Assembly (NCBI RefSeq): GCF_044647545.1
Contig: NZ_CP172818.1
Strand: one strand, 5' to 3'
Length of the DNA stretch: 64,000 nt
From: Escherichia coli
Lineage (GTDB): Bacteria > Pseudomonadota > Gammaproteobacteria > Enterobacterales > Enterobacteriaceae
The notes beneath the pieces were generated by a model. The model was not told the DNA's origin. It was given only the letters and a program-made list of their open reading frames with translations, and did no database searches. Both the position numbers and the translations under genes were made by a program. Of this stretch, positions 1 through 64,000 are shown one piece after another (positions within the stretch are counted from its first letter, which is position 1; the number at the start of each line of letters is the position of its first letter).

Positions 1-45
1 CAGGCCACAAGGCCAATGAGATAATGAGGCCCTTTAGTCGATTGA

Positions 46-3294
<3,249 letters not shown>

Positions 3295-3322
3295 AGGCAG
3301 TACATTAAAACAAGGAGCGGCA

Positions 3323-4234
3323 ATGTATTACGGGTTTGATATTGGTGGAACAAAAATTGCGCTAGGCGTGTTTGATAGCGGTCGGCAGTTGCAGTGGGAA
3401 AAGCGGGTGCCGACACCGCGTGACAGCTATGACGCATTTTTAGATGCAGTGTGTGAGCTGGTAGCTGAAGCTGACCAACGTTTTGGCTGTAAAGGCTCTG
3501 TCGGCATCGGTATTCCGGGAATGCCGGAAACAGAAGATGGTACGCTGTATGCCGCCAATGTCCCCGCTGCCAGCGGTAAACCGCTGCGTGCCGACCTGAG
3601 CGCACGTCTTGATCGCGATGTACGCCTTGATAACGATGCCAACTGTTTTGCCCTTTCAGAAGCCTGGGATGATGAATTTACTCAATATCCACTGGTGATG
3701 GGGTTGATTCTCGGCACCGGCGTTGGCGGTGGGCTGATTTTCAACGGCAAACCGATTACCGGTAAAAGCTACATTACCGGCGAGTTTGGCCATATGCGTC
3801 TGCCGGTTGATGCGTTAACCATGATGGGGTTGGATTTCCCGTTACGCCGCTGCGGCTGTGGTCAGCATGGCTGCATTGAAAATTATCTGTCTGGTCGCGG
3901 TTTTGCGTGGCTGTATCAACACTATTATCATCAACCGTTGCAGGCTCCTGAGATCATTGCGCTTTATGATCAAGGCGATGAGCAGGCAAGGGCGCACGTT
4001 GAGCGTTATCTGGATTTATTAGCGGTTTGTCTGGGAAATATCCTGACCATTGTTGACCCTGACCTGGTCGTCATTGGTGGTGGCTTATCGAATTTCCCGG
4101 CAATCACAACGCAACTGGCGGACAGGCTGCCTCGTCATCTCTTACCTGTAGCTCGTGTTCCGCGCATTGAACGCGCGCGCCACGGTGATGCGGGGGGAAT
4201 GCGTGGTGCGGCCTTCCTACATCTAACCGATTAA
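3323..4234 (+). CDS. nagK: N-acetyl-D-glucosamine kinase (ROK family)
   Basis: ATG at 3323 ([15 protein letters not shown]) gives 303 aa; ROK-type glycine-rich ATP motif and Cys-rich zinc motif CGCGQHGC. Confidence 0.85.
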
Positions 4235-4249
4235 TCAACAGAGGTTGCT

Positions 4250-5071
4250 ATGCTGTCGCGTCGGGGTCATCGGTTAAGTCGTTTTCGTAAAAATAAACGC
4301 CGTCTGCGCGAGCGTTTGCGTCAGCGTATTTTTTTCAGAGATAAAGTGGTGCCGGAAGCAATGGAAAAACCAAGAGTACTCGTACTGACAGGGGCAGGGA
4401 TTTCTGCGGAATCAGGTATTCGTACCTTTCGCGCCGCAGATGGCCTGTGGGAAGAACATCGGGTTGAAGATGTGGCAACGCCGGAAGGTTTCGATCGCGA
4501 TCCTGAACTGGTACAAGCGTTTTATAACGCCCGTCGCCGACAGCTGCAGCAGCCAGAAATTCAGCCTAACGCCGCGCATCTTGCGCTGGCTAAACTGCAA
4601 GACGCCCTCGGCGATCGCTTTTTGCTGGTGACGCAGAATATCGACAACCTTCATGAGCGTGCCGGTAACACCAATGTTATTCATATGCATGGGGAACTGC
4701 TGAAAGTTCGTTGTTCACAAAGTGGTCAGGTTCTCGACTGGACCGGAGACGTTACCCCAGAAGATAAATGCCATTGCTGCCAGTTCCCGGCACCCTTGCG
4801 ACCGCACGTAGTGTGGTTTGGCGAAATGCCACTCGGCATGGATGAAATTTATATGGCGTTGTCGATGGCCGATATTTTCATTGCCATTGGTACTTCGGGG
4901 CATGTTTATCCAGCGGCTGGGTTTGTTCACGAAGCGAAACTGCATGGCGCGCACACCGTGGAACTGAATCTTGAACCAAGTCAGGTCGGTAATGAATTCG
5001 CCGAGAAATATTACGGCCCGGCAAGCCAGGTGGTGCCAGAATTTGTTGAAAAGTTGCTGAAGGGCTTATAA
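4250..5071 (+). CDS. cobB: NAD-dependent protein deacylase (sirtuin) CobB
   Basis: 273-aa ORF; sirtuin motifs [21 protein letters not shown], zinc Cys pairs; GAGG SD-like motif 5 nt upstream; basic Arg/Lys-rich N-terminal extension. Confidence 0.85.
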
Positions 5072-5084
5072 AGCGGGAAGCATT

Positions 5085-5183
5085 GCCTGATGCGCTACGC
5101 TTATCAGGCCTACAAGGGGACGCAATTAATTGAATTTGCGGGTTTTGTGGGCCAGATAAGGCGTTCGCGCCGCATCCGGCATA
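5085..5183. repeat. REP/BIME-type extragenic palindromes (two inverted REP units)
   Basis: gcctgatgcgctacgcttatcaggcctac and gccagataaggcgttcgcgccgcatccggcat between convergent cobB and ycfZ. Confidence 0.6.
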
Positions 5184-5208
5184 ATAGACGCACACTTTAC
5201 TGCCTCTT

Positions 5209-5997
5209 TTACCGTTTACTCGTCAATAACAACGCGGCAATAAACGTACAGACACCAATCAGCCCTGCCCAGAGCGGCGATATTCTGGTAATTGCAAAGC
5301 TATTATCGATATACAGGCATAAAGCCTGATAGCCCATATTGGCAACAGTCATCGCCACTGCAAACTTTAATGCATAATTAAGGCGCGTCGTGTAGTTAAA
5401 AAATGCCGTAAAGACGATGAATGCAACCGCCCAGGCAAAAAGGCCTAATGTCGTGGTACTGCCGGGAGGATCATTCTCCTGCTGTTGTCCGGGATGCGGA
5501 TAATATGTCAGTGGCGGCGTCGGTTGTTTTAATATCTGTGCTTGTAAAACAGCCAATGCATTATTGATTCCCTGATACCAGAGATCTACATGTAAATAAG
5601 CCAGAGTGTGATTTTCTACCAGAAGGCCGAGATGTTTATCGTCCATACTGCTTTCGACCTGGCCGTTGGTTATCATAATTAACCGTGGCTCGCGGGTAGT
5701 AAAGAGTAACAGAACACTTCCTTTTACATTACTCATTGAAGATGCCGCATGCGCCAGCATCGCTTTGCCATTTTGCCTGAGACTGGCTTCATTATTAATG
5801 TCGGGTAAAACCACAATAAACGGTACAACTCCGGTTTGTTGGCGAAAAAGTTCGGCTTTATGCGCGATCTCTTCAGCATCTGGTACAGTACCGGTAACAT
5901 CCGTAAAAAGTGTCTTCATTATTGGAATTAAGGGCTTACTGATTGCCGTCAGAGGCAGGAACATCAGTAAACTGAGCAGTATCATGATTTTTTTCAT
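5209..5997 (-). CDS. ycfZ: inner membrane protein YcfZ
   Basis: 262-aa ORF with N-terminal signal/TM and C-terminal TM segments. Confidence 0.75.
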
Positions 5998-6455
5998 GGG
6001 CGGGACTTCCGTTTCCTGCGTGTCTTTTTAGAGGAGGGCATACTGATTAATAAACCGACGGCGATAAAAATAACGCCCATAATGCCGATAAACCCCCATT
6101 TAAAAAAATTAACCCACGGGTTATTTATCTCAGCCTTTTCAGGATGTCCTGGAGAATAATAAACATTAACTTTATCGCCTTCGCTGTCTTCATAAAAATC
6201 GCTGCCAATACTCGAATTGAAAATTAGCGTGTAATCTGGCGTCGGACGAAAGGCAACGACGGGATACCACGAACCATTTTTACCCGTGCGATGAGAATGA
6301 CTGGAGTGCCAGACGGTATCAACAATGACGCCTTCAGTATGAATCGCGTCTTTGCTATAGGTGAACTGGTTATAAAAGATAACAACAGAAATGAGGATCA
6401 GTACCAGACCGATACCGAAGAATATACGAAAGAAAACTTTACTGTCCTGACTCAT
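5994..6455 (-). CDS. ymfA: inner membrane protein YmfA
   Basis: ORF 5994..6497; start at MSQDSK (6455) preferred because AGGA lies about 8 nt upstream; 153 aa; overlaps ycfZ start. Confidence 0.7.
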
Positions 6456-6512
6456 TAGCCACATCCTTGCTAAATAAAAAACGGGCGGTAATACCACCGC
6501 CCGCTTGCTGAA

Positions 6513-7559
6513 TTAACGTCCTGCTTTCAGCTTCTGATAATACTCTTCATAAATGCTGCTGGCTACGCCAACGTCATTCTGCCATTCACCATTTTTAATG
6601 GTTTCAGCATCCGGGTAGAGCGTTTTATCGTTCGCCACTTCCGGACTTAACAGCTTACGCGCCGCAAGGTTTGGCGTTGGATAACCGATAGTTTCAGCAA
6701 CCTGTTTTGCCACATCCGGGCGCAGCAGGAAGTTGATCAATTTCAGCGCGCCTTCTTTGTTTTTGGCATTTGCCGGGATCGCCAGGCTGTCCATCCAGAA
6801 AATGCCGCCTTCTTTCGGCCACACCACGTCAATTGGCGTACCCGACTGCCGTGCAACGAAAGCAGAACCGTTCCAGATCATGCCGAGGTTAACTTCGCCT
6901 TCCATATACGGGTTAGCGGGGTTATCGGAGTTAAACGCCGCGACGTTTGGCATCAGTTTTTTCAGCTCGTTGTATGCAGCTTCAATCTCTTTCGGATCGG
7001 TGGTGTTACCGGAGTAGCCTAGCTTACGCAGCGCCATCTGGAACACTTCACGGGCATCGTCGGTCAGCAGCAGGCTGCCTTTGTACTCAGGCTTCCACAG
7101 ATCGGCCCAGCTGGTAACGGATTTCGGATCTACCGCATCACCGTTAACGCCAATCGCCGTCGCCCCCCAGATATACGGAATGGAGTAATCGTTATTCGGG
7201 TCAAACGGCTTATTGAGCATGTCTGGATCGAGATTGCTGAAGTTCGTTAACTTCGACTTGTCGATCTTCTGGATCATCCCTTCTTTACGCATTTTATCGA
7301 CGTAATAGGTTGAAGGAACCACCAGGTCATAGGCACCGTCTTTGTACGTTTTCAGCTTGGCATACATGGTTTCGTTCGACTCGTAAGTCGAATAGATAAC
7401 CTTAATACCGGTTTCTTTGGTGAACTGTTCAAGCAGTCCTGGCGGCACGTACTCGGTCCAGTTGTAGAAATACAGCGTGTTGTTGTCATCGGCGTGAGCG
7501 GCGCTCATGCCCAGTGCCAGAGCACCCGCCGCGAGCAGGTGGCGTGACCATTTTTTCAT
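6513..7559 (-). CDS. potD: spermidine/putrescine ABC transporter periplasmic binding protein PotD
   Basis: 348-aa ORF with signal peptide; last gene of potABCD operon on the minus strand. Confidence 0.9.
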   Translation of the reverse strand: MKKWSRHLLAAGALALGMSAAHADDNNTLYFYNWTEYVPPGLLEQFTKETGIKVIYSTYESNETMYAKLKTYKDGAYDLVVPSTYYVDKMRKEGMIQKIDKSKLTNFSNLDPDMLNKPFDPNNDYSIPYIWGATAIGVNGDAVDPKSVTSWADLWKPEYKGSLLLTDDAREVFQMALRKLGYSGNTTDPKEIEAAYNELKKLMPNVAAFNSDNPANPYMEGEVNLGMIWNGSAFVARQSGTPIDVVWPKEGGIFWMDSLAIPANAKNKEGALKLINFLLRPDVAKQVAETIGYPTPNLAARKLLSPEVANDKTLYPDAETIKNGEWQNDVGVASSIYEEYYQKLKAGR

Positions 7560-8350
7560 TTAACGTCCCCTGTGTTACCTTTCGTTTTATCACGAGCAAT
7601 AAGCTGGCTGGCAATTACCATCACCAGCGACAGCACCAGTAATATGGTTGCCAGCGCGTTAACTTCCGGCGATACGCCGACTTTGACCATCGAATAAATT
7701 TTTAACGGCAGAATTTCATAACTCGGCCCGGTGACAAACGAAGAAACTACTACATCGTCCATCGACAGGGTAAAGCTTAACACCCAGCCCGCCGCTACCG
7801 CTGGCATTGCCAGTGGCAGAATGATTTTTCGCAGAATGGTAAATTCGCTGGCACCGAGATCTTTCGCCGCTTCCAGCATTCGCACGTCAAAACCTTTCAG
7901 GCGCGAATACACTGTCACTACCACAAATGGCAGGCAGAAGGTGATATGCGAGAACAGCAGCGACCAGAAGCCAAGCTGAATACCCAGCAGCATAAACAGC
8001 ACCAGCAGCGAAATCGCCATCACGATATCTGGTGACATCATCACCACAAACAGCATTCCGCTAACGAACGGCTTACCACGAAAGCGATAACGGTACAGCG
8101 CAACTGCCGTCAGTGAACCGATAAGCGTAGCAAACGTCGCCGAAAACACCGCCATTGTTAGTGAATGCTGCGCTGCCTGTAACAGGCTGTCGTTGTTCAT
8201 CAGCAGGCTATACCATTTGGTGGTAAAACCTTGCCAGTTGATGCCAAAGCGCGAGCTGTTAAAGGAGTTCACAATCAAAATAATGATTGGGATATACAGG
8301 TACGCGTAGATAGCGGTCATAAAACCGCCGCGAAGCAGTCGACCGATCAT
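7556..8350 (-). CDS. potC: spermidine/putrescine ABC transporter permease PotC
   Basis: 264-aa multi-TM ORF, overlapping stops/starts with potB and potD. Confidence 0.9.
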   Translation of the reverse strand: MIGRLLRGGFMTAIYAYLYIPIIILIVNSFNSSRFGINWQGFTTKWYSLLMNNDSLLQAAQHSLTMAVFSATFATLIGSLTAVALYRYRFRGKPFVSGMLFVVMMSPDIVMAISLLVLFMLLGIQLGFWSLLFSHITFCLPFVVVTVYSRLKGFDVRMLEAAKDLGASEFTILRKIILPLAMPAVAAGWVLSFTLSMDDVVVSSFVTGPSYEILPLKIYSMVKVGVSPEVNALATILLVLSLVMVIASQLIARDKTKGNTGDVK

Positions 8351-9204
8351 TCGAGTTCCACCTTCTTATTCAGCAAACGAGAAGCGCGCCAGTAAACCAG
8401 CAACATCAGGCCCATTACGATAGTCAGCGTAATGCTGGTGGCTGCACCAAACGGCCAGTCACGAATATTGAGGAACTGTACTTTGATGACGTTACCGATC
8501 AGCAGGTTTTTCGCACCGCCCATCAGGTCGGACACATAGAACAGGCCCATCGCTGGCAGCATCACCAGCAGACATCCGGCAATAATCCCCGGCATCGTCA
8601 GTGGAATAATGATGCGGATAAAAGTCTGTAACTTGCTGGCACCGAGATCGCGCGCCGCCTCAAGCAACGGCTTATCCAGTTTTTCGATACTGGAGTACAG
8701 CGGCATCACCATAAACGGCAGCAGAATGTAAACCAGACCGATAATCACCGCACTGGGCGTGAACATGATGCGAATTGGTGTATCGATAACGCCCAGCCAG
8801 AGCAAAAACTCGTTGAGATAGCCTTTGGTGCTGAGGAAAATTTTCAGCCCGTAGATACGAATCAATGAGTTGGTCCAGAACGGAACAATCAGCAGAAACA
8901 GCAGCAGCGGACGCACCTTGTGTGGCAACTTCGCCAGAAACCAGGCAAAAGGATAGCCCAGCACCAGGCAGGCGAGGGTGGCGATCAGCGCCATATTCAG
9001 CGAGTGCAATAGCACTTCAAAATAGAGCGGATCGAGCAGACGCGTGTAGTTATCCAGCGTAAAGACCATTTTGACGAAACTGGCGTCGTCGCGGGTCAAA
9101 AAGCTGGTGCCAATGATCATCAGGTTGGGCAGAAAGACAAACAACACAAGCCAACCGACAATAGTGACAATCACTACATTCTGGAACTTACTTGTGTTCT
9201 TCAT
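8347..9204 (-). CDS. potB: spermidine/putrescine ABC transporter permease PotB
   Basis: 285-aa ATG ORF; true start may be the internal GTG at 9174 (275 aa), which would remove the overlap with potA. Confidence 0.85.
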
Positions 9205-10324
9205 CAGCCAGTACGACCTCCCAGCTTTCTACCCAATTAATGGCCATTTTTTGGTCGAGAGAGTGGTCAAAGTCAGGATCGTCTTCATTGAAGAATTCGC
9301 TGACCATCACCATCTTGCCATTTTCCAGTTCAACAACCGACTCCAGCGTCATGCCTTTGTAGTTACGCTCGCGAACGTAACCAATCAGCCCTTCAGCGTG
9401 GTTGTCGTCGTTAATCTCTTCAACACGTAAGTCTTCCGGGCGCAGCAGAACATGCAGTTTTTGCCCCGGTTCAACGGCGAAGTTAACGTAGATATTACAT
9501 TCGCGGCCTTCAACGTTGGCGCGTACGCGCTGCTCGTCGAGACGTTCGATGACAGTGGCGTTAAACATATTGATTTCGCCAATAAACCCAGCAACAAACA
9601 GGTTTTTCGGCTCTTCATAGATTTCACGCGGCGTGCCGTCTTGCTCAATGCGACCATCGCGCATCACCACGATCCTGTCCGACATGGTAAGTGCTTCTTC
9701 CTGGTCGTGAGTCACGAACACGAATGTAATGCCAAGCTTACGCTGTAACGCTTTCAGCTCGTTCTGCATTTGCTTGCGCAGTTTGTAATCCAGCGCTGAG
9801 AGCGACTCATCCAGCAACAACAGACGAGGCTTGTTAACCACCGCGCGAGCAATGGCGACGCGTTGCTGTTGACCACCAGAGAGCTGATGCGGTTTGCGTT
9901 GAGCGAAGGTTTCCAGCTGCACCATCCGCAGGGCTTCCATCACGCGGGGCGTAATTTCAGCAGCGGGGGTTTTTTGCATGCGCAACCCAAAGGCCACATT
10001 TTCGAACACGGTCATGTGGGGGAAAAGTGCGTAGCTTTGGAAAACAGTATTCACATAGCGGTTTTCCGCCGGAACGTGGGTGATGTCCTCGTTATCCAGC
10101 ATGATACGTCCGGAATCAACAGTTTCCAGACCTGCAATCAGGCGAAGAACGGTTGTTTTACCGCAGCCAGAAGGGCCAAGCAGCGTGAGGAACTCGCCAT
10201 TGTTGATAGTCAGATCCAGCTGGGGAATGACCTCTTTACCATCAAAGCATTTGCGAATTCCCGCCAATTGCACCAGCGGTGAAAGCGAACTCGGTTGTTT
10301 ATTCAATTTTTTACTCTGTCCCAT
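9188..10324 (-). CDS. potA: spermidine/putrescine ABC transporter ATPase PotA
   Basis: 378-aa ORF; Walker [10 protein letters not shown], signature LSGGQQQR, Walker [13 protein letters not shown]. Confidence 0.9.
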
Positions 10325-10573
10325 GTAAACGCAACGGATGGCTTACCGATGCGGGGTTTGTGGTTAACCACCTTGGTGACTCTTAATGAGGGCGGTAATT
10401 CTACGGCAAACCGCTTGAATCGCCAATCTTTGTTGTGAATTACTGGCTTAGCTTTATATTCATTAAGGTAATGCTGATAAATATTCCCGCTTGCAGGGGT
10501 AAAAGTGACCTGACGCAATATTTGTCTTTTCTTGCTTCTTAATAATGTTGTCACAAAAAGTGAGGGTGACTAC

Positions 10574-11800
10574 ATGGATAAACTACTTGAGCGATTTTTG
10601 AACTACGTGTCTCTGGATACCCAATCAAAGGCAGGGGTGAGACAGGTTCCCAGCACGGAAGGCCAATGGAAGTTATTGCATCTGCTGAAAGAGCAGCTCG
10701 AAGAGATGGGGCTTATCAATGTGACCTTAAGTGAGAAGGGCACTTTGATGGCGACGTTACCGGCTAACGTCCCTGGCGATATCCCGGCGATTGGCTTTAT
10801 TTCTCATGTGGATACCTCACCGGATTGCAGCGGCAAAAATGTGAATCCGCAAATTGTTGAAAACTATCGCGGTGGCGATATTGCGCTGGGTATCGGCGAT
10901 GAAGTTTTATCACCGGTTATGTTCCCGGTGCTGCATCAGCTACTGGGTCAGACGCTGATTACCACCGATGGTAAAACCTTGTTAGGTGCCGATGACAAAG
11001 CAGGTATTGCAGAAATCATGACCGCGCTGGCGGTATTGCAACAAAAAAACATTCCGCATGGTGATATTCGCGTCGCCTTTACCCCGGATGAAGAAGTGGG
11101 CAAAGGGGCGAAACATTTTGATGTTGACGCCTTCGATGCCCGCTGGGCTTACACTGTTGATGGTGGTGGCGTAGGCGAACTGGAGTTTGAAAACTTCAAC
11201 GCCGCGTCGGTCAATATCAAAATTGTCGGTAACAATGTTCATCCGGGCACGGCGAAAGGCGTGATGGTAAATGCGCTGTCGCTGGCGGCACGTATTCATG
11301 CGGAAGTTCCGGCGGATGAAAGCCCGGAAATGACAGAAGGCTATGAAGGTTTCTATCACCTGGCGAGCATGAAAGGCACCGTTGAACGGGCCGATATGCA
11401 CTACATCATCCGTGATTTCGACCGTAAACAGTTTGAAGCGCGTAAACGTAAAATGATGGAGATCGCCAAAAAAGTGGGCAAAGGGTTACATCCTGATTGC
11501 TACATTGAACTGGTGATTGAAGACAGTTACTACAATATGCGCGAGAAAGTGGTTGAGCATCCGCATATTCTCGATATCGCCCAGCAGGCGATGCGTGACT
11601 GCGATATTGAACCGGAACTGAAACCGATCCGCGGCGGTACCGACGGCGCGCAGTTGTCGTTTATGGGATTACCGTGCCCGAACCTGTTCACTGGCGGTTA
11701 CAACTATCATGGTAAGCATGAGTTTGTGACTCTGGAAGGTATGGAAAAAGCGGTGCAGGTGATCGTCCGTATTGCCGAGTTGACGGCGCAACGGAAGTAA
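10574..11800 (+). CDS. pepT: peptidase T (tripeptide aminopeptidase, M20 family)
   Basis: ATG 10574 ([13 protein letters not shown]) gives 408 aa; M20 metal-binding motifs (HVDT, GADDKAG). Confidence 0.9.
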
Positions 11801-11848
11801 GCGAAAAGGGATGCGGCATGTGATGCCGCATCCGGCTTAAATCCAAAC

Positions 11849-12970
11849 TTACCCTTCGAAGAACCAGTATCCGCTATTGACCAGCGCCGCGAGCATCGCG
11901 AGGAATGACGGATCTTCCAGCGCATCGCCAAAATTCTCCGCGGTCAGCGCAATGTTGCTGGCGAGCGCATCCAGTGCCGGACGGTGCGGGGAATCGATCT
12001 TCTCACCATTGGCATACACATCGTCGCCAATGCGCAATACGCGCAGACCCCCCAGGCGCACCAGCACATCACCTTGTTTCAGCGCATCGTAGATTTCATC
12101 CGGCTGATAAGGCGGCTCTGGCGGCGCGATATCCAGTTCATGACGTGACTGGGATATAAACTCGCCAAACCATTGCTTAAAATGTTCCGGCTGGTTGATC
12201 AATTCGAGCATCATCTCACGCAGTTTATCCATCTCTTGCGGCAGAACGTCCGCAGGATGAGCGCGAGGTGGAACATCAGGATCGCTGTAGTAGTTGCCGC
12301 CCAGTTCACGTTGCAGCACATAATCGGCAAATCCACTAATCAGTTCCCGCGTATTTGGCGCGCGAAAACCTACGGAATAGTTCATCGCATTTTCCAGCGC
12401 GTAGCCTTCATGCGGGAATCCTGGCGGAATATAAAGAATATCACCAGGCTCCAGCTCTTCATCGATGATGGCTTCGAACGGATCGACCTGTAACAGATCC
12501 GGATGTGGGCAGTGCTGTTTCATTTGCAGCTTTTCACCCACTCGCCAGCGACGACGTCCGGTACCCTGAATAATAAACACGTCGTACTGATCGAGATGTG
12601 GGCCGACGCCGCCGCCAGGTACGGAAAAAGAGATCATCAGGTCATCAATACGCCAGTCCGGTAGTTCACGGAACGGTCGCATTAGCGCGGCGGTCGGCTC
12701 ATGCCAGTGGTTCACTGCCTGTACCAGTAACGACCAGTTGGTTTCACCGAGATGATCGTAGCTTTCGAACGGGCCGTGGCTGACCTGCCATTTGCCATCC
12801 TGGTGACTGACCAGTCGACTGTCGACTTCGCTTTCCATCGCCAGACCCGCCAACTCGTCTGGAGAGATCGGGTCAATAAAATTATTAAAGCCGCGTTTTA
12901 ACACCACCGGGCGTTTCTGCCAGTGACGTTCAAGAAAATCGGGCCAGTTAAGAGTGAGTTGGTATTCCAT
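11849..12970 (-). CDS. roxA: ribosomal protein L16 Arg81 hydroxylase (JmjC/cupin 2OG oxygenase)
   Basis: Start MEYQLTLNWP gives 373 aa; cupin fold with HxD...H iron motif. Confidence 0.8.
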   Translation of the reverse strand: MEYQLTLNWPDFLERHWQKRPVVLKRGFNNFIDPISPDELAGLAMESEVDSRLVSHQDGKWQVSHGPFESYDHLGETNWSLLVQAVNHWHEPTAALMRPFRELPDWRIDDLMISFSVPGGGVGPHLDQYDVFIIQGTGRRRWRVGEKLQMKQHCPHPDLLQVDPFEAIIDEELEPGDILYIPPGFPHEGYALENAMNYSVGFRAPNTRELISGFADYVLQRELGGNYYSDPDVPPRAHPADVLPQEMDKLREMMLELINQPEHFKQWFGEFISQSRHELDIAPPEPPYQPDEIYDALKQGDVLVRLGGLRVLRIGDDVYANGEKIDSPHRPALDALASNIALTAENFGDALEDPSFLAMLAALVNSGYWFFEG

Positions 12971-13045
12971 GTTAAGCATCCACAGGCTGGTATCTGCAAC
13001 CGATTATAACGGATGCTTAACGTAATGCGTGAAGTATGGACATAT

Positions 13046-14506
13046 TTATTCATCTTTCGGCGCAGAATGCTGGCGACCAAAAATCACCTCCATCCGCGCA
13101 CCGCCCATCATGCTCTCTCCGGCGACGATTTTACCCTCATATTGCTCGGTGATTTCGCGGGCTACCGCCAGCCCCACACCTTGCCCAGGGCGTAAAGTAT
13201 CAACCCGTTGACCACGGTCGAAAATGACCTCTCGCTTGCTTAATGGAATACCGGGGCCATCATCCTCGACCACAATATAGAGATGCTCGTCGGTTTGCCT
13301 TGCAGAAATTTCGACAAACTCGAGGCAATATTTACAGGCATTATCCAGCACATTGCCCATCACCTCGACAAAATCGTTCTGCTCACCAACAAAGCTGATC
13401 TCTGGCGAAATATCGAGAGAGATATTGACCCCTTTGCGTTGATACACTTTGTTCAGCGCCGAGGTGAGATTGTCCAGCAGTGGGGCGACCGGATGCAGTT
13501 CGCGGCTGAGCAATGTCCCGCCGCGCATACTGGCACGATGCAGGTAGTAGCCAATTTGCTGTGAAATGCGGCTGATTTGCTCCAGCATTACCGGCTCAGC
13601 ATCACTGACGCTCATCTTCTCACTACGCAGAGAACGCAGCGTACTTTGCAGCACCGCCAGTGGCGTTTTCAGACTATGGGTCAGGTCGGTGAGCGTTGTA
13701 CGATATTTGTCGTAACGTTCGCGTTCACTTTTTAACAATCGGTTCAGGTTTCGTACCAGACTTGTCAGTTCTCGCGTTGTGGCTGGATTGAGCAATTCGC
13801 GGTTATGTTCTTCCAGTTCGCGGACTTCTTTTGCCAGGGCTTCGATGGGGCGTAAACTCCACCAGGCGGCGACCCACAGCAGCGGGATCACTAACAGCAG
13901 ATTGGCTGAGAGCACATAGATAAACCAGCTCCAGACCATATAGGAACTTTTTAGCTCCACCGGAATGGTATCCACCACCACAATGGTTAACTTTGGCATC
14001 CGCGATGTTGCCGGGTAGACGTTTACCGCCACCGAGTGGGTCATCTCCGCGTCGTCATCATCTTCCCGCACTTCCTGCAACTGTTGCTGTATCGAATGAT
14101 CTCCACTCAGCAAGAGGCTGGTATCGTTAACATCCGCTTCAATTTCATGAAAACCATTCGATTTCAGCCAGTCAGGCTGGATCATCTTCATCAGCCAGGG
14201 CACGTCACGTTGCGCCCATAAAAGCTGCCCGTTCTCATCATAAATTAGCGTCATGGTGGGGCTTTGCTTGTCGATATTTTCGGGTAACTCGACATGCAAC
14301 TTATTGTTTTCCCACTTCGCAAGGGTATAGAACAGATTGCTCTCGCCACGTAACAGCCGAAACGTAGTTTTATCGAAACTGACGCTATAACCGATCAGCG
14401 CGACCATTCCGTAGGCAAGCGAAAGCACCAGTACTACCGCTGCCGTTGCCAACAGAAAACGTACCCGCAGCGAGAGCGGGAAAAAAAGACGCAGTAATTT
14501 TTTCAT
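13046..14506 (-). CDS. phoQ: sensor histidine kinase PhoQ
   Basis: 486-aa ORF; two TM segments, HAMP, H-box [12 protein letters not shown], ATPase domain; stop overlaps phoP. Confidence 0.9.
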
Positions 14507-15177
14507 CAGCGCAATTCGAACAGATAGCCCTGGCCGCGAACGGTGGTAATCACTTCTTGCGGATATTGTGCCTGAATTTTTTTGCGCAGACGTCCCATCA
14601 GTACATCAATGGTATGGCTTTCCCGCAGCTCCGCATCCGGGTAGAGTTGTAGCATTAACGAATCTTTGCTGACCACTTTGCCATTATTGCGTATCAACGT
14701 TTCCATAATGGTGTATTCGAACGCGGTCAGTTTGATCACTTCGTCATTAATAGATAATTCACGGCGGGAGAGATCAACCTGAAACGGTGGTAGCGAAATG
14801 ACCTGTGAAGCCAGACCGCTATTACGCCGCATTAATGCCTGCATTCGCGCCATCACCTCTTCAATATGAAACGGTTTAGTCACGTAATCATCAGCACCGG
14901 CACTTAATACTTCGACTTTGTCCTGCCAGCTTTCACGGGCGGTTAATACCAGAATCGGCAGTGAAACATCATTGCTACGCCAGCGGCGAATCAGTGACAG
15001 ACCATCCTCGTCAGGCAATCCGAGATCGACAATCGCAATATCCGGTAAATGTTCATTGAGATAATAATCGGCTTCTTTGGCATCTTCTGCGTCATCGACC
15101 TGATGACCAGCATCCTGAATCTGAACTTTAAGGTGGTGACGTAACAACGCATTGTCTTCAACAACCAGTACGCGCAT
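14506..15177 (-). CDS. phoP: response regulator PhoP (OmpR family)
   Basis: 223-aa ORF; receiver domain MRVLVVEDN and winged-helix C-terminus. Confidence 0.9.
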
Positions 15178-15237
15178 TTTTATTTCTCCCTGTCTTAATT
15201 ATTAAAATAGTGTAACGCGATTATGTGGTTATGGGGG

Positions 15238-15254
15238 TAAACATTAAATAAACC
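15238..15254 (-). promoter_or_regulatory. PhoP box (direct hexamer repeat GGTTTA-N5-TGTTTA) in phoPQ promoter
   Basis: Minus strand reads GGTTTATTTAATGTTTA about 60 nt upstream of the phoP start. Confidence 0.7.
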
Positions 15255-15345
15255 AGCGGGGGAGGGGAGGTAAAGTGAAAAAATAAAAAGCGGATAATCT
15301 TAATAAGCAGGCCGGACAGCATCGCTATCCGGCACTGATACGAGT

Positions 15346-16719
<1,374 letters not shown>

Positions 16720-17367
16720 TCACAACTCCGGGGTTAAATGAGCAAGAATTTGTTTTGCCTGAGTGGTCAGGCGATTACGAGAAAACATCAGTTGCAGACG
16801 TCCGCCGCCAACCTGGTGCCAGAGCACGGCGGCGCGAATGCCTGCCAGCAGGGTTGCGCGAACTTTCGCCTGCACTTGTGGGCTTTGCAGTACAGCAGGG
16901 GAACCGGTTACCTGAATGCGCGGGCCAAGCGGGCTAATCACATCAACATAGATAGCAGCCATCGCGCTCATCAGCGTTTCGGACTGTAAATCGAAGTGTT
17001 CGAGCTGGCGTTGCAGGCCGTTGATCCGGTTGCCCAGAGTGTCGAGCGCACCTTTCGCTGAGGAGAGTTTGCGCTCAAGCACCATCAGGCTGAGTGTGTA
17101 GCGGGTTAATTCAGCGTTTAAGCCCTGGCGACTGCTGGCATTGAGCACGCCGAGCAGGGTTTCCAGCCCGACGCGCAGGTTGGCTTCGCTGCCGCCAAAA
17201 ACCGCCAGCGTTGAGCTGGGGTTCATATCGATAATACTGTTGAGTGAGACGTGTAGCGCATCGCCATCACAATGCCCCTGGTGAGCGAGTTGTTGCACCA
17301 GGCGTGCCGACTGACAAATACCGGCCAGGGCGAGGGTGATGTCATAGTAATTCTTTGCCACGTTCAC
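16720..17367 (-). CDS. hflD: lysogenization regulator HflD
   Basis: 215-aa ATG ORF (annotated start may be the GTG two codons in); directly downstream of mnmA on the same strand. Confidence 0.8.
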
Positions 17368-17396
17368 TGCTTCCTTGTTTTAAGTAAAGATAATAA

Positions 17397-19018
<1,622 letters not shown>

Positions 19019-19027
19019 TTTGCATCC

Positions 19028-19681
19028 TTAATCTGTCGCGTCTCGCCATTCGCCATTGGCAAGATTATCCAAAGAGTAATCACCCATCGCATAGCGAATC
19101 AGTCGCAGCGTGGGGAAACCAACATGGGCGGTCATGCGGCGCACCTGGCGATTACGTCCTTCATATAAGGTGATCTTCAGCCAGCTGGTGGGAATACTTT
19201 TGCGTTCACGAATTGGTGGATTCCGCGGCCATAACCACGCGGGTTCGTCAACCAGCTCTACGCCTGCGGGCAGGGTAGGGCCATCATTTAAGGTTACGCC
19301 ATTGCGCAAGGCTTCAAGTGCGTCTTGTGTGGGAATACCTTCCACCTGCACATAATAGATTTTTCCGGTGCGTTTACCCGGCTGGGTTAAACGCGCCTGC
19401 AACGCGCCGTTATTGGTCAGCACCAGTAACCCTTCGCTATCGCGGTCAAGACGACCTGCTGCATAAACGCCCTGAACCGGGATGAATTCTTTTAATGTTT
19501 TGCGTCCGGCTTCATCGGTGAACTGCGGAAGAACATCGTAGGGTTTATTGAACAGGATCACACGCGTGGGCTGGTTTTCAGGTTTACGCTTAGTGGAGTG
19601 TTGCGAGTTTAGTCGACTAACCTGTTTTTTTCTAAAAGAAGTTTTTTGCATGGTATTTTCAGAGATTATGAATTGCCGCAT
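19028..19681 (-). CDS. rluE: 23S rRNA pseudouridine synthase RluE
   Basis: 217-aa ORF of the RsuA/RluE family with basic N-terminus. Confidence 0.85.
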
Positions 19682-19852
19682 TATAGCCTAATAACGCGCA
19701 TCTTTCATGACGGCAAACAATAGGGTAGTATTGACAAGCCAATTACAAATCATTAACAAAAAATTGCTCTAAAGCATCCGTATCGCAGGACGCAAACGCA
19801 TATGCAACGTGGTGGCAGACGAGCAAACCAGTAGCGCTCGAAGGAGAGGTGA

Positions 19853-21103
19853 ATGGAAAGTAAAGTAGTTGTTCCGGCACAAGGCAAGAAGATCACCCTG
19901 CAAAACGGCAAACTCAACGTTCCTGAAAATCCGATTATCCCTTACATTGAAGGTGATGGAATCGGTGTAGATGTAACCCCAGCCATGCTGAAAGTGGTCG
20001 ACGCTGCAGTCGAGAAAGCCTATAAAGGCGAGCGTAAAATCTCCTGGATGGAAATTTACACCGGTGAAAAATCCACACAGGTTTATGGTCAGGATGTCTG
20101 GCTACCTGCTGAAACCCTTGATCTGATTCGTGAATATCGCGTTGCCATCAAAGGCCCGCTGACCACTCCGGTTGGTGGTGGTATTCGCTCTCTCAACGTT
20201 GCTCTGCGCCAGGAACTGGATCTCTACATCTGCCTGCGTCCGGTACGTTACTATCAGGGCACTCCAAGCCCGGTTAAACACCCTGAACTGACCGATATGG
20301 TTATCTTCCGTGAAAACTCGGAAGACATTTATGCGGGTATCGAATGGAAAGCAGACTCTGCCGACGCTGAGAAAGTGATTAAATTCCTGCGTGAAGAGAT
20401 GGGCGTGAAGAAAATTCGCTTCCCGGAACATTGCGGCATCGGTATTAAGCCGTGTTCTGAAGAAGGCACCAAACGTCTGGTTCGTGCAGCGATCGAATAC
20501 GCAATTGCTAACGATCGTGACTCTGTGACCCTGGTGCACAAAGGCAACATCATGAAGTTCACCGAAGGCGCGTTTAAAGACTGGGGCTACCAGCTGGCGC
20601 GTGAAGAGTTTGGCGGTGAACTGATCGACGGCGGCCCGTGGCTGAAAGTTAAAAACCCGAACACCGGCAAAGAGATCGTCATTAAAGACGTGATTGCTGA
20701 TGCATTCCTGCAACAGATCCTGCTGCGTCCGGCTGAATATGATGTTATCGCCTGTATGAACCTGAACGGTGACTACATTTCTGACGCCCTGGCAGCGCAG
20801 GTTGGCGGTATCGGTATCGCCCCTGGCGCAAACATCGGTGACGAATGCGCCCTGTTTGAAGCCACCCACGGTACTGCGCCGAAATATGCCGGTCAGGACA
20901 AAGTAAACCCAGGCTCTATTATTCTCTCCGCTGAGATGATGTTACGCCATATGGGCTGGACTGAAGCCGCAGACTTGATTGTTAAAGGTATGGAAGGCGC
21001 AATCAACGCCAAGACTGTAACCTATGACTTCGAACGTCTGATGGAAGGCGCTAAACTGCTGAAATGTTCAGAGTTTGGTGACGCGATCATCAAGAATATG
21101 TAA
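19853..21103 (+). CDS. icd: isocitrate dehydrogenase (NADP)
   Basis: 416-aa ORF; the last ~53 codons lie inside the prophage-borne duplicated segment. Confidence 0.95.
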
Positions 21104-21154
21104 TTACTACATGTGTTAAATATTGTAACGGGCGTATAACACGCCCGTTGTTTT
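20943..21154 (+). repeat. attL-side copy of the 212-bp direct duplication (icd 3' end plus terminator)
   Basis: Appears identical to 36118..36329 by visual alignment at a constant offset of 15175 bp. Confidence 0.85.
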
Positions 21155-21156
21155 TT
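21127..21156 (+). terminator. rho-independent terminator of icd
   Basis: Stem aacgggcg / cgcccgtt with 7-nt loop followed by TTTTTT. Confidence 0.8.
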
Positions 21157-21518
21157 GTTAGGCTGCTAACGGTTATCAAAATTTTATCAAAAAAAGTTAT
21201 CAAAACCCCTCGGTAGTTTTGGGGTAGGCTGGCCGGTCAGGTGGTAGTTCTACTACTAGTCTCCCACATAGATATTCCTTAGCTTTTTATTATTGCTGGC
21301 GGACGCTCGTTAATATTTAAGGTCTTCATTGATTAAGACATCCCCAAAGTTAGTTATGTATTCACTGTTATTAGGACAATTATGAATTACCACTCCTTAC
21401 ACCCGCTCAAATATTGTTAAATTGCCGGTTTTGTATCAACTACTCACCCGGGACTCGCCAGGGGACAGCCAACAGGCATTGGGTGCAATCACCTTAGCGT
21501 TCAGGTACATGCGGAATG

Positions 21519-21543
21519 TAAAAAAGGCCGCGAGCGCGGCCCC
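21519..21543 (-). terminator. rho-independent terminator downstream of ymfD
   Basis: Minus strand: GGCCGCGCTCGCGGCC hairpin followed by TTTTTT, 55 nt beyond the ymfD stop. Confidence 0.65.
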
Positions 21544-21596
21544 TTCACATACATCTTTAGTACTGAGACTGTTTAACCTAGGGAATTATTATCGTA

Positions 21597-22262
21597 TTAT
21601 ATTGCATTACAACTCCCAACAGTGACATATGAACTTCCTGCTTTACTCCACGACTTTAATATTTCAAGGCCATGTGAAGAACATATTTCTTGCACTGCGA
21701 GTTCATCGAGTAATCCATAGTAAGAAACACTTTTTGAATTTTTGTAAATGTATCCGTAAAGATGTTTTCTTCCTGTTTCGTATTTTTTGAAGTATGAGCT
21801 TTTATATTGATTTACAATAAGAGTCTCACCTCCTGATTTTAGTAATCTCTTGATGCTAAGAACTATTTTGTCGATTGTATCCCGACAAGGAACGGCAGAG
21901 AGAACATTAGAGCAAAGGATGAAATCGTAACCCCCAATTATTTTGTCGACATCCTCGAAAGCAACTGTATTTGCATTTTTATAATATCGTGGGACATAGT
22001 CAATAATTTTAGTTTTAATTCCTCTAATAATTTGCTCTCTTTCAAGTTGCCTTTTCGAGTCTAGAAAAGTAACTTCATCAAATTTACTGATTAATTCATC
22101 AGAATATCTAAGTTTTCCGCAGCCAAAATCAAGGGCGTGGCCATTTTTCTCAATGCTTCTAATATACTCGCAAAGATATCTAGAGGGCATCGTATGAGGT
22201 TTTGCTGCATTCTCTGAGCGAATATTAACTCCGTGCATATTATAGTTCAAAGCAAGTACCAT
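21597..22262 (-). CDS. ymfD: putative SAM-dependent methyltransferase (prophage cargo)
   Basis: 221-aa ORF; class I MTase motif I LDFGCGK; AT-rich codon usage; start abuts the ymfE stop. Confidence 0.75.
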   Translation of the reverse strand: MVLALNYNMHGVNIRSENAAKPHTMPSRYLCEYIRSIEKNGHALDFGCGKLRYSDELISKFDEVTFLDSKRQLEREQIIRGIKTKIIDYVPRYYKNANTVAFEDVDKIIGGYDFILCSNVLSAVPCRDTIDKIVLSIKRLLKSGGETLIVNQYKSSYFKKYETGRKHLYGYIYKNSKSVSYYGLLDELAVQEICSSHGLEILKSWSKAGSSYVTVGSCNAI

Positions 22263-22976
22263 TCAATTAATGTTATTTTTAGTGAAAAATTCTTTTATTT
22301 TATCGTCCGGGATTTTTCCGACTTGACTTTCAGTTCTGGGCTTAACTGTCAAAGCAAAGATAATACCACTCACTGAGAATGATAAAATTACAAAAAAGAA
22401 TAAAGACAGCAAAGAACCTTCAACATGAAAAATATCCATTTGTTTGCAAAAAAAGATTATTAGGAAGGAAATTAATGCAATTATCGAAAATTCAAAAAAT
22501 ATCCAAAAATAGTATACTTTATTCCAGAAGAGTTCAATATAATGTTTGTCTTCAATTTTTCTTACTTCAGGGTAATATAGATTGCTCATTACATTGTGAG
22601 CTTCATCTTTATTTAATTTTCTGTTGACTCCAGCTCTCCGTGATAACGGTTTTATAATTAGATGCTTATCCCAAAGATATCGCACCCGAAGTAGTTTGGC
22701 TGCATTGTTATGTAGGTCTAACGCACCGCTAATTAAATATGCAAAAATCGCAAAAGCACAAGGTAATATACCAAAAGATAGTGCCCAATTAATAAAGCTC
22801 TCATGATCTTTAATAGGTGGGACATACTTGGTTGGTAATGTTATTAAAGGGATGTATTCGTAAATAACTAGAAGTATGCAATATATTAGCGTATTTAAGA
22901 AAGTTGCTTTATGAAGTTTAGGCAACATTTCATTATAATTTTTGGGGGGTTCGAACATATTATTCACCTGAGTCAC
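22263..22976 (-). CDS. ymfE: multi-pass membrane protein (prophage cargo)
   Basis: 237-aa ORF with about 4 predicted hydrophobic helices; very AT-rich; first gene of a two-gene minus-strand operon with ymfD. Confidence 0.7.
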   Translation of the reverse strand: MTQVNNMFEPPKNYNEMLPKLHKATFLNTLIYCILLVIYEYIPLITLPTKYVPPIKDHESFINWALSFGILPCAFAIFAYLISGALDLHNNAAKLLRVRYLWDKHLIIKPLSRRAGVNRKLNKDEAHNVMSNLYYPEVRKIEDKHYIELFWNKVYYFWIFFEFSIIALISFLIIFFCKQMDIFHVEGSLLSLFFFVILSFSVSGIIFALTVKPRTESQVGKIPDDKIKEFFTKNNIN

Positions 22977-23162
22977 GCTTTAGGATAGTGTAATGGTAAT
23001 ATTTAATTAAGTGTCATTATATACTTTTCAGTAGGTTAGTTACAATTTTTTGTATCTGTTCAGGCTGACCTAGCTTCGCTGACAGACAATATTGTGATCA
23101 GTAGCACGTATCGAGGAGGAGTAGCGCTACAAATTTGACGCTGGGTGAGAATCTGAAATTGA

Positions 23163-23234
23163 TAGAAATGAAATAATGAAATAATGAAATGATGAAATGA
23201 TGAAATGATGAAATGATGAAATGATGAAATGATG
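23163..23234. repeat. tandem octamer repeat: (AAATAATG)x2 then (AAATGATG)x6
   Basis: Directly readable perfect 8-bp tandem array in the divergent intergenic region between ymfE and lit. Confidence 0.9.
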
Positions 23235-23424
23235 ACAGAGTGTCCAGTGGGCACGGATGGTGTCTTACGACATGCTTACCTTAATCGTTCCCAGTGTGCC
23301 TATAGCAGATATTCTAAACATGTCGATAATTCATTACGCATATAGTATCGAACATAGAAAAAACTGAAGATTCATCTTATTTTGTATATACTACCTAGCC
23401 CAACAATGTAGAGGTTAACGAAAA

Positions 23425-24318
23425 ATGCGCTCACCAATTTGTCATCTTTTCTCAGCAATTAATTCATCACCATTTAAGATTGCACCAGAGAAGGAGCAAG
23501 ATCTTAAAACGATAGTTGACGACAAAAAAATTATAATTTCAGTTGTGAGTGAACCTGGTTTTAATATCCGAGTCAGGAAGAATGAGAGTAATAATTCACA
23601 TGAAATAGTTCTAACAGTAGCTTCACTTGAATATATTTGGGCATTTTCCAATTTCTTTTGGGTTTTTACGCAAGAGTACTCCAAATCTCAGAAAAATAAT
23701 GATGAGCACTTTGATTTAACAGGAAAAAATAGGCTTAAAAAGTCTGATGAACTTCTTAAATGGGCAAGGAAAAACTTGCAAACAACAGGTTGCGAATCAT
23801 GGCCTAAAAAATGTCCCAAGCCAGAAGCATATTTACAAGGAAGCGAAGACTCACAAGTTGCTAGCGAGATATTTCTTTGTGCTATTGCTTGGATTCTTCA
23901 TCATGAAATAAGTCATGTTGTTTTACAGCATCCATTGGTCACTACAGCATTCTCCACTCAAGAGGAGCGTGAAGCAGATTCACATGCTACAAAATGGATA
24001 TTAGGCAACCTGTATGAATCCGCTCCTGAATTAAAGAAACGTGCACTTGGCATTGCTACGGCAGTGCTTTGTATACAAAGCTTAGAAGTTGAAAATTACT
24101 TCTGTTTACAAAATACACACCCAGCTGCATATGAGCGTATATATTCGAATATTTCATGCTACCCTGTCGGAAATGAAGAGTTGATTGAAGCTCTATGTAC
24201 AGTGATGCTTCAATATCTTTTCCATGGCAAAAATATCAATGTGAATCTAGATGGGGAGTCCTTTTCATCGATTTTAGGTGATCTTCTCTGTGATATTTCA
24301 CGTCTTACCAGTAACTGA
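23425..24318 (+). CDS. lit: Lit cell-death zinc metalloprotease (phage-exclusion protease targeting EF-Tu)
   Basis: 297-aa ORF with HEXXH motif in ILHHEISHVVLQH; AT-rich. Confidence 0.85.
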   Translation: MRSPICHLFSAINSSPFKIAPEKEQDLKTIVDDKKIIISVVSEPGFNIRVRKNESNNSHEIVLTVASLEYIWAFSNFFWVFTQEYSKSQKNNDEHFDLTGKNRLKKSDELLKWARKNLQTTGCESWPKKCPKPEAYLQGSEDSQVASEIFLCAIAWILHHEISHVVLQHPLVTTAFSTQEEREADSHATKWILGNLYESAPELKKRALGIATAVLCIQSLEVENYFCLQNTHPAAYERIYSNISCYPVGNEELIEALCTVMLQYLFHGKNINVNLDGESFSSILGDLLCDISRLTSN

Positions 24319-24408
24319 TATGGCTGTCCGCCGCTCGCTTAAAGTGGACTTTTTAGTTTTTATCATGTGCGGTGAGAAATTCAATGTGGCGTTGAGATGC
24401 TTAAAGGT

Positions 24409-25536
24409 TCACAACGCTACTTTGCTCCATCCTTTACCTCGATCATCATGATAACGATCGGTTTGTTGTTGTGTTTTATGACCAAGTAGTTTTTGTGTGT
24501 CTAACCCCTGTTCTTTATACAGACGTTCAGATAAAGACCTTTGCTCATGGAATGTCGCAGGTGAACCCTCTCCCCAGTCAATTCTTGCTAAATCTCTCGC
24601 TTTACTAAAATTCATCGTCAATGTATTGGCTTTAACCTGCGCTCCGCGCTCTGCTTGTGAAGTTGAACGAAAAAAATGCACTAAGTATGCACTGACTGCA
24701 TAGTCACGGCAGCGGGCTACTACATCGCGTAAACTCCAGTTAATCGCATTGAGGCGAAGAGAAAGAGGAATTGCGATTTTGCTCCCGGTCTTTTCCTGAA
24801 TGACATGAAGATGATCATCCCAAATATCGCTAAATTTCATACGCGAAATATCACCTAACCGCTGACCAGTAACCAGCGCTAACAGCATGGCATTTCCCAT
24901 GTAACGATGAGTAGCGTCTGCGATATCGAAGATTTTTTTCCATTCTTCAAGGCTCAGCCGTTGTCGGGTAATTTTTCTTCTTGGTTGTTTAGTGGCTAAT
25001 GCTGGGTTATAGCCAGGAGGTACTTCTCCGTAGTGCTGCGCCTCTTTGAAAACATCAATCAGGACGGAGCGAACTACTTGTGCCATTCTTGGCCGCCCAG
25101 CGGCGATATACTCATCAAGCAATTGTGCTATATCTCTGACATCAACGGCTGAGATCAACTTCATTCCTGCTCGTTCTCTGAGCAAGGATACTGGTTTAGC
25201 TTTTTGTTTATAGGTGTTGAGTCTTATATCACCACTTTTAAGCCTGTCATCCTGGATCGCTTGATAGCGATCTAACCAGGTTGACGTTGTGATAGCCTTT
25301 CCTTTGCTGGTTGCGATCCTGTCACTGATAGCCAGAATCTGCCGGGTTCTTTGTTCAGCCAGGCGAGTGTTGGCCTCAGTGGCAATAGCGATAGCTTCAG
25401 CTTCGTTTGTTCCCAAAGCATGGAATTTTCCTGTCACTGGATGCTTATACCGCCAATAGACTTTATTTACCTTCCTACTATAAAGCGGATATAAGTTAGG
25501 GACTGAAACATTATTCTTACGCGGTCTGGCTGCCAT
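24409..25536 (-). CDS. intE: tyrosine integrase
   Basis: 375-aa ORF; C-terminal catalytic region with R..HxxR..Y (LLGHKTQQQTDRYHDD). Confidence 0.9.
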   Translation of the reverse strand: MAARPRKNNVSVPNLYPLYSRKVNKVYWRYKHPVTGKFHALGTNEAEAIAIATEANTRLAEQRTRQILAISDRIATSKGKAITTSTWLDRYQAIQDDRLKSGDIRLNTYKQKAKPVSLLRERAGMKLISAVDVRDIAQLLDEYIAAGRPRMAQVVRSVLIDVFKEAQHYGEVPPGYNPALATKQPRRKITRQRLSLEEWKKIFDIADATHRYMGNAMLLALVTGQRLGDISRMKFSDIWDDHLHVIQEKTGSKIAIPLSLRLNAINWSLRDVVARCRDYAVSAYLVHFFRSTSQAERGAQVKANTLTMNFSKARDLARIDWGEGSPATFHEQRSLSERLYKEQGLDTQKLLGHKTQQQTDRYHDDRGKGWSKVAL

Positions 25537-25762
25537 TACTCAAAATCCGTTGCAAAAGTAATGAGTCATTTTTCTTGATTACAGGTGTTACCAACTCCCC
25601 AACTAACTCGGCGTCCTCACGCACTCGCCATAACCGGCCTTGTTTCATGGCCGGTGGACAAAATAAATTCTGCTTAGCATAACGACGCAATGTGGACACA
25701 CTTGGAGGATTACTTCTGTATTTTTCAGCAGCCCATTCTTCAAGAGTTAACATTTGAAGCAT
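25517..25762 (-). CDS. xisE: excisionase (AlpA/Xis-like HTH)
   Basis: 81-aa ORF overlapping the int start; typical int-xis arrangement. Confidence 0.8.
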   Translation of the reverse strand: MLQMLTLEEWAAEKYRSNPPSVSTLRRYAKQNLFCPPAMKQGRLWRVREDAELVGELVTPVIKKNDSLLLQRILSNGSQTA

Positions 25763-26228
25763 ATGCGATCACCTTATTACTACACTAACTGCTTAGTCTC
25801 ATCATATCGACCCTGCAAGGCCGATTAGTTTCTCCACAAAACAGAGAAGAACACCTGCGGCGGCAGCCGCCCGGATGGATTGGGTTATGAGCCCGTCGTC
25901 CGGTGATGCTCTTCTCTGTTTTGTAAAAAGGACGGTACCAGCCTGAAGCAAGGGTACAAACTGGTACCGCCAGGACTACACACAGCATAAAGTTGTGGTG
26001 CCGGGTGCCTCCCGGTGCCTGGCGAAGGTTGCACACCAGACGGGTGGGTATCCACAGAAGGTCGACTGTCAGCCTCAACCTTAACCCGCGTGCGCTGAGC
26101 CGCATTCACCACAACGCTAAGGATTCTCTTTGGTTGAAAATACTTAGCTGTTATGTGCCTGTCTTTTCACCACTTCAGGCTCGGTGGTATGCTGGAGTTC
26201 TCACACAGCCAGCAAGCAAGGAAACTTA

Positions 26229-26570
26229 ATGAACCAGTTTTATGTTCACGTTCGTCTATTTGAAGACACAGCCGAACAGACCAAAAAATTTGAAGAATTA
26301 ATGCTTAACTTTCTGTACCAGAAAACAGTTAAAGAGTCTGACGATAGCTGCTGCAGACTGATTCCAGAGGGATATATCCTCAAAAGTACAATGAACTGCC
26401 AACAAATCCTTGATCAAACATTTTCAATTGCTAACAGTGCCGGTGTTGACGCAAATATATTTGTCTGTAAATTTGAACAAAGCGCATGCTTACTTCCGTC
26501 TGCTTCCTTAGTTGGTAACGATTTCGTTCATTACGATCTTACGCCTAAGCCCATCAAGCTCGATTCTTAA
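26229..26570 (+). CDS. ymfI: prophage protein of unknown function
   Basis: Start MNQFYVHVRLF gives 113 aa; no recognisable motif. Confidence 0.55.
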   Translation: MNQFYVHVRLFEDTAEQTKKFEELMLNFLYQKTVKESDDSCCRLIPEGYILKSTMNCQQILDQTFSIANSAGVDANIFVCKFEQSACLLPSASLVGNDFVHYDLTPKPIKLDS

Positions 26571-26816
26571 AGCCTTAACCATTGTGTCGTGATAAACACG
26601 GCTCACCTTCTCTCCATTGCATGGCAGAGGGGTGAGTGTGTTAGCCATGAAATTCATGAACTCGGTTCGACCAGGGGCTTGCGCCCCGCAAGTCTTTAAT
26701 GCCTGTTTTGCTAACAAAATGCGGGCCTCAGTGCCTGCATTTGGCTCTATCTGCTGCAAACGTTTAGCGTCTTCCAGCAACAATGCGATCACATGCTTCA
26801 AATTCTGCTCATTCAT
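26508..26816 (-). CDS. ymfJ: prophage protein of unknown function
   Basis: 102-aa ORF downstream of a strong promoter-like element. Confidence 0.6.
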   Translation of the reverse strand: MNEQNLKHVIALLLEDAKRLQQIEPNAGTEARILLAKQALKTCGAQAPGRTEFMNFMANTLTPLPCNGEKVSRVYHDTMVKALRIELDGLRRKIVMNEIVTN

Positions 26817-26922
26817 CTATTCTCTCCACTGAAATCATCCGCTAACGAATCATCCCGGTCTTCGTACGTACCGGGCGGGCTACTTCGTGGGCGTCCTGCC
26901 TGTTTGTTGTTTCTCTTGGGTA

Positions 26923-26951
26923 CATTATGTATCTCAAAGGTACATTGTCAA
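26923..26951 (-). promoter_or_regulatory. sigma70-like promoter for ymfJ with overlapping GTACC operator half-sites
   Basis: Minus strand TTGACA, 17-nt spacer, ATAATG; tGTACC motifs overlap both hexamers. Confidence 0.5.
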
Positions 26952-26952
26952 G

Positions 26953-26978
26953 TATAAAAAAACCTGCCGAAGCAGGTT
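26953..26978 (-). terminator. rho-independent terminator of cohE
   Basis: Minus strand AACCTGC-ttcg-GCAGGTT followed by TTTTTTT, 13 nt after the cohE stop. Confidence 0.75.
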
Positions 26979-26990
26979 CATAAACATTGA

Positions 26991-27665
26991 TTAGGCTTTG
27001 ATTTTGTATCTTCTTGGTTTTCCTGAGAAAATCACAGTACCAATTATAGAGCAATTACCGTTGATCTTAATGTAAGGCTCAGGCCAGTTTGGGTTTAACG
27101 CTTTGAGATAACGCTGTGTCCCATCTTCTATCAACCTTTTGAAGGTGGTTTCACCTGTATCGTGCATCAATGCAATAACGTCGTCACCGTGGCAGGCAGG
27201 TACTTCAGGATCGACAAAAATCATGTCTCCCGGGCGGTACTCATCAATCATTGAATCACCTATTACCCGCAAGATATAAGTCATTTCCCCACAGGGTACA
27301 GGGCAGGGATACGTTTCTGCTGTGCTCAAATCAACCTCAGAATATCCAACTTCTTTCCATGCTCCGGCCTGTACCCATGATATGACAGGGACTAATGTGA
27401 TTTGTTTATTAGTGATTGAAACATCAGGTTTTTTTGTGATGTTCGTTGTCTGGTGTTCTTGATCGAGCCATCCTACAGGCAGGTCGAAACATTTTTCGAT
27501 GTGTCGTGCCATGCTGTCACCGATATTTTTAGTAGCACCATCTCCCATAAACCTGCTGGTCTGGGTTGGCTCGCGATCAATCATAGTGGCAAAGGAAGAA
27601 TTCCCGCCAACACCATCTCTCAGTTTTCTGGCGTTAGACCGCCGGATGTCATGGATTGTTTTCAT
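26991..27665 (-). CDS. cohE: CI-like prophage repressor (HTH plus LexA-type S24 peptidase domain)
   Basis: 224-aa ORF; C-terminal VIGDSMIDEYRPGDMIFVDPE self-cleavage domain; divergent from cro-like gene. Confidence 0.85.
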   Translation of the reverse strand: MKTIHDIRRSNARKLRDGVGGNSSFATMIDREPTQTSRFMGDGATKNIGDSMARHIEKCFDLPVGWLDQEHQTTNITKKPDVSITNKQITLVPVISWVQAGAWKEVGYSEVDLSTAETYPCPVPCGEMTYILRVIGDSMIDEYRPGDMIFVDPEVPACHGDDVIALMHDTGETTFKRLIEDGTQRYLKALNPNWPEPYIKINGNCSIIGTVIFSGKPRRYKIKA

Positions 27666-27680
27666 AACGAAATTAAAACC

Positions 27681-27701
27681 CTTGTACCGTTAAGGTACAA
27701 G
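27681..27701. promoter_or_regulatory. operator palindrome CTTGTACC-gttaa-GGTACAAG between cohE and croE
   Basis: Perfect 8-bp inverted repeat with 5-bp spacer; related half-sites ATGTACACC/GGTACAT at 27731..27750. Confidence 0.6.
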
Positions 27702-27705
27702 TATC

Positions 27706-27734
27706 TTGAAGGTTCATTTCAATCATGTAATATG
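27706..27734 (+). promoter_or_regulatory. candidate croE promoter
   Basis: TTGAAG, 16-17 nt spacer, TAATAT, then GGAGG SD at 27741..27745. Confidence 0.4.
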
Positions 27735-27755
27735 TACACCGGAGGTACATATTGT

Positions 27756-27956
27756 ATGAAAGCGTATTGGGACTCTTTAACCAAAGAACAGCAGGGCGAG
27801 TTGGCCGGAAAAGTTGGCTCAACACCTGGCTACTTACGGCTGGTTTTCAATGGCTATAAAAAAGCCAGTTTTGTGCTGGCTAAAAAACTTGAGCAATACA
27901 CATCAGGTGCAATTACGAAATCTGACTTAAGACCGGATATCTATCCGAAAGATTAG
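27756..27956 (+). CDS. croE: Cro-like regulator
   Basis: ATG 27756 (MKAYWDSLTKEQQ) gives 66 aa; GGAGG 11 nt upstream; divergent from cohE. Confidence 0.75.
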   Translation: MKAYWDSLTKEQQGELAGKVGSTPGYLRLVFNGYKKASFVLAKKLEQYTSGAITKSDLRPDIYPKD

Positions 27957-27987
27957 CAGAACACTTTCAATTTTTAACCACAGAACG

Positions 27988-28554
27988 ATGAGGCTAATCG
28001 TGGGTAAGCATCACTGGAAAATAGAAAAACAGCCTGAGTGGTACGTGAAAGCTGTCAGAAAAACTATCGCGGCGTTGCCGAGTGGTTACGCTGAAGCGGC
28101 TGACTGGCTCGATGTAACAGAAAACGCTTTATTCAACCGCCTTCGTGCAGATGGCGATCAGATTTTCCCGCTGGGATGGGCAATGGTTTTACAGCGTGCT
28201 GGTGGCACTCACTTCATTGCTGATGCTGTGGCGCAGTCTGCAAATGGCGTCTTTGTGTCTCTTCCTGACGTCGAGGATGTGGACAACGCCGATATTAACC
28301 AGCGTCTGCTGGAAGTCATTGAACAGATCGGCAGTTATTCAAAACAGATTCGTTCAGCAATCGAAGACGGTGTAGTGGAACCGCATGAGAAGACAGCAAT
28401 TAACGACGAGCTGTATCTCTCAATTTCGAAGCTGCAGGAGCATGCAGCACTTGTCTACAAAATTTTTTGCATTTCAGAAAGTAACGCCCGCGAGTGTGCA
28501 GCTCCGGGCGTCGTGGCGTCGATTGCTTCTGGTTGTGGAGAAACTAACGCATGA
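27988..28554 (+). CDS. ymfL: prophage regulatory protein (CII-like family)
   Basis: 188-aa ORF immediately downstream of croE, early-region position. Confidence 0.6.
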
Positions 28555-28889
28555 ACAGTTTAACAACACACTACCGTCGCTCGCAACTGATTGCACTTCC
28601 TGTACCGGGTGGAAAAGCGAAGGTGGAGTATTGCTATGCAGTGAATGTACCAGGTGACAGGGAAATTGTAACCCACAGCTTTGCAGAGTGGGCTGTGGGT
28701 GATTTCAACCGGCAGAAGGAGACAGTCCTTTGCGACAAGTTAACCGCTGGTTCAAAGATCACTACGGAGTGCCCGTCAGAGTCATTCGTTGGGAGCCGGA
28801 AACACAACGGGTTATCTACCTCCGTGAAGGCTATGAACATGAATGCTTCAGTCCGGTCGAACAGTTTCGTCGTAAATTCAGGGAAATAG
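28551..28889 (+). CDS. ymfM: prophage protein of unknown function
   Basis: 112-aa ORF overlapping the ymfL stop. Confidence 0.55.
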
Positions 28890-28898
28890 AGGTCGGTC

Positions 28899-30266
28899 AT
28901 GAGCACTAAATTAACCGGCTATGTATGGGATGGTTGCGCTGCATCAGGCATGAAGTTATCCAGCGTGGCAATTATGGCCCGCCTGGCTGATTTCAGTAAT
29001 GACGAAGGTGTGTGCTGGCCATCAATTGAAACCATTGCCCGTCAGATTGGCGCGGGGATGAGTACCGTCAGAACGGCTATCGCACGGCTGGAAGCAGAAG
29101 GCTGGTTAACGCGTAAGGCGCGTCGCCAGGGTGATGGTTCATCACCCCACTGTGCGGTGGTGGATGAATATCACGAGCACGCCACCGATGCGCTTTATAC
29201 CACGATGCTTACCGGGATGGGGGCGCGACGTCAGCCACTGATGTGGGCCATCACCACCGCCGGGTACAACATTGAGGGGCCGTGCTACGACAAGCGGCGG
29301 GAAGTTATCGAGATGCTCAACGGTTCGGTACCCAACGATGAACTGTTCGGGATCATCTATACCGTTGACGAAGGCGATGACTGGACCGACCCGCAGGTGC
29401 TGGAAAAAGCCAACCCGAATATTGGCGTGTCGGTTTATCGCGAATTTTTGTTAAGTCAGCAGCAGCGTGCGAAAAATAACGCCCGTCTGGCAAACGTCTT
29501 TAAAACAAAACACCTCAATATCTGGGTGTCGGCGCGTTCGGCGTATTTCAACCTGGTGAGCTGGCAGAGCTGCGAGGATAAATCACTGACCCTTGAGCAG
29601 TTCGAGGGGCAGCCGTGCATTCTGGCCTTTGACCTGGCGCGTAAGCTGGATATGAACAGCATGGCGCGACTTTATACCCGCGAGATTGACGGTAAAACGC
29701 ATTACTACAGTGTGGCCCCGCGTTTCTGGGTACCGTATGACACGGTGTACAGCGTCGAGAAAAATGAAGATCGCCGGACAGCCGAACGCTTTCAGAAATG
29801 GGTGGAAATGGGCGTTCTGACTGTTACCGCTGGTGCGGAGGTGGATTATCGCTACATCCTCGAGGAGGCCAAAGCGGCGAACAAAATCAGCCCGGTCAGT
29901 GAGTCACCCATCGACCCCTTCGGGGCGACCGGGCTGTCGCATGACCTTGCTGATGAAGACCTGAACCCCATCACCATCATTCAGAACTACACCAACATGT
30001 CCGATCCGATGAAAGAGCTGGAAGCGGCGATTGAATCGGGGCGCTTTCATCATGACGGCAATCCCATCATGACCTGGTGTATCGGCAACGTGGTCGGCAA
30101 AACCATTCCGGGTAACGATGATGTGGTGAAGCCTGTCAAGGAGCAGGCGGAAAACAAAATCGATGGTGCGGTTGCACTGATTATGGCGATTGGCAGAGCA
30201 ATGCTGTACGAGAAAGAAGACACGCTGTCTGACCACATTGAGTCCTATGGGATCCGCTCGCTTTAA
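28899..30266 (+). CDS. oweE: fusion ORF: replication-initiator-like winged-helix N-terminus joined to terminase large-subunit C-terminal region
   Basis: 455-aa ORF; N-terminal roughly 90 aa resemble phage replication initiators, the remainder resembles a terminase large subunit C-terminal domain. Confidence 0.65.
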
Positions 30267-30277
30267 CTGAGGTAATT

Positions 30278-30445
30278 ATGATCATGCTGATTCTCCGCCT
30301 CTGGTGGGCGGCGGTGCTTTTGCTGGCGTATGGTGCCGCTCATTTATCCCCCGGGGGTTTTGTTCCCGGGGCGTTGTGCCTGTTCTGGTCGTTGCTGGTG
30401 GCGCGAATCTGTTCGACACAGTCGTCTGTCGGCGGAGGTAAATAG
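30278..30445 (+). CDS. ymfR: small hydrophobic membrane peptide (55 aa)
   Basis: ATG 30278 to TAG 30445, below the ORF-track cut-off; two hydrophobic stretches ([33 protein letters not shown]). Confidence 0.4.
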
Positions 30446-30651
30446 TGTTCTTTTCGGGATTATTTCAACGAAAAAGCGACGCACCGGTGACCACGCCAGC
30501 AGAGCTGGCGGATGCCATCGGGTTGTCCTACGACACCTATACCGGAAAGCAGATCAGCAGCCAGCGGGCCATGCGACTGACGGCGGTTTTTTCCTGTGTC
30601 AGGGTGCTGGCAGAGTCGGTCGGGATGTTGCCTGCAATCTGTATCACCTGA
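30445..30651 (+). pseudogene. beeE: portal protein N-terminal fragment
   Basis: 68-aa ORF with portal-like N-terminus; downstream region has no continuous frame. Confidence 0.45.
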
Positions 30652-30841
30652 ACGGCAGCCTGAAACAGAGAGCCACGGCGAGCGTCTGCATAGCTGATCT
30701 CCACGCATCCCAATGGCTATATGACGCCGCAGGAGTTCTGGGAGCTGGTGGTCACCTGTCTGTGCCTGCGGGAAACTTTTACGCCTACAAAGTGAAAGCA
30801 TTTGGCGAAGTGGCTGAAACTGCTGCCCGTCGATCCCGGCT

Positions 30842-31633
30842 GTGTGGTATATGCGCTGGGAAGGTGTCAGCGATGGCCTGAAGGTGACCGCCGGGAGTGT
30901 TATTCAGCGCGATGACCTGGTGCAGTACACGACAACTGACGATGCAACCAGCTCCGGTGGTGTCCTGCGCGTGCCGATCACTTGCTCAACTACAGGCGCG
31001 GTCGGTAACGCTGACGACGGTACGGCATTAATCCTGGTCACGCCGGTGAATGGTCTGCCGTCTTCCGGTGTTGCAGATACCCTGACTGGCGGATTTGATA
31101 CTGAAGAGCTGGAAACGTGGCGCGCCCGCGTCATTGAGCGGTATTACTGGACGCCTCAGGGCGGGGCTGACGGGGACTATGTCGTCTGGGCTAAAGAAGT
31201 GTCAGGCATTACCCGTGCATGGACATACCGCCACTGGATGGGAACGGGGACTGTCGGTGTGATGATTGCCAGCAGTGACCTGATTAATCCCATTCCGGAA
31301 GAATCAACGGAAACGGCGGCAAGACAACACATTGAGCCACTGGCCCCGGTGGCAGGCTCTGATTTGTATGTATTCAGGCCGGTGGCGCATAAAGTGGATT
31401 TTCATATCCGCGTGACGCCGGACACACCGGAAATACGGGCTGCCATCACCGCGGAGTTGCGTTCGTTCCTGCTGCGTGATGGTTATCCGCAGGGAGAACT
31501 GAAGGTATCGCGTATCAGTGAGGCGATTTCCGGTGCGAACGGGGAATACAGCCATCAGTTGCTTGCACCGGCAGACAATATCTCCATTGCAAAAAATGAA
31601 CTGGCGGTTCTGGGGACGATTTCATGGACGTGA
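30842..31633 (+). CDS. jayE: baseplate J-like protein (possibly truncated)
   Basis: 263-aa ORF resembling the C-terminal portion of Mu gp47/P2 J baseplate proteins; precedes gp48-like gene. Confidence 0.6.
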
Positions 31634-32208
31634 CAAACGATGATTACATCCGCCTGTTATCGGCACTGTTGCCGCCCGGTCCTGCATGGTCAGCCAGCGA
31701 TCCGGCGATTGCCGGTGCGGCACCTTCATTAACCCGCGTTCATCAGCGTGCGGATGCCCTGATGCGGGAGCTGGATCCGCGCACCACCACTGAACTGATA
31801 AACCGCTGGGAGCGTCTGTGCGGTCTGCCGGATGAATGTATTCCCGCAGGGACACAGACCCTTCGCCAGCGTCAGCAACGGCTGGATGCGAAGGTTAATC
31901 TGGCGGGCGGCATCAATGAGGATTTTTACCTTGCACAGCTTGCTGCCCTGGGCAGACCAGACGCCACTATCACGCGATACGATAAAAGCACGTTCACCTG
32001 CTCATCGGCCTGTACTGACGCAGTGAATGCGCCGGAATGGCGGTATTACTGGCAGGTCAACATGCCAGCCGCCACCAACACCACCTGGATGACATGTGGC
32101 GATCCCTGTGATTCCGCACTGCGTATCTGGGGCGACACCGTTGTCGAGTGCGTGCTTAACAAACTCTGCCCTTCGCATACCTACGTAATTTTTAAATATC
32201 CGGAGTAA
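31624..32208 (+). CDS. ymfQ: tail protein (P2 I / Mu gp48-like)
   Basis: 194-aa ORF overlapping the jayE end and followed by the tail-fibre gene. Confidence 0.6.
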
Positions 32209-32211
32209 TCC

Positions 32212-32841
32212 ATGCATCGTATAGACACGAAAACCGCGCAGAAGGATAAGTTCGGCGCGGGTAAGAACGGTTTTACCCGTGGTAACCCCCAGACCGGCAC
32301 ACCTGCCACCGATCTGGATGATGACTACTTTGACATGTTGCAGGAAGAACTTTGTAGCGTGGTGGAGGCCTCCGGTGCCAGCCTGGAGAAAGGGCGGCAT
32401 GACCAGATGCTTACCGCACTTCGTGCGCTGCTGTTAAGCCGCAAGAATCCGTTTGGCGATATCAAATCGGATGGCACTGTGCAAACGGCTCTCGAAAACC
32501 TTAGTTTAGGAGAAGGAGCAAAACTCAATGCAGCAACGGCTACATTAGGACGCACCGGTTTCATAGCTATACCGGTTATGATTGGTGGTATTGAGCAATC
32601 AGTAATCATTCAGTGGGGGTGGAATGCCGCAAAAGCATCTGCCTCTGGGGGGGATGGAAATACAGTTGTATTCCCGGTTGCGTTTAATAATGCCTGTGTT
32701 GCCGTTGTTGCAAATTATGACAATGTCAGCGCACCTATCAATGCAGTGGCAACGGGGGGATATACAACCACTTCGTTTTTATTACGGTGCGCAGCTCAAA
32801 CGGGTAGTTATTACTATAACTGGATTGCTATTGGGTATTAA
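32212..32841 (+). CDS. stfP: side tail fibre protein (constant part plus currently expressed variable part)
   Basis: 209-aa ORF; Gly/Ala/Thr-rich fibre-like C-terminus; crossover site lies inside the ORF at 32489..32514. Confidence 0.7.
   Translation: MHRIDTKTAQKDKFGAGKNGFTRGNPQTGTPATDLDDDYFDMLQEELCSVVEASGASLEKGRHDQMLTALRALLLSRKNPFGDIKSDGTVQTALENLSLGEGAKLNAATATLGRTGFIAIPVMIGGIEQSVIIQWGWNAAKASASGGDGNTVVFPVAFNNACVAVVANYDNVSAPINAVATGGYTTTSFLLRCAAQTGSYYYNWIAIGY
32489..32514 (+). other. Gin/Hin/Pin-type 26-bp recombination site (left)
   Basis: CTCTCGAAAACC-TT-AGTTTAGGAGAA fits the half-site pattern TTnTCnnAAACC / GGTTTnnGAGAA. Confidence 0.7.
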
Positions 32842-32842
32842 G

Positions 32843-33319
32843 ATGAAAATATACTGTTGCTTAAATACCGTTGGTTTTTTTATGGATGGCTGTGGCGTCA
32901 TTCCGCCAGATTCTAAAGAAATAACGGCAGAACACTGGCAGTCATTATTAAAATCTCAAGCTGAAGGAGGCGTGATCGATTTTTCTGTTTTTCCTCCTTC
33001 TATTAAAGAGGTTATCCGTACTCATGATGATGAAGTCGCAGATGCGAACTTTCAAAAGCAGATGCTTATCTCTGATGCAACTGATTTTATCAATAGCAGA
33101 CAGTGGCAGGGTAAGGCTGCATTGGGAAGACTTAAAGAAGATGAGCTGAAACAATCTGATTTGTGGGCTGGATTATCTGGACGCACTGGCGCTGGTCGAT
33201 ACCGCCAGTGCGCCGGATCTGAATGGCCTACGCCTCCGGCAGTTCAGGCCAGTAAATATCCGGTACAGTGCTGGTATCCGTTGCCATCACCGCGTCAATG
33301 TAATCCAGCACGGCGTTAA
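32843..33319 (+). CDS. tfaP: tail fibre assembly protein
   Basis: ATG 32843 (MKIYCC) 2 nt after stfP; WPTPP motif near the C-terminus; the frame stays open to 33319 (158 aa) and overlaps convergent tfaE, so the true stop is uncertain. Confidence 0.55.
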   Translation: MKIYCCLNTVGFFMDGCGVIPPDSKEITAEHWQSLLKSQAEGGVIDFSVFPPSIKEVIRTHDDEVADANFQKQMLISDATDFINSRQWQGKAALGRLKEDELKQSDLWAGLSGRTGAGRYRQCAGSEWPTPPAVQASKYPVQCWYPLPSPRQCNPARR

Positions 33320-33830
33320 GTCGGGTGTTTTCTGTCTGCGTCAGCTTCCTCCCGGCCTGCAATTTCAGTTGAATCAGACTAATTGAAGCCATTGCAGTAT
33401 CAATCAGTGACTGGCGCTGTGCTTCTGCCGCTTCTATTGCGGCACCGTATTGTGCCTCGGTATCGGTTACCCATTTCTCACCATCCCATTTATCGTATGG
33501 TGTTAACGGAGCGATAGTGGTCATATTTTCAGGGTAATCCCCTGGCGCTGTGATTTCTTTTGGTTCTCCCGTTTCGGTGCTATAAACAATTTCACCGCGA
33601 TGGTCTGGCACATATTTCCACGAGTTCAAATCCGTTGAGCGGCAAATTGCATAACCCGTTTTATGTGTACCAGGTGCATCTAAACAAGAACATGCCGGGA
33701 TACCGACACCGACAGCAAGATATTCGGTTGATGTTGAGATATATTCCTGTGTCCCATTATCATAGTTATAAACGGTAATATCCCCTGCCTTTACCGCGAT
33801 CAGCGCATCATTTAATACAGCTCCACCCAT
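33228..33830 (-). CDS. tfaE: tail fibre assembly protein (alternate orientation)
   Basis: 200-aa ORF ending in the canonical Tfa motif DIYWPELPEA. Confidence 0.75.
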   Translation of the reverse strand: MGGAVLNDALIAVKAGDITVYNYDNGTQEYISTSTEYLAVGVGIPACSCLDAPGTHKTGYAICRSTDLNSWKYVPDHRGEIVYSTETGEPKEITAPGDYPENMTTIAPLTPYDKWDGEKWVTDTEAQYGAAIEAAEAQRQSLIDTAMASISLIQLKLQAGRKLTQTENTRLNAVLDYIDAVMATDTSTVPDIYWPELPEA

Positions 33831-34390
33831 TATGCAGCCCTCACGATATAATTAAATGAAATATTTCGTGGACGTGATTCGTTACCGAATTTATCTGAAC
33901 CATCAGTATTTCTCGCTGAATATGTTTGGAGGATTGTCCCTGATGATGGATTCGCATTATATTCATTTGTTCCTGCTGGATAGTATGACATTGCACTATT
34001 GTCATCTTTGAAAACAGCAGACATCAATCCATCACCACCACTTCCGTAAGCAGTTGTAAGAAATGACGGTGATCGAAAGAAAGACTATTTTGTGCCGAAA
34101 GTAAGGGAACGACCAGAATCTACCCCGCGCCCATCATCCCAGCCACGAATAAACTCACCACGTAAATCAGGCAATTTATTTGTCGGGTAAGCCTTCGCCA
34201 GTTTTGGATATTCAACGGCAGAAAAAGCCGCACCGTTGCATTTCAGCCAGCCAGTAGGCGGTGTGGCTGAAGGCCACGGAACAGGCACACCAACGGGTAA
34301 TGCCGAACCTTCTCCCAAACCAAGGTTTATGAAAATGCGGAATAAGCGGCAAATGGCATCATTCCTGCTTTTGTCAGGGAGAGCTACCAT
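33830..34390 (-). pseudogene. stfE: alternate tail-fibre variable segment with in-frame TAG
   Basis: Two same-frame ORFs (34085..34390 and 33830..34027) separated by an amber codon at 34085..34087; N-terminal part carries a tail-collar-like motif (PVGVPVPWPSATPPTGWLKCNG...LPDLRGEFIRGWDDGRG). Confidence 0.6.
34308..34333 (-). other. Gin/Hin/Pin-type 26-bp recombination site (right, inverted)
   Basis: Minus strand TTTTCATAAACC-TT-GGTTTGGGAGAA; same TT core as the left site; adjacent to pin. Confidence 0.7.
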
Positions 34391-34941
34391 GCTTATTGGC
34401 TATGTATGTGTGTCAACAAATGACCGAAACACAAATCTACAGCGTAATGCGCTGAACTGTGCAGGATGCGACTCATTTTTGAAGACAAGATAAGCGGTAC
34501 AAAGTCTGAAAGGCCGGGACTGAAAAAACTGCTCAGGACATTATCGGCAGGTGACACGCTGGTGGTCTGGAAACTGGACCGGCTGGGGCGTAGTATGCGG
34601 CATCTGGTCATTCTGGTTGAGGAGTTGCGCGAACGTGGCGTTAATTTTCGCAGCCTAACAGATGCTATTGATATCAGCACATTCGATGGGGCGTTTTTCT
34701 TTATGTGATGGGGGCCTTGGCTGAAATTGAGCGTGAACTGATTGTTGAACGAACAAAAGCTGGACTGGAAACTGCTCGTGCACAGGGACGAATTGGTGGA
34801 CGTCGTCCCAAACTTACACCAGAACAATGGGCACAAGCTGGACGATTAATTGCAGCAGGAACTCCTCGCCAGAAGGTGGCGATTATCTATGATGTTGGTG
34901 TGTCAACTTTGTATAAGAGGTTTCCTGCAGGGGATAAATAA
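34389..34941 (+). pseudogene. pinE: serine invertase Pin disrupted by two frameshifts
   Basis: Resolvase/invertase sequence spread over three frames: 34389..34493 (MLIGYVCVSTNDRNTNLQRNALNCAGC), 34466..34708 (GDTLVVWKLDRLGRSM) and 34705..34941 (C-terminal HTH); total span 553 bp is two bases short of a 555-bp intact frame. Confidence 0.7.
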
Positions 34942-35047
34942 AGTTAAAGACACTTTGTGTACAAAAGAAAGTAAAACAACAGCAACTTGTTGCAATTTTA
35001 TCAATAAAAGTAGTATTGTCGTGAAAAATTGATTAAAGATTAATATT

Positions 35048-35881
35048 ATGCATGTTTTTGATAATAATGGAATTGAACTGAAAGCTGAGTGTTCGATAGG
35101 TGAAGAGGATGGTGTTTATGGTCTAATCCTTGAGTCGTGGGGGCCGGGTGACAGAAACAAAGATTACAATATCGCTCTTGATTATATCATTGAACGGTTG
35201 GTTGATTCTGGTGTATCCCAAGTCGTAGTATATCTGGCGTCATCATCAGTCAGAAAACATATGCATTCTTTGGATGAAAGAAAAATCCATCCTGGTGAAT
35301 ATTTTACTTTGATTGGTAATAGCCCCCGCGATATACGCTTGAAGATGTGTGGTTATCAGGCTTATTTTAGTCGTACGGGGAGAAAGGAAATTCCTTCCGG
35401 CAATAGAACGAAACGAATATTGATAAATGTTCCAGGTATTTATAGTGACAGTTTTTGGGCGTCTATAATACGTGGAGAACTATCAGAGCTTTCACAGCCT
35501 ACAGATGATGAATCGCTTCTGAATATGAGGGTTAGTAAATTAATTAAGAAAACGTTGAGTCAACCCGAGGGCTCCAGGAAACCAGTTGAGGTAGAAAGAC
35601 TACAAAAAGTTTATGTCCGAGACCCGATGGTAAAAGCTTGGATTTTACAGCAAAGTAAAGGTATATGTGAAAACTGTGGTAAAAATGCTCCGTTTTATTT
35701 AAATGATGGAAACCCATATTTGGAAGTACATCATGTAATTCCCCTGTCTTCAGGTGGTGCTGATACAACAGATAACTGTGTTGCCCTTTGTCCGAATTGC
35801 CATAGAGAATTGCACTATAGTAAAAATGCAAAAGAACTAATCGAGATGCTTTACGTTAATATAAACCGATTACAGAAATAA
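35048..35881 (+). CDS. mcrA: HNH endonuclease McrA (restriction of modified DNA)
   Basis: 277-aa ORF; C-terminal HNH motif HHVIPLSSGGADTTDNCVALCPNCHRELH; AT-rich. Confidence 0.85.
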   Translation: MHVFDNNGIELKAECSIGEEDGVYGLILESWGPGDRNKDYNIALDYIIERLVDSGVSQVVVYLASSSVRKHMHSLDERKIHPGEYFTLIGNSPRDIRLKMCGYQAYFSRTGRKEIPSGNRTKRILINVPGIYSDSFWASIIRGELSELSQPTDDESLLNMRVSKLIKKTLSQPEGSRKPVEVERLQKVYVRDPMVKAWILQQSKGICENCGKNAPFYLNDGNPYLEVHHVIPLSSGGADTTDNCVALCPNCHRELHYSKNAKELIEMLYVNINRLQK

Positions 35882-36117
35882 AATTATTTATTAAAGTCAC
35901 ATTTAAGACGTAATACCCTACAGGGTAAAAATTTTCTCTGATCTTAACTTCTGCAAATGTTAACTGCTATTTTTATGCTAAAAATGGTTATCAAAACTCA
36001 AAAACACATGTTTATAATCAATGAGTTATAGAAATGCTAAGGGCTAATGAGTTATATGCAAATTAGTAAAATTATGTTGCTATGTCAGATAGTTACGATT
36101 TAGTCATCTAACTAATG

Positions 36118-36278
36118 TACGCCATATGGGCTGGACTGAAGCCGCAGACTTGATTGTTAAAGGTATGGAAGGCGCAATCAACGCCAAGACTGTAACCTAT
36201 GACTTCGAACGTCTGATGGAAGGCGCTAAACTGCTGAAATGTTCAGAGTTTGGTGACGCGATCATCAAGAATATGTAA
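36118..36278 (+). pseudogene. icdC: icd 3' fragment (last ~53 codons) left at attR
   Basis: Sequence appears identical to icd 20943..21103 but has no upstream coding continuation. Confidence 0.8.
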
Positions 36279-36329
36279 TTACTACATGTGTTAAATATTG
36301 TAACGGGCGTATAACACGCCCGTTGTTTT
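36118..36329 (+). repeat. attR-side copy of the 212-bp direct duplication
   Basis: Same sequence as 20943..21154, including the terminator hairpin. Confidence 0.85.
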
Positions 36330-36380
36330 ATTTATGTGGGTATTATTAATAGCACATTGAGCATATTTATATGAAGCCCA

Positions 36381-36704
36381 TTACTTGAGCCCATATGGGC
36401 ATATTTTTATAATGCAACTATTATGCAAACATTTATTTGTTATTTTGCTTTCTCCTGGAGGACACTCTTGACTGCTTTTGAGTAAACTCCATAAATCCTT
36501 GTTGAATGGTGCGATGTTATAAATAGTAATAGGATATTCTTTATCCTTAAGGATAATACCAGATTTAACCGGTGTAAATATCCTGCCAGGAGGAAGAAAT
36601 ATAGTGGATTGATACCAGATGATCATTTTCATATCACCCCATATGGCTGAAAAAGATATGCCGCATGTAGGTTGAATTACCGTGTCAATTACTATCCACT
36701 TCAT
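36381..36704 (-). CDS. iraM: anti-adaptor protein IraM (RssB inhibitor)
   Basis: 107-aa ORF in a strongly AT-rich islet with a long AT-rich upstream region. Confidence 0.75.
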
Positions 36705-37148
36705 TTGTTATGTCTTATCCCACGGTGCTTAATATAGTTCATTTGGATGTTCATTTCTTGATTTTGCATATGTGTATATTACTCCCAAAAAAATAAATTA
36801 ATTAAAAATTAATGTCATTATCTATATAAAACAAAATTTAAAGCAAGGAATCTCAATAGAGATTAAACAAAATGAGATTTAGTGAAAACATTAAATTATT
36901 CACTTCGTTTTAGATTTGTTTAGCTAAAATGTTATACATTCAAATGACTGAATATTCTGTAATTAAAACATAGCCTTTATGCTACTTTGAGCCAATTTGC
37001 TAAACATTATGGTTGGCCTTTTAATATAACGATAATGATGAATATAAGCATGACCTGAGAATAAGGTTTCAATTTTTTAGTTATATAAAAATGGTTAAAC
37101 CCGTTCCTGACTAAAATACATATAATCGGATGATGACTAAACCAAAAC

Positions 37149-37197
37149 ACATGTGCGTTAAGTATTGAAACGGGCGTATGGCACGCCCGTTGGTTTT
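37149..37197 (+). terminator. degenerate third copy of the icd 3'UTR/terminator (att-like remnant)
   Basis: acatgtgcgttaagtattgaaacgggcgtatggcacgcccgttggtttt matches the icd terminator region at roughly 85 percent; hairpin plus T-tract retained. Confidence 0.6.
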
Positions 37198-48612: not shown

Positions 48613-48977
48613 CCATCAACGATTAAACTGCGCTTCGGCGCAGTTTCCGTTTACAGGATGTTAAAAGAGAAAATTCTGCGGCAAAAAAAGCCCGCCAGTT
48701 ACGGCGGGAAACCTCATCCTATGGGAGAACAATGAATAATGAAATTGCGGGGTTATCATCTCCCAGCATACCCATACTAACAATAAGGTTATTTACTCAG
48801 CCAGGTATAAACAATTTGTTCTGTGTGGGGGGAACGGCATTAAGGTGTAAAGGGGGGGAAGCAATGAGTAGCATCAGCAAGAATACTCGCCGCTCTTATC
48901 AAACGTGGATGAGGGGGATGAAAAACTCAAGGCAGAGATGACTCTGCCTTGAAGATAAATGCGCTTTTACAGCGGGC

Positions 48978-49244
48978 TTATTTCAGCTCTTCTGCTTCCG
49001 GTAAGGTCACGTTCAGCTCAAGAATAGAAATATCGCCATCTTTTTGCTCAAGCTGTACGGTTACCATCTCAGGATCAATTTGTACGTATTTACAAATGAC
49101 CTCAAGAATATCTTTACGCAACTGCGGCAGATAATGCGGTTCTGCATCGCTGCGACGGCGTTCAGCAACAATAATCTGCAGCCGTTCTTTTGCAATGTTG
49201 GCCGTGTTTTTCTTCCGCGAGAGAAAGAAATCGAGTAATGCCAT
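48978..49244 (-). CDS. minE: cell division topological specificity factor MinE
   Basis: 88-aa ORF downstream of minD. Confidence 0.9.
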
Positions 49245-49247
49245 AAC

Positions 49248-50060
49248 TTATCCTCCGAACAAGCGTTTGAGGAAGCCTTTCTTCTCTTCTTCAATGAAGC
49301 GGAAAGGACGTTCTTCTCCCAACAGACGTTCTACGGTATCTGCGTAGGCTTTACCCGCATCGGCGTTAATGTCGAGGATGACCGGTTCACCCTGGTTAGA
49401 GGCGCGCAATACTGATTGATCCTCAGGGATCACACCGACGAGTTTGATGCGCAGGATCTCCAGCACATCTTCCATGCTCAGCATGTCACCTCTGCTTACG
49501 CGGCCTGGGTTATAGCGCGTTAACAGCAGGTGCTCTTTAATAGGCTCTTCGCCATTTTCTGCGCGGCGTGATTTCGACGCCAGAATGCCTAAAATACGGT
49601 CAGAGTCGCGTACTGAGGAGACTTCCGGGTTGGTGGTAATAATGGCTTCGTCTGCAAAATAGAGTGCCATTAGCGCACCGGTCTCAATCCCTGCCGGGGA
49701 GTCGCAAACAATAAATTCAAAGTCCATCGCTTTCAGATCATCAAGAACTTTGGCGACCCCTTCACGGGTGAGGGCATCTTTATCGCGAGTTTGCGATGCC
49801 GGAAGAATATAGAGATTTTCAGTACGCTTATCTTTAATTAACGCCTGATTTAGCGTTGCATCGCCCTGAATGACGTTGACGAAATCGTAAACGACCCGAC
49901 GTTCACAACCCATAATCAGGTCGAGATTACGCAGGCCGATATCAAAATCTATCACGACAGTTTTCTTTCCCTTCTGGGCCAAACCAGTGGCGATGGCCGC
50001 GCTGGAGGTTGTCTTACCAACACCCCCTTTGCCCGAAGTAACAACAATAATGCGTGCCAT
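49248..50060 (-). CDS. minD: septum site-determining ATPase MinD
   Basis: 270-aa ORF; deviant Walker A GKGGVGKTT. Confidence 0.95.
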   Translation of the reverse strand: MARIIVVTSGKGGVGKTTSSAAIATGLAQKGKKTVVIDFDIGLRNLDLIMGCERRVVYDFVNVIQGDATLNQALIKDKRTENLYILPASQTRDKDALTREGVAKVLDDLKAMDFEFIVCDSPAGIETGALMALYFADEAIITTNPEVSSVRDSDRILGILASKSRRAENGEEPIKEHLLLTRYNPGRVSRGDMLSMEDVLEILRIKLVGVIPEDQSVLRASNQGEPVILDINADAGKAYADTVERLLGEERPFRFIEEEKKGFLKRLFGG

Positions 50061-50083
50061 AGAAATTCCTTGTTAAAAAGGGA

Positions 50084-50779
50084 TCAATTTAACGGTTGAA
50101 CGGTCAAAGCGTTTTCAACTAACTGCAGTCGTGCCGCTTTGCCATAAAATTCTGCTGGGATTTGATCACTCAGCCAGTATTCACCTGCGATGGACACCAG
50201 TTCCGCCATCAGGTTCGTACAAAATATTTGCGTTTCCCGGTTACCACTTGCCCCTGCCAGCGCACGACCGCGCATCATGCCATAGACATGAATGTTACCA
50301 TCGGCAATCAATTCGGCCCCAGCGCTAACGTGGCTTGTAACAATCAGATCACATTGTGGAGCATAAATACGCTGACCGGAACGCACCGGGGTATCTATTA
50401 AACGCGTTTTTGTGACCGGCGTTGTATTTTGCGCTGGAGCCTGCGGTGCGGGAGCTGGACGCGGCGCTTTTTCCTTTCCTTCCGTCAGGATAGGCAGCCC
50501 CATTTTTTCAATTTCGGCTTTAAGTTGCGCATCTTTGCAGCCACTTACGCCAATAACCCGCAAACCGGTTGCCGAAACCGCCTTATGCATCGCTGACCAG
50601 TTTACCGGGTCTTCCAGTGCACTGACGTTGAGTACAACGGGGGCATGTTTTAAAAATGCGGGGGCCTGAGCGATTTTGTCTTCCAGCGCCTGATGGATAA
50701 CCTTAGGTTCTGCCTCATGCAGATGAACCACAGATAAAGTGAAGCTACTGCCTTTAAGCTCGATTGGCGTGTTTGACAT
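50084..50779 (-). CDS. minC: septum site-determining protein MinC
   Basis: Start [10 protein letters not shown] gives 231 aa; minCDE operon. Confidence 0.9.
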
Positions 50780-51298
50780 CCTGGCCTTACTCAATTAGCT
50801 ATTAATCATCGCCAGCGCGCGATGATGTTCCGAAGACTATAAGGCATGTTATAGTCTGGATTATATTGAGGCAAGTCACCCTCCCATTTATTCAGAGTAA
50901 AAGTCTATTCTGTGATAAATGGCGCTGATACATAGCTTAAAAAATACCCTTGTCAATCAACCCATTGCCGTCGTACTTTTGATTGTTCTTATTTACGCTT
51001 CCTTTTTCCACACCCTAATCGTGACAGCATCTCCAGACCTGTTTAAATATCCAGTATTGAGGCAAGTGTATTTTTTCACCACGCCAGGTTTTCTTAACTT
51101 TCCATTTTTTGCGGCATCATTAAAGAACAGATACCCGTTATCTTAATATCCGCCACAGAATTGCTCTATCATAGAAACCGCAGAAGACGTCTGATACTTC
51201 TGTCAGGTCATCGTAACTCGTCCAGGTCAGCGGTTTTGATTACGGATTGATGACGAAATGAGCATAAGTGTTGTACGGTTGGATTATCAGGATGTGCT

Positions 51299-51667
51299 AT
51301 GAATATGATGCGTATTATTTATATCGGATTGTCAGGTGTGGGGATGATGTTCTCATCAATGGCGTCTGGAAATGACGCTGGCGGACTTCAATCTCCGGCG
51401 TGCGGCGTTGTTTGCGACTCGTATATTTGTGTTAACTCAGATGGCATTTCCCCAGAGTTAACAAGGAAATATCTCGGCGAAAAAGCCGCTGAAAACTTAC
51501 AATCAGTACAAGGTTACGATCCCAGCGAATTTACATTCTCTAACGGTGTATTTTGCGATGTTAAAGAAAAATTATGTCGTGATGATCGTTATTTTGGTGT
51601 AGATGGTAAGCGGAGTGGAAAAATCAATCAAACCACCACAAAGATGTTATTTATGTGTCGTGAGTGA
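51299..51667 (+). CDS. ycgJ: uncharacterised secreted protein YcgJ
   Basis: 122-aa ORF with signal peptide. Confidence 0.7.
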   Translation: MNMMRIIYIGLSGVGMMFSSMASGNDAGGLQSPACGVVCDSYICVNSDGISPELTRKYLGEKAAENLQSVQGYDPSEFTFSNGVFCDVKEKLCRDDRYFGVDGKRSGKINQTTTKMLFMCRE

Positions 51668-51769
51668 TGTCTTGTTTACATGATGTTCTATTCGTCATTA
51701 ACCTCTTGAGCGACAGAGAGGAGTGGGGCGTTAACGTTTATGACGGGGAGAGTCCCCGTCGGTTGACAT

Positions 51770-52171
51770 TTACTTAATTTGAATATCGACGTTATATTTT
51801 TTAGTTTTGTTTTTACGGGCGTCGTTTCGGGTTTGCAGCACTCGCAGCTCATATTTGCCAGAAGCAGGGAGTGCGTATTGTCCGTGACTATCGAGTTCTG
51901 GGGAATATCTGGATAAATCAACAGAATCATCGATTCCTGGCCCGAAGAGGTAAGTATCAGCGCCTTCATTAGAGATACTCACATGCACTTTCTGACCTTT
52001 TTTGGCATAGAAGGTATATGTATCGTAATCGTATCCCTTTATTTCGCCGGAGTACTGAGCGCTGCTATGGCCTTTTCTGAACTCAACATTGACATTCTTA
52101 CCCGCAGCAAAGCTCGTGGAGGTTAGCAGTGCAAGCAACAATACAGCCTTACTGATGCCCTTAATTTTCAT
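51770..52171 (-). CDS. pliG: periplasmic inhibitor of g-type lysozyme PliG
   Basis: 133-aa ORF with signal peptide [22 protein letters not shown]. Confidence 0.75.
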
Positions 52172-52378
52172 TGGTAGTCTCCTGTTCAGAATGAGTACGA
52201 TGAACTGTTATAATATAACAATTCATCACAGGAGAATTCCAGTGGCTTTCCTGCGTTCGGTTAAATCCCGGCGCGGCATTTTTGCCGGGGGATCACTTAT
52301 TAAGGGCGCATGGACTGAACAAACCGCAGAAATCTACAGCTGGCTGGCTTGTGGCGCGGGTTTCATTGATGTTAGCTT

Positions 52379-52705
52379 ATGCCAAAACCTGGCATCTTAA
52401 AGAGTAAAAGTATGTTTTGTGTGATTTATCGAAGCAGCAAGCGTGACCAGACCTATTTATATGTCGAAAAAAAAGACGATTTTTCGCGTGTTCCTGAGGA
52501 ACTGATGAAAGGTTTTGGTCAGCCTCAGTTAGCGATGATTCTGCCGCTGGATGGGCGGAAGAAACTGGTCAATGCCGATATTGAAAAGGTTAAACAGGCA
52601 TTAACCGAGCAAGGTTACTATTTGCAGTTACCGCCACCACCCGAAGATTTGCTGAAGCAACATCTTTCCGTCATGGGGCAGAAAACAGACGACACGAACA
52701 AATAA
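52379..52705 (+). CDS. ycgL: uncharacterised protein YcgL
   Basis: 108-aa ORF. Confidence 0.7.
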
Positions 52706-52776
52706 CCGACATCCGGCGGTGGCATTATCTTTGTCGGCGCGGGTTTTCATATCCACGATAAGGTGAGGGGAACGTT

Positions 52777-53436
52777 ATGTATCAACATCACAACTGGCAA
52801 GGTGCGCTGCTGGATTATCCGGTGAGTAAAGTAGTCTGTGTTGGCAGTAACTATGCCAACCATATTAAAGAGATGGGCAGCGCAGTGCCCGAAGAGCCAG
52901 TGCTGTTTATTAAACCAGAAACGGCACTGTGCGATCTGCGGCAGCCATTGGCGATCCCATCCGATTTCGGTTCAGTTCATCATGAAGTCGAACTGGCGGT
53001 ATTGATTGGCGCGACGCTGCGTCAGGCTACGGAAGAGCATGTCCGCAAAGCCATTGCCGGTTATGGCGTGGCGCTCGATCTGACATTGCGTGATGTTCAG
53101 GGAAAAATGAAGAAAGCCGGGCAGCCGTGGGAAAAGGCTAAAGCGTTTGACAACTCTTGTCCGCTTTCCGGGTTTATTCCCACGGCGGAATTTACCGGCG
53201 ACCCGCAAAATACAACGCTGGGCCTGAGCGTAAACGGCGAACAACGCCAGCAAGGTACGACTGCGGACATGATCCATAAAATCGTTCCGCTGATCGCTTA
53301 TATGAGCAAGTTCTTTACCCTCAAGGCCGGTGACGTTGTGCTGACAGGCACGCCTGATGGCGTCGGCCCGTTGCAAAGCGGTGATGAGCTGACAGTCACT
53401 TTTGATGGGCATTCTTTGACAACTCGCGTTTTGTAA
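52777..53436 (+). CDS. ycgM: fumarylacetoacetate hydrolase-family protein YcgM
   Basis: 219-aa ORF of the FAH family. Confidence 0.8.
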
Positions 53437-53512
53437 TACTTTTTGCCGCCTGAAAGCGACGGCAAAACTTGCATCGCTGTGCCAGACTGGTTATAAGGTG
53501 CGTTTTAACGTA

Positions 53513-53974
53513 ATGGCGGAACACCTGATGAGCGATGTACCTTTCTGGCAAAGTAAAACCCTGGACGAAATGAGCGATGCGGAATGGGAGTCGTTGTGTG
53601 ATGGTTGCGGTCAGTGTTGCCTGCATAAACTGATGGATGAAGACACCGACGAAATCTACTTCACTAACGTCGCCTGTCGCCAGCTCAATATTAAAACCTG
53701 TCAATGTCGGAACTACGAACGTCGTTTCGAGTTTGAACCTGACTGCATTAAATTAACCCGTGAAAATCTGCCAACATTCGAATGGCTGCCAATGACCTGC
53801 GCTTATCGCTTGCTGGCGGAAGGTAAAGATTTACCTGCGTGGCATCCGCTGCTTACTGGTTCGAAAGCGGCAATGCATGGCGAACGTATCTCTGTGCGTC
53901 ATATCGCAGTGAAAGAATCAGAAGTGATTGACTGGCAGGATCATATCTTAAATAAACCTGACTGGGCGCAGTGA
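53513..53974 (+). CDS. ycgN: UPF0260 family Cys-rich protein YcgN
   Basis: Start [11 protein letters not shown] gives 153 aa; CDGCGQCC motif. Confidence 0.7.
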
Positions 53975-54180
53975 TAAATTTAATAGATGTTGATGGGGGC
54001 TTTCTTAATATACGTCTGGATGCTCGCCATTTCGTAGCCCTGTTTTTGAAAGCGCTCTGTCATAATGAGAGTTACCCGATACCTTATTATCAACAGGTAA
54101 CTCTCAATCTTTAAAAAACGTCTGTATTTTTAAATGTGATAAACTTTATACCTTGAGTACATGGAGAGAATAATCGCTGA

Positions 54181-55092
54181 TCAGACTTCAGGTACCTCAA
54201 AGAGTGTCTTCTTACCGTGTCTTTTCTGATACTCATTACAGGTGTTAATCATTTTTTTGGCCGCTTCTTTTAGCAAAGAAAGCATTAAATCATCATAATC
54301 AACGTAGAATCTGGTTGTTTCAGTTTCCGTTTTTATCTCCCCGATGGCGGCTATTTCGGTGGTTAATTTCAATTTGGCGGCATCGATATCTTTATTCGCT
54401 TGTTTAACCGTGTTAGACAGGGTGGTAAAGAAACTCTGCACAGATTTTAACTTGTTCTTCAATTCTGGAATCAGTTTCCCTTCAACTACGCCCGCAGCAA
54501 TAGAATAGGAAATGATTAAACCAAATGGACCGGCGACGACACCGGCTGCGGCACCGGCATACGCTTCCTTCCTGATTTTATCTACCTGTGACTGGAAATA
54601 GCTGCTTTTTTCTGAAAAATCATTGGTTAACTGGCTATCTAACGCCAGCAGTTTCCCGGAAGCGTTGTTGAAACTTTGTGAGCTTACCAGCAGGGATTTT
54701 TGCGCTTCATTCAGCTTCGTGATACCGTCATCCAGTACCTTAATGAGAATGTCTTTCTGGGCGGATGCTTTCTTCTCATTGTACTCATCAAATAGCAAAA
54801 TATACGCTGCGAGCAATTGCGTCGCAACACCACACCATTCATACACTGTTTGGGTTGCTTCAAAATACTTATCCTGGCTATCCATAAGTAAGGTTTTAAT
54901 ATCGCCAACTAAAACGGAGGCTGCCTGTGAATACTCCTGTTTAAAGCGACTTAACTCTTTTATGGTTTCATCAAAGGTCTGCCAGGGGATGACCTGATCG
55001 AGATATTTATTATAAAGATCTAATGCTCCATCTGCGGTTTCGATTGCGTTTTTAACTACCTCTACCGTTTTATCTGCAACGATTTCAGTCAT
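54181..55092 (-). CDS. hlyE: pore-forming cytolysin HlyE (ClyA)
   Basis: Start MTEIVADKTVEV gives 303 aa; hydrophobic beta-tongue AGAAAGVVAGPFGLIISYSIAAGVV; AT-rich. Confidence 0.85.
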   Translation of the reverse strand: MTEIVADKTVEVVKNAIETADGALDLYNKYLDQVIPWQTFDETIKELSRFKQEYSQAASVLVGDIKTLLMDSQDKYFEATQTVYEWCGVATQLLAAYILLFDEYNEKKASAQKDILIKVLDDGITKLNEAQKSLLVSSQSFNNASGKLLALDSQLTNDFSEKSSYFQSQVDKIRKEAYAGAAAGVVAGPFGLIISYSIAAGVVEGKLIPELKNKLKSVQSFFTTLSNTVKQANKDIDAAKLKLTTEIAAIGEIKTETETTRFYVDYDDLMLSLLKEAAKKMINTCNEYQKRHGKKTLFEVPEV

Positions 55093-55424
55093 AATCATTC
55101 GCCTCTTTAAATATATAAATTGTAATGAAACTCCTGTTTTACAACTATTAAAGAATTTTACTTCATCTAATTCATAGTTAGCCGGGCGGGATGCGTCAAT
55201 GTCTTTATTTCTATTAATATGATAAATATCAAACAATGTTTAATGTCATTATGGCTGATGCTTCTATTCTATTTTTTAGCCGGGTGATATTTTTCATTTC
55301 TGCTGGATGAGCGTCGTCGCCAGAAGGCGCGTGAGCACAGGATAAGAGAACGAAAAATCAGCAGTCTATGCAGCGACAAATATTGATAGCCTGAATCAGT
55401 ATTGATCTGCTGGTAAGAACAGAC

Positions 55425-55444
55425 TACTGTATATAAAAACAGTA
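55425..55444. promoter_or_regulatory. LexA box (SOS operator) of umuDC
   Basis: TACTGTATATAAAAACAGTA, 20 nt upstream of the umuD start. Confidence 0.85.
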
Positions 55445-55463
55445 TAACTTCAGGCAGATTATT

Positions 55464-55883
55464 ATGTTGTTTATCAAGCCTGCGGATCTCCGCGAAATTG
55501 TGACTTTTCCGCTATTTAGCGATCTTGTTCAGTGTGGCTTTCCTTCACCGGCCGCAGATTACATTGAACAGCGCATCGATCTGAATCAACTGTTGATCCA
55601 GCATCCCAGCGCGACTTACTTCGTCAAAGCAAGTGGTGATTCTATGATTGATGGTGGAATTAGTGACGGTGATTTACTGATTGTCGATAGCGCTATTACC
55701 GCCAGCCATGGTGATATTGTCATCGCTGCTGTTGACGGCGAGTTTACGGTGAAAAAATTGCAACTACGCCCGACGGTACAGCTTATTCCCATGAACAGCG
55801 CGTACTCGCCCATTACCATCAGTAGTGAAGATACGCTGGATGTCTTTGGTGTGGTGATCCACGTCGTTAAGGCGATGCGCTGA
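55464..55883 (+). CDS. umuD: translesion polymerase V subunit UmuD (LexA-like S24 peptidase)
   Basis: 139-aa ORF; self-cleavage region and GDSM Ser motif. Confidence 0.9.
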
Positions 55884-57151
55884 TGTTTGCCCTCTGTGAT
55901 GTAAACGCGTTTTATGCCAGCTGTGAGACGGTGTTTCGCCCTGATTTATGGGGTAAACCAGTGGTTGTGCTATCGAATAATGACGGTTGCGTTATCGCCC
56001 GAAACGCTGAGGCAAAGGCGCTGGGTGTTAAAATGGGCGATCCCTGGTTCAAACAAAAAGATCTGTTTCGTCGCTGTGGCGTGGTTTGCTTTAGCAGCAA
56101 TTATGAGCTTTACGCAGACATGAGCAATCGGGTGATGTCGACGCTGGAAGAACTATCGCCCCGCGTCGAGATTTACAGTATTGATGAGGCATTCTGCGAT
56201 CTGACCGGTGTGCGTAATTGTCGCGATCTGACTGATTTTGGCAGAGAAATTCGCGCAACGGTGCTACAACGAACCCATCTTACTGTTGGTGTGGGGATCG
56301 CCCAGACCAAAACGCTGGCTAAGCTTGCCAATCATGCGGCAAAAAAATGGCAGCGGCAGACGGGTGGGGTGGTGGATTTATCAAATCTGGAACGCCAGCG
56401 TAAATTAATGTCTGCTCTCCCCGTGGATGAAGTCTGGGGGATTGGACGGCGGATCAGCAAAAAACTGGATGCGATGGGGATCAAAACCGTTCTCGATTTG
56501 GCGGATACAGATATCCGGTTTATCCGTAAACATTTTAATGTCGTGCTCGAAAGAACGGTGCGTGAACTGCGCGGCGAACCCTGTTTGCAACTGGAAGAGT
56601 TTGCACCGACGAAGCAGGAAATTATCTGTTCCCGTTCGTTTGGTGAACGCATCACGGATTATACGTCGATGCGGCAGGCCATTTGTAGTTACGCTGCCCG
56701 GGCGGCGGAAAAACTTCGCAGCGAGCATCAATATTGTCGGTTTATCTCCACGTTTATTAAGACGTCACCATTTGCGCTCAATGAACCTTATTACGGCAAT
56801 AGCGCGTCGGTAAAACTGCTGACGCCCACTCAGGACAGCAGGGATATCATTAACGCCGCTACGCGATCTCTGGATGCCATCTGGCAAGCGGGCCATCGTT
56901 ATCAAAAAGCGGGCGTGATGCTGGGGGATTTCTTCAGTCAGGGAGTCGCGCAGCTCAATTTATTCGATGACAACGCACCGCGCCCCGGGAGTGAGCAATT
57001 GATGGCGGTAATGGATACGCTAAATGCTAAAGAGGGCAGAGGAACACTCTATTTTGTCGGGCAGGGGATCCAGCAACAATGGCAGATGAAGCGTGCCATG
57101 CTTTCACCACGTTATACAACGCGAAGTTCTGATTTACTGCGGGTCAAATAA
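55883..57151 (+). CDS. umuC: translesion DNA polymerase V catalytic subunit UmuC (Y family)
   Basis: 422-aa ORF; N-terminus [15 protein letters not shown]; start overlaps umuD stop. Confidence 0.9.
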   Translation: MFALCDVNAFYASCETVFRPDLWGKPVVVLSNNDGCVIARNAEAKALGVKMGDPWFKQKDLFRRCGVVCFSSNYELYADMSNRVMSTLEELSPRVEIYSIDEAFCDLTGVRNCRDLTDFGREIRATVLQRTHLTVGVGIAQTKTLAKLANHAAKKWQRQTGGVVDLSNLERQRKLMSALPVDEVWGIGRRISKKLDAMGIKTVLDLADTDIRFIRKHFNVVLERTVRELRGEPCLQLEEFAPTKQEIICSRSFGERITDYTSMRQAICSYAARAAEKLRSEHQYCRFISTFIKTSPFALNEPYYGNSASVKLLTPTQDSRDIINAATRSLDAIWQAGHRYQKAGVMLGDFFSQGVAQLNLFDDNAPRPGSEQLMAVMDTLNAKEGRGTLYFVGQGIQQQWQMKRAMLSPRYTTRSSDLLRVK

Positions 57152-57196
57152 ACATAGCGGCAGGAAAAAAGCGCTCCCGCAGGAGCGCTGAATGGA

Positions 57197-57727
57197 TTAG
57201 CGACCGAACAGGTCACGTTTTTTCGCTTTAAACGGCTGGGAAATCACCACCAGCACCGCGACAATCAGGTAAGCGATAAAAATACCGAGCAACCACTGCG
57301 GCATTTCCAGACCTAAAAAATCCCACTGACGCTCGGCACAATCGCCAGAGGCGACAAACACTTGCGGCACCCATTTATCCAGCGGCAGCCATTCCGGGAA
57401 ACGAACCATAAAATCACAGGTGGCAAACGGCGAAGGATAGAGCTGAAGCATGGTGTGCTCGTAAGTTAACTGCACACCGCGGAACGCACTATACAACCAG
57501 ATAACCATCGCTACATAACGCAGTGGCGTTTTTGGGGCGATCGCGCCAATCAGCGCAGCACCCAGAACGCCGAATAATGCGCAGCGTTCATAAATACAGA
57601 GCACGCAAGGTTTCAGTAACATCACATGCTGGAACCACAGCGCCGTCAGTTCCAGTGCCAGAGCAGTAAACGCCATCAACAGCCACGCGCCCCGGCCTTG
57701 TGAACATTGGTTCAAAAATCGCAACAT
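57197..57727 (-). CDS. dsbB: disulfide bond formation protein B
   Basis: Start [10 protein letters not shown] gives 176 aa; four TM helices with Cys pairs. Confidence 0.85.
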
Positions 57728-57872
57728 AATCATTTCCCTGCAATATGCATAGAGTGCGCAGTTTAAACCAATTCATTCGCTGCGCCACCAGGAGGCAGCA
57801 AAAATAGGACGCAATTGGACAATTATCGGGCGAAAAGGCAAACCGGGCATTTATATGCCCGGTAAGTTGTTA

Positions 57873-59414
57873 TCAAAGCGTTGCTATCCAGCCCATTTGC
57901 ATAAACCATTCGGTTACAGGGGCAAGCGTAAACTCGACGCAGAGCAGTCCGACGAGTGTCAGTACGAGGGTGTAAGGCAGGGCCATCCACACCATGCGGC
58001 CATAAGAGAGGCGAATCAATGGCGCGAGTGCAGAGGTCAGCAGGAACAGGAACGCAGCCTGACCGTTCGGTGTAGCGACAGAGGGCAGATTGGTACCGGT
58101 ATTAATGGCGACCGCCAGCAGCTCGTATTGCTTCAACGTGATAGCGCCACTTTCCATTGCCGCTTTCGCTTCGTTGATATAAATCGTCCCCACGAAGACA
58201 TTATCCGAAATGGATGACAGCAGGCCGTTAAAAATATAGAACAACGACAGCTGGGCGTGTTCCGATGCCTGTAGGACAAAATGAATGATTGGTGAGAACA
58301 GTTGCTGATCAATAATTACCGCGACGACCGAGAAAAAGACAGTCAACAGTGCGGTGAATGGCAGAGATTCGGTGAAGGCTTTACCGATAGCATGTTCATC
58401 AGTGACACCAGTCAATGATGTCGCCAGAATAATGACCGACAAACCAATCAGGCCAACCTCCGCCAGATGCAACGCCAGCGCGGTGACCAGCCAGACGCCG
58501 ATAATCGCCTGGACAATCAGACGAATTTTATCCTGACGGGTACGCTGGTGGCGACTTTGATCGTCAAACTGTTGCAGCACTTCGCGGACTTTCTCCGGCA
58601 GCGTTTCGCCGTAGCCAAAACAACGCAGCTTCTCCACCAGCAGGCAGGTCAACAGGCCACAAATCAGAACCGGAACGGTCACTGGCGACATGCGCAGGAA
58701 GAAATCGCCAAAATGCCAGCCAGCTGCTTTAGCGATGATCAAGTTCTGTGGTTCGCCCACCATGGTCATCACGCCGCCTAATGCGGTGCCAACACCGGCA
58801 TGCATCATCAGGCTGCGCAAAAAGCCACGGAACTGTTCCAGAACCACTTTGTAATGCTTGTCGATATGACTATCGTCTTGCAGGTCGGTATCTTCAGTAC
58901 GGGAAGAGGCAACACGATGATAAATACCATAAAAACCGACTGCGACGCTGATCACCACCGCCACGACGGTTAAGGCATCGAGGAACGCGGAGAGGAACGC
59001 CGCCGCCATGCAAAAAGAGAGCGACAGCAGCATTTTGGAGCGAATGCTTAGCAGCAAACGGGTAAATATGAACAGCAACAGCTGTTTCATAAAATAGATA
59101 CCCGCCACCATAAACATCAGTAACAGCAAGACTTCAAGATTCGCCGCCACCTCTTCACGAACATGTTCCGCGCTGGTCATGCCGATGAATACCGCTTCGA
59201 TAGCCAACAGACCACCGGGGAGCAGCGGATAGCATTTGAGGGCCATCGCCAGAGTGAAAATAAATTCCGCCACCAGCAGCCAACCGGCAACAAAGGGGCT
59301 GATGATGAAAATTAACGGATTAAGAATTAAGAAAATAATGAGGGCGAGTTTGTACCAGTCGGGGGACTGGCCCAAAAAATTGCGCCATAGCGCACGGCCC
59401 CAGGAGATCTCCAT
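57873..59414 (-). CDS. nhaB: Na+/H+ antiporter NhaB
   Basis: Start [10 protein letters not shown] gives 513 aa; polytopic membrane protein. Confidence 0.9.
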
Positions 59415-59636
59415 GATGGTTTCCCTTACCTTAGAAATAATCAATGATGTTTTTATCTTAGAACGCAAAGCTTAACGGTCAGGAGGGGATCGAGGCAAGT
59501 GTTGATGGTCTGGAGAAAAGAGATGTAGAAAATGAAGCCTTGATCCCTTTTTTCTTCTTTTTGTGTGCTATCAGCGTAGATAGCCCTCTGGTATGATGAG
59601 TCCAACTTTGTTTTGCTGTGTTATGGAAATCTCACT

Positions 59637-60356
59637 ATGGTCATTAAGGCGCAAAGCCCGGCGGGTTTCGCGGAAGAGTACATTATTGAAAGTATCTGGA
59701 ATAACCGCTTCCCTCCCGGGACTATTTTGCCCGCAGAACGTGAACTTTCAGAATTAATTGGCGTAACGCGTACTACGTTACGTGAAGTGTTACAGCGTCT
59801 GGCACGAGATGGCTGGTTGACCATTCAACATGGCAAGCCGACGAAGGTGAATAATTTCTGGGAAACTTCCGGTTTAAATATCCTTGAAACACTGGCGCGA
59901 CTGGATCACGAAAGTGTGCCGCAGCTTATTGATAATTTGCTGTCGGTGCGTACCAATATTTCCACTATTTTTATTCGCACCGCGTTTCGTCAGCATCCCG
60001 ATAAAGCGCAGGAAGTGCTGGCTACCGCTAATGAAGTGGCCGATCACGCCGATGCCTTTGCCGAGCTGGATTACAACATATTCCGCGGTCTGGCGTTTGC
60101 TTCCGGCAACCCGATTTACGGTCTGATCCTTAACGGGATGAAAGGGCTGTATACGCGCATTGGTCGTCACTATTTCGCCAATCCGGAAGCGCGCAGTCTG
60201 GCGCTGGGTTTCTACCACAAACTGTCGGCGTTGTGCAGTGAAGGCGCACACGATCAGGTATACGAAACAGTGCGTCGCTATGGGCATGAGAGCGGCGAGA
60301 TTTGGCACCGGATGCAGAAAAATCTGCCGGGTGATTTAGCCATTCAGGGGCGATAA
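59637..60356 (+). CDS. fadR: fatty acid metabolism regulator FadR (GntR family)
   Basis: Start [16 protein letters not shown] gives 239 aa; GntR-type HTH. Confidence 0.9.
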
Positions 60357-60375
60357 TCCCTTCCGTTTAAAAAGC

Positions 60376-60400
60376 AAACCCCTCAAACGAGGGGTTTTTG
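60376..60400. terminator. bidirectional rho-independent terminator between fadR and ycgB
   Basis: cccctc-aaac-gagggg hairpin with A-tract upstream and T-tract downstream. Confidence 0.8.
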
Positions 60401-60407
60401 GTTGTTT

Positions 60408-64000: not shown

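Follow-up and report, generated by a model that had tools for sequence, protein, structure and literature searches.

Our results showed that the interval between two copies of the icd 3' end, in the 64-kb stretch of Escherichia coli DNA analyzed here (the window), is almost certainly a K-12-type e14 cryptic prophage lodged in a non-K-12, WB61-like chromosome. The element is already known and is ordinary, of use mainly as context, and the earlier note on this DNA had rightly called it well described rather than novel. Our analysis established its anatomy, homologies, insertion boundaries, and deletion scars. The coordinates are shown in Table 1.

Table 1. Features of the e14 element and its icd target (positions in the window; aa, amino acid identity)
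Feature	Position	Strand	Evidence or remark
icd, isocitrate dehydrogenase	19853-21103	+	intact ORF, 416 codons; final 53 codons within left repeat
attL, left icd 3' copy and terminator	20939-21154	+	identical to unoccupied attB of WB61
intrinsic terminator hairpin, two copies	21125-21151 / 36300-36326		
left end of e14 (P' arm)	21155-21206	+	52-nt block
ymfD, SAM-dependent methyltransferase, AT-rich cargo	21597-22262	-	100% aa K-12; Pfam methyltransferase domains
ymfE, cargo gene	22263-22976	-	100% aa K-12 YmfE
lit, Lit peptidase	23425-24318	+	100% aa K-12; Pfam Peptidase_U49 1.7e-112; PADLOC Lit 8.5e-124
intE, lambda-family tyrosine integrase	24409-25536	-	100% aa K-12 IntE; Pfam PF09003, PF00589
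xisE, excisionase	25517-25762	-	100% aa K-12 XisE; Pfam Exc
cohE (ymfK), CI-like repressor	26991-27665	-	100% aa K-12; Pfam Peptidase_S24, LexA-type self-cleavage domain
croE (ymfT), Cro-like HTH	27756-27956	+	100% aa K-12; Pfam YdaS family
ymfL, CII/CP76-like	27988-28554	+	99.5% aa K-12 (tblastn); Pfam Phage_CP76
ymfM	28551-28889	+	ORF; phrog_1170
ymfN fusion ORF, O-like N-terminus::TerL C-terminal fragment	28899-30266	+	Pfam HTH_36, partial TerL_ATPase, TerL_nuclease
portal N-terminal fragment::baseplate-J C-terminal fragment	30445-31633	+	tblastn; phrog_6 baseplate wedge
ymfQ, baseplate wedge	31624-32208	+	98-99% aa K-12; PHROG tail family
stfP, tail fibre	32212-32841	+	98-99% aa K-12; PHROG tail family
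invertible P segment	32489-34335		inverted 26-nt crossover sites 32489-32514 and 34310-34335
tfaP	32843-33319	+	tblastn 84-85% to K-12
tfaE	33228-33830	-	tblastn 84-85% to K-12
stfE', alternative fibre end	33830-34390	-	tblastn 56% to K-12 stfE; in-frame stop in translation
pinE, serine invertase pseudogene	34389-34941	+	tblastn over three frames; DNA alignment with K-12, BS-04
mcrA, type IV methylcytosine-dependent HNH restriction endonuclease	35048-35881	+	100% aa K-12; Pfam HNH; PADLOC mREase_IV 6.5e-203
right end of e14 (P arm)	35882-36114	+	96% conserved in 689R6
attR, right icd 3' copy (icdC pseudogene) and terminator	36115-36329	+	

The icd gene is a known integration site with extended blocks of attP/attB identity (PMC10111431). 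The e14 element resides there, and SOS induction leads to its excision, with icd regained from icdC (PMC6379469; bioRxiv 10.64898/2026.06.14.732165; PMC4444293). In the window, the segments 20943-21154 and 36118-36329 were identical at 212/212 nt by MAFFT alignment and by a repeat search of the 64 kb, with a start-to-start spacing of 15,175 nt. Proper alignment thus upheld the 212-bp direct duplication that the earlier note had described; an exact 212-mer repeat in 64 kb cannot have arisen by chance. The repeat begins at the second base of icd codon 364 and continues past the stop codon and the intrinsic terminator hairpin, and therefore spans the last 53 codons plus the terminator, as had been proposed. 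With a single 1-nt indel permitted, the homology grows 4 nt leftward, to 216 nt on the left and 215 nt on the right (20939-21154 and 36115-36329).

Comparison with an empty site fixed the size of the insertion. E. coli WB61 is near-isogenic, with icd unoccupied and flanks 99.9-100% identical to the window (4 differences in 19,645 positions on one side and about 10 in 8,259 on the other), and against it e14 is a clean 15,175-bp insertion. The repeat borders in the reported span of 20943-36329 were correct, but the inserted length is not its 15,387 bp, because one repeat copy alone belongs to the element. Across about 30 kb of flank there was no indel relative to WB61 except one that borders a 1.5-kb structural difference. 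The icd DNA was 100% identical to that of WB61, and the Icd protein 99.5% identical to that of K-12. To judge by these flanks, the chromosome of the window is WB61-like and non-K-12.

The interior was colinear with K-12 e14 at 97.7% DNA identity, in an alignment continuous over both internal deletion joints, which bears out the e14 assignment. Ten proteins were 100% identical to their K-12 counterparts: IntE, XisE, CohE, CroE, Lit, McrA, YmfD, and YmfE (tblastn), and likewise YmfI and YmfJ. Int and Xis therefore belong to the e14 integration system and not to a different one. No K-12 differences were found in the 500-nt bins at about 21.5-25.5 kb and 26.5-28 kb (~5.5 kb). The site, the repeat end points, the gene order, and the two deletion scars are shared with the MG1655 element (icd...icdC; ymfD-mcrA), and divergence is found in the ymfH region, the portal and baseplate fragments, and the P segment. 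At this identity, and with this mosaic pattern, the element by its sequence is not the K-12 copy itself. Its exact variant occurred in no complete E. coli genome of the collection, where the best match was K-12 (97.2% identity over 98% of the query). The doubly deleted element occurs in unrelated chromosomal backgrounds, namely K-12, BS-04, and this strain.

The 52-nt P' block at the left end is kept in four e14-family elements, whose cargo diverges directly beyond it. Within it, (G/T)TTATCAAAA is repeated three times in tandem (21172, 21183, and 21196; motif enrichment). A motif scan of the P arm found one GTTATCAAAA at 35987-35996, and AATGAGTTATA duplicated at 36020 and 36047. We regard the TTATCAAAA repeats, of which the P' block has three and the P arm a single one, as candidate arm-type Int-binding sites; the distance to the core, ~230 nt, is unusually long. 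The arm-binding domain of IntE is its N-terminal PF09003; the identity of the protein falls from 95% with the 689R6 integrase to 60% with phage 21 Int and 34% with lambda Int. The AT-rich cargo that had been noticed was confirmed at 31-39% GC (21.5-24.5 kb and 35-36 kb), with mcrA as that of the right end. YmfE had no match in Pfam or PADLOC. In the K-12 literature, Lit is an abortive-infection defence against T4-like phages, and the restriction function of McrA is likewise described there.

Pfam, PHROG, and tblastn confirmed the integrase, excisionase, CI/Cro-like pair, and tail-fibre genes that had been placed between the copies, and PHROG also found tail-fibre-assembly genes. IntE, XisE, and the S24 domain of CohE are intact. 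Relative to the full-length SfV-like icd relatives (the XH988 prophage and vB_EcoM-689R6), two stretches of about 10.7 kb and 12.7 kb are missing. The first scar lies within ymfN at about 29115-29132, where about 10.65 kb of 689R6 is skipped in the alignment at 29130-29132. The second, at 30846-30849, is a 12.7-kb alignment jump in both 689R6 and XH988. The fragment geometry of both is that of K-12 e14. The earlier claim that no head, lysis, or complete replication module is present held for lysis and capsid, which are gone; TerL and portal fragments persist.

The invertase gene that had been reported is present, but as a broken pseudogene. Three indels, which together do not restore the frame, and an Arg8 -> Cys (R8C) substitution were found in it. 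K-12 e14 has a functional Pin with its P segment, whereas here the crossover sites are kept and pinE is broken; with Pin dead, the tail-fibre switch is therefore frozen. Since pinE is frameshifted in XH988 too, a functional Pin is characteristic of e14 and not defining.

The closest full-length relatives belong to the e14 family at icd and measure about 37-40 kb: the XH988 prophage and "Escherichia phage vB_EcoM-689R6" (ON470584). They share with e14 the attR junction, a right end with mcrA and pin, the P' arm block, the e14-type Int (95% aa), and Xis, and there is 96% identity in the genes for TerL, portal, baseplate, and fibre. Unlike e14, they retain complete replication, Q, lysis, head, and Mu-like tail modules, and at the left end 689R6 has a DUF262 protein in place of ymfD, ymfE, and lit. 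With the Shigella/Enterobacteria phages SfV and SfIV, e14 shares its immunity/early and baseplate genes at 96-97% identity, a match that takes in about 18-25% of its interior. These phages differ in their integrase and attachment site, their O-antigen glucosylation cargo, and their complete virions; e14 is descended from this functional type of phage.

The att sites set this element apart from that of K-12. The e14 crossover in K-12 was reportedly mapped to an 11-nt core by Brody and Hill in 1988. Both K-12 att sites carry the identical 11-nt ATGCTGCGCCA, whereas here the attL core is ATGTTACGCCA (20939-20949, 11 nt) and the attR core is ATG-TACGCCA (36115-36124), with one T fewer. The two are thus not identical, and 7 nt, TACGCCA, are common to both. 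An e14-type attR junction was found in 343 of the 5,426 complete E. coli genomes, and the best 40 in other genomes were all one base longer than here. Because the cores differ, unlike in K-12, the excision competence of e14 in this strain is uncertain, and any effect of the attR core deletion on excision is one that we infer. In K-12 the two icd ends show 18 differences over 216 positions, and the left copy is of phage type; here the two copies are identical, and both are the host lineage's own allele. Plain Int-mediated integration of a K-12-like e14 would be expected to leave a phage-type allele in the left copy, so an extra step is needed. This was presumably gene conversion between the repeats after integration, or else the incoming e14 already bore the allele.

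Other icd-targeting phages were considered as the source. Phage 21 and many lambda-like siphoviruses integrate at this same region of icd, bring along a substitute icd 3' end of 93-96% identity, and have a homologous tyrosine integrase, which would suit a prophage of that group. However, the integrase here is IntE at 100% and only 60% identical to phage 21 Int. The interior is colinear with K-12 e14 and not with the lambdoid siphovirus genomes of that group, and phage megablast matched SfV-like rather than phage 21-like genomes. Integrase identity and colinearity together rule out a phage 21-type prophage for practical purposes. It is equally far-fetched that the element is an intact, inducible temperate phage, although int, xis, repressor/cro, baseplate, and tail-fibre genes are present. 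At 15 kb, it is far short of the about 37-40 kb of its full-length relatives. It has no capsid, protease, sheath, tube, tape measure, lysis, Q, or small terminase genes, and its O, TerL, portal, and baseplate-J survive as truncated, fused pieces. Gene content excludes this explanation.

Two further explanations concern how the locus came to look as it does, and we consider both unlikely. The identical icd ends, the missing T of attR, and the pinE frameshifts might be artefacts of assembly or polishing at a locus that in truth resembles other e14 lysogens in having diverged repeats. A T run is shortened by 1 nt in two of the pinE indels and in the attR indel, a common type of error, and consensus polishing can homogenise repeat copies. 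Against this stand the near absence of indels in the flanks relative to WB61 and the about 5.5 kb of e14 free of K-12 differences; reads would also normally resolve copies that differ at 8-18 of 216 positions. Entry of e14 on a large chromosomal fragment, by homologous recombination after transduction or conjugation rather than by Int, has in its favour that a defective e14 cannot package itself and that the same deleted element sits in the unrelated backgrounds of K-12, BS-04, and this strain. Yet host-lineage sequence reaches both repeats (a 100% WB61-like icd on the left, rare SNPs in the right flank), and any donor flank is therefore confined to the 216-nt repeats. Moreover, where the recipient has a single copy, an ordinary double crossover cannot give two identical host-type copies.

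For the K-12-type e14 that we favour, we propose the following origin. An SfV-like temperate myovirus targeting icd would have brought a replacement for the last 53 icd codons and the terminator beside its attP. IntE would recombine an about 11-nt core at icd codons 363-366, so that icd is kept whole and its original 3' end comes to lie 15 kb away as icdC. A first deletion, of about 10.7 kb, would have removed replication, Q antitermination, lysis, and the small terminase. A second, of about 12.7 kb, would have taken the head and most of the tail and left the defective 15-kb element. What remains possibly functional, as far as sequence can indicate, is the IntE/XisE module, an SOS-sensitive CohE/CroE switch, YmfD and YmfE, and one putative defence gene at each end, Lit (abortive infection) and McrA (type IV restriction). 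By the same reckoning, the e14 described here is somewhat more decayed than the laboratory K-12 copy.

Beside attR lies an AT-rich islet of 0.87 kb with iraM, a sigma-S anti-adaptor gene, bordered by one more copy of the icd terminator, the third and a diverged one. The islet is missing, with precise joints, in 1,135 of the 5,426 complete E. coli genomes (about a fifth). The statement in the literature that places iraM on e14 needs correction, for the gene sits beyond attR and occurs in a strain that lacks e14. From the third terminator copy and the precise absence in about a fifth of genomes, we tentatively suggest, as a possibility we would not favour, that the icd 3' end is a serial insertion site; iraM may have been delivered by an older mobile element directed at the icd terminator, of which it would be all that is left, and e14 may now be "grounded". 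Such an e14, with its repeats homogenised to the host allele, its attR core damaged, and Pin dead, may be kept only for Lit and McrA defence.

The bounds of this 15.2-kb horizontally acquired block allow phage cargo to be told from chromosome in other observations on the window. The doubly deleted element in unrelated chromosomes is a small natural experiment in the carriage of a defective prophage between lineages and in its decay. In the decay of e14, the att repeats can homogenise to the host allele and the Pin switch has been lost repeatedly; 100% conservation is seen for the integration module and for the defence gene at either end.

The earlier note had described the end of icd, with its last ~53 codons and terminator, as a 212-bp direct duplication bounding an e14-like prophage. 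MAFFT alignment and a repeat search of the window showed that the copies are identical at 212/212 positions. The position of the icd ORF and the detection of the intrinsic terminator hairpin in both copies confirmed their content: the repeat starts at the second base of codon 364 and carries the final 53 codons, the stop codon, and the hairpin. When one indel is permitted, the homology extends 4 bases leftward (sequence reading; alignment with K-12). A chance or artefactual origin was ruled out, since the 212-mer is exact and hundreds of genomes have these junctions too.

In the near-isogenic E. coli WB61, icd is unoccupied and iraM follows directly. Its attB (216 nt) equals the left copy of the window exactly and differs from the right copy only by one T missing from the latter. 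Because this empty site matches the repeat copies, the insertion is cleanly delimited: its 15,175 nt comprise 14,960 nt of foreign DNA and a single copy of the repeat. Among the matches listed in a 231-nt search, genomes with an icd 3' end 100% identical to that of the window had a single copy each, so the strain looks to have acquired the element recently.

Coordinates, within the window, of the e14-type element and of neighbouring features
Feature	Coordinates	Remark
Site of WB61 extra DNA	19622-19645	rluE-icd intergenic
icd	19853-21103	
attL core	20939-20949	ATGTTACGCCA
Left repeat copy	20943-21154	
Left terminator hairpin	21125-21151	
P' arm segment	21147-21215	TAACGGTTATCAAAAT...
Foreign DNA	21155-36114	
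Tandem motif block	21155-21206	52 nt right of left repeat
8-nt tandem array	23168-23235	ymfE-lit intergenic
ymfH region	25785-26190	
Inverted repeat in ymfH region	25836-25860 / 25900-25924	25 nt
Fused ORF	28899-30266	single frame
First deletion joint	about 29130-29132	O-like protein to TerL
Second deletion joint	30846-30849	portal to baseplate J
Inverted crossover sites	32489-32514, 34310-34335	26 nt
Single motif copy	35987-35996	P arm
attR core	36115-36124	ATG-TACGCCA
Right repeat copy	36118-36329	
Right terminator hairpin	36300-36326	
iraM islet	36330-37197	0.87 kb, AT-rich
iraM	36381-36704	minus strand
Third terminator copy	37149-37197	just past iraM
Segment similar to P' arm	37189-37260	TAACCGTTATAAAATA...; chromosome after third terminator copy
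Variable region	44372-45959	region of the ycgH-like autotransporter pseudogene

The identification as e14 also stood: the interval is colinear with the e14 of K-12 MG1655 (97.7% DNA identity), and in tblastn IntE, XisE, YmfD, YmfE, Lit, YmfI, YmfJ, CohE, CroE, and McrA were 100% identical in amino acids. Among 5,426 complete E. coli genomes, none matched the whole interval better than K-12, whose e14 reached 97.2% with 98% of the query covered. The pattern is mosaic: the stretches near 21.5-25.5 kb and 26.5-28 kb have zero differences from K-12, and the tail-fibre segment, the portal and baseplate fragments, and the surroundings of ymfH diverge by 4-6% or more. The window copy is an allelic, somewhat more decayed variant of a known element.

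Pfam searches of the window ORFs found a lambda-type integrase with an arm-binding domain, an excisionase, an S24 LexA-like repressor, a Cro-like HTH protein, a CII-like protein, the Lit peptidase U49, and an HNH nuclease. PADLOC matched Lit and a type IV methyl-directed restriction enzyme in the insert, and PHROGs assigned baseplate, tail-fibre, and fibre-assembly proteins. The GC content is 31-39% in the ymfD-ymfE-lit block and mcrA versus 50-58% in the structural remnants. The genes lit, for abortive infection, and mcrA, for type IV restriction, occupy variable cargo positions at opposite ends of the element; in the relative vB_EcoM-689R6 (ON470584; hereafter 689R6), a DUF262 protein stands at the position of ymfD, ymfE, and lit. 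Rfam and tRNA scans of 19.5-38 kb revealed no Rfam family and no tRNA gene. The ymfE-lit array consists of eight 8-nt units (ATGAAAT[A/G]; ATGAAATG x8) ~190 nt upstream of lit; its copy number is equal in the window, K-12, and the lysogen BS-04, with no sign of phase variation. The ymfH region has 30 differences per 500 nt, plus indels, relative to K-12 and is 96% identical to the 689R6 prophage, a pattern that reads as evidence of module exchange among e14-family elements. It also holds an inverted repeat (84% complementary).

An element of the phage 21 type, the other icd-targeting group, was excluded: the integrase is merely 60% identical to phage 21 Int (K-12 IntE, 100%; 689R6, 95%; lambda Int, 34%). 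The e14-type attR junction was present in 343 of the 5,426 complete genomes, and the K-12-type 15-kb form in 273; an earlier survey reported e14 in 19% of 638 strains (PMC6379469). That the window is simply K-12 was likewise ruled out by the 97.7% identity and mosaicism of its e14 and by its flanks, which are 2-3% from K-12 and 99.9-100% identical to WB61. A group of non-K-12 strains matched the left flank at 100%, and direct alignment with WB61 gave 99.98% over 1-19645, 99.87% over 36115-44372, and 100% over 45959-48075. A source other than E. coli was considered and rejected: the whole right flank scored only 97.4% in the genome search because the variable autotransporter segment, which does not align with WB61, skewed the ranking and put distant strains first, and directly aligned to WB61 the flank gave 99.87-100%. 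Between rluE and icd, WB61 and other relatives with a 100% flank have an extra ~1.5 kb, absent from the window and K-12, that encodes DUF1493 and STM2901-family proteins and has a ~24-nt imperfect repeat at its borders.

A search of phage records placed SfV/SfIV-like genomes nearest among functional phages, with 96-97% identity over the immunity and baseplate modules. At icd, two full-length e14-family members were found: 689R6, whose record is a prophage region that includes the flanking icd, and the XH988 prophage. Both are complete for replication, Q, lysis, terminase, HK97-type head, and Mu-like tail modules, after which come pin, mcrA, and the displaced end of icd. Alignment to these relatives located two deletions in the window. 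In the first, ~10.65 kb between the O-like N-terminus and mid-TerL is skipped, which explains why the fused ORF has an HTH domain and then incomplete TerL ATPase and nuclease domains. The second skips ~12.7 kb, from the portal N-terminus to baseplate J. The statement in the earlier note that head, lysis, and complete replication modules are lacking was therefore right in substance, except that TerL and portal fragments persist. Both joints have the same geometry in K-12 e14, which argues that the two elements share one already deleted ancestor, later moved between unrelated chromosomes. In the lysogen EC05 (NZ_CM169495, 10058-20230), an element of ~10 kb at icd represents a third way in which the family has decayed. 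It combines intE, xisE, yfdR-yfdQ-yfdP, tail-fibre genes, mcrA, and an intact pinE with an extra integrase fragment and a left end whose cargo differs.

The att cores of the window are unequal, unlike those of K-12, where the core is ATGCTGCGCCA at both sites; EC05 has an intact core of the TTA type at its attR. The e14 crossover was reportedly mapped to 11 nt by Brody & Hill in 1988, and these 11 nt are taken here from the K-12 sequence. All of the best 40 e14-type attR junctions (40/40) were one base longer than that of the window, which argues that the deletion is private to this sequence. The Pin invertase gene, pinE, has three indels that do not restore the frame, and a Cys replaces the conserved Arg8. 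The inverted crossover sites of the P segment persist, and an in-frame stop interrupts the alternative fibre end; the tail-fibre switch is thus predicted to be frozen. Several of these attR and pinE indels are T-run contractions, as sequencing errors might be. However, no indel of this kind separates about 30 kb of flank from WB61, and the e14 matches K-12 without a difference over about 5.5 kb, so we consider an artefact quite improbable. The pinE of XH988 is likewise annotated as frameshifted.

Tyrosine integrases require identity across an overlap of roughly 7 nt (PMC10111431). The missing T may affect excision, although the 7 nt TACGCCA are still common to attL and attR. K-12 e14 excises upon SOS induction, with icd restored from icdC, and is readily lost under DNA-damaging selection (PMC6379469; bioRxiv 10.64898/2026.06.14.732165; PMC4444293). 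In the window the excision components are intact by sequence: IntE, XisE, CroE, and CohE, which keeps its S24 self-cleavage domain. An unchanged icd would result if Int recombined to the right of the missing T, or if RecA acted at any point in the 212 identical bases, whereas excision in K-12 alters two Icd residues.

Next to the left repeat lie three tandem (G/T)TTATCAAAA motifs, and one more exact copy is found in the P arm. The 52-nt block is kept in four e14-family elements (window, K-12, 689R6, and EC05), whose cargo diverges right after the third motif. Since IntE has an arm-binding domain, we infer that the motifs are reasonable candidate arm-type sites, though their distance of ~230 nt from the core is unusually long.

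In K-12 e14, the left, phage-borne copy and the right copy (icdC) differ at 18/216 positions, and the left one has a distinctive terminator allele common to 689R6. Both window copies have the WB61 allele and neither has the phage type. A K-12-like circle integrating at the core would leave the phage allele on the left; as it is absent, an extra step is needed: either the right copy converted the left one after integration, or the e14 that arrived already carried the host-type allele. The left copies of BS-04 and EC05 are host-like too, yet differ from their own right copies, and phage-borne icd ends seem to exchange often with chromosomal ones.

A third icd terminator copy, ~88% identical to the first, ends the iraM-bearing islet next to attR. 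A synthetic joined query of 609 nt, with the icd end fused to the sequence after the third copy, gave one contiguous match in 1,135 of the 5,426 complete genomes at >=80% coverage, and the listed best matches span all 609 nt. One such islet-free genome was inspected, and there icd is followed directly by ymgL and ycgX. The islet, absent from those 1,135 genomes, is thus an indel with terminator repeats at its borders.

The P' arm is weakly and colinearly similar to the chromosome after the third terminator copy, with only 3 of 2,000 shuffles scoring as high, although the terminator tail common to both raises part of that score. The sequence past the second copy has no such similarity to it, a hint that the icd segment carried by the phage was patterned on a chromosome without the islet.

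A literature search linking iraM, icd, and e14 returned nothing relevant. The islet may be what is left of an earlier insertion at the icd terminator. One report places iraM "on the e14 prophage" (PMC4045071); the position of the islet outside the e14 attR and its presence in the e14-free WB61 contradict this remark.

Follow-up and report, generated by a model that had tools for sequence, protein, structure and literature searches.

Four co-oriented copies of a short repeat flank the attachment site of an e14-type prophage that interrupts icd in the window (the whole 64,000-nucleotide stretch of Escherichia coli DNA that was analysed), with one copy on the P arm and three on the P' arm. As judged from sequence comparison, these TTATCAAAA-containing sites are very probably the arm-type sites of the prophage integrase, IntE, equivalent to the P1 and P'1 to P'3 sites of phage lambda. 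The sites exist as exact copies, stand out statistically, have a defined position, number, spacing and orientation, and are deeply conserved. IntE has an arm-binding domain, and related elements have a parallel layout with different motifs. The N-terminal domain of IntE would be the protein module that binds the four sites.

Setting of the repeats in the e14-type prophage

The element in the window is a natural variant of e14, distinct from the copy carried by K-12. It interrupts the host gene icd (19853-21103, plus strand), and an identity block of 212 nt is duplicated at its two ends with 100% identity. The attL copy of this block (20943-21154, plus strand) comprises the last 160 nt of icd, the stop codon and the terminator, while the attR copy (36118-36329, plus strand) is icdC, the displaced icd 3' end, which the K-12 annotation lists as a pseudogene of partial isocitrate dehydrogenase. 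Crossover is likely to take place in the region CGCCATATGGG, on the plus strand at the left edge of the block (20945-20955 in attL and 36120-36130 in attR), and the icd intrinsic terminator hairpin (21125-21151, plus strand) forms the final element of the block. Between the two copies, the gene content of ymfD, ymfE, lit, intE and xisE through to mcrA (35048-35881) agreed with the K-12 annotation. Overall identity to K-12 e14 was 97.6%, with indels present, but there were no mismatches from 21155 to approximately 25800 and the 236-bp P arm was 100% identical; hence, the repeats are those of classical e14. In K-12 e14, attL/attR identity is confined to approximately the first 66 bp of the block, and strand exchange was therefore placed at the left end of the block.

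Two features of the ends distinguished this variant from K-12. The full 212-nt identity between attL and attR differs from the situation in K-12, where the two copies agree for only ∼66 bp and compensatory changes are seen in the terminator stems; the contrast points to either gene conversion or an incoming element with a block matching the allele of this host. The attR junction (36110-36122) reads AACTAATG-TACGCC and is 1 bp shorter than that of K-12 and 49 relatives, which have AATGCTGCGCC or AATGTTACGCC, which places the P site at a distance of 134 bp from the core in the window, instead of 135 bp. Either a sequencing error or a true deletion beside the left core site could account for this difference.

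An array of three copies following the attL duplication at 21173 to 21205 had been proposed in an initial annotation and was confirmed: exact plus-strand copies of TTATCAAAA occupy 21173-21181, 21184-21192 and 21197-21205, with start-to-start distances of 11 and 13 bp. From the end of the 212-bp duplication to the beginning of the first copy is 18 bp, and the triplet begins 22 bp past the terminator hairpin. Extended to 14 nt and scored with a position weight matrix (PWM), the candidate arm-type sites on this side, all on the plus strand, are P'1 (CGGTTATCAAAATT, 21170-21183, 20.7 bits), P'2 (ATTTTATCAAAAAA, 21181-21194, 15.4 bits), which follows P'1 by 11 bp, and P'3 (AAGTTATCAAAACC, 21194-21207, 20.6 bits), which forms the outer edge of the conserved attP. 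The same annotation had placed GGTTATCAAAA near attR at 35976-35986. This copy was found, although the coordinates were 10 bp too low, and GGTTATCAAAA is located at 35986-35996 within a lambda P1-like candidate site on the P arm (TGGTTATCAAAACT, 35985-35998, plus strand) with the best PWM score in the window, 21.2 bits. A perfect, H1-like match to the integration host factor (IHF) consensus WATCAANNNNTTR is present between the P site and the core (AATCAATGAGTTA, 36016-36028, plus strand).

The significance of the repeats was examined in several ways. Six exact copies of TTATCAAAA were observed in the window in comparison to an expectation of 1.3, and none of 100 shuffled sequences reached six. 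In a look-elsewhere test for nontrivial 9-mers with at least three copies inside 40 bp, the only qualifying features were the triplet and an unrelated array of 8-bp units; comparable 9-mer clusters were absent from all 200 Markov simulations. When the 14-nt PWM was applied to the 64-kb window, the four att-flanking sites ranked as the top four, with scores of 15.4 to 21.2 bits compared to 13.5 bits or less elsewhere. The unrelated array consists of approximately ten tandem 8-bp units (ATGAAATG or ATGAAATA) at 23160-23247, between ymfE and lit, within a small minus-strand open reading frame (ORF) at 23060-23254.

The reconstructed attP and its counterparts in other phages

The attP was rebuilt by joining the right end of the prophage to the left end, and offsets were counted relative to where the identity block begins. 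The P copy comes first, with the final A of its CAAAA at -121, followed by the IHF consensus AATCAATGAGTTA at -102, CGCCATATGGG at the left edge of the block, the 212-bp icd replacement block and then the P' copies, for which the last A of CAAAA is at +239, +250 and +263. All four copies are co-oriented, and ∼396 bp separate the P copy from the third P' copy. The repeated motif is therefore present on both arms, with one copy 121 to 132 bp to the left of the block and three copies 19 to 52 bp to the right, and is unrelated in sequence to the core, CGCCATATGGG.

This layout matched that of the integrative set of lambda, in which a P1-like site is combined with three tandem, co-oriented P' sites set approximately one helical turn apart on the int-proximal side. 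In the lambda attP, P1 lies ∼140 bp to the left of the core, within the range of ∼130 to 140 bp that covers both lambda and e14, and is followed by an IHF site, while P'1 to P'3 are co-oriented tandem sites at 10- to 11-bp intervals that abut int. Lambda Int is heterobivalent, with an N-terminal domain homologous to that of IntE and an arm-type consensus of C/AAGTCACTAT; its P'2 site, CAGTCAAAAT, resembles the e14 motif, GTTATCAAAAT. Three differences were counted against an assignment of the e14 repeats as arm-type sites. The lambda attP is ∼240 bp long with P' sites 55 to 85 bp from the core, behind the H' site, whereas the e14 P' sites are ∼230 to 255 bp from the crossover, a greater distance that arises because the gene-replacement block intervenes. 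Lambda has an inverted P2 site, whereas a PWM search of the e14 P arm detected no P2-like inverted site above 6.5 bits. Between the core and the P' triplet, there was no H'-type IHF consensus apart from the one to which copies 1 and 2 themselves give rise.

Bridging of arm and core sites is an established mechanism in lambda, where integration utilizes P1 and P'1 to P'3 as four sites held by four Int N-terminal domains (PMC4880445). By analogy, excision of e14 would join the prophage ends to give an attP of ∼400 bp, consisting of a P site ∼130 bp to the left of the crossover, an IHF site 30 bp later, the core, the 212-bp replacement for the icd 3' end and terminator, and P'1 to P'3. Four IntE protomers would hold the four high-affinity arm sites through their small N-terminal domains and the weak core sites through their catalytic domains, with IHF bending the DNA so as to bring arms and core together. 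Integration would leave the triplet in attL, a short distance downstream of icd, and the single site in attR, and XisE would redirect the same sites for SOS-induced excision. The assignment of the sites to integration versus excision follows lambda and is accordingly presumptive.

A close known counterpart was phage 21, whose Int is 60% identical to IntE and which has the same attB in icd and the same icd replacement block of ∼212 bp. The phage 21 P site, CTTTCCCCAAAA, ends at -121, exactly as in e14, and its three tandem P' dodecamers end at +239, +251 and +264, so that P'1 of e14 coincides with the first dodecamer and the others differ by 1 bp. An IHF consensus is located at -102 in both elements. 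The phage 21 sites are also all co-oriented and have the 3' half CAAAA in common with e14, whereas the 5' half is TTCCC in phage 21 and GTTAT in e14. This difference between the e14 motif, GTTATCAAAA, and the phage 21 motif, TTCCCCAAAA, is in step with the divergence of the Int N-terminal domains, which are 63% identical. The phage 21 triplet carries a GenBank misc_feature (OL657228.1) reading 'attP ... 3 subsites P1P2P3; consensus YYTTCCCCAAAA'. In phage 21, int abuts P'3, whereas in e14 a 3.2-kb cargo (ymfD-ymfE-lit) is in between.

An attP of e14 with lambda-style arm-type sites is already known biology, established by work of the 1990s on phage 21 and e14. Wang et al. reportedly delimited the phage 21 attP in 1997 to 366 to 418 bp, with the outermost of the repeated dodecamers as its boundaries, and are said to have obtained a change in specificity when the phage 21 arm consensus was swapped to the e14 counterpart; the e14 attP measured in the window, at ∼396 bp, is of similar length. 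The arm consensus and the Xis-binding region were reportedly handled in that work as separate segments and specificity determinants.

A parallel layout was observed in two further prophages of the same Int/Xis family that have other target genes, in which the P' triplets start 0 to 15 bp past the target-gene replacement block. PPompW, with an Int 50% identical to IntE and a target in ompW, has a P site, CTCCTGCAAAAC, ending at -120, an IHF consensus at -101 and three copies of the P' motif CTCTGCAAAAC with a spacing of 11 and 13 bp, which begin immediately after its own 121-bp replacement block. In the vB_EcoS-640R1 prophage, located beside potC and with an Int 47% identical to IntE, a comparison covering the P' triplet detected three copies of YTCYCCAAAAC with 11- and 13-bp spacing adjoining int. 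The step from P'1 to P'2 is thus 11 bp in e14, PPompW and 640R1 and 12 bp in phage 21. Four arm-motif classes, each with its own class of Int N-terminal domain, occur on one conserved scaffold, and this series could guide the reprogramming of arm specificity.

Other short elements were noted on the e14 P arm between the IHF consensus and the core. A direct repeat of AATGAGTTATA (36020-36030 and 36046-36056, 26 bp apart), the first copy of which overlaps the IHF site, lies where lambda-type Xis sites would be expected; this repeat is not kept where P arms have diverged, for instance in strain 23CRST032. Many diverged P arms (for example, L204, L206 and L217) have a second IHF-like element close to the consensus (AATCATnnGGTTR) ∼35 bp to the left of the core, which resembles lambda H2, and the e14 version, GTCAGATAGTTAC (∼36082-36096), is weaker.

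Conservation among e14-type elements

Conservation of the repeats in related prophages had been put forward in the initial annotation as a check on their significance, and the outcome was positive: number, spacing and position were kept across dozens of elements, while the flanking DNA was not. Phage 689R6 (Int 95% identical to IntE) and relatives from IMG/VR (Int 82 to 93% identical) retained the triplet with its 11- and 13-bp spacing. The terminator stems vary among these relatives by compensatory substitutions, and the downstream triplet is invariant.

A scan of species-representative genomes was performed with a pattern comprising only the first two copies. Approximately half of the matches (in Flavobacterium, Firmicutes metagenome-assembled genomes and others) were in unrelated coding sequence and were set aside. 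In the 52 icd-linked loci, the motif was always 69 to 71 bp after the icd stop codon, and these loci spanned Proteus, Providencia, Xenorhabdus, Serratia, Erwinia, Tatumella, Citrobacter, Enterobacter and other genera. A third copy was present exactly 13 bp after the second in 45 of 49 species-level icd-linked relatives, even though it was absent from the search pattern. Information content fell from ∼1.8 bits to ∼0 directly past this third copy, and a complete divergence of sequence beyond the same point was observed in a comparison of e14, 689R6 and the IMG/VR relatives. Across Enterobacterales, e14-type elements have their outer edge marked by the motif GGTTATCAAAA-N2-TTATCAAAA-N4-TTATCAAAAC, 70 bp after the icd stop codon, which could be utilized for annotation.

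An IntE-like gene begins ∼25 to 37 bp past the second copy in many of the icd-linked loci, and in relatives without cargo, int begins 8 to 37 bp beyond P'3. The corresponding gap in the window (21207-24408) holds ymfD, ymfE and lit, while 689R6 has a DUF262 gene and another ORF in this location. The P'3/int gap is a hotspot for cargo insertion, and the e14 cargo is inserted exactly at the boundary of the repeats. In 18 IMG/VR loci with DNA downstream of int, cargo intervenes and the contigs end before att, so that the lack of a triplet in this DNA is uninformative rather than negative.

The P arm was examined independently of the genome scan by searching viral contigs with a pattern consisting of the P site and a nearby IHF-like sequence. 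The P site was located 135 to 137 bp from an icd-type core in 52 viral contigs. These 52 P arms formed 15 clusters, and the intervening 80 bp were essentially unalignable (median identity, 38%). Exact retention of the P copy was also seen in diverged P arms. The IHF consensus was at +30 from the P site in 52 of 52 icd-linked viral contigs, a frequency that was partly imposed by the search pattern. One contig (L248) had a complete attP, with the core at +135 and the triplet at +360 relative to the P site. At a distance of 135 bp from CGCCAYATGGG, the P copy marks the opposite edge of e14-type elements.

The number of P' copies was variable in a few loci. Four copies were present in Siccibacter (L097), whereas Raoultella, Buttiauxella and an Enterobacteriaceae strain (L133, L139 and L155) had two copies 13 bp apart, an arrangement also found in the STnc150 RNA consensus considered below. 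No complete int was detected near these two-copy loci, the gene being absent in two of them and represented by a partial match in Raoultella, and the variation in copy number may reflect the decay of remnants. An IMG/VR contig encoding an Int 93% identical to IntE (L017, 4760-5010, minus strand) had the terminator followed by a degenerate triplet (TTATCAAATC, TTATCAAAAC and TTATCAAAGC). The DNA upstream was noncoding and was not icd, and this contig is probably a rearranged or decaying element.

Candidate binding partners and alternative roles

The prophage recombination genes were examined for a protein with the capacity to bind arm-type sites. The tyrosine integrase gene intE (24409-25536, minus strand) encodes a complete lambda-type N-terminal arm-DNA-binding domain (PF09003, Arm-DNA-bind_1; residues 1 to 73; E = 1.2e-37) together with a tyrosine recombinase catalytic domain (PF00589). 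Full-length IntE matched the crystal and EM structures 1z1b, 5j0n and 1z1g of lambda Int in a search of PDB sequences, with an alignment starting at residue 15, and the same search with the N-terminal domain alone produced no match. The adjacent xisE gene (25517-25762, minus strand) encodes a lambda-type excisionase, or directionality factor (PF07825, Exc; E = 2e-12).

Four motif classes correspond to four classes of Int N-terminal domain. Residues N9, L18, S20 and K22 are common to IntE and 14 of 14 integrases encoded beside a TTATCAAAA triplet and differ in the other three motif classes, and integrases of the TTATCAAAA class share MAARPRKNN...NLYPL(Y/F/L)SRK. This match between motif class and domain class fits recognition of the repeats by the N-terminal domain. 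Xis covaried with motif class as Int did, with 62 to 88% identity to XisE as opposed to 31 to 38%. Covariation therefore cannot tell Int from Xis, was rejected as a discriminator and ties the motif to the recombination module only.

The repeats had been described in the initial annotation as typical of either integrase arm-type sites or IHF/Xis sites. The arm-type option was well supported by the IntE domain, the one-plus-three layout, the phage 21 annotation and conservation, whereas the IHF/Xis option was weaker, the IHF consensus of the P arm being a different sequence located 30 bp away. It is improbable that the repeats are accessory bending sites for IHF rather than Int sites, even though copy 1 and the start of copy 2 form TATCAAAATTTTA, a perfect match to WATCAANNNNTTR, and the H' site for IHF adjoins P'1 in lambda. 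The perfect consensus, TATCAAAAnnTTA (21174-21186), is spelled by the P'1/P'2 pair as a result of the 11-bp step between copies 1 and 2, and any e14-type pair at this spacing recreates it. Only copy 1 of the four fits the consensus, the remaining two P' copies and the P copy failing to do so, and IHF footprints extend over ∼35 bp and do not occur as three tandem units of 11 to 13 bp. Furthermore, the triplets of phage 21, PPompW and 640R1 are without an IHF consensus and yet have the same number, spacing and position, and the IHF consensus that is conserved in the P arm is a sequence separate from the P copy. The consensus within P'1/P'2 may be a by-product of the spacing, or binding of Int and IHF may overlap here in an e14-specific manner.

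Binding by XisE is a quite improbable basis for the repeats. Three tandem units at approximately one helical turn are like the lambda Xis sites X1-X1.5-X2, which are three head-to-tail sites ∼10 bp apart and which are confined to the part of the P arm that separates P2 from the core (PMC4880445). The identity of Xis also covaries with motif class as strongly as that of Int. However, a P'-arm triplet beside int, together with one more copy on the opposite arm, is the pattern of arm-type sites, and the motif resembles the lambda arm sites and not the lambda Xis sites. The phage 21 experiments of Wang et al. reportedly kept the arm consensus and the Xis region separate. Int was hence preferred to Xis because of the two-arm, one-plus-three layout, the likeness to arm sites of lambda, the GenBank annotation of phage 21 and what is said to have been found in those experiments.

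A role for the repeats as a promoter or operator was dropped, as neither a sigma-70-like promoter nor a minus-strand terminator was seen to overlap them.

The DNA of the P' arm, read on the opposite strand, is also that of a small RNA (sRNA) family, STnc150, a minus-strand RNA gene. The Rfam model for this family (RF01402) matched the minus strand of the window at 21117-21322 with 27.5 bits (E = 5e-4), which is below the gathering score of 60 and makes this segment a nonmember. The STnc150 consensus has GUUUUGAUAA twice, followed by the antisense of an icd-type terminator, and reads ...GUUUUGAUAAAUUAUUUUGAUAACCGUU...; it includes the reverse complement of two copies only of TTATCAAAA plus an AACGG leader. 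At the L150 locus, a segment antisense to and directly downstream of icd (3535-3789) scored 64.8 bits, above the STnc150 threshold, and lies over two TTATCAAAA copies. An additional RNA, co293/C0293, is located ∼240 bp deeper in e14 and is not known to overlap the repeats. STnc150 itself has been validated as an sRNA in Salmonella, where it is encoded between icdA and STM1239 and transcribed towards icdA (PMC2515195, PMC10964419). The STnc150 gene therefore appears, from this correspondence in sequence, to sit on the P' arm of a fossil e14-type attL, which suggests that the gene for a validated Salmonella sRNA derives from an att arm.

These matches raised the question of whether the repeats are primarily part of an STnc150-like antisense sRNA, in which the reverse complement, UUUUGAUAA, beside the terminator hairpin would be a module for an RNA chaperone or for target pairing. 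Such a primary role has in its favour the STnc150 match in the window, the L150 member above threshold and the validation of STnc150 in Salmonella, but we regard it as highly improbable. The match in the window is far under the gathering score, and neither a promoter-like site nor a minus-strand terminator was found at the repeats. A primary RNA role also leaves unexplained both the fourth copy at the prophage's opposite end, fixed at 135 bp from the core, and the parallel triplets of different sequence in phage 21, PPompW and 640R1. Exaptation of a fossil arm in Salmonella accounts for the data better. There is a small but appreciable chance that the triplet has had a second life as RNA, its reverse complement and the antisense of the icd terminator together making up the 3' body of STnc150 RNAs, whereby a fossil attL arm became a chaperone-associated regulatory RNA in Salmonella and its relatives and the e14 antisense segment at 21117-21322 might be expressed and functional in E. 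coli.

The chance that the repeats are a coincidental or low-complexity A/T-rich feature without function is next to nil, since, despite the A/T-rich motif and two more exact copies elsewhere in the window, comparable clusters arose in 0 of 200 simulations, the four sites rank highest in the window by PWM score and they are invariant across Enterobacterales while their flanks are randomized. The two other exact copies of TTATCAAAA, at 35056-35064 (minus strand, where mcrA begins) and 56899-56907 (plus strand), scored ∼12 bits in context, had no partner copies and are probably due to chance.

Follow-up and report, generated by a model that had tools for sequence, protein, structure and literature searches.

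The ymfE–ymfD gene pair of prophage e14: a mobile module of a predicted membrane protein and a predicted methyltransferase with a possible role in phage defense

The ymfE–ymfD locus at the left end of e14

We analyzed a 64,000-nucleotide stretch of Escherichia coli DNA (hereafter, the window) that contains the left end of an e14 prophage of the E. coli K-12 type, with the gene order icd/attL, ymfD (minus strand), ymfE (minus strand), lit and intE. The region of ymfD, ymfE, lit, intE and xisE is 99.9–100% identical to the annotated E. coli K-12/e14 sequence, and the order places the pair between attL and int, as a preliminary description made from the letters of the window had stated. The features of the pair are as follows.

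21515..21555, minus strand: intrinsic terminator ~45 nt beyond the ymfD stop, with a U-run after a GC-rich hairpin (GGGGCCGCG/CGCGGCCUU)
21597..22262, minus strand: ymfD coding sequence, an open reading frame of 221 aa
22239..22266, minus strand: internal promoter-like site, TTGAAT-16-TATAAT (consensus scan, 10/12 matches), on the ymfE stop/ymfD start junction
22263..22958, minus strand: ymfE coding sequence, an open reading frame of 231 aa from the ATG at 22958
23016..23045, minus strand: sigma-70-type promoter-like site, TTGTAA-18-TATAAT (consensus scan, 10/12 matches)

Three starts are possible for ymfE, a GTG at 22976 (the farthest), a GTG at 22967 (the RefSeq choice) and the ATG at 22958, which has the best AGGTG spacing. 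The ymfE stop codon (TGA, 22265–22263) directly precedes the ymfD ATG, which begins at 22262, so that the two genes are packed end to end with 0 intergenic bases, as previously described. The AT-richness relative to core genes also held: GC content is 0.312 in ymfE and 0.348 in ymfD, compared with 0.503 in icd and 0.471 in the whole window, and GC3 of the pair is 0.28 compared with 0.53 in icd. The 1380-bp interval that holds both genes has a GC content of 0.33, whereas the 5th percentile for all windows of that length is 0.354 and the flanks have 0.45–0.50. With dN/dS ratios of 0.07–0.17 (ymfE) and 0.13–0.35 (ymfD), both are real genes under purifying selection. The adjoining lit gene, a PADLOC Lit match (8.5e-124), is transcribed divergently from ymfE across a spacer that carries the tandem repeat (ATGAAATG)x8.5 at 23168–23235, in agreement with the arrangement first described.

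The promoter-like site at 23016..23045 precedes the possible ymfE starts by ~60–85 nt, and ~165 bp upstream of ymfE travels with the genes in homologous cassettes; the site is a candidate only, because the regional count of such sites was not above that of shuffled sequences. The RNA fold of the terminator has a predicted energy of −21.1 kcal/mol (z = −3.6), and 0 of 200 shuffles were as stable. The internal site at the gene junction falls inside a 422-bp promoter island, 'ymfD(-)/ymfE(-)', that was H-NS-bound in all ChIP-chip studies (Table 1, PMC3661553), its mapping to window coordinates being approximate, and the K-12 locus is probably H-NS-silenced. Unlike ymfJ and ymfM, ymfD and ymfE were not induced together with the e14 lytic genes in the SOS response (PMC11002266), which is consistent with a moron expressed in the lysogen. 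The Keio knockout of ymfD is viable and has no growth defect (PMC12096079).

A predicted methyltransferase and an orphan membrane protein

The sequence of YmfD marks it as a class I SAM-dependent methyltransferase of the cytoplasm that belongs to a distinct subfamily. The class I motif I that had been noticed in it, LDFGCGK, occupies residues 44–50, and the protein matched the Pfam models Methyltransf_12 (1.9e-7), Methyltransf_23 (4.3e-6), TehB (1.3e-4) and Methyltransf_11. Residues D45, G47, C48 and G49 of motif I were invariant in 31 diverse family members, as was D68, the acidic residue of motif II at the end of strand 2. Because this invariance persists at 29–68% identity with YmfD, the enzyme appears to have been kept active. 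Further invariant motifs are specific to the family (IRSENAAKP, LDFGCGKLRY, VDSxxQLxRxQ, CxNVLSAIP, NQxxSSYF and SYYG). The AlphaFold2 (AF2) model (pLDDT >90) has the alternating strands and helices of a Rossmann-type fold, and a Foldseek search of the PDB returned 805 matches at E<=1e-3, all of them methyltransferases among the matches listed. Among solved structures, the nearest are methyltransferases of small molecules, tRNA and proteins: Trm9, which acts on tRNA, was the top match (E 1.8e-9, TMt 0.71), and the small-molecule neighbors included NNMT, TehB, DhpI, NodS and MfnG. The best PDB sequence-profile matches of the family, although weak, were the Rickettsia protein methyltransferases PKMT1/2 (E 2.4e-4 and 3.8e-4), and the alignment also covers, as a second stretch, the SSYFKKY...YYG region that is specific to the family.

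Several more specific identities for YmfD were rejected. All of its NCBIfam matches were far under curated cut-offs; that to TehB scored 30.4 bits (E 2.5e-7) against an equivalog cut-off of 218. No NCBIfam UbiG match was found at E<=1, and the match to UbiG in the PDB (E 1.3e-3) covers the generic core only, making the label 'bifunctional UbiG' carried by ymfD in NZ_CP172819 an over-annotation. A DNA amino-methyltransferase of the R-M, BREX or MADS type was discarded on the grounds that motif IV reads CxNVLSAIP, a target-recognition domain is absent and the protein is only 221 aa long; YmfD contains no PP dipeptide and therefore no (D/N/S)PP(Y/F) motif. Against PADLOC models, neither YmfD nor YmfE gave anything beyond a weak, partial match of YmfD to mad2 (281–401 of 492, the methyltransferase core; 8.6e-5), and YmfD matched no PHROG family.

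YmfE has four hydrophobic segments, in line with the several hydrophobic helices reported at the outset, and 14 K/R in its 67-residue TM2–TM3 loop (residues 81–147). By hydropathy and the positive-inside rule it is predicted to be a four-TM inner-membrane protein, N-in/C-in, with the loop forming a conserved cytoplasmic helical insert, and its AF2 model is confident (pLDDT 96.5, pTM 0.90). Near-invariant residues are Y8, L12, H83, R93, I101, M124, Y129, H139, W152, E156 and I216, among which the polar H83, R93, Y129 and H139 lie on the cytoplasmic side, and TM3 carries an invariant W152 and a near-invariant E156. The family is small, with just 61 clusters at 50% identity among 1.84e9 representatives, and a profile search of genome contigs with an alignment of eight YmfE sequences found 8 loci.

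YmfE belongs to an orphan family. No Pfam, NCBIfam, PADLOC or PHROG match, no PDB relative by fold or sequence, and no similarity to known pore or channel effectors in fold searches were found, and an alignment profile run against 5.8e9 proteins recovered no annotated relative and no Pfam-bearing member. One of 52 family members matched the Pfam model SLATT_1 marginally (E 0.017), and the only non-family matches in AFDB were DUF4231 proteins of the SLATT clan, also marginal (Foldseek E 0.015–0.9, TM 0.35–0.50).

Pairing, mobility and defense-gene neighborhood

Across genomes, prophages, a plasmid and metagenomes, 161 loci were informative, and in 158 of them the homologs of ymfE and ymfD lay side by side on one strand: in all 51 genome, IMG/VR prophage and plasmid loci and in 107 of the 110 informative metagenome loci. 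This answers the co-occurrence check proposed in the preliminary description. In metagenomes the order was ymfE–ymfD in 90 loci and ymfD–ymfE in 17, and the survival of adjacency through this swap argues for functional, probably physical, coupling of the two genes. The earlier term 'coupled' holds only genetically; at the level of structure, an AF2 prediction of a fused YmfE–linker–YmfD chain from a paired alignment gave good domains but no confident interface between them (pTM 0.60; inter-domain error ~11 Å by rough estimate). Natural fusion proteins were absent among the matches, all of which were ~215–270 aa, and no third conserved gene accompanied the pair, the best recurrence being 4 of 95 loci. 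The pair is conserved on contigs of 25% to 68% GC (95 clusters at 90% identity), and it occurs from Enterobacterales to high-GC soil bacteria, with an allele also in Pseudomonas. The Qin-type allele is 60–68% identical to that of e14, and in copies on Qin-like prophages of E. coli (L007, L008, L027, L043 and H21), ymfE is frameshifted or IS-interrupted and ymfD is intact, as expected if YmfE is the costly or toxic partner.

The genome and viral loci had ~20 unrelated flanks, with sharp cassette boundaries enclosing 1.4–1.6 kb, or 2.9 kb where a SMEK nuclease gene is included, and in 96% of 48 loci the AT content of the pair exceeded that of its flanks. Positions typical of morons recurred, beside int/att (e14 and L044), after replication gene O (L037) and beside the tail-tip gene J (L036), and one copy was found on an IncHI2 plasmid. 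Three genome contexts lay amid housekeeping genes (L002, L012 and L022), and some neighbors were toxin–antitoxin loci (Hok, YoeB/YefM). No transporter or biosynthetic gene recurred with the pair, no restriction partner was conserved beside it, and tblastn searches of 50,697 sequenced phage genomes gave no YmfE or YmfD match. The candidate promoter, the terminator, the deviant GC content, the variable positions within prophages and the lack of SOS induction are all moron traits, and the sequence comparisons indicate that e14 carries, in ymfE–ymfD, one copy of a self-contained two-gene module that moves horizontally.

Proximity to known defense genes was scored only for immediate neighbors with near-full-length PADLOC matches. 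The PADLOC E-value alone was dropped as a criterion because partial matches of housekeeping LolC/E-like proteins and ABC ATPases reached 6e-32, and neighbor matches to mad2-like, DrmC, HNH and SIR2 models were discounted as partial. A known or candidate defense gene of this kind adjoined the pair in about a quarter of independent contexts (8 of 34 metagenome loci, 4 of ~13 genome contexts), compared with 0 of 10 housekeeping controls, a small and unmatched set. The neighbors were Lit, HamA with HamB (Hachiman), Avs4 (2–1570 of 1570), a type II methyltransferase, LmuB twice (Lamassu), a PARIS-like AriAB, the candidates PDC-S28, PDC-S36 and PDC-S02, a methyl-directed, Mrr-type restriction endonuclease, and JetD (Wadjet). 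The family is thus associated genomically with known defense genes, in the manner of defense-island genes, and this association speaks for the enrichment that the preliminary description had suggested looking for.

Candidate functions of the pair

Consistent with the initial supposition that neither product has an established function, we found none for ymfD or ymfE in the literature; the defense literature contained no description of the pair and no report of phage protection by the expressed genes. Together with the obligate pairing and the defense neighborhood, this supports the earlier view of ymfE–ymfD as the window's best candidate for an accessory or anti-phage module not yet described. 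We propose, with a probability of roughly one half, that ymfE–ymfD is an undescribed two-gene defense or exclusion module with a RexAB-like layout, its most likely role being defense against, or exclusion of, phages or other mobile genetic elements as a moron expressed from the resident prophage. YmfD would be a cytoplasmic SAM-dependent methyltransferase, catalytically competent and with a target other than DNA, and would work at, or on, the conserved side of YmfE that faces the cytoplasm; YmfE would be the membrane effector. Infection would change the methylation reaction or the YmfD–YmfE contact, upon which YmfE would switch and disturb inner-membrane function, with an abortive-infection type of outcome or a block of entry. 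The physical interaction of the two proteins, the effector role of YmfE, the trigger and the defense phenotype are what we infer. E. coli K-12 carries the pair and yet serves as the standard permissive host of coliphages, which counts against a defense function, as do the H-NS-bound locus, the weak PADLOC signal, the absence of both accessions from the DefensePredictor supplements, the three housekeeping contexts, the lack of a match in phage genomes, the low-confidence interface of the fused-chain model, the dissimilarity of YmfE to known pore or channel effectors and the unmatched control set of the neighborhood comparison.

The proposed module resembles several known systems in part. RexAB is a model for a cytosolic partner gating a membrane effector, and lambda RexA/RexB are likewise two prophage-carried genes outside the lytic operons, for a cytosolic protein and a small four-TM partner. 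The likeness is of layout only: YmfE and YmfD have no PADLOC, Pfam or PDB similarity to RexA/RexB, RexA is a non-enzyme whereas YmfD is a predicted SAM methyltransferase with invariant catalytic-site motifs, and RexB has 144 aa whereas YmfE has 231 aa with a 67-residue cytoplasmic domain. Kiwa is a two-gene defense system that begins with the gene for a small four-TM membrane protein (KwaA), but no PADLOC KwaA/KwaB match and no fold match in PDB searches (structures up to 2026) were found, and YmfD is a methyltransferase rather than a DUF4868 protein. CBASS/Pycsar systems with TM effectors and the SLATT/DUF4231 2TM effectors also combine a cytosolic enzyme with a small multi-TM protein in defense islands; YmfD differs in being a methyltransferase and not a nucleotide cyclase, with no SAVED, CARF or other ligand-sensor domain, and the similarity of YmfE to SLATT/DUF4231 proteins is marginal (Foldseek E 0.015, TM 0.43–0.50; Pfam E 0.017 in 1/52). 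CheR with the methyl-accepting chemotaxis proteins and PKMT1/2 with OmpB are class I SAM methyltransferases whose substrates are membrane proteins, but YmfD has neither the N-terminal domain of CheR nor the regulatory domain of PKMT, and the E-values are weak.

The closest non-defense parallel is tehA–tehB of E. coli tellurite resistance, in which a membrane-protein gene is followed by a gene for a small class I SAM methyltransferase. On this model, which corresponds to the small-molecule or membrane-substrate alternative of the preliminary description and is compatible with the nearest structural neighbors, YmfD would methylate a quinone, lipid head group, envelope precursor, toxic oxyanion or xenobiotic that YmfE binds, presents or exports, and the benefit, as in lysogenic conversion or resistance, would be envelope modification or detoxification rather than immunity. 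TehB (Pfam 1.3e-4; NCBIfam 2.5e-7) and UbiG (PDB profile ~1e-3) are the families closest to YmfD, TehB is among its Foldseek neighbors with NNMT, DhpI, NodS and MfnG, the buried near-invariant Glu and invariant Trp of YmfE TM3 could hold a ligand, and the IncHI2 plasmid copy and some non-island contexts would fit. However, the TehB, UbiG and BioC scores are 7–10 times under curated cut-offs, YmfE has only 4 TM helices and is unrelated to the 10-TM SLAC1 fold of TehA, the ymfED family is mobile and defense-island associated, no transporter or biosynthetic gene co-occurs, and loss of ymfD causes no growth defect (PMC12096079). In about a quarter of contexts the neighbors are Lit, Hachiman, Avs4, Lamassu, Wadjet, PARIS-like and Mrr-type genes, which would also be unexpected for metabolism, and we regard this role as possible but unlikely. 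We rate as distinctly improbable an addiction module resembling a toxin–antitoxin pair, in which YmfE would be a membrane toxin that YmfD neutralizes by methylation or binding, stabilizing the host prophage, plasmid or island with no dedicated anti-phage role. The tight two-gene operon on mobile elements, the small membrane partner, the neighboring Hok and YoeB/YefM loci and the confinement of disruptions to ymfE, never ymfD, speak for it, but classical pairs do not typically have proteins of ~230 and ~220 aa or an enzyme that is invariantly active, and there is no DNA-binding or autoregulatory domain. The viability of the Keio ymfD deletion with no growth defect (PMC12096079) argues against an essential antitoxin, at least under H-NS silencing. 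Many toxin–antitoxin systems double as defense, so this explanation overlaps with a defense function and does not exclude it.

Modification of nucleic acids by YmfD (as an orphan or R-M-like epigenetic marker, an m6A writer or a tRNA/rRNA methyltransferase), with YmfE as an accessory, seems to us very improbable, despite the mad2 match (8.6e-5, weak and to the methyltransferase core only), Trm9 as the top Foldseek match, and a fall of m6A-seq peaks from 602 to 32 in the ymfD knockout (PMC12096079). Three unrelated knockouts gave the same m6A drop, and the authors of that study concluded that none is the writer (PMC12096079); YmfD also lacks a (D/N/S)PP(Y/F) or PC motif as well as a target-recognition domain, the pair has no conserved restriction partner, and the obligate 4-TM partner would be left unexplained. 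That the genes are decaying, functionless remnants might be suggested by the defective state of e14, the H-NS-bound and poorly expressed locus (PMC3661553) and the ymfE pseudogenes of some alleles, but this is already contradicted by sequence conservation: the dN/dS ratios of 0.07–0.35, the occurrence on contigs of 25% to 68% GC in 95 clusters at 90% identity, and the invariant catalytic motifs, to which the very confident AF2 models add. We give it next to no weight.

A more specific form of the defense hypothesis, which we put forward as a long shot, is that YmfED is a methylation-gated membrane effector guarding the methyl-donor supply. YmfD would continually methylate a conserved cytoplasmic residue of YmfE (as a labile carboxyl-methyl ester or similar), and in methylated YmfE a pore or ion path via the TM3 Glu/Trp site would stay closed. 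Methylation would stop when a phage brought in a SAM lyase or took over the methyl cycle, and YmfE would then open and the infected cell abort. If true, this would be the first immune system to sense infection by the methylation state of a protein rather than of DNA.

Among the y-genes still left in E. coli K-12 are ymfD and ymfE; annotated as a 'predicted methyltransferase' and an 'inner membrane protein', they now form one unit that can be tested cheaply. Should the pair serve to methylate a membrane substrate, it would represent a new mobile envelope-modification function. If it is a defense system, it would combine a non-DNA SAM methyltransferase with an orphan 4-TM protein, a combination absent from current catalogues, and the standard laboratory host would carry an unrecognized, probably H-NS-silenced, system beside Lit, which would bear on the reading of defense screens run in K-12.

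The ymfE–ymfD unit at the left end of e14

The window includes the left end of e14, a defective prophage of Escherichia coli K-12. When the query was compared with E. coli genomes, only its first ~155 bases, the 3′ end of icd, were common to all, indicating that e14 starts just past icd, where a preliminary description had placed the start of the element. That description also singled out a two-gene cassette as a candidate accessory or anti-phage module. The cassette is real: its two genes abut, are AT-rich and belong to a widespread paired unit.

Features of the ymfE–ymfD unit
21597-22262, minus strand: ymfD (ORF and sequence)
22263-22976, minus strand: ymfE (ORF and sequence)
23045-23016, minus strand: sigma-70-like promoter-like site, 10/12 (consensus scan)
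~45 nt past ymfD, minus strand: strong predicted intrinsic terminator (RNA fold −21.1 kcal/mol, z −3.6, then a U-run)

The ymfD ATG comes directly after the ymfE stop codon TGA. RefSeq starts ymfE at GTG 22967, and the likely start, judged from a preceding AGGTG, is ATG 22958. The GC content of the two genes (0.31–0.35 vs 0.50 in icd and 0.47 in the window) falls under the 5th percentile of same-size windows. Promoter-like site, predicted terminator and deviant GC together make the unit look like a textbook prophage ‘moron’.

The surrounding DNA has features of its own. ymfE and lit diverge from a spacer that holds, at 23168-23235, a perfect-looking 8-bp tandem repeat (ATGAAATG, 8.5 copies, 98% matches); the repeat lies ~120 bp upstream of the promoter-like site of ymfE and ~190 bp upstream of the lit start. 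It could be a bent-DNA/H-NS nucleation tract or a slipped-strand switch. In the icd–ymfD spacer (21117-21322, minus strand), the Rfam model of the Hfq-binding sRNA STnc150 matched over its whole length, though below threshold (27.5 bits vs a gathering score of 60, E = 0.003); a candidate sRNA, C0293, is annotated in this spacer in K-12. At ~35800-37180, presumably the far end of e14, lies the lowest GC of any 1380-bp stretch in the whole window (0.317); this may mark another AT-rich cargo region, where mcrA is expected.

A membrane protein and a methyltransferase kept together

Homologs of YmfD with fetched contexts, from Neptuniibacter, Marinobacter, Colwellia, Cobetia and Pseudomonas (42–49% identity), each had directly upstream an unannotated gene of 219–233 aa encoding a YmfE homolog (25–38% identity), and even in the most distant YmfE subgroup (20–28% identity) a ~220-aa methyltransferase gene overlapped the 3′ end. 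In HMM searches of all ORFs in genomes, IMG/VR prophages and plasmids, the two genes were same-strand neighbours at 51/51 loci. Metagenomes scanned at the DNA level for the motif D[FY]GCGKLRY yielded 120 loci, of which 107 held both genes, adjacent and co-directional; the others comprised eight contig-end cuts, two chance matches and three loci without ymfE, two of which were N-terminally truncated remnants. Homolog co-occurrence, a check named in the preliminary description, is thus borne out. The order was ymfE–ymfD in 90 of the 107 pairs and reversed in 17 (L071, L099, L123, L134, L158 and 12 more), which are equally tightly spaced and appear to form a separate sub-lineage in environmental bacteria. 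Because adjacency survives this swap of gene order, we infer a functional coupling that is probably physical. No family recurred as a third gene in more than 4 of 95 metagenome loci.

YmfE has four hydrophobic segments. TM2 and TM3 are separated by a 67-residue loop containing 14 Lys/Arg, from which we predict that the loop is cytoplasmic and that both termini face inwards (N-in/C-in). An AlphaFold2 model (pLDDT 96.5, pTM 0.90, 52-sequence alignment) has four TM helices and, on the cytoplasmic side, an insert of three helices. Searches of Pfam, NCBIfam, PADLOC and PHROG placed the protein in no family, and solved structures gave no sequence match and no fold match past generic helical hairpins; fold matches in AFDB50 were family members, followed by marginal DUF4231/SLATT-clan proteins (E = 0.015, TM 0.43–0.50). 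With 61 clusters at 50% identity in 1.84 billion representatives, this is a small family. Its near-invariant residues (Y8, L12, H83, R93, I101, M124, Y129, H139, W152, E156 and I216) lie mostly at the cytoplasmic face, with one Trp and one Glu within TM3.

Pfam places YmfD among the class I SAM methyltransferases (Methyltransf_12/23/11, TehB). All of its curated NCBIfam matches (OvoA C-terminal domain, TehB, BioC) fell 7–10 times under the cut-off, and the product name ‘bifunctional UbiG’ that RefSeq gives ymfD in one genome is unsupported. Across 31 members with 29–68% identity to YmfD, motif I (D45, G47, C48, G49), D68 and the family-specific motifs IRSENAAKP, VDSxxQLxRxQ, CxNVLSAIP, NQxxSSYF and SYYG are invariant, so the enzyme has been kept active; the invariance of the SAM-site residues suggests that catalysis matters.

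Mobility and genomic neighbourhood

The pair behaves as an obligate, mobile unit. Metagenomic pairs fell into 95 clusters at 90% identity, with contig GC from 25 to 68%; genome and viral loci had about 20 unrelated flanks; and at 96% of 48 loci the pair was more AT-rich than its flanking DNA. In enterobacterial copies, homology ends sharply around a 1.4–1.6-kb unit of the two genes. One lineage has sharp limits around a larger unit of 2.9 kb, which includes a convergent gene with a SMEK domain, a nuclease domain known in short-Argonaute partners (PMC10810196). This larger unit sits in a Qin/Rac-like prophage between hokD and replication genes, beside a tail-tip J gene, and on a Citrobacter IncHI2 plasmid; the SMEK-domain gene is missing from e14 and every distant family member.

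SMEK-domain gene (299–317 aa, convergent to the methyltransferase gene), by locus
L003, 8909-9807 (broken into two ORFs)
L004, 8909-9808
L053, 9690-10589
L036, 2848-3801

The e14 allele is present in 282/5,426 complete E. coli genomes, many listed as K-12 laboratory derivatives and all at least 99% identical, and the Qin-type allele in 151/5,426. Values of dN/dS were 0.07–0.17 for ymfE and 0.13–0.35 for ymfD. In several E. coli genomes (L007, 7222-7928; L008; L027; L043, 5973-7994; match H21, NZ_CP196743) ymfE is broken by a frameshift near codon 50, a ~1.4-kb insertion or an ISApl1 element, and the methyltransferase gene is intact; a 182-aa truncated YmfE has 333 database members vs 317 for the intact form.

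Two 15.19-kb E. coli ‘plasmid’ records (OR902851.1 and OR902858.1; ymfE identity 98.6–100%) are e14-sized and look like excised circular e14, not true plasmids. In Colwellia (L010/L011), the ~9.5-kb insert that holds the pair also encodes two resolvases plus a large serine recombinase; it is an integrative element targeting comM that divides the Mg-chelatase/ComM-type gene in two (458-1120 and 10683-11585).

Defence neighbours were defined as immediate neighbours with a near-full-length PADLOC match. Ten housekeeping proteins from the window, used as a control, gave three partial domain-level matches and no full-length one, among them ABC-ATPase and LolC/E-like proteins (9188-10324, minus strand, and 157-3294, plus strand; mad3 6e-32, CARF_LolE_TM 1e-9); hence partial mad2-like, DrmC, HNH and SIR2 matches beside the pair were left uncounted. 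PADLOC E-values without a coverage filter over-call defence genes.

Immediate neighbours with near-full-length PADLOC matches, genome and single-contig contexts
e14: Lit
Pseudomonas: complete Hachiman (HamA, HamB)
Metagenomic contig: Avs4 (2-1570/1570)
P. psychrophila: type II cytosine methylase cluster

At 34 metagenome loci, such matches among the 40 nearest large neighbours were LmuB (twice), a PARIS-like AriAB fusion, PDC-S28, PDC-S36, PDC-S02, a methyl-directed restriction enzyme and JetD. Defence genes thus adjoin the pair at 8/34 metagenome loci and in 4 of ~13 genome contexts, which bears out the nearness to defence genes raised in the preliminary description. Of all bacterial genes, a small percentage are known defence genes; set against this general genome-wide share, a defence gene as immediate neighbour in ~25% of contexts is a strong enrichment. 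Other contexts were mobile without looking clearly defensive (IS elements with YoeB/YefM, serine recombinases in the split Mg-chelatase gene, an orphan CdiI with an integrase), and three lay among housekeeping genes.

Proposed function and expression

These observations agree best with a self-contained module for defence or exclusion that travels as cargo on prophages, plasmids or islands. Cytosolic YmfD would act with four-TM YmfE, both expressed by a resident prophage, a layout like that of lambda RexAB or of enzyme-plus-TM-effector systems. Membership of the RexAB family is rejected and that of the second group disfavoured, since no sequence or fold match to either turned up apart from the marginal DUF4231/SLATT similarity of YmfE. 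YmfE is likely the costly effector: in E. coli, frameshifts and IS interruptions were seen in ymfE and not in ymfD, which stayed intact. A fused-chain AlphaFold2 prediction with paired alignment gave well-folded domains and an ambiguous pTM of 0.60.

The nearest solved relatives of YmfD are the Rickettsia protein-lysine methyltransferases PKMT1/2 and UbiG by profile (all weak) and Trm9, NNMT, TehB, DhpI, NodS and MfnG by fold. The small-molecule enzymes among them would agree with a TehAB-like or lipid/quinone methylation module, but this reading is weakened by the neighbourhood and the absence of a metabolic partner gene. Methylation of nucleic acids is disfavoured by the missing requisite motifs: YmfD has neither (D/N/S)PP(Y/F) nor a target-recognition domain, which excludes a DNA amino-methyltransferase, and it was judged not to be an mRNA m6A writer because peak loss was equal in three unrelated knockouts (PMC12096079). 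A toxin–antitoxin-type addiction pair overlaps with defence, and the conservation data contradict the notion that the pair is junk.

No function for ymfD or ymfE was found in the literature. A ymfD knockout grew normally (PMC12096079), one screen reported reduced early biofilm upon ymfD deletion (PMC3105296), and DNA damage induced e14 lytic genes and not ymfD or ymfE (PMC11002266). The ymfD/ymfE junction is among 78 K-12 ‘promoter islands’ and was H-NS-bound in all ChIP-chip studies (PMC3661553).

Features at the gene junction
22172-22594 (approximate mapping of K-12 1196665 + 422 bp): promoter island over the ymfE 3′ half and ymfD 5′ end
22266-22239, minus strand: internal promoter-like site, 10/12, exactly at the ymfE stop/ymfD start junction

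Given its position on this junction, the internal site may provide ymfD with its own start. The consistent H-NS binding suggests that the native K-12 copy is probably silenced in laboratory culture, which would account for the missing phenotype in the most-used phage host. The hedged anti-phage candidacy of the preliminary description, with function and mechanism inferred, passes both computational tests it had named, and the pair, a well-defined, widespread and undescribed two-gene cassette, merits phage-challenge work.

What the first reader, a model, noticed from the sequence alone, without database searches (positions are those of the whole stretch)
23163..23234. Perfect 8-bp tandem repeat array in the divergent promoter region between ymfE and lit
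(AAATAATG)x2 followed by (AAATGATG)x6 lies about 190 bp upstream of the lit start and about 190 bp upstream of the ymfE start. An 8-bp unit is not a multiple of three and the array is intergenic. Repeat-number changes by slipped-strand mispairing could alter promoter spacing, or the array could be a reiterated binding site, making it a candidate expression switch for an abortive-infection protease and/or the ymfED cassette.
Basis: seen in the sequence. Interest (0 to 1): 0.55.

Follow-up and report, generated by a model that had tools for sequence, protein, structure and literature searches.

The report
Ordinary 8-bp repeat upstream of lit
The 8-base tandem repeat between the prophage genes ymfE and lit is real and differs in copy number between E. 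coli lineages, but it lies more than 160 bp upstream of both mapped transcription starts and is unchanged in about 280 K-12 genomes, so it is most likely an ordinary slippage-generated repeat and not an expression switch.

Summary
The array is real: (AAATAATG)x2 + (AAATGATG)x6 at 23171-23234, far beyond chance. It sits in the 448-bp spacer between ymfE and lit in an e14-type prophage.

Copy number varies between lineages in whole units. Six alleles were seen: agg, aagg, aagggggg, aagggagg, aaagggggg and aaggggggg. So slippage does occur.

The switch idea finds little support:
- Published TSS maps place the ymfED start at window 23008 and the lit start at 23401. Each sits on its own core promoter. 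The array is therefore at -163 to -230 from both, almost exactly midway, and is not in either mRNA.
- No TSS is reported in or next to the array in two datasets.
- 281 of 282 complete genomes with the locus have the same length. The listed rows are mostly K-12 laboratory derivatives. This argues against high-frequency phase variation.
- The unit does not recur elsewhere in the prophage. Lit homologues at 74% identity have no upstream repeat. The same 8-mer array arises sporadically in unrelated taxa.

Best reading: a slowly evolving, probably neutral VNTR in AT-rich non-coding DNA. A weak distal effect on lit or ymfED expression, or a cryptic promoter at its left edge, is not excluded.

The parts
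23171..23234 (.). Tandem array of eight complete 8-bp units: 2 x AAATAATG ('a', 23171-23186) then 6 x AAATGATG ('g', 23187-23234)
   Evidence: chance test
23163..23170 (.). Degenerate leading unit TAGAAATG. The last 5 nt (AAATG, 23166-23170) are in register with the array. It is constant in all alleles seen.
23016..23045 (-). ymfED core promoter TTGTAA-18-TATAAT, with the TSS 7 nt downstream at 23008 (A)
   Evidence: consensus scan; the same hexamers are listed by Shimada 2014; TSS 1,198,278 reverse in SMRT-Cappable-seq; the RNAP SELEX peak at window 23077 is nearest this promoter
22986..22986 (-). Second reported 5' end for ymfE (1,197,479 in U00096.2)
   Evidence: Kim et al. 2012 supplement
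23364..23401 (+). Proximal lit promoter: weak -35 CTGAAG (23364-23369), 17-nt spacer, -10 TATACT (23387-23392), TSS at 23401, 24 nt before the ATG
   Evidence: TSS 1,198,671 forward in SMRT-Cappable-seq; sequence context; the hexamer assignment is my inference
23159..23185 (+). Candidate cryptic promoter TTGATA-15-(TGa)AATAAT, whose -10 hexamer lies in the second 'a' unit. It is a sequence prediction only, with no TSS support.
   Evidence: listed as the predicted lit promoter by Shimada 2014; located; no TSS at 11984xx-11985xx or in Kim 2012
22263..22967 (-). ymfE CDS (234 aa as annotated), first gene of the ymfED operon
23425..24318 (+). lit CDS (297 aa, Peptidase_U49, cell-death peptidase)
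   Evidence: PADLOC Lit E = 8.5e-124

Best explanation
The array is a variable-number tandem repeat produced by replication slippage in AT-rich, non-transcribed spacer DNA of the e14 accessory region (ymfD-ymfE-lit). A short proto-repeat (TAGAAATG AAATAATG AAATGATG AAATGATG, the 'agg' allele common in wild e14 carriers) expanded in the K-12-type lineage to 2 'a' + 6 'g' units. Occasional gains of one unit still occur. It sits midway between two divergent promoters but outside both, is not part of either mRNA, and most likely has no regulatory role or only a negligible one. Shown: its structure, its position relative to mapped TSSs, whole-unit polymorphism between lineages, and its stability within the K-12 pedigree. 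Inferred: slippage as the mechanism, and neutrality.
For: 1) Whole-unit alleles with identical flanks: agg (9 loci), aagg (1), aagggggg (24 loci plus 281 complete genomes), aagggagg (1), aaagggggg (1), aaggggggg (1). 2) The two main backgrounds differ by only 13 SNPs in 2.8 kb but by 5 units. Within each background the array is nearly fixed: 281 of 282 complete genomes, and 9 of the 10 fetched loci on the 1297KP-type background. 3) TSS maps: ymfED at 23008 and lit at 23401, with none in the array; an independent dataset has only a ymfE TSS at 22986. The array is therefore at -163 to -230 from both, with its centre at 23202.5 against a TSS midpoint of 23204.5. 4) The RNAP-sigma70 SELEX peak (window 23077) is nearest the near-consensus ymfED promoter. 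5) The array is not conserved with lit: 74%-identical Lit in P2-like prophages has no upstream repeat, and the spacer is absent from 50,697 phage records. 6) The same (AAATGATG)n array arises independently in 32 unrelated species genomes and 8 viral contigs, none next to Lit, YmfE or YmfD homologues. 7) There is no Rfam family, no secondary structure (z = -0.05) and no enrichment of the unit elsewhere in the window.
Against: Neutrality is inferred and was not measured; no expression data compare alleles. The array is centred almost exactly between the two TSSs, which could be coincidence or could hint at a shared upstream element. Shimada 2014 Table S2 flags an H-NS site in this spacer, although their main table does not, so AT-rich repeat length could affect silencing. 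Most sampled genomes belong to one laboratory pedigree, and Logan k=31 assemblies break at long arrays, so natural diversity is under-sampled. The two 9-unit alleles come from short-read metagenome or mock-community assemblies and could be assembly errors.
Confidence: 0.75

Rival explanations
1. Distal cis-modulator. The array changes the distance and helical phase between the divergent ymfED and lit promoters, or the length of an AT-rich tract bound by a nucleoid protein such as H-NS. Copy number would then tune expression of the toxic Lit protease and/or ymfED, as a rheostat and not an on/off switch.
For: The array is centred between the two TSSs. One table of Shimada 2014 marks an H-NS site in the spacer. 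Lit dosage matters biologically: overexpression confers phage resistance, and the native promoter is described as active only after mutation. The units are 75-88% AT.
Against: The position, at -163 or further, is beyond the usual reach of activators or UP elements (established knowledge). The same laboratory reports strong H-NS sites as almost absent from e14, and its main table does not flag this spacer. The 8-bp period is out of phase with the helix, so A-tracts do not add up to a planar bend (inference). Nothing selects for a particular copy number across lineages (3 to 9 units).
Confidence: 0.12
2. Cryptic upstream promoter. TTGATA (23159-23164), a 15-nt spacer, then an extended -10 TGaAATAAT in the second 'a' unit fires under some condition. 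This would give a lit mRNA with a leader of about 233 nt that contains the 'g' units (repeated AUG-AAA-UGA mini-ORFs). The number of 'a' units would set -10 quality: AATGAT in 'agg', AATAAT in alleles with two or more 'a' units.
For: This is the only sigma70-like match on the lit strand in the spacer (10/12 plus TG). The same hexamers are listed as the predicted lit promoter from RNAP SELEX. Allele-dependent -10 sequence is shown.
Against: There is no TSS at or near 23190-23200 in SMRT-Cappable-seq, which instead maps lit to 23401, nor in Kim 2012. The 15-nt spacer is suboptimal. The SELEX peak centre (23077) is closer to the ymfED promoter. The mini-ORFs lack a Shine-Dalgarno sequence (read from sequence).
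Confidence: 0.06
3. Reiterated protein-binding site: an operator or iteron-like array, as for MetJ on tandem 8-bp metboxes, recognised by a host or e14 regulator.
For: Head-to-tail 8-bp units are the geometry used by ribbon-helix-helix repressors such as MetJ (established knowledge, a lead only).
Against: The unit matches the metbox AGACGTCT at only 3/8 positions (by eye). No double-unit site exists elsewhere in 64 kb, including the e14 immunity region, and single units occur 6 times outside the array against about 4.6 expected. Copy number ranges from 3 to 9 units without conservation. The repeat is absent upstream of other lit homologues.
Confidence: 0.04
4. Classical contingency locus. High-frequency reversible slippage changes -35/-10 spacing and switches lit and/or ymfED on and off, as proposed by the first reader.
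For: The array lies in a divergent intergenic region, its unit length is not a multiple of 3, and its copy number is polymorphic.
Against: The array lies outside both mapped core promoters. Length is identical in 281 of 282 complete genomes spanning many independent laboratory sublines.
Confidence: 0.02

Closest known systems
Intergenic VNTR loci of E. coli used for MLVA typing (6- to 39-bp units; recalled from memory, not checked here)
   Same: Head-to-tail short units in non-coding DNA. Whole-unit copy-number differences between lineages with conserved flanks. Stable over laboratory time scales when copy number is low.
   Different: I found no description of this locus, and it exists only in e14-type prophage carriers (282 of 5,426 complete genomes). 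It has two unit variants in a fixed order (a's, then g's).
Haemophilus influenzae hifA-hifB divergent-promoter TA repeats (phase-variable fimbriae; from memory)
   Different: There the tract lies between the -10 and -35 hexamers of overlapping promoters, so unit number sets promoter strength. Here the tract is 163 bp or more upstream of both TSSs and is not hypermutable in the sampled genomes.
Neisseria meningitidis nadA TAAA tract upstream of the core promoter (from memory)
   Same: A repeat upstream of the core promoter, not inside it, that could act by changing the geometry of bound proteins. This is the model for the 'distal modulator' rival.
   Different: The nadA tract lies next to the promoter and to known IHF and NadR sites. 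No bound protein is known here, and the distance is much larger.
MetJ operators (tandem 8-bp metboxes AGACGTCT; from memory)
   Same: Tandem 8-bp units.
   Different: There is no sequence similarity (3/8). Metbox arrays overlap promoters and recur across a regulon, whereas this unit recurs nowhere else in the window.

Membership tests
Variable-number tandem repeat (slippage-generated, presumed neutral) | Head-to-tail, near-identical short units far beyond chance | tested here: met
   TRF score 122, 98% matches; period-8 identity run of 44 against a maximum of 14 in shuffles
Variable-number tandem repeat (slippage-generated, presumed neutral) | Alleles differ by whole units, with conserved flanks | tested here: met
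   3, 4, 8 and 9 units; every parsed array consisted of whole units between the same two flanking sequences
Variable-number tandem repeat (slippage-generated, presumed neutral) | No functional constraint on copy number or sequence (neutrality) | not testable with these tools
   Indirect only: the array is not conserved upstream of other lit homologues, and its position is outside the promoters and mRNAs
Phase-variable contingency locus (promoter-spacer type) | The repeat lies between or overlaps the -35 and -10 elements (or the 5' coding region) of the regulated gene | tested here: not met
   TSSs at 23008 (ymfED) and 23401 (lit) place the array at -163 to -230
Phase-variable contingency locus (promoter-spacer type) | High-frequency, reversible copy-number change visible among close relatives | tested here: not met
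   281 of 282 complete genomes have identical length. Only rare gains of one unit were seen in K-12-like contigs (L020, L087), and these may be assembly errors. Within-culture heterogeneity was not testable.
Phase-variable contingency locus (promoter-spacer type) | Expression state correlates with copy number | not testable with these tools
   No allele-specific expression data were found
Reiterated transcription-factor site (operator or iteron array, e.g. MetJ metboxes) | The unit matches a known binding motif or recurs at other regulated sites | tested here: not met
   No enrichment outside the array, and no double-unit site elsewhere in 64 kb. The metbox comparison (3/8) was done by eye. 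No systematic transcription-factor motif library was scanned.
Reiterated transcription-factor site (operator or iteron array, e.g. MetJ metboxes) | The array is conserved together with the regulated gene in relatives | tested here: not met
   Copy number varies from 3 to 9 within e14. There is no repeat upstream of 74%-identical lit.
Structured RNA or known RNA family | Match to an Rfam model, or a stable fold | tested here: not met
   No Rfam hit in the spacer at E <= 1; fold z-score -0.05

The most novel reading that the evidence does not exclude
Repeat composition and number act as a slow evolutionary rheostat for an abortive-infection toxin. Gaining a second 'a' unit would create an extended -10 promoter (TTGATA-15-TGaAATAAT) at the array's edge, and the number of 'g' units would set the length of a leader rich in AUG-AAA-UGA mini-ORFs or of an AT-rich silencer tract. 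On this reading the K-12-type 8-unit allele and the wild 3-unit allele express Lit (and hence T4 exclusion) differently under conditions not covered by existing TSS maps, such as low temperature or phage infection.
Probability: 0.07. Interest if true: 0.5.

Novelty: new member of a known kind. Interest (0 to 1): 0.15.

Why it matters
Lit is a dose-sensitive abortive-infection protease. Its native promoter is described as weak, and overexpression confers phage resistance, so a natural cis-acting switch upstream would have been interesting. The evidence instead points to an ordinary VNTR outside both promoters.

The practical value is modest:
- The array is a convenient marker that separates e14 lineages: 3-4 units in wild 1297KP-type elements, 8-9 in K-12-type.
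- It breaks k=31 de Bruijn assemblies.
- It corrects a sequence-only promoter prediction for lit in the SELEX literature.

Tried and rejected
- **Core-promoter spacing switch.** Rejected on TSS positions.
- **Conserved lit regulatory element.** Rejected. The diverged Lit loci L014-L018 have no repeat. The spacer is absent from phage records and from IMG/VR by the junction pattern.
- **Motif shared with other loci.** The 24-mer (AAATGATG)x3 hits 32 unrelated species genomes and 8 viral contigs, none near Lit, YmfE or YmfD homologues. I read these as independent slippage products.
- **RNA element.** No Rfam hit and no fold.
- **Small ORFs over the array.** The 64-aa ORF on the minus strand and the 38-aa ORF on the plus strand were not pursued. 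They have no Shine-Dalgarno sequence, and one of the two downstream SNPs in 1297KP is non-synonymous in the 38-aa ORF.
- **Literature on lit(Con) promoter mutations.** Kao et al. 1987 and Kao & Snyder 1988 are not held, nor are the e14 analysis by Mehta et al. or the dRNA-seq paper (PMC4288677).
- **Other TSS sources.** The Cappable-seq GTF is truncated before 1.19 Mb. No supplements are held for the Rend-seq and Conway papers.
- **Searching 8-mers in paper text.** Uninformative.

Full report
**Observation.** The window carries icd (19853-21103, +), ymfD (21597-22262, -), ymfE (22263-22967/22976, -), lit (23425-24318, +) and intE (24409-25536, -). This is the left end of an e14-type prophage. 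In the 448-bp ymfE-lit spacer (35% G+C against 47% for the window) the sequence reads TAGAAATG, then (AAATAATG)x2, then (AAATGATG)x6, then ACAGAG. The eight complete units occupy 23171-23234. TRF gives period 8, 8.5 copies, score 122. The period-8 identity run is 44 nt, against 9 or less for every other period in the window and 14 or less in 200 dinucleotide-preserving shuffles.

**Which genome this is.** The spacer is 100% identical to E. coli K-12, but the window is not K-12. It matches K-12 exactly over about 21250-25750 and 26250-28250, and diverges by 2-10% in the icd 3' end, in xisE/ymfH and across 28250-33900. No complete genome matches those flanks at 100%. The chromosomal backbone is a wild E. 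coli: the pot region is identical to ST648-type strains. The K-12-type block and its 8-unit allele therefore also occur in a non-K-12 host.

**Copy-number variation.** The spacer is present in 282 of 5,426 complete E. coli genomes, and the listed rows are mostly K-12 laboratory derivatives. Of these, 281 have identical length. A gain or loss of one to three units would have fallen in the 95-99% identity band of the 448-nt search, and that band is empty.

The exception is clinical strain 1297KP. It has different YmfD, YmfE and Lit alleles and carries 1 'a' + 2 'g' units. Contexts of Lit and YmfE alleles from draft genomes and metagenomes gave the alleles below.

| Allele | Units | Where seen |
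|---|---|---|
| agg | 3 | 9 loci |
| aagg | 4 | L007 |
| aagggggg | 8 | 24 loci |
| aagggagg | 8 | L012, a point change on a K-12-like background |
| aaagggggg | 9 | L020 |
| aaggggggg | 9 | L087 |

L020 and L087 are K-12-identical in their flanks but come from short-read assemblies. The two main backgrounds differ by 13 SNPs in 2.8 kb.

The array therefore changes by whole units on evolutionary time scales but is nearly fixed within each background. One caveat: Logan (k=31) contigs begin 29 nt inside the K-12-type array, so long alleles are under-sampled in that source.

**Position relative to transcription.** SMRT-Cappable-seq (PMC6131387, Supplementary Data 2) lists ymfE-ymfD with a TSS at 1,198,278 (reverse) and lit with a TSS at 1,198,671 (forward). 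It lists nothing at 11984xx-11985xx. Only NC_000913.3 numbering places these TSSs and the icd TSSs upstream of their genes.

With window = NC_000913.3 - 1,175,270, the TSSs fall at 23008 and 23401. The first sits 7 nt after TATAAT of a TTGTAA-18-TATAAT promoter. The second sits 8 nt after TATACT, which has a poor -35 (CTGAAG). That fits reports that the lit promoter is weak unless mutated. Kim et al. 2012 list only a ymfE TSS in this spacer, at 1,197,479 in U00096.2, which is window 22986.

The array therefore lies at -167 to -230 from the lit TSS and -163 to -226 from the ymfED TSS. It is almost exactly central, with its centre at 23202.5 against a TSS midpoint of 23204.5. It is not in either mRNA. 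Copy-number change cannot alter -35/-10 spacing of either mapped promoter.

**RNAP binding.** Genomic SELEX with sigma70 holoenzyme found a site in this spacer. The authors predicted TTGTAA-18-TATAAT for ymfED and TTGATA-15-AATAAT for lit. The latter maps to 23159-23185, with its -10 in the second 'a' unit and a TG extended -10. In the 'agg' allele the hexamer becomes AATGAT.

The SELEX peak coordinate is 1,197,570. I interpret it as U00096.2 numbering, because only then does it fall in this spacer. That gives window 23077, closer to the ymfED promoter than to the array. No TSS supports the array-edge promoter. I treat it as an unconfirmed prediction.

H-NS evidence is inconsistent. The paper's Table S2 flags HNS for this spacer, its main table does not, and a later paper from the same group says strong H-NS sites are almost absent in e14.

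**Tests of other functions.**
- No Rfam family matches in 21000-25600 apart from weak sub-threshold STnc150 hits elsewhere.
- The array has no fold (z = -0.05).
- The 8-mer occurs 6 times outside the array in 64 kb against about 4.6 expected, and no double-unit site exists elsewhere.
- Lit homologues at 74% identity sit in P2-like prophages without an upstream repeat.
- The spacer is absent from 50,697 phage records. Its only plasmid-collection hits are two 15.2-kb circles with the K-12 allele.
- The identical 24-mer occurs in 32 unrelated species genomes and 8 viral contigs, never near Lit, YmfE or YmfD relatives. This 8-mer evidently expands readily and independently.

**Conclusion.** The best-supported reading (about 0.75) is an ordinary, slowly evolving VNTR generated by replication slippage in AT-rich non-coding DNA, with no role in promoter spacing. 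The rivals retain about 0.2 in total, because no allele-specific expression data exist:
- a distal modulator of the divergent promoters or of H-NS silencing;
- a condition-specific cryptic promoter at the array's left edge;
- an unrecognised protein-binding array.

A classical high-frequency phase-variation switch is effectively excluded by the TSS positions and by the stability across 281 genomes. The locus is best described as a new, unremarkable member of a known kind (a bacterial VNTR), and interest is low.

Noticed in passing
window 19500-33900: The window is not K-12. Relative to K-12 it is a mosaic, identical over about 21250-25750 and 26250-28250 but 2-10% diverged in the icd 3' end, xisE/ymfH and 28250-33900. 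No complete E. coli genome matches the divergent flanks at 100%, and the chromosomal backbone resembles ST648-type strains.
   Followed up: partly
L013, L075, L076, L078, L079 (contig starts): Logan k=31 contigs carrying K-12-type lit begin 29 nt inside the array. The 48-nt perfect repeat breaks de Bruijn assemblies and biases any contig-based census against long alleles.
   Followed up: yes
plasmid records OR902851.1 and OR902858.1 (hits H163, H164): Two 15.2-kb 'plasmid' records contain the spacer at 100% identity. Their size matches e14, so they look like excised circular e14 deposited as plasmids.
   Followed up: no
L033/L034, L044/L045, L048/L049, L040, L043: Several Bacteroidales and other MAGs carry more than one array of AAATGATG / GAATGATG units per genome, sometimes long and mixed. 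This is unrelated to e14 but recurrent enough to deserve a look.
   Followed up: no
L014-L018: A 74%-identical Lit homologue sits just downstream of P2-type tail genes (gpU, gpD) in a P2-like prophage, next to a YCII-domain gene. Lit therefore travels as a moron in at least two unrelated prophage types.
   Followed up: no
window 21597-22262 (ymfD): YmfD (a class I SAM methyltransferase) gives a weak PADLOC match to mad2 of the MADS system (E = 8.6e-5), while YmfE matches nothing. The ymfED pair next to lit may be an uncharacterised defence or accessory cassette.
   Followed up: no
window 23159-23185 and PMC3946193: The SELEX paper's predicted lit promoter (TTGATA-15-AATAAT) lies at the array edge, 216 nt upstream of the experimentally mapped lit TSS. 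The paper's main table and Table S2 also disagree on whether this spacer has an H-NS site.
   Followed up: yes
L065, L068, L070, L074, L080, L082, L083, L085 (downstream of lit): Several K-12-type genomes have an IS3-family transposase inserted between lit and xisE, disrupting or replacing intE.
   Followed up: no
window 21117-21322 (-) and 21441-21512 (+): There is a sub-threshold Rfam hit to STnc150 (27.5 bits against a gathering score of 60, E = 0.0054) just past icd. MG1655 annotates the sRNA C0293 at the equivalent of 21441-21512.
   Followed up: no

Follow-up and report, generated by a model that had tools for sequence, protein, structure and literature searches.

Lit of prophage e14: identity, genomic setting and predicted fold of a known EF-Tu-cleaving protease in Escherichia coli

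Lit is among the oldest characterised abortive-infection systems. Its trigger (the phage peptide Gol), its target (EF-Tu), the cleavage site between Gly59 and Ile60 and its dependence on zinc have all been published for the K-12 protein itself (PMC3014915; also PMC11990801, PMC13228613), and HEXXH is the reported active site (PMC3014915). The published mechanism starts from Lit as a latent zinc metalloprotease, whose HEXXH active site would lie on a gluzincin core of the M48 type. At a late stage of infection by T4 or another T-even phage, Gol, a segment of gp23 (the major head protein), binds to domains II and III of EF-Tu, and the Gol-EF-Tu complex becomes the substrate of Lit, which cuts EF-Tu in domain I, at the site named above. 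With EF-Tu cut, all translation stops, and the infected cell dies without releasing phage. Gol binds preferentially to EF-Tu-GDP once gene 23 of T4 is translated late in infection. Its core consists of 29 residues, with 13 key residues inside a 20-aa stretch, and its binding exposes domain I of EF-Tu while giving no active-site residues, a mode of activation described as 'substrate-assisted' (PMC3014915).

A parallel to this mode of action is found in Type IV Thoeris, a TIR protein with a caspase-like protease, which, like Lit, stops translation through cleavage of EF-Tu domain I during T-even infection. The cuts are made after R45 and R59, next to the Gly59-Ile60 site used by Lit (2024 bioRxiv preprint; PMC3014915). 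The two systems are otherwise built differently: Type IV Thoeris has two genes, a cysteine protease, a nucleotide signal made by the TIR protein and many targets, whereas Lit consists of one metalloprotease only and is activated by a phage peptide once this has bound to the substrate.

Other systems resemble Lit in their trigger. CapRel(SJ46) and Avs7/8/10 also respond to the major capsid protein of the phage, and in CapRel, as in Lit, what is recognised is a short motif. Their effectors are unlike Lit, being tRNA pyrophosphorylation in CapRel and a STAND NTPase in Avs. The sensing step differs as well, since the CapRel or Avs sensor binds the capsid protein directly, while in the Lit system it is the substrate, EF-Tu, that is bound by the capsid peptide.

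The lit gene and its place in prophage e14

The window analysed here is a stretch of 64,000 nucleotides of E. coli DNA. The gene of interest, the prophage boundaries and the nearest genes are as follows.

23425..24318, plus strand: lit coding sequence, for the Lit cell-death zinc metalloprotease (Peptidase_U49); an ATG-initiated ORF of 297 aa plus stop, assigned by K-12 identity and full-length profile matches
20943..21154, plus strand: left boundary of e14 (attL side), the icd 3' end with its terminator and one copy of a 212-nt perfect direct repeat; from a repeat search and the icd annotation
36118..36329, plus strand: right boundary of e14 (attR side), the second 212-nt copy, in an icd pseudogene fragment; from a repeat search and annotation
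21597-22262, minus strand: ymfD, a class I SAM-dependent methyltransferase; from profile matches and annotation
22263-22967, minus strand: ymfE, with about four hydrophobic segments; from annotation and hydrophobicity
24409..25536, minus strand: intE, the lambda-type integrase of e14 and right bound of the cargo slot; from Pfam Arm-DNA-bind_1 and Phage_integrase matches and annotation

A sequence-only reading had described an ORF of 297 aa with a zinc-binding HEXXH motif (as HHEISH), had matched it to Lit, a known system, and had noted ymfD, ymfE and a tandem repeat beside it. All of this is borne out: the ORF is read on the plus strand with the motif at H160-H164, and both genes and the repeat, of 8-bp units, are present next to it. 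The match to Lit extends over the full length of the protein and is not confined to HEXXH. Pfam PF10463 (Peptidase_U49) is matched with E=1.7e-112 and 374.4 bits, against a cutoff of 23.9 bits, over positions 1-202 of the 202 in the profile. The PADLOC Lit profile gives E=8.5e-124 over positions 1-289 of 290, and the NCBIfam equivalog PRK09672 / NF007238, 'phage exclusion protein Lit', gives 349.8 bits (cutoff 274 bits).

At the DNA level, many K-12 genomes (among them MG1655, C600, DH1, BW25113 and J53) match the window with 100% identity over 4.5 kb (21300-25800), and the ORF coordinates coincide with the annotated K-12 CDS 'lit: cell death peptidase Lit' (WP_001257372.1). Because its DNA is 100% identical to K-12 lit, the gene is not simply 'Lit-type': it encodes the very Lit protein that has been characterised by experiment, and so the family's type member. 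Set beside Lit of K-12 e14 (Peptidase_U49 in MEROPS and Pfam; 'Lit' in PADLOC and DefenseFinder), the DNA, the CDS coordinates and the icd-adjacent context are the same, and no difference is found. The gene is almost certainly the lit gene that E. coli K-12 carries on its defective lambdoid prophage e14, a single gene acting as both sensor and effector of abortive infection. No observation speaks against this identification, and the reservations given below bear on how strong the defence is in the living cell. The Lit/Gol/EF-Tu system is already known and nothing in it is new here; what has value are by-products of the analysis, namely the predicted gluzincin-like fold, a swappable cargo slot, the presence of Lit on plasmids and its absence from phages, and an upstream array of variable length.

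The whole of e14 lies inside the window, integrated in the 3' end of icd. The two copies of the 212-nt repeat are spaced 15175 nt apart, and a partial isocitrate dehydrogenase is annotated at about 36140-36307. The annotated order is icd, ymfD, ymfE, lit, intE, xisE, ymfH-L, truncated terminase, portal and baseplate genes, tail-fibre genes, pinE, mcrA and the icd fragment. The lit gene is situated 2.3 kb inside the prophage, between attL and intE, in a block of 31-40% GC: the GC content is 34.8% in ymfD, 31.2% in ymfE and 36.8% in lit, compared with 50.3% in icd and 44.8% in intE. Such a place, low in GC and flanked by attL and the integrase gene, is the classic position of cargo ('moron') genes. 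At the opposite end of e14, mcrA (about 35076-35909, plus strand), which encodes a 5-methylcytosine-specific endonuclease, adjoins the pinE invertase gene (about 34415-34969, plus strand), so that defence cargo is present at both ends of the prophage.

Two further observations concern integration at icd. Two circular E. coli records of 15.2 kb deposited as plasmids, OR902851.1 and OR902858.1 (L014), carry, all at 100% identity, the 3' fragment of icd, the genes ymfD, ymfE and lit, integrase fragments and the LexA-like repressor; they look like excised, circular e14. Within the window, icd is closely followed by a hairpin sequence of 44-49 nt that would fit its terminator, and a third copy of this sequence (86% identical) is present at 37154-37197. 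The distance from the attR copy to this third one is 867 bp; the region around it, near iraM/ymgK, has a GC content of only 30-35%, and the copy may be the scar of an older integration at icd.

Expression of lit and the upstream tandem array

The sequence elements around the lit coding region are listed below.

23411..23414, plus strand: Shine-Dalgarno sequence GAGG, 10 nt before the ATG; from sequence
24331..24347, plus strand: terminator-like hairpin and T-run, 13 nt after the lit stop; from a consensus scan, as a pattern match only
22968..23424, no strand: divergent ymfE/lit intergenic region, in which promoter scans show no strong sigma-70 promoter on the lit strand
23168..23235, no strand: tandem array ATGAAATG x8.5, upstream of lit; from TRF, with a polymorphic copy number

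A consensus sigma-70 promoter scan of the lit strand returned no site, and a relaxed scan returned weak candidates only, of which the best is TTGATA-15-AATAAT (10/12, with TG) at 23159-23185. In a genomic SELEX study, an RpoD holoenzyme binding peak was reported at lit, and the promoter was described as 'activated only after mutation'. Native lit expression would therefore seem to be weak and driven by a poor promoter. The activation by Gol was shown with both Gol and Lit overproduced (Zhang et al.). In a Dub-seq screen, lit overexpression was protective against T6, CEV1, CEV2, 186, lambda and LZ4, in plate assays only, and not against T4; this host range is unexplained by a model in which Gol is the only trigger. 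Since the exclusion described in the literature depends on Lit being expressed above its normal level, defence by the native gene is presumably weak.

A stronger version of this argument is that, at native expression, K-12 lit is effectively silent, a leftover cargo gene of a decaying prophage that is biochemically competent and gives no meaningful protection. The promoter scans, the reported activation only after mutation, the need for overproduction and the missing T4 signal in Dub-seq would fit such a gene, and so would the state of e14, which is heavily degraded in its terminase, portal and baseplate genes. The distribution of lit points the same way: it is present in just 282 of 5426 complete E. 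coli genomes, always at ≥99% identity, mostly in K-12 derivatives and apparently in one lineage, with a slightly different allele in at least one human isolate (4.86 Mb). On the other hand, the ORF is intact, the catalytic residues are conserved and a binding peak of the RpoD holoenzyme is reported at lit. Kao and co-workers reportedly found, in 1987, that wild-type lit restricts T4 at 30 °C or below, which counts against silence. In addition, an MG1655 delta-lit strain was used in a 2024 bioRxiv preprint in order to remove background EF-Tu cleavage during T6 infection, which implies that native Lit is active. An effectively silent lit is rather unlikely.

The ATGAAATG array lies within the divergent ymfE/lit intergenic region and is invariant in almost all of the 282 carrier genomes. 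In the human isolate 1297KP (NZ_CM173856.1), exactly 40 bp, or five units, are missing; 3.5 units are left and the flanks are identical. Of the sigma-70-like matches on the lit strand, the best (23159-23185) runs into the beginning of the array. One might speculate that the array acts as a 'contingency' element which, through slipped-strand changes in length, controls how much of a nearly silent suicide protease is made, and, as a separate matter, that Lit senses triggers beyond the Gol of T-even phages. The second idea arises from the reported protection by overexpressed lit against lambda, 186 and others and not against T4. This reading is unlikely. A minus-strand ORF of 64 aa (23060-23254) also reads through the array and is probably spurious.

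Neighbours of lit, the cargo slot and homologues in other genomes

Immediate neighbours raise the question of whether Lit acts alone or belongs to a three-gene ymfD-ymfE-lit defence cassette made up of a methyltransferase, a membrane protein and a protease. The three genes share one low-GC block (31-37%) between attL and intE and are inherited together, also in the non-laboratory isolate 1297KP, and in other strains multi-gene defence systems occupy the same slot. YmfD has a weak PADLOC match to mad2 (E=8.6e-5), which covers only the generic methyltransferase domain; YmfE matches nothing in Pfam, NCBIfam or PADLOC. However, ymfD and ymfE form a tightly abutting two-gene unit of 31-35% GC that is transcribed divergently from lit. 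With tblastn, YmfD and YmfE were found only in K-12-type loci, and neither occurs within 6-8 kb of Lit in five independent loci with homologues at 32-74% identity. Published work also treats Lit as sufficient alone (PMC3014915, PMC13228613). A joint cassette is therefore very hard to credit, and YmfD and YmfE were rejected as partners of Lit on the grounds that they do not co-occur with it. Judged from sequence comparison, they are co-resident low-GC cargo and not conserved Lit partners, and a larger Lit cassette is improbable.

What varies at this position is the content of the slot. About 220 further E. coli genomes have an e14-like intE (80-95% identity) at icd and no lit. In three such lit-less genomes (loci L008 1524-5362, L009 3356-5730 and L010 1881-5900), the slot corresponding to 21155-24408 of the window holds other cargo.

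First genome: an LmuA-like gene and the PADLOC candidate PDC-S06 (E=0)
Second genome: Septu, as PtuA (E=2e-239) and an HNH partner
Third genome (strain A8): two proteins of 1040 aa and 156 aa

The pair in strain A8 has no PADLOC match and is an uncharacterised candidate. The e14-like attL-int slot at icd is a swappable hotspot of defence cargo that may be filled by Lit, Septu or PDC-S06. Such a variable slot fits the sequence-only description of lit as prophage cargo, as do the position of the gene between the 212-nt icd 3' repeats and its low-GC surroundings. This description holds for e14 and should not be extended to active phages, because a tblastn search of Lit against 50,697 phage genome records returned no homologue.

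Outside E. coli K-12, homologues at 32-74% identity are found in unrelated neighbourhoods with no common partner gene.

Pseudomonas viridiflava: integrase, reverse transcriptase and TIR-SIR2
A metagenomic chromosome: BrnT, TacA, Eco29kI restriction-modification and reverse transcriptases
An island with an integrase and an AcrVA2-like gene
The contig of the 74% homologue: an ordinary-looking set of acetyltransferase, short-chain dehydrogenase and thymidylate kinase
A plasmid-like contig: ParAB/PsiA/RelE

These sequence contexts show Lit to be a module of one gene, independent of partners and carried by mobile elements of several kinds. A few plasmids, from Aliarcobacter, Burkholderia, Agrobacterium and Gluconobacter, also carry homologues. 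The family is regarded as prophage-borne, and yet the 50,697 phage records are without it, while plasmids and integrative elements have it.

Catalytic residues and predicted fold

Two sets of codons mark the putative zinc site.

23902..23916, plus strand: HEXXH codons, H160-E161-I162-S163-H164; from sequence, homologue alignment, the AlphaFold model and the literature
23965..23967, plus strand: codon of E181, an invariant Glu on the next predicted helix (178-193); from the alignment and the AlphaFold model

By a rough estimate, about 1% of proteins as long as Lit would contain a bare HEXXH by chance. As the motif alone can arise in this way, the assignment rests on the family matches. The idea that the motif arose by chance and the protein has nothing to do with Lit, for which only the shortness of the motif would speak, can be dismissed, given that the profile matches span the whole protein (E=1e-112 to 1e-124) and that its gene is 100% identical to lit. 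With the preceding residue, the motif reads H159-H160-E161-I162-S163-H164, and the codons of H160, E161 and H164 are at 23902-23904, 23905-23907 and 23914-23916. The surrounding translation is ...AWILHHEISHVVL... / ...AIAWILHHEISHVVLQH...

Searches recovered 73 clusters of Lit homologues at 31-99% identity. In an alignment of 31 homologues (31-74% identity), H160, E161, H164, H169, E181 and D185 are invariant. The AlphaFold2 model built on this alignment is a confident one, with a pLDDT of 89.1 and a pTM of 0.91. It places HEXXH at the C-terminal end of a predicted helix (141-166) and the invariant Glu on the following helix, the arrangement of a zincin fold, in which E181 would be the third zinc ligand of a gluzincin-type site.

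The best fold matches of the model are HEXXH+E proteases of families M48, M13 and M56; Foldseek gave nothing significant, its best E-value being 0.68. At the sequence level, Pfam Peptidase_M48 does not match Lit, which places it outside M48 by this measure, and phmmer of Lit against all PDB chains gave no match at E<=1; the family has no experimental structure. The predicted fold is M48-like, and the missing sequence matches and the non-significant Foldseek result make the family a separate one.

The sequence relationship of Lit to the M48 gluzincins (BepA/YfgC, HtpX-like 3c37, Ste24/ZMPSTE24), M56 BlaR1 and the M13 neprilysins is undetectable, and only about half of Lit aligns with M48, M56 or M13 structures. 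Compared with the M48-like proteins, the N-terminal region of about 120 residues (two helices and a three-stranded sheet) and the C-terminal helices are predicted to be family-specific, and clear transmembrane segments are absent from Lit. Misfolded or membrane proteins are not what Lit cuts; it acts on one protein complex of the cytosol.

The title of Kao & Snyder (1988) calls Lit a membrane protein. The sole marginal hydrophobic window in the sequence is the active-site helix, so an integral-membrane reading is unsupported by sequence and was set aside; a peripheral association is possible.

The model agrees with the literature in making Lit a zinc metalloprotease, and it suggests a place among the M48-like gluzincins for a family still labelled 'U', for unknown catalytic type.

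Follow-up and report, generated by a model that had tools for sequence, protein, structure and literature searches.

Conserved RNA modules upstream of xisE in an e14-type prophage of Escherichia coli: a probable leader of the early-left operon

The stretch described here lies between xisE and ymfI in an e14-type prophage of Escherichia coli, at positions 25785–26228 of a 64,000-nucleotide piece of contig NZ_CP172818.1 (RefSeq assembly GCF_044647545.1) that was analysed as a whole and is hereafter called the window. Its GC content is 0.52–0.57 across 25800–26199, compared with 0.39–0.46 in the flanks, in agreement with the GC-rich contrast noted in the original prediction. The same prediction had drawn attention to a perfect 15-bp inverted repeat with a 59-bp gap. 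Its arms, acaaaacagagaaga (25836–25850) and tcttctctgttttgt (25910–25924), are indeed exact reverse complements at that spacing, and a repeat search extends them to 25 nt at 84% (25836–25860 and 25900–25924). Such a repeat is far above chance expectation: block-shuffled copies of the window contain on average 0.05 perfect 15-bp inverted repeats with a spacer of at most 100, and the window itself yields 11 overlapping k-mer matches. The features of the stretch and of its upstream surroundings are compiled in Table 1. They are read on the minus strand, which is the sense strand of xisE–intE and had not previously been singled out as the relevant one.

Table 1. Features of the stretch upstream of xisE, in order of transcription (positions in the window)
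Feature	Position	Strand	Basis or remark
cohE (cI) terminator	26979..26960	minus	directly precedes the pL-like promoter
pL-like promoter, TTGACA-16-CATAAT (11/12)	26924..26951	minus	promoter scan; outside the stretch described
Upstream hairpin, UACCAC-CGAGCCUGAA-GUGGUG, then AAAAGACAGGCAC; conserved	26155..26189	minus	Term-seq, recurrence
124-nt pseudoknotted core, STnc100/PasD family	25992..26115	minus	Rfam match, covariation
Closing helix P1, GUUGUGGUG/CACCACAAC	within 25992..26115	minus	covariation
Hairpin hp1	26103-26088	minus	covariation
Pseudoknot, AAGGUUG x CAACCUU (P4 loop)	26082-26076 x 26031-26025	minus	covariation
Helix P4	26041-26017	minus	loop holds a pseudoknot strand
22-mer	26017-25996	minus	invariant among contigs retrieved with it
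Terminal hairpin, CCGGGAGGCACCCGG	26015-26001	minus	
Single-stranded linker, UUUAUGCUGUGUGUAGUCCU	25972..25991	minus	kept even where the upstream core differs
Intrinsic terminator T1, GGCGGUACCAG...CUGGUACCGUC, then CUUUUU	25925..25971	minus	fold, conservation, Term-seq
Three-way-junction RNA	25829..25929	minus	covariation, G-U bias, covariance model
Basal helix	25924-25905 with 25855-25836	minus	holds both 15-bp repeat arms
Basal-helix extension, U-tract x GGAGAAA		minus	
Arm A	25903-25871	minus	
Arm A apex, CGGGCUCAUAACCC	25882..25895	minus	14/14 identical to the E. coli initiator tRNAfMet anticodon stem-loop
Arm B	25870-25857	minus	
Small hairpin, UCGGCCUUGCAGGGUCGA	25807..25824	minus	in intact relatives, lies ahead of the first early-left gene's ribosome-binding site
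106-aa ORF, equivalent of the K-12 'ymfH' CDS	25785..26105	minus	judged spurious

The original prediction had missed that the inverted repeat belongs to a conserved three-way junction, whose basal helix it forms. The junction starts at the U-tract of T1, and its basal helix measures 20–25 bp. Among 24 diverse variants, 95.1% of the cells are paired and nine pairs carry double changes, whereas none of 500 shuffles attains either this paired percentage or the covariation score. The cells include 43 G-U and 9 A-C combinations, which favours a minus-strand RNA; with the covariance model of the junction (R1), the minus strand reaches 114.8 bits, compared with 43.8 bits for the plus strand. The predicted fold energy is -159 kcal/mol (z -6.1) for the minus strand and -140.9 kcal/mol (z -4.7) for the plus strand. 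Rfam scans of the junction alone and of a related late-region form (see below) returned chance microRNA and snoRNA matches only and assigned neither to a family.

A long, near-perfect palindrome beside recombination genes has the classical look of a DNA site, and the repeat could in principle be a protein-binding site, a cruciform, or a recombination site (e.g. an xis/int operator or promoter control). We consider such a DNA-level role very unlikely, as the 59-nt 'spacer' consists of two conserved, covarying hairpins, the G-U over A-C asymmetry makes sense only for a minus-strand RNA, and in intact relatives the repeat is situated 3–4 kb from int/xis and adjoins the first early-left gene. Nor is a promoter-like site predicted in the stretch: a promoter scan of the minus strand from 26228 to 25763 yielded no sigma-70-like site, which speaks against the earlier proposal that the xis/int promoter resides here.

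T1 folds into a 15-bp stem of which the GGCGG..CCGCC part is conserved along with the U-tract, the interior being variable. In K-12, a Term-seq 3' end at 1201195 (minus strand) falls on the last U of the T1 tract, equivalent to window position 25925; another, at 1201257 (window 25988), marks the boundary of the core, 4 nt past P1; and a third, at 1201423 (minus strand) of MG1655, recorded in two growth conditions, aligns with window position 26155 at the 3' end of the upstream hairpin. Mapping of 3' ends, one of the checks named in the original prediction, is thus available for three points of the K-12 ortholog. By its GC-rich hairpin, its U-tract, and in vivo 3' ends, the last taken from that ortholog, T1 is an intrinsic terminator. 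The K-12 copy is 92.5% identical to the window and is degenerate in the last hairpin of the core and in the junction apex. The cultures were uninduced, and since repression of pL is expected in that state, the K-12 3' ends may go back to an internal promoter. The modules upstream of T1 are not confined to this arrangement: the upstream hairpin recurs in many other leaders, and GCUGUGUGUAGUCUUGGCGG recurs upstream of T1 in leaders with unrelated cores. The linker is a candidate seed or Hfq-proximal segment, the former role being conjectural.

The domain preceding the linker had, like T1, escaped the original prediction; both lie just upstream of the repeat. A search against RNA families, also proposed at the time, gave a full-length match to Rfam RF02076 (STnc100) at 26137..25922 on the minus strand, with 39.5 bits (E 3e-6) and thus short of the gathering score of 47. 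SfV likewise scores 39.5 bits and ST64B 35.1, compared with 52–165 bits for the members designated class I. Two conserved blocks of STnc100, UGGUGAAU and CACCGGGAGGCACCCGGCACCA, are both exactly present in the window. For P1 and hp1 together, 96.5% of the cells are paired, eight pairs have double changes, and no shuffle in 500 does equally well; compensatory changes distinguish the e14 class from the canonical class in the outer pairs of P1 and in four of the five hp1 pairs. The pseudoknot is represented across the family by at least 10 distinct complementary pairs at the same position, and its mean score of 5.58 (3.76 for swapped partners) was reached in 0 of 5000 permutations. The 22-mer is common to at least 120 IMG/VR contigs in 24 clusters with otherwise unrelated flanks, but the invariance of both the 22-mer and the terminal hairpin was forced by the search that retrieved these sequences. 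More generally, the strong invariance of the core and the junction apex would imply a specific partner beyond the leader reading proposed below, with the qualification that relatives were retrieved by pattern searches fixing conserved motifs and that this invariance is therefore partly forced. One further pairing, a switch between the 3' strand of P4 and the 5' base of T1 (CGCCAGG x CCUGGCG in e14), was considered and rejected, as inspection by eye showed it kept neither in ST64B nor in the free-standing class.

The original prediction found no credible ORF in the stretch. Indeed, only overlapping Arg/Cys-rich frames occur (two on the minus strand, of 106 and 75 aa, and one of 78 aa on the plus strand), but the 106-aa frame matches a CDS annotated in K-12, ymfH. 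We regard a real protein gene at this place as extremely improbable, even though the CDS is annotated in K-12 and many RefSeq genomes (often as 'hypothetical protein') and over-expression of a 'ymfH' clone has been reported to trigger the retron-Sen2 toxin, an observation that counts for the protein reading. The frame is also open, and in frame with orf32, in most close SfV-like relatives, but these are 95–99% identical and carry little weight. Its AUG lies inside GUGAAUGCGG of the covarying helix P1, and the frame crosses T1 and the junction, so that ribosomes would have to pass an intrinsic terminator at which a 3' end has been mapped. Ten unique e14-type variants have it stopped or frameshifted (leaving ORFs of 7, 9, 17, 70, or 73 aa). 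Breaks are seen in ST64B-type variants (7–9 aa), in several E. coli variants through 1-nt or 8-nt indels, and in the WGPS2-type core, where the frame ends after 25 aa. Variable sites are spread over the codon positions as 16/14/20 (p 0.57), without third-position excess, and 36 of the 50 alter the amino acid. Pfam and PHROGs searches gave no family for the ORF, and nothing is annotated over this stretch in SfV and ST64B. The earlier suggestion of a non-coding stretch with regulatory RNA structure is supported. Although the reference E. coli genome lists ymfH (b1142) among its protein genes, an RNA is the better interpretation of this locus, and published results that treat it as a protein (among them its listing as a retron-toxin trigger and its 'internal' Term-seq 3' end) may need re-reading.

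Comparison with intact relatives, a further check that had been recommended, locates the stretch in a phage genome. In SfV, ST64B, Stx2a_WGPS2, and mEp460, homologous sequence separates the cI repressor/pL from the first early-left gene, and none of the four has an N-like gene annotated in this leader. The order in ST64B is the cI terminator, pL with operator-like repeats, the leader, the core, T1, the junction, a Shine-Dalgarno sequence, and sb37. In SfV, the promoter sequence found in the window likewise follows the cI terminator, and homology stops near 25798, from where SfV continues into orf32 and e14 into xisE. From this arrangement, the stretch appears to be the leader of an operon, joined to xisE in e14 by a deletion, and to have outlived the loss of the early-left genes. 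The idea that it is the remnant of a lost gene accordingly needs to be divided: the stretch itself is an intact leader, but the early-left genes that it led are gone from e14. The pL-like promoter is the probable source of leader transcription, judging from its sequence and position.

Downstream of the junction, 50 distinct contexts were compared. A hairpin (GGCGG..CCGCC or CGACC..GGUCG) usually comes next, then a Shine-Dalgarno sequence and a start codon, the latter usually ~45 nt past the junction; the first gene is mostly of phrog_204. The junction and T1 move as a unit, nearly always linked to the beginning of the first early-left gene. Of 5426 complete E. coli genomes, 2784 contain parts of the stretch, and a review of Salmonella prophages does not mention this leader. 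Overall, we propose, with a probability of roughly 60%, that the stretch is the downstream part of an untranslated early-left (pL) operon leader RNA assembled from conserved, recombining modules and transcribed from the minus strand.

There is a smaller, though appreciable, chance that the stretch instead harbours a free-standing gene for a trans-acting Hfq-type small RNA, homologous to STnc100/PasD, with its own promoter and T1, which merely happens to lie upstream of xisE next to an unrelated junction. STnc100 and PasD have been reported as prophage small RNAs, the latter with RIL-seq partners, and the family members above the Rfam cut-off are discrete genes with their own terminators, some of them in tandem. 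The discrete 3' ends in uninduced K-12 cultures and the conserved single-stranded linker 5' of T1 would also fit such a gene. In class-I members, a TTGAC-17-TAnnnT-like promoter ends ~7 nt before P1. In contrast, the promoter scan gave no sigma-70-like site ahead of the e14 core, and the e14-class cores inspected by eye do not have the spacing of promoter and P1 seen in the free-standing class. Additionally, in L057 only ~70 nt, which include no terminator, separate a core of the same class from the first gene downstream, and the association of the junction with T1 at the start of the first early-left gene argues against an unrelated junction.

As for what the proposed early-left leader does, we infer that it attenuates transcription or serves in processing, and that a structured small RNA is released from it as well. 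T1 would be a leaky gate. Transcripts halted there, or trimmed to the core, would yield a stable STnc100-like small RNA, and in those reading through, the junction would become part of the 5' UTR that precedes the first downstream gene (xisE in e14), where the long double-stranded helix and the small hairpin would set mRNA processing (as an RNase III-type substrate), stability, or translation. In this way, the region would limit and time xis–int and early-left expression once the repressor is lost. DNA damage co-induces ymfH, xisE, and intE in K-12, which means that T1 is read through upon induction, and a Reg-seq study treated intE-xisE-ymfH as a single operon.

Read-through could also be active. 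The core might be a protein-independent processive antiterminator resembling HK022 put, which would bind RNA polymerase, or Nus factors via a boxA-like UGCUCUUU, and carry polymerase through T1 and later terminators. Suggestive of this are the induction of xisE and intE despite T1; the placement of the core in the pL leader immediately 5' of a real terminator, in phages without an annotated N there (among them mEp460, which belongs to a collection described as Nus-dependent); and the extreme invariance of GGUGAAU and the 22-mer in otherwise unrelated contexts, which suggests a conserved host partner, with the invariance of the 22-mer being forced by retrieval. We nevertheless judge antitermination by the core unlikely. 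Neither the putL/putR candidates of HK022 nor the annotated putL-like RNA of HK639 is like it in sequence or structure; they resemble each other and not e14, and blastn against the HK022 immunity region gave chance matches only. A search for a put-style second copy downstream of croE found only a 15-nt match, TTGTGGAGAAACTAA (28533-28547). Free-standing family members do not run past their own terminators but accumulate as small RNAs, and the K-12 3' end at T1 documents termination behind a core, albeit a degenerate one. The boxA-like motifs are base-paired: in relatives, UGCUCUUU is engaged as the 3' side of long helices, and its counterpart in e14, UGUUCUUC, matches at 6 of 8 positions, which leaves the boxA reading as no more than a lead. 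With no boxB-like hairpin seen by eye, a lambda-type nut site was rejected as well, and the nut/Gp17 system of mEp021 belongs to a different phage group.

The junction has a second peculiarity. The apex of arm A, aligned with metZ of MG1655, has a GGG/CCC stem and the loop CUCAUAA; it is kept in SfV and ST64B (loop CUCAUUA in the latter) and has a mutated loop in the K-12 and L061 copies of e14. A late-region sister of the junction is tRNA-like, 70–71 nt long, and located in phage tRNA arrays 6 nt after a real tRNA; 80 of 92 copies lie within 60 nt after one, and 65 of 67 unique variants possess an acceptor-like stem and NCCA. In the leader form present in the window, the copy of the tRNAfMet anticodon stem-loop is the sole tRNA feature, and there is no CCA. 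ARAGORN called no tRNA in 25500-26500 and did not call the late-region form, and the Rfam tRNA model matched neither form. These likenesses could mean that the leader is not passive structure but consists of two tRNA-related RNA devices, in which the junction serves as a decoy or sensor for machinery that reads tRNAfMet, thereby protecting or timing early phage expression, and the core is its partner module. The readers would be VapC-type nucleases of the initiator-tRNA anticodon (Shigella, Salmonella), the 30S P site with IF3, or MetRS. This device reading strikes us as quite improbable; if true, about half of E. coli genomes would carry members of a new class of phage tRNA mimics. In any case, a widespread junction with an initiator-tRNA anticodon arm, and a CCA-ended tRNA-like sister, are absent from Rfam 15.

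The early-left leader matters beyond e14. In SfV-, ST64B-, and Stx2-type phages, with no N annotated in the leader, a real terminator stands between pL and all early-left genes, including those for recombination and excision, and the leader modules are the obvious candidates for control of that gate. Several known systems invite comparison. The pL leader of lambda comprises nutL, an RNase III hairpin, and the ribosome-binding site of N. Like it, the e14-type leader is untranslated, lies between pL and the first gene, and places a long double-stranded hairpin, a plausible RNase III point, just 5' of the ribosome-binding site of that gene; unlike it, the e14-type leader has neither an N gene nor boxB, contains only partial and base-paired boxA-like motifs, and has an intrinsic terminator upstream of the helix. 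The put RNAs of HK022 and HK639 share the setting, as structured pL-leader RNAs ahead of terminators in lambdoid phages without N, but consist of two stem-loops (~70 nt), whereas the e14 core is a 124-nt, five-helix, pseudoknotted domain.

Known tRNA mimics and tRNA-like RNAs include the anticodon-arm mimic of the thrS operator, the C4 (P1/P7) and CI (P4) RNAs that RNase P processes, and the tRNA-like domain of bacterial Y RNA. The leader junction and its sister resemble these in the identity of the apex to tRNAfMet and in the acceptor-like stem with 3' NCCA, respectively. They differ in that the junction has three arms rather than four, is devoid of D- or T-loop motifs, and in the leader has a helix of 20–25 bp in place of an acceptor stem.

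The closest comparison is with STnc100 and PasD themselves. P1, the 5' hairpin, and the terminal 5-bp hairpin stacked on P1 are all present in the e14 core, and the prophage location and a terminator ~25–60 nt downstream are likewise shared. The 5' hairpin of e14 is a fully compensated variant of that of STnc100 (GCGGC..GCGC versus CCCCC..GGGG), the e14 core is without an evident promoter of its own, and its place is the early-left leader rather than the late region (Q-to-lysis, stx, tRNA) where STnc100 and PasD are found. The family-wide pseudoknot lies outside the Rfam consensus structure shown in the match. The STnc100/PasD family gains both a covarying pseudoknot and a subclass embedded in leaders.

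The GC-rich stretch at 25785-26228, between xisE and ymfI of the window's e14-like prophage, was originally predicted to be non-coding and regulatory; that reading was right, and the feature is real and conserved. Its two 15-mers (25836..25850 and 25910..25924) are, as read from the sequence, perfect reverse complements 59 bp apart, against an average of 0.05 perfect 15-bp inverted repeats in block-shuffled copies of the window, and a repeat search extends them to 25-nt arms at 84%. GC content is 0.52-0.57 (about 0.40-0.46 alongside), and the stretch holds no credible ORF, only Arg/Cys-rich overlapping frames. Positions are collected in the table.

Features of the leader region and of related loci (window coordinates unless a phage, contig or strain is named)
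Feature	Position	Strand	Remark
intE	24409-25536	minus	
xisE	25517-25762	minus	
ymfI	26229-26570	plus	
ymfJ	26508-26816	minus	
cohE (cI-like)	26991-27665	minus	
pL-like promoter	26951..26924		TTGACA-16-CATAAT; just beyond cohE terminator
Post-promoter segment ACAGGCAGGACGCCCACGAAGUAGCCGCC	~26880-26905; SfV ~3950-3985; ST64B ~3640-3670	minus (window)	
STnc100-like core	25992..26115	minus	124 nt
Terminator T1	25971-25925	minus	GGCGGUACCAG...CUGGUACCGUC then CUUUUU; 20 nt past core
Arm A apex CGGGCUCAUAACCC	25895-25882	minus	14 nt identical to E. coli initiator tRNAfMet anticodon stem-loop
Term-seq 3' end ('internal, ymfH')	MG1655 1201195	minus	window 25925
Term-seq 3' end ('internal, ymfH')	MG1655 1201257	minus	window 25988; 4 nt past P1
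Term-seq 3' end ('orphan')	MG1655 1201423	minus	window 26155; past upstream conserved hairpin
isrK and C4 antisense RNA	SfV 5977-6165; Stx2a_WGPS2 5720-5908; ST64B 5731-5919		
STnc100 genes beside tRNAs	HK639 44363-44985; L005 2561-3563; L011 3215-3402; L108		
C0299 small RNA	55326-55404	plus	107.7 bits
STnc150 partial match	24414-24455	minus	42 nt; 19.9 bits; E 0.39

Among 5426 complete E. coli genomes, 2784 contain parts of the stretch, 1497 of these having 80% or more of it; the K-12 copy, annotated as CDS ymfH, is just 92.5% identical. Phage SfV matches window 25798-26193 at 99% identity, related copies occur in SfII, SfIV, mEp460_4F5 and ST64B (77%), and the sub-segment 25798-25972 alone, with other upstream sequence, is found in Stx2a/Stx2c phages and mEp460. 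Comparison with intact relatives, a check suggested with the original prediction, shows homologous sequence in every phage examined, with the cI repressor gene on one side and the first early-left gene on the other, on the strand of the early-left operon; no N-like gene is annotated at this position in those phages. The order in ST64B, for example, is cI stop, terminator, promoter with operator-like repeats, a leader of ~350 nt, core, terminator, junction, Shine-Dalgarno sequence and sb37. SfV has the same pL-like promoter sequence at the corresponding place, and its homology stops near 25798, being followed by orf32 in SfV and xisE in e14. From the leader position, the promoter and the SfV breakpoint, the stretch is therefore an early-left operon leader that became joined to xisE when a deletion rendered e14 defective.

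The initial ~30 nt past the promoter (ACAGGCAGGACGCCCACGAAGUAGCCGCC) are common to e14, SfV and ST64B and may be a further leader module. The AT-rich gene ymfI lies antisense inside the leader, and SfV has a different antisense ORF at that spot (~3410-3590); both look like moron insertions into a long untranslated leader. The right operons of SfV, Stx2a_WGPS2 and ST64B encode isrK and C4 antisense RNA (P1-type immunity RNAs), neither of which was found in the e14-like element by a whole-window Rfam scan at gathering score, in which C0299 was the sole family above that score; the partial STnc150 match lies at the intE 3' end, near the prophage boundary.

The covariance search of the stretch against Rfam gave one meaningful match, to STnc100 (RF02076; minus strand 26137..25922, full model, 39.5 bits, E 3e-6), below the gathering score of 47. 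STnc100 is a prophage small RNA recently tied to PasD of enteropathogenic E. coli, with one copy located 75 nt beyond stx2. The 22-mer CACCGGGAGGCACCCGGCACCA, part of the match, occurs in at least 120 IMG/VR contigs whose flanks form 24 clusters with little else in common, and 24/24 aligned representatives have a common architecture: helix P1 closes the fold, its 5' strand is followed by a linker of 3 nt, hairpin hp1, a middle part that varies and helix P4, and a terminal hairpin of 5 bp leads directly into the P1 3' strand. In this alignment 96.5% of cells are paired, with double changes at 8 pairs; none of 500 shuffles equals this pairing and covariation and slid controls are 38-52% paired, the aligned sequences (here and for the junction) being related, so that shuffle tests overstate independence. 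A pseudoknot joins the segment 3-7 nt past hp1 to the P4 loop (AAGGUUG with CAACCUU in e14; CCAGUC/GACUGG, CUGGUGU/ACACCAG and GAACUGGCA/UGUCAGUUC among other family members). It is absent from the Rfam consensus, and its mean score of 5.58 compares with 3.76 when partners are swapped between sequences (0/5000 permutations attain the observed mean).

By eye, CACAUAACAGCUAAG (26157-26143, minus strand) is also able to pair with CUUAGCGUUGUG (26121-26110), which overlaps the P1 5' strand GUUGUGG; clearer versions are seen in ST64B and contig L191. The choice of GUUGUGG between upstream CACAAC and the core's CCACAAC may constitute an attenuator-like alternative.

Past the core stands T1, an intrinsic terminator with conserved GGCGG..CCGCC base and U-tract and a freely variable interior. 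Published Term-seq of MG1655 lists three RNA 3' ends on the minus strand, which we placed on the window by four-way alignment; according to the listed sequence strings (with sgrS in the same table as a check), 1201195 is the last U of T1's tract. This end and the one just past P1 show that, in the K-12 ortholog, T1 is functional in vivo and the boundary of the core is a stable 3' end. AZT induces ymfH, xisE and intE together in a LexA-dependent manner, so T1 is also read through; these experimental data, 3' ends and induction alike, are from K-12.

The inverted repeat itself forms the base of a three-way junction (25829..25929). Searching IMG/VR with its conserved loop sequence retrieved at least 120 contigs with 60 distinct variants, all sharing one fold: a basal helix of 20-25 bp, starting in T1's U-tract and ending in GUGGAGAAA, arm A (CCGGACGACGGGCUCAUAACCCAAUCCAUCCGG) and a short, variable arm B. 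Among 24 diverse variants, 95.1% of cells are paired and double changes occur at 9 pairs (e.g. GC/CG 15:9 at one position); shuffles match neither this percentage nor the covariation score, and slid controls are 37-49% paired. G-U cells exceed A-C cells (43 vs 9), so the minus strand is the folded one; that the repeat acts as a site in the DNA is very improbable. These variants, which match no Rfam family, were made into a covariance model that finds one copy in the window (25827-25931; 114.8 bits minus, 43.8 plus). Downstream, a small hairpin and then a Shine-Dalgarno sequence usually lead up to the first early-left gene, mostly phrog_204 (sb37/orf32). Both divergent operons contain the 15-mer UUGUGGAGAAACUAA in RNA sense: one copy is in the left leader, at the three-way junction's 3' end (25839-25825, minus), and one in the right operon, where ymfL meets ymfM (28533-28547, plus); in the latter, GGAG, 8 nt and AUG look like a ribosome-binding site.

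The identity of the arm A apex with tRNAfMet takes in the GGG/CCC stem and the CUCAUAA loop. Partial covariance-model matches revealed a sister form in 98 contigs, 70-71 nt long and laid out as GGCCUG-A-[arm A]-[covarying arm B]-CAGGCC-(G/A)CCA; the basal stem is followed by NCCA in 65/67 unique variants, and 80 of 92 copies lie within 60 nt past a genuine tRNA (Arg-UCU, Asn or Thr), usually after a gap of 6 nt. Neither ARAGORN nor Rfam recognises it. The e14 junction is the leader version of this family, with a long helix in place of the acceptor-like stem and no CCA. One viral contig (L129) has both forms, at 6076 and 14629. The core and the tRNAfMet-like apex are nearly invariant, which implies specific partners, although retrieval used exact conserved motifs, so that this invariance is partly by construction. 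The window's junction retains the SfV sequence; the e14 copies of K-12 and L061 have a mutated apex loop and keep the basal helix, a pattern consistent with a cryptic element under relaxed constraint. In K-12 (MG1655 1201069-1201380) the apex reads GGGUUAAUAACCC, and the core's terminal hairpin has lost one A and changed a G to A (CCGGG-GGCACCCGA); relative to the window's copy, that of the reference strain is thus decayed.

A real YmfH protein is very improbable. Its 106-aa frame, which starts at the AUG within GUGAAUGCGG of P1 and continues across T1 and the junction, remains open in many phages like SfV, whose identity of 95-99% gives this little weight; a stop interrupts it after 7-9 codons in sequences of the ST64B type and after 25 in the WGPS2-type core, and it is frameshifted in several E. 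coli variants. Across 32 gapless relatives, variable sites fall 16/14/20 by codon position (p 0.57) and 36/50 change the residue, and the frame has no Pfam or PHROG family match. The stretch thus lacks a coding signal. Over-expression of a 'ymfH' clone has been reported to trigger the RcaT toxin of retron-Sen2; the clone covers core, T1 and junction, and the active agent could therefore be RNA instead of protein.

We favour, with a probability of roughly 0.6, a composite of a leaky gate, an STnc100-like RNA and a junction in the 5' UTR of the next gene. T1 would be the gate: stopped or trimmed transcripts would yield the stable RNA, and read-through transcripts would carry the junction ahead of the following gene, here xisE, where its two-turn double-stranded helix and the small hairpin might set processing, stability or translation. 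A put-like antiterminator suits the position but not the structure, and we consider it improbable. In the lambda N leader a double-stranded helix serves as RNase III substrate, and the junction's basal helix in the composite is likened to it.

Canonical STnc100 genes directly adjoin phage tRNA genes, at times in tandem (spacings 484 and 220 nt); L108 has three copies, and in L011 the core is 10 nt away from a tRNA with CAU anticodon. Canonical members score above the Rfam cut-off (52-165 bits), are free-standing genes with a promoter ending ~7 nt before P1, and are often found next to tRNAs in the interval from Q to the lysis genes (e.g. HK639), whereas the leader-embedded e14 class scores below it, has no evident promoter and sits in pL leaders; in hp1, CCCCC..GGGG is replaced by GCGGC..GCGC with fully compensated changes. 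That the core is likewise a free-standing small RNA gene, which would be compatible with the composite, is possible though rather unlikely. Compared with that family, the stretch is a relative of STnc100 that scores below threshold and lies within a phage leader, joined to an undescribed tRNA-like three-way junction.

Follow-up and report, generated by a model that had tools for sequence, protein, structure and literature searches.

Putative CohE operators at both early promoters of prophage e14 point to a lambdoid immunity switch in Escherichia coli

The window, a stretch of Escherichia coli DNA of 64,000 nucleotides that was analysed over its whole length, contains a locus whose surrounding 1.9 kb is 100% identical to E. 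coli K-12 MG1655. There it lies in prophage e14 and is annotated as ymfJ, ymfK (cohE), ymfT (croE) and ymfL. The features of the locus and their coordinates are presented in Table 1. The cohE and croE genes are divergent and are separated by a gap of exactly 90 bp (27666..27755). A clear PHROG match (phrog_35) defines the family of CroE, the Pfam matches to YdaS and HTH_3 being weak and sub-threshold, and YmfL is CII-like (PF06892, phrog_101).

CohE belongs to the PHROG family of transcriptional repressors phrog_4 and also matches the repressor families phrog_12107 and phrog_5736. Its C-terminal region comprises an S24 autopeptidase domain (Pfam PF00717, 1.5e-26), with which the C-terminal domains of lambda CI, UmuD and LexA can be aligned, Lys176 of CohE standing opposite K192 of lambda. 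The putative cleavage residues are Ala100-Gly101, Ser138 (in the motif GDSM) and Lys176, of which the Ala-Gly pair and Ser138 were read from the sequence. The N-terminal domain carries the stretch REPTQxSR, the putative recognition helix, which is conserved in all related CohE proteins. Pfam HTH models displayed no match to residues 1-90 of CohE, and the only solved structure that matches the N-terminal domain is that of Rep from Salmonella phage SPC32H (PDB code 5d50; residues 1-76, a weak match with E = 0.0018).

Table 1. Genes, promoters, putative operators and other elements of the e14 control region (positions are those of the window)
Feature	Position	Strand	Sequence or elements	Remarks
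ymfJ	26508..26816	minus		First gene downstream of PL; phrog_12693 (unknown function)
Structured leader RNA of the PL transcript	26836..26917	minus	~65 nt	Covariance model, 84.8 bits
OL2, weaker putative operator	26907..26925			20 bp from OL1; over PL -10 and start point; 2 mismatches
PL-like early leftward promoter	26924..26951	minus	TTGACA 26951..26946; 16-nt spacer; CATAAT 26929..26924	11/12 matches (promoter scan)
OL1, putative operator	26927..26945		ATGTATC-TCAAA-GGTACAT	Fills the -35/-10 gap of PL; 1 mismatch in K-12
cohE intrinsic terminator	26960..26979	minus	8-bp stem, then T run	Sequence scan
cohE (ymfK)	26991..27665	minus		CI-type repressor, 224 aa
cohE promoter (PRM-like)	27672..27700	minus	-35 TTGTAC 27700..27695; 17-nt spacer; -10 TTTAAT 27677..27672	
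OR-A, putative operator	27682..27700		TTGTACC-GTTAA-GGTACAA	Covers -35 and spacer of cohE promoter; centre at -26 from cohE start
OR-B, candidate weak operator	27699..27717		AAGTATC-TTGAA-GGTTCAT	Centred on croE -35; -43 relative to cohE promoter
Predicted croE promoter (PR-like)	27706..27733	plus	TTGAAG 27706..27711; 16-nt spacer; TAATAT 27728..27733	
OR-C, putative operator	27732..27750		ATGTACA-CCGGA-GGTACAT	Overlaps croE -10, predicted start point and Shine-Dalgarno
croE (ymfT)	27756..27956	plus		Cro-like small HTH protein, 66 aa; first gene of rightward operon

An initial sequence-only reading of this DNA had proposed that cohE and croE diverge across 90 bp containing a perfect palindrome, and both statements hold: the palindrome CTTGTACC-GTTAA-GGTACAAG is exact and occupies 27681..27701, where it contains the putative operator OR-A. 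What had been described as related half-sites near the croE Shine-Dalgarno sequence is indeed the same motif, although the description understated it, as a full second perfect dyad, ATATGTAC-N7-GTACATAT, is located at 27730..27752. This dyad contains OR-C, can be extended to 15-nt arms with 87% complementarity (27723..27759) and encloses the GGAGG Shine-Dalgarno sequence of croE (27741..27745). The candidate site OR-B has three mismatches to the dyad core in K-12 and two in most relatives, and is not significant by itself.

The promoters of the right control region could be positioned with different degrees of certainty. Differential RNA-seq has located the ymfK start point at the first base of the start codon, with a leader length of 0 (PMC4681348). 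The cohE mRNA thus starts at the A of the ATG, at 27665, and is leaderless. The mapped start point fixes the -10 and -35 hexamers of the cohE promoter, the latter lying inside OR-A, and an operator centred at -26 should repress this promoter. The croE promoter was read from the sequence, agrees with the consensus at 8/12 positions, which is below the scan threshold, and has a predicted start point near 27740.

On the other side of cohE, a PL-like promoter is found directly past the cohE terminator (26979..26960) and upstream of ymfJ and the leftward genes, in agreement with the strong promoter-like element proposed there, and it matches the consensus at 11/12 positions. The element had been given as TTGACA-17-ATAAT at 26923..26951, which is the same site, with the corrections that the spacer is of 16 nt, leading to CATAAT, and that the lower coordinate was off by one. 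The GTACC-type motifs reported at its -35 and -10 are both present, as GGTACAT at 26939..26945, which adjoins the -35, and GGTACAT at 26919..26925, which overlaps the -10. The copy beside the -35 proves to be one half of a full dyad with operator spacing (26927..26945), the putative operator OL1, which the earlier reading had missed. The weaker OL2 has ATGTACC as its promoter-proximal half, and its distal half is degenerate, reading GAAACAA in K-12. The CATAAT hexamer overlaps the right half-site of OL1 as well as the left half-site of OL2. With the PL start point predicted near 26917, OL2 is placed on PL (-10/+1) as OR-C is placed on the croE promoter.

The motif scan that the sequence-only reading had suggested was run over the 64 kb with the pattern TGTAC-N7-GTACA, allowing at most one mismatch (equivalent to the 19-bp ATGTACC-N5-GGTACAT). 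It revealed three dyads against 0.95 expected, all of them in the two control regions flanking cohE, with two in the cohE-croE gap and one between the -35 and -10 of PL. The window contains fewer GTAC tetranucleotides than expected (167 versus 248). When the scan of the window was relaxed to two mismatches, matches occurred at chance level (18 found versus 19.7 expected), and the case for OL2 and OR-B is thus based on where they lie and how they are conserved, and not on how well they match. An isolated GGTACA (27295) and an isolated TGTACC (27370) within cohE do not form a dyad.

When one genome per species was scanned, CohE homologues with 73-99% identity were found at 13 loci, in Pseudocitrobacter, Klebsiella, Phytobacter, Atlantibacter, Pantoea, Trabulsiella, Entomohabitans, Limnobaculum, Rahnella, Edwardsiella and Enterobacter and in contigs labelled Martelella and Lachnospiraceae. 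Together with K-12 they constitute 14 loci, and the layout is identical in 14/14. In the relatives, the region 3' of the repressor gene presents in succession a terminator (a stem and T run at the position of the cohE terminator), TTGACA, ATGTACC-N5-G(G/A)TACAT, a single A, and ATGTACC-N5 followed by a degenerate half. The -35 and the -10 (CATAAT) of PL are 100% conserved in 14/14 loci. Identity over the 14 loci is 0.98 and 0.91 in the half-sites of OL1 and 0.33 in its spacer, and most relatives have a perfectly palindromic OL1. In OL2 the promoter-proximal half reads ATGTACC in 13/14 loci (identity 0.98; ATGTACT in one), and the distal half has an identity of 0.45.

The right control region displays the same pattern. 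The half-sites of OR-A reach identities of 1.0 and 0.86 around a spacer of 0.33, and the half-sites of OR-A and OR-C together range from 0.83 to 1.0. The spacer of OR-C is itself conserved (0.81), reflecting the croE Shine-Dalgarno sequence and ribosome-binding site that it contains. The distances are fixed among loci, at 50 bp from OR-A to OR-C and 20 bp from OL1 to OL2. At OR-B the relatives keep ATGAACC-N5-GGTACTT, the half-site ATGAACC being 98% conserved. A TnTAAT hexamer is located 6-7 nt before the cohE ATG in most of the 14 loci, with the variants GAGAAT, AATAAT and TTAAAT in three, and the TTG and the -10 of the croE promoter are conserved in the relatives.

Of the 2,575 E. coli genomes that gave a match of some kind, many contain the ymfK-ymfT-ymfL module in prophages with other leftward genes (yfdP/Q/R/T and others). 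In these prophages homology to e14 ends at window position 26908, 26897 or 26841, just outside OL2, suggesting that OL/PL travels with cohE, as expected for a part of the immunity module. The conservation of the dyads and promoter across relatives similarly points to the ymfJ promoter as the equivalent of PL/OL in lambdoid immunity regions. The earlier suggestion that the repressor controls ymfJ in addition to the cro side is thus supported by a dyad in the core of the ymfJ promoter, kept in 14 loci while its spacer varies freely, by the recombination breakpoints outside OL2, and by the equal induction kinetics of ymfJ on the left and ymfM on the right. In an SOS time course the two genes displayed the same late kinetics, with log2 fold changes of 1.34, 4.05 and 4.83 for ymfJ versus 1.44, 4.00 and 4.77 for ymfM (PMC11002266). 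Judged from its sequence context, the ymfJ promoter is the putative PL/OL counterpart in a classical OL-cI-OR-cro layout and not an unusual extra target.

Taken together, these data make it very probable that the region is the lambdoid immunity (lysis-lysogeny) switch of e14, with an OL-cI-OR-cro-like arrangement in which CohE acts on the dyads at both early promoters. CohE dimers would bind the 19-bp ATGTACC-N5-GGTACAT dyads through the N-terminal domain. Occupancy of OR-C, over the croE -10, start point and ribosome-binding site, would shut the rightward early operon (croE, ymfL, ymfM onward), and occupancy of OL1 and OL2, over the PL spacer and over its -10 and start point, would shut ymfJ and the leftward genes. 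Binding at OR-A would result in negative autoregulation of cohE, or OR-A may be the site where CroE turns cohE off, while OR-B, on the croE -35, could serve as a weak middle site. A strong OR-A on the cohE promoter seems to fit poorly with the activity of this promoter in the lysogen. Relative affinities may differ from the expectation based on symmetry: OR-A reads TTGTACC in 14/14 loci versus ATGTACC in most other strong half-sites, a difference that may give CohE and CroE different affinities, as at lambda OR3. Upon DNA damage, active RecA would promote self-cleavage of CohE at Ala100-Gly101, through Ser138 and Lys176, and both early promoters would fire together.

We infer that CohE, rather than CroE or both proteins, binds the dyads. 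The sequence by itself is silent on the binder, and CroE is an HTH DNA-binding protein encoded beside the sites, so that the dyads might be bound by CroE alone, or by another phage protein, with the CohE target elsewhere. This is improbable in view of the repressor of Pseudomonas phage vB_Pae_BR144a (263 aa), whose N-terminal domain is 59% identical to that of CohE and whose remainder did not align. The divergent control region of BR144a displays ATGTACC-TCCTG-GGTACAA over the Shine-Dalgarno sequence of the opposite gene and CTGTACA-TTTCT-GGTACAG beside the repressor start. As this repressor has only the N-terminal domain in common with CohE, the finding links the dyad to that DNA-binding domain. 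In addition, neither control region contains any other conserved dyad. In known lambdoid switches the repressor and Cro use common operators, which also counts against binding by CroE alone.

The SOS response of e14 has been explained differently. A 2024 PNAS paper credits weak LexA boxes for the induction of e14 by AZT and reports that this induction depends on LexA cleavage and on SspA (PMC11228462), whereas a 2024 Frontiers study suspects a CI-like repressor. If weak SOS boxes allowed LexA to repress the e14 early genes, including ymfJ, directly, the GTAC dyads would have no part in SOS induction. Consistent with direct repression, AZT induced 17/22 e14 genes in a LexA-cleavage-dependent manner and 13 weak LexA boxes with a heterology index of 15-21 were described (PMC11228462). 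Potential SOS boxes are listed for ymfI, intE and ymfE, and a perfect CTGT-N8-ACAG core is found at 26313..26328, inside ymfI/ymfJ. However, no CTGT-N8-ACAG with at most one mismatch occurs from 26481 to 28331, and thus none is present at PL (26907..26951) or in 27666..27755, which includes PR and the cohE promoter. The e14 genes are also induced ~40 min later than true LexA targets and fall off the heterology-index trend (PMC11002266). Dependence on lexA3 would be expected in any case if cleavage of CohE needs SOS-level RecA activity, as may be reasoned from lambda biology, and PMC11228462 makes no mention of CohE. Direct control by LexA therefore appears very improbable.

Under the CohE-based switch, by the same reasoning, dependence of e14 induction on LexA cleavage would be expected indirectly. 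The model thus accounts for the LexA dependence in an indirect manner and does not account for the SspA dependence at all. Other published data concern the same genes: ymfJ ranks first among the genes induced in a dam mutant (PMC11741368), and cohE is essential in the Keio collection (PMC5992433), as expected for a phage repressor. The site map would provide a direct, CohE-based explanation for an SOS induction that was credited to weak LexA boxes in 2024, and the presence of CohE-type operators, and no LexA box, at both e14 early promoters bears on the current disagreement.

The possibility that the palindromes function in RNA, as terminator or attenuator hairpins, and not as protein sites deserves brief consideration, as the scan flags 27701..27681 on the minus strand as terminator-like, with an 8-bp stem and then GGTTTTAATT, and conserved arms with a variable loop are also compatible with a hairpin. 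In contrast with a hairpin, the arms never covary and have the same sequence at each site and in each locus. OL1 lies in the promoter spacer and is untranscribed from PL, and the cohE transcript begins downstream of OR-A. Invariant arms, free spacers, one arm sequence at every site and the lack of covariation thus indicate protein operators, and a role as hairpins is highly improbable. That the GTAC-rich sequence of the ymfJ promoter is a chance resemblance, in line with the one mismatch of OL1 in K-12 and the two of OL2, which is chance-level quality, is effectively refuted by the comparative data (OL1 a perfect palindrome in most relatives, half-sites strictly conserved) and by a probability of about 7e-4, by arithmetic from the dyad scan, for a random one-mismatch dyad within the ~45-bp PL core.

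The PL transcript starts with a structured leader RNA, which belongs to the left-arm module and not to the immunity module. BLAST located this leader in 47 phage records, and a covariance model detected it once in each of 80 viral contigs, without exception on the PL side; it occurs in SfV, SfII, SfIV, ST64B, ZF40, YeP1, SPN3UB and mEp237 and in more than 120 viral contigs. In the inspected loci it is found ~100-400 bp past the repressor gene or, in mEp237, past an unannotated gap. The repressors that precede it are unrelated (SfV, ST64B, ZF40, YeP1, SPN3UB and mEp237), and it always starts 15-35 nt after a PL-like promoter. The fold obtained with RNAalifold comprises a closing stem, an invariant small hairpin (GGC-AGGAC-GCC) and a second, covarying hairpin with the loop GGCrUAyGAAnn, in addition to the invariant single strand CACGAAGUAGCC.

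Over 66 distinct leader sequences 98% of the cells are paired, in an alignment that was fitted to the model and so favours the structure, several columns nonetheless displaying four pair types. Compensatory cells number 176 versus 52.5 in shuffles, 0/500 shuffles reaching the observed value, and pairing drops to 22-42% when the partners are slid. The K-12 leader folded alone is unremarkable (z = -0.62), and support for the structure thus comes from covariation only. On these grounds the leader is almost certainly a real conserved RNA structure. A search of the leader against Rfam at a permissive threshold returned only a chance match to rsmX (E = 2.8), and a search of the literature for the leader sequence as text found none.

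The SfIV paper describes the phages of this group as lacking N, which suggests a put-like antiterminator role for the leader. Similar to putL of HK022, it is a structured RNA of ~65-70 nt with two hairpins, located shortly downstream of PL in a lambdoid phage that has no N. The e14-type leader differs from put in its closing stem, absent in put, and there is no PR-side copy of the leader. Homology to put was rejected, as a search of the HK022 locus with the covariance model gave no match at E values up to 10, and the resemblance to HK022 putL and putR is a loose one, by eye only. The idea that the leader precedes intrinsic terminators found no support either: a sense-strand terminator occurs within 1.5 kb in 8/93 loci versus 54/93 antisense. 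With sense-strand terminators this rare, an antiterminator function is only a guess, and it is doubtful that the leader is an elongation or antitermination element, acting by modification of RNA polymerase or recruitment of a host or phage factor in the control of elongation or Rho termination in the early left operon. If it were, the leader would represent a type of cis-acting phage RNA that has not been described before, comparable in function to HK022 put or nutL but differently folded.

The e14 repressor/Cro pair is said to have been recognised by Mehta et al. in 2004. A literature search for binding, footprint or reporter data on CohE (YmfK) and CroE, which included ChIP-exo, DAP-seq, gSELEX and a PPTP-seq supplement, found none. 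A text search for operator sequences, a consensus or the OL/PL of e14 likewise found none, the 2004 e14 and 2002 SfV papers (Mehta, Allison) being outside its scope. The present interpretation appears to be a correct reading of a standard architecture whose site map is apparently unpublished. It supplies the e14/SfV/SfIV immunity group with a consensus operator, ATGTACC-N5-GGTACAT, and with a map of the sites at three promoters, and the view of how immunity switches work is unchanged.

Comparison with lambda reveals genes in the same order and orientation, a repressor with an S24 self-cleavage domain, operator-type dyads at each of the two early promoters, a strong PL immediately to the left of the repressor gene, a repressor mRNA that lacks a leader and a CII-like gene (ymfL) after cro. 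In contrast, the 19-bp e14 operator is unrelated to the 17-bp sites of lambda. The OR of e14 comprises two clear sites 50 bp apart plus a weak middle site and its OL two sites, whereas lambda has three plus three, and the strongest-looking OR site of e14 is on the repressor's own promoter. The rex and N genes are absent from e14, and the N-terminal domain of CohE is one that Pfam HTH models do not recognise. SPC32H Rep differs from CohE, which it matches weakly, in that CohE has an S24 self-cleavage domain; SPC32H Rep is reportedly inactivated by an antirepressor. Also close to e14 are the Shigella phages SfV and SfIV, whose CI proteins are 99% (SfV) and 100% (SfIV) identical to CohE and whose OR and PL/OL sequences are near-identical to those of e14. 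In the GenBank record of SfV, a 'putative operator region' is entered in the cI-cro interval and a terminator behind cI, and there is no OL/PL feature. These phages, like the Stx2c phages, are functional, whereas e14 is defective. As the Shigella serotype-converting and Stx2c phages contain the same module, the operators proposed for e14 would apply there too.

The transcript predicted to start at the early leftward promoter PL, which drives ymfJ, opens with a structured leader RNA that is preceded by unrelated repressors in many lambdoid phages and displays strong covariation in two helices. The leader has no Rfam entry, and HK022 put displays no match to it. Comparison of the defective lambdoid prophage e14 with other E. 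coli prophages revealed three recurrent left-hand homology breakpoints, at window positions 26841, 26897 and 26908, two of which are located at the outer edge of the weaker candidate operator OL2 and one directly past the leader RNA. The genes beyond these breakpoints differ and include yfdP/Q/R/T, among others. Coordinates of the leader and of the other features described here are collected in the table.

Features in and around the e14 immunity region and in comparison loci (L-numbers)
Feature	Location	Strand	Context
Structured leader RNA, ~65 nt, conserved	window 26836..26917	minus	start of PL transcript
Further leader RNA copies	L020:2490-2570; L022-L027; L028-L107		
boxA-like sequence	L002 (reverse complement), ~30 nt past leader; L027:1590-1610		
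Isolated GGTACA half-site match	window 27295		within cohE coding sequence
Isolated TGTACC half-site match	window 27370		within cohE coding sequence
BR144a downstream dyads	L148:2026-2041 and about 2082-2097		
Perfect LexA-box core	window 26313..26328		within ymfI/ymfJ
ymfL	window 27988..28554		CII-like product: PF06892, phrog_101

Intrinsic terminators were counted in viral contigs (L028 onward), over the 3 kb downstream of the leader at 93 distinct loci. Those on the opposite strand are common within the early left operon (54/93 loci, ≤1.5 kb), while those on the same strand are rare (8/93), which indicates that convergent “moron”-type genes are frequent in this operon; ymfI is an example in e14. 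In some E. coli prophages with a yfdP-type left arm, a boxA-like sequence of the rrn/nut type (CGCTCTTTAACAA or AGCTCTTTAACAA) is found 3' of the leader RNA, where it adjoins the terminator of an opposite-strand gene.

The two isolated half-site matches internal to the repressor gene cohE face outward at a distance of 75 bp and form no dyad. In the Pseudomonas phage BR144a, the region 3' of the repressor gene contains, in place of the TGTACC-type dyad, two copies of another dyad, CTGTATATACAG and CTGTATATACAA, and left-side control in this phage may use a different protein. A cohE module 99% identical to that of e14 was identified on a 3-kb contig (SFGN01000223.1) labelled as a Lachnospiraceae metagenome-assembled genome, which is most likely a mis-binned piece of an enterobacterial prophage.

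LexA-box cores (CTGT-N8-ACAG, ≤1 mismatch) are over-represented in the whole 64 kb, with 32 observed against 18.4 expected, a count matched by none of 100 shuffles. Nine of these, including the perfect core within ymfI/ymfJ, lie between 25716 and 35489, an interval that is presumably inside the e14 prophage. Far outside it, CTGTATATAAAAACAG at window 55427..55442 is a near-consensus LexA box and, judging by its map distance to intE, presumably the umuDC operator.

The product of ymfL is CII-like, and a homologue is present in phages SfII, SfV and SfIV, although the SfIV paper describes all three as lacking CII. Therefore, cohE may have a leftward promoter that responds to CII activation and is located inside or past the Cro-like gene croE.

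Follow-up and report, generated by a model that had tools for sequence, protein, structure and literature searches.

The closest described counterpart of the reading frame studied here is ymfN (b1149) of the defective prophage e14 in Escherichia coli K-12, which Mehta, Casjens and Krishnaswamy (BMC Microbiol 2004) reportedly recognized as a replication-protein/terminase fusion. The annotation of ymfN was changed to oweE and aaaE (PMC6018989; PMC4444293), and the K-12 RefSeq/PGAP annotation places two pseudogenes under the frame, "HTH protein, missing C-terminus" and "terminase large subunit, missing N-terminus," followed in order by ymfR, "phage portal protein, missing C-terminus," "baseplate J, missing N-terminus," and ymfQ. 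Intact versions of both parental genes are carried by SfIV, SfII, SfI, SfV, vB_EcoM-720R4, and vB_EcoM-689R6, in which the gene order around them is the same as in e14. Unlike e14, these phages have two complete genes ~10 kb apart, and unlike the chimera they have an iteron array within the initiator gene (gp41 in SfIV) and a Walker A motif in the large terminase (gp02).

The 455-aa chimeric ORF at 28899..30266 (+) of the 64,000-nt stretch of E. coli DNA analyzed here (the window) is thus already known: from the ORF list, Pfam, PHROGs, and the K-12 annotation, it is the ymfN of K-12 e14 (oweE plus aaaE), and it is best treated as that pair of pseudogenes. The fusion as such matters little, being a textbook cryptic-prophage scar that is recognizable from raw sequence. 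The part worth following is its left breakpoint, which recurs in related prophages.

The e14 element in the window

The ORF lies in an e14-type defective prophage inserted in icd (21155..36114), identified by collinearity with K-12 e14 at 98% identity and delimited by comparison with strain ST648, whose icd site is empty. The 3' end of icd is duplicated (20939-21154 and 36115-36330), window positions 21998-37993 are collinear with K-12 e14 at 96-98% identity, and the e14 gene set occurs in K-12 order (lit, intE, xisE, cohE, croE, ymfL, ymfM, P segment, pin, and mcrA). Insertion in icd, this gene order, and the presence of both deletion junctions described below identify the element as e14.

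Upstream of the chimera is an early rightward operon (27756..28909, +; ORFs, K-12 annotation, Pfam, and PHROGs) consisting of croE (27756..27956), the CII-like ymfL (27988..28554; Pfam Phage_CP76), ymfM (28551..28889), and a DUF4222 gene (28730..28909) whose end overlaps the start codon of the chimera. The operon also has matches to phrog_1170 and phrog_1343. Divergent from this operon is a cohE/ymfK-type repressor with an S24 peptidase domain of the LexA family (26991..27665, −), called "LexA family protein" in the K-12 RefSeq annotation.

Downstream of the chimera, a ymfR-type small membrane-protein gene (30278..30445, +) encodes 55 aa compared with 60 aa in K-12; several small deletions, 15 nt in all, leave its two ends in place. 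The first-pass annotation had proposed portal and baseplate remnants beyond it, and both are real. The portal N-terminal remnant (30445..30849, +; beeE equivalent) aligns to SfIV 2486-2893, where ~136 codons make up the start of the portal gene, although its ORF stops at 30651 owing to five private 1-nt indels, and these frameshifts explain why the resulting 68-aa ORF went undetected by Pfam. The baseplate remnant, which had been placed at 30842..31633, matches Baseplate_J (Pfam, profile 34-255 of 255, E 1e-47); as a C-terminal remnant (30850..31633, +; jayE equivalent) it is without ~90 N-terminal codons of a protein that has 352 aa in SfIV (gp18). Farther along, pinE is frameshifted in the window copy.

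The K-12 and window elements share the icd site, both junctions to the nucleotide, and the 455-aa frame, with 98.0% DNA identity and four amino-acid differences between the two ORFs; no differences were seen over 28857-29155, which spans junction 1, or around junction 2. Unlike that of K-12, the window e14 sits in an ST648-like backbone (phylogroup F type; 99.8-99.98% identity to strain ST648) with close relatives whose icd site is empty, has a different allele mosaic in the terminase part, bears private indels in ymfR, the portal remnant, and pinE, and carries the invertible P segment in the opposite orientation. The window core genome is ~2% divergent from K-12, yet the two e14 copies match without a single substitution at 22-25 kb, at 27-28 kb, and at 35-36 kb, which indicates that an already-deleted element moved between lineages. 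Of 5426 complete E. coli genomes, 282 carried junction 1; those listed were K-12 derivatives plus BS-01, in which e14 is more eroded and has the same two junctions.

Two parental genes and two deletions

The chimeric ORF is a single frame of 1368 nt with an ATG start, and it contains both peptides singled out in the first-pass annotation (ORF list). Its first 78 codons (28899..29132, +; oweE) are codons 1-78 of a 313-codon initiator gene and encode a winged helix-turn-helix, as judged by identity to SfIV gp41 and by HTH_36. Residues 23-70 match HTH_36 (Pfam, E 7e-11), and residues 1-78 match a family described as "primosomal protein" or "replication initiation O-like" (phrog_11896, positions 1-78 of 225, E 3e-50). 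The N-terminal HTH_36 domain of an SfIV gp41-type initiator is therefore present, and the C-terminal domain (residues 79-313) is absent.

The remainder (29133..30266, +; aaaE) is residues 201-577 of a 577-residue large terminase, according to protein identity, Pfam, and an alignment to HK97, and residues 79-455 match the large-terminase family phrog_9 (positions 317-676 of 812, E 1e-130). A large terminase was defined as a PF03354 ATPase plus a PF20441 nuclease domain. Chimera residues 78-134 match only the tail of TerL_ATPase (profile positions 118-174 of 178), a profile that the intact SfIV TerL fills from positions 1 to 174, and residues 146-436 match a near-complete TerL_nuclease (profile 4-284 of 286, E 3e-33). 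The chimera keeps Walker B (AVVDE, residues 86-90) and the RNase-H-like nuclease domain, and has no complete ATPase domain with Walker A; terminase residues 1-199, with the Walker A-like PRKNGKS at ~116-122, are absent. The same picture emerges from the more distant match to HK97 TerL (PDB 6z6d; E 4.5e-18), in which enzyme residues 153-493 align with chimera residues 79-434, beginning at Walker B (AVVDE vs. ILDE) and running through the nuclease domain to the ...IDG.VA... motif, whereas the first ~150 residues of the enzyme have no counterpart. Domain searches by Pfam and PHROGs thus assign the two halves to separate initiator and terminase families, bearing out the proposed winged-helix initiator N-terminus (HTH_36 and phrog_11896) and terminase large-subunit C-terminal region (Pfam and phrog_9); the initiator part had been put at ~90 aa and is in fact 78 aa long.

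Comparison with complete phages gave the same division. Residues 1-79 are 97.5-98.7% identical to the replication gene product of SfIV, SfII, vB_EcoM-720R4, vB_EcoM-689R6, and SKA5 (98.7% for all but one of them); for the large terminases of those phages, the identity to residues 78-455 (78-444 in SKA5) is 96.5-99.5%. For SfIV, gp41 (313 aa) residues 1-78 match the same residues of the chimera at 98.7%, and gp02 (577 aa) residues 200-577 match chimera residues 78-455 at 97.6%. The best terminase match overall was TerL of phage 118970_sal3, with 99.7% protein identity over residues 78-455. Rather than forming one family, the halves are separate genes in all five complete phages, and because both belong to one phage genome, the ORF is read as a deletion scar. 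This agrees with the first-pass reading, which is further supported by the ~9.8-10.2 kb that separate the halves in intact relatives.

In an alignment to the complete SfIV genome, window positions 26841-29132 correspond to SfIV 28389-30676, 29130-30849 to 1156-2893, and 30846-32523 to 15645-17322. Junction 1 (29130..29132, +) is a trinucleotide, GGT, that is common to both parents in a three-way alignment and that joins SfIV 30676 to 1156; the parental sequences here are ...GCCAGGGT|AACC in the initiator and ...CCCAGGT|GATGG in the terminase. The chimera is accordingly made up of initiator residues 1-77, one shared glycine, and terminase residues 201-577. The breakpoint had been expected at 29150..29190, 20-60 nt downstream of its actual position in codon 78.

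Deletion 1 amounts to 10,237 bp on the SfIV scale and ~9.8 kb on that of vB_EcoM-720R4, and nothing in the window aligns to SfIV 30677-39758 and 1-1155, where the HNH, cos, and terS genes lie. Lost with it were the last 235 codons of the initiator with the iteron array, the PerC-like, nin-type, and HNH genes, the Q-like antiterminator, the holin, endolysin, and spanins, and the cos-proximal HNH gene, small terminase, and terminase residues 1-199. The SfIV iteron array comprises at least six 15-nt repeats at 30731-30892, inside the initiator gene and 55 nt beyond the breakpoint, where they encode a SDSDPSKSDASKS linker; the iteron pattern GTCARAWTYTGAC has no match within the window. In lambda, ori is located inside gene O, and by analogy the SfIV array is presumably the origin.

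Junction 2 (30846..30849, +) is a GGTA that the alignment places in both the portal gene (SfIV 2893) and baseplate J (SfIV 15645). Deletion 2, which spans 12,751 bp on the SfIV scale from the portal remnant to the baseplate-J remnant, took the protease, capsid, connector, sheath, tube, tape-measure, and baseplate-hub genes, together with the remainder of the portal gene and the start of baseplate J up to codon ~90. The first-pass annotation had placed the loss of both the lysis and the head-morphogenesis genes between the two halves of the chimera; the lysis genes did go there, but the head region was lost in this second deletion.

With high confidence, we interpret the ORF as the in-frame scar of an illegitimate, microhomology-type deletion in an icd-integrated SfIV/SfV-like temperate phage, which gave rise to the defective e14. 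At the shared GGT, initiator codons 1-78 are joined to the large terminase at its codon 200/201, and this single event is predicted to have ended replication, late-gene activation, lysis, and packaging, thereby locking e14 in the chromosome. The second deletion, from portal to baseplate J, took the head and most tail genes.

A recurrent breakpoint in the initiator gene

The position at which the initiator is interrupted in e14 is also used elsewhere. A protein search with residues 1-78 as query yielded >100 clusters, and among the 120 sequences examined ~45 clusters were identical through ...RKARRQG(78) and then continued into unrelated tails, including the YmfQ end, terminase, DUF968, RusA, Q, small terminase, gpW, IS3 orfA, and the initiator's own C-terminus; many further tails after residue 78 were out of frame. 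At least 17 other clusters diverged after residue 60 (...STVRTA), and several of these fusions had the same right-hand partner as a residue-78 fusion, minus exactly codons 61-78. At the DNA level these correspond to a main site, B, after codon 78 (...GCCAGGG^TAACCG), with which junction 1 coincides, and to a second, related site, A, at initiator nt ~181 after codon 60 (...ACGGC^TATCGC), which is intact in the window (29079..29083, +) and is joined to other sequences in loci L136, L137, L184, and L207. Site B has at least 12 different right-hand partners. It is connected to terminase codon ~268 in a locus with intact portal and capsid genes (L010), to a tail fiber in a 1047-aa ORF found in the complete genome of WCHEC025943 (L011), to the end of ymfQ in an e14 at icd (L012), to the last 50 terminase codons (L013), and to the small terminase (L014).

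Unbiased samples were drawn from IMG/VR by picking loci solely by a flanking exact 24-30-mer. With an anchor on one side, 154 of ~165 loci were intact over the next 120 nt, and the 10 breaks fell at initiator nt 181 (two) and at nt 234-240 (eight, of seven junction types). With an anchor on the opposite side, 202 of 205 loci were intact, and all three breaks were at nt 231-234. Both anchors together gave 13 breaks, every one of them at the two sites (11 at nt 231-240 and two at nt 181).

One of the three breaks found with the opposite anchor was of the K-12 CPS-53 type. In CPS-53/KpLE1 of K-12, yfdO belongs to the same initiator family and is annotated as "missing N-terminus"; it begins at exactly the nucleotide at which the e14 fragment stops, SfIV 30676/30677, and is thus the complementary part (codon 79 onward), abutting the start of yfdP through a 3.4-kb leftward deletion. 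The two fragments have different partners, so yfdO did not arise as the reciprocal of the e14 deletion.

Junctions for which the parent is known each share 1-10 nt with GGGTAACCG. Their partner sites have T at +1 (14/14), A at +2 (13/14), C at +4 (12/14), and a purine at −1 (10/11), and +4 is conserved even where +3 differs, an agreement beyond that expected from contiguous microhomology. Re-use extends to other endpoints in the phage family; the portal endpoint of junction 2, for example, recurs in L136 with a different right partner. In an exploratory count, TA(N)CCG lay near 15 of 36 deletion endpoints against a background of 9.5%, the motif having been chosen post hoc from the same data.

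From these sequence comparisons, the left breakpoint of e14 is not random but falls on a recurrent, nucleotide-precise endpoint of many independent deletions in this phage family. A simpler account is that it arose by chance through random recombination at a 3-nt microhomology and that the apparent hot spot is a sampling artifact. In keeping with this, the e14 junction shares only GGT, its crossover is offset 1 nt to the left from the TA that most other events use, and the protein query itself ended at residue 78. Against this, the IMG/VR samples, which were chosen only by their flanks, placed 13 of 13 breaks within 120 nt at just two sites, and chance is also at odds with the number of right-hand partners at site B and with the use of the same nucleotide as a right-hand endpoint in CPS-53. 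We consider chance very improbable.

Two further accounts concern the ORF rather than its breakpoint. That it is a natural single-family protein, or an artifact of assembly, has one uninterrupted frame in its favor and nothing else; the existence of the halves as separate genes ~10 kb apart in every intact relative examined, a terminase ATPase domain that starts at profile position 118, the mapped junction, and the finding of that identical junction in 282 complete genomes rule this out for practical purposes. The other account is that the fusion is a domesticated gene, a winged-helix DNA-binding domain tethered to a terminase nuclease and kept by selection, which might act as a dominant-negative blocker of related phage origins or as an SOS-made nuclease. 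The window, K-12, and BS-01 alleles, although diverged, all keep the 455-codon frame free of indels and stops, while the window copy has ~16 private indels in the 550 nt 3' of the ORF and a frameshift in pinE; the nuclease domain is essentially identical to that of functional terminases; and in-frame fusions elsewhere keep 78 (or 79) N-terminal residues (P0159, the WCHEC025943 ORF, and P0005, a 388-aa protein in which the initiator N-terminus is fused to terminase residue ~268). Against it, fusions at this site are in many cases out of frame, which makes the shared breakpoint mechanistic rather than selected for a protein. Moreover, a K-12-type variant truncated by a frameshift (P0008) exists in public assemblies, PADLOC defense-system models returned no family for the chimera and its neighbors, and curated annotation treats the locus as two pseudogenes.

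The pattern of substitutions also bears on domestication. The first 231 nt are identical in the three alleles, and their terminase parts differ from one another at 27-31 codons each, with 86-97% of the differences synonymous. At nearly all variable terminase sites, the alleles also occur in intact phages, in a mosaic pattern, only ~3 substitutions are private to the window allele, and distances among the fusion alleles are as large as those from the fusion to intact terminases. A synonymous bias can therefore have been inherited by recombination and is no evidence of selection on the fusion; selection argued from this bias alone is unsupported. The simplest reading of these alleles is one old deletion, after which the terminase segment would have recombined with functional phage copies. 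Overall, we regard domestication as very improbable and retain the reading of the ORF as a deletion scar.

Fate of the fusion and candidate causes of the breakpoint

In the rightward early operon (croE, ymfL, ymfM, and DUF4222), which faces the LexA-family S24 repressor, the scar comes last, and ymfM of this operon has been reported to be SOS-inducible (bioRxiv 10.1101/2020.11.19.390815). Given its place at the end of an SOS-derepressible cro-ymfL-ymfM operon, the fusion is probably transcribed and translated on induction. Its product should be unable to initiate replication, since neither the origin nor the C-terminal domain is present, and unable to package DNA, since Walker A, the small terminase, and cos are gone. 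The nuclease domain, however, shares 99.7% identity with that of a functional phage terminase, and the fusion may retain residual DNA-binding or nuclease activity.

As to the breakpoint, we give a little less than even weight to the proposal that the e14 junction is one outcome of a hot spot of breakage or recombination, two-sided and precise to the nucleotide, in e14/SfV/CPS-53-type initiator genes. Some site-specific process would repeatedly create a DNA end at this site. The end could be a nick or a double-strand break, or an origin-linked start or stall point, and the agent could be a nuclease, a topoisomerase, or a recombinase. Joining of this end to GGR^TAnCSG sequences of weak similarity, at a distance of kilobases, would then delete the origin and the lytic and structural genes and so repeatedly "ground" prophages. 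Our working guess is that a site-specific end arises beside the origin and is repaired by joining primed by microhomology.

Several specific candidates were considered, and none was supported. No similarity to the breakpoint was seen in the Pin crossover sites (32496-32516 and 34308-34328), the SfIV cos ends, or the e14 att regions. The BstEII-type sequence GGTNACC occurs 20 times in SfIV and so does not explain a unique site, and a local single-strand hairpin at the breakpoint was not significant (z = −1.4). Neither a promoter nor a terminator was found at the breakpoint, and Rfam gave only chance matches in that region, within the iterons. A likeness of the endpoints to the E. coli type I-E CRISPR repeat proved nonspecific, its weak enrichment being equal for the other repeat half and for a shuffled control. 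Adjacent deletion mediated by an IS was likewise unsupported: no IS is present at the junctions, and one partner is an internal point of IS3 orfA.

If the proposed hot spot is real, prophage decay would be partly directed rather than a matter of random erosion, in a family whose prophages occur in ~2000 of 5426 complete E. coli genomes. The responsible activity, whether of the host, of the phage, or linked to replication, should be identifiable by genetics, and the hot spot would also explain why K-12 carries complementary initiator halves in e14 and CPS-53.

A literature search turned up no account of a hot spot for deletions within this initiator gene, and we know of no description of one. 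The nearest analogy is with the Int-promoted "b" deletions of lambda, reportedly characterized by Parkinson, Davis and others in 1971, which have one endpoint fixed at att. Here, unlike in lambda, the fixed point lies inside the initiator gene and no recombinase is implicated. What the two have in common is their form: nested families of deletions with one nucleotide-fixed endpoint and variable second endpoints at weakly similar sequences.

Breakpoint sites in the replication-initiator gene

The initiator::terminase breakpoint of the e14-type prophage, at initiator codon 78, lies at the same place as a nucleotide-precise, two-sided hot spot with the sequence ...GCCAGGG^TAACCG (window 29127-29137; 30673-30682 in the intact Shigella phage SfIV), which in other prophages is joined to at least 12 distinct right-hand partners and three distinct left-hand partners. 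This main site took 11 of the 13 breaks found within 120 nt in unbiased IMG/VR samples. A second hot spot follows initiator codon 60 (...ACGGC^TATCGC; window 29077-29083, SfIV 30623-30627). Several codon-60 fusions have a right-hand partner identical to that of a codon-78 fusion, and in such pairs the codon-60 fusion therefore lacks precisely codons 61-78 (54 nt).

Terminase alleles and transfer of the element

Within the chimeric ORF (28899-30266), the window and K-12 differ at 28 positions, all in the terminase part, between 29156 and 30248; 24 of these differences are synonymous and four are not. The variants match, as a mosaic, alleles found in intact phages, and this is evidence that the remnant has recombined with functional phage terminase genes. 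Five proteins from public assemblies (P0003, P0013, P0014, P0063, and P0046) are other in-frame fusions of the same terminase, whose partners are the portal, the tail sheath, and the N-terminus of an N6-adenine methyltransferase, the last joined close to the start of the nuclease domain.

The window backbone is 99.8-99.98% identical to that of strain ST648, in which the icd site is empty, and differs by about 2% from that of K-12, whereas the element matches K-12 e14 exactly in stretches at 22-25, 27-28, and 35-36 kb. The element (21155-36114) has thus passed from one lineage to another when it was already defective. Elsewhere in the backbone, a 1.6-kb stretch of the ycgH autotransporter region (44372-45959) did not align to ST648, and ST648 carries, between rluE and icd, a 1.5-kb DUF1493/STM2901 insert (positions 1030-2516 of that locus) that the window lacks.

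Decay of neighboring remnants

Between 30631 and 30817, the portal remnant carries five private 1-nt indels (net −3), every one at a short homopolymer. Because almost no such indels separate the core genome of the window from its closest relative, these look like genuine decay rather than sequencing error. In the small membrane-protein gene ymfR, a comparison with all relatives shows five small deletions between 30295 and 30416; as they total 15 nt, the start and end of the ORF are kept (55 of 60 codons), and internal patches are frame-shifted despite the kept ends. The invertase gene pinE (34390-34941) is frameshifted at 34472, 34682, 34694, and 34703, and its expected inversion target, the P segment (32496-34328), is presumably frozen in its orientation, which is opposite to that in K-12.

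Re-used endpoints and the complementary fragment in CPS-53

Fusion ORFs made by deletion are common in the e14-type prophage family. In e14, the second deletion has its portal-side endpoint at GTGTGGTA^CC (window 30846-30849). This endpoint recurs around positions 1297-1300 of another prophage locus (L136), where the right partner is at SfIV 15111, vs. 15645 in e14. Further endpoints are re-used at terminase 1355-59, at SfIV 8494-99, and at a RusA-upstream site (32401-04). The motif TA(N)CCG, defined post hoc, lies close to 15 of 36 endpoints.

The other cryptic prophage of K-12, CPS-53 (KpLE1), holds in yfdO an initiator fragment complementary to that of e14. Around positions 4984-5010 of the CPS-53 locus (L135; about 2168070 in NZ_CP012868.1), the first nucleotide of yfdO is the point at which the e14 initiator fragment stops, and a 3.4-kb leftward deletion fuses yfdO to the start of yfdP.
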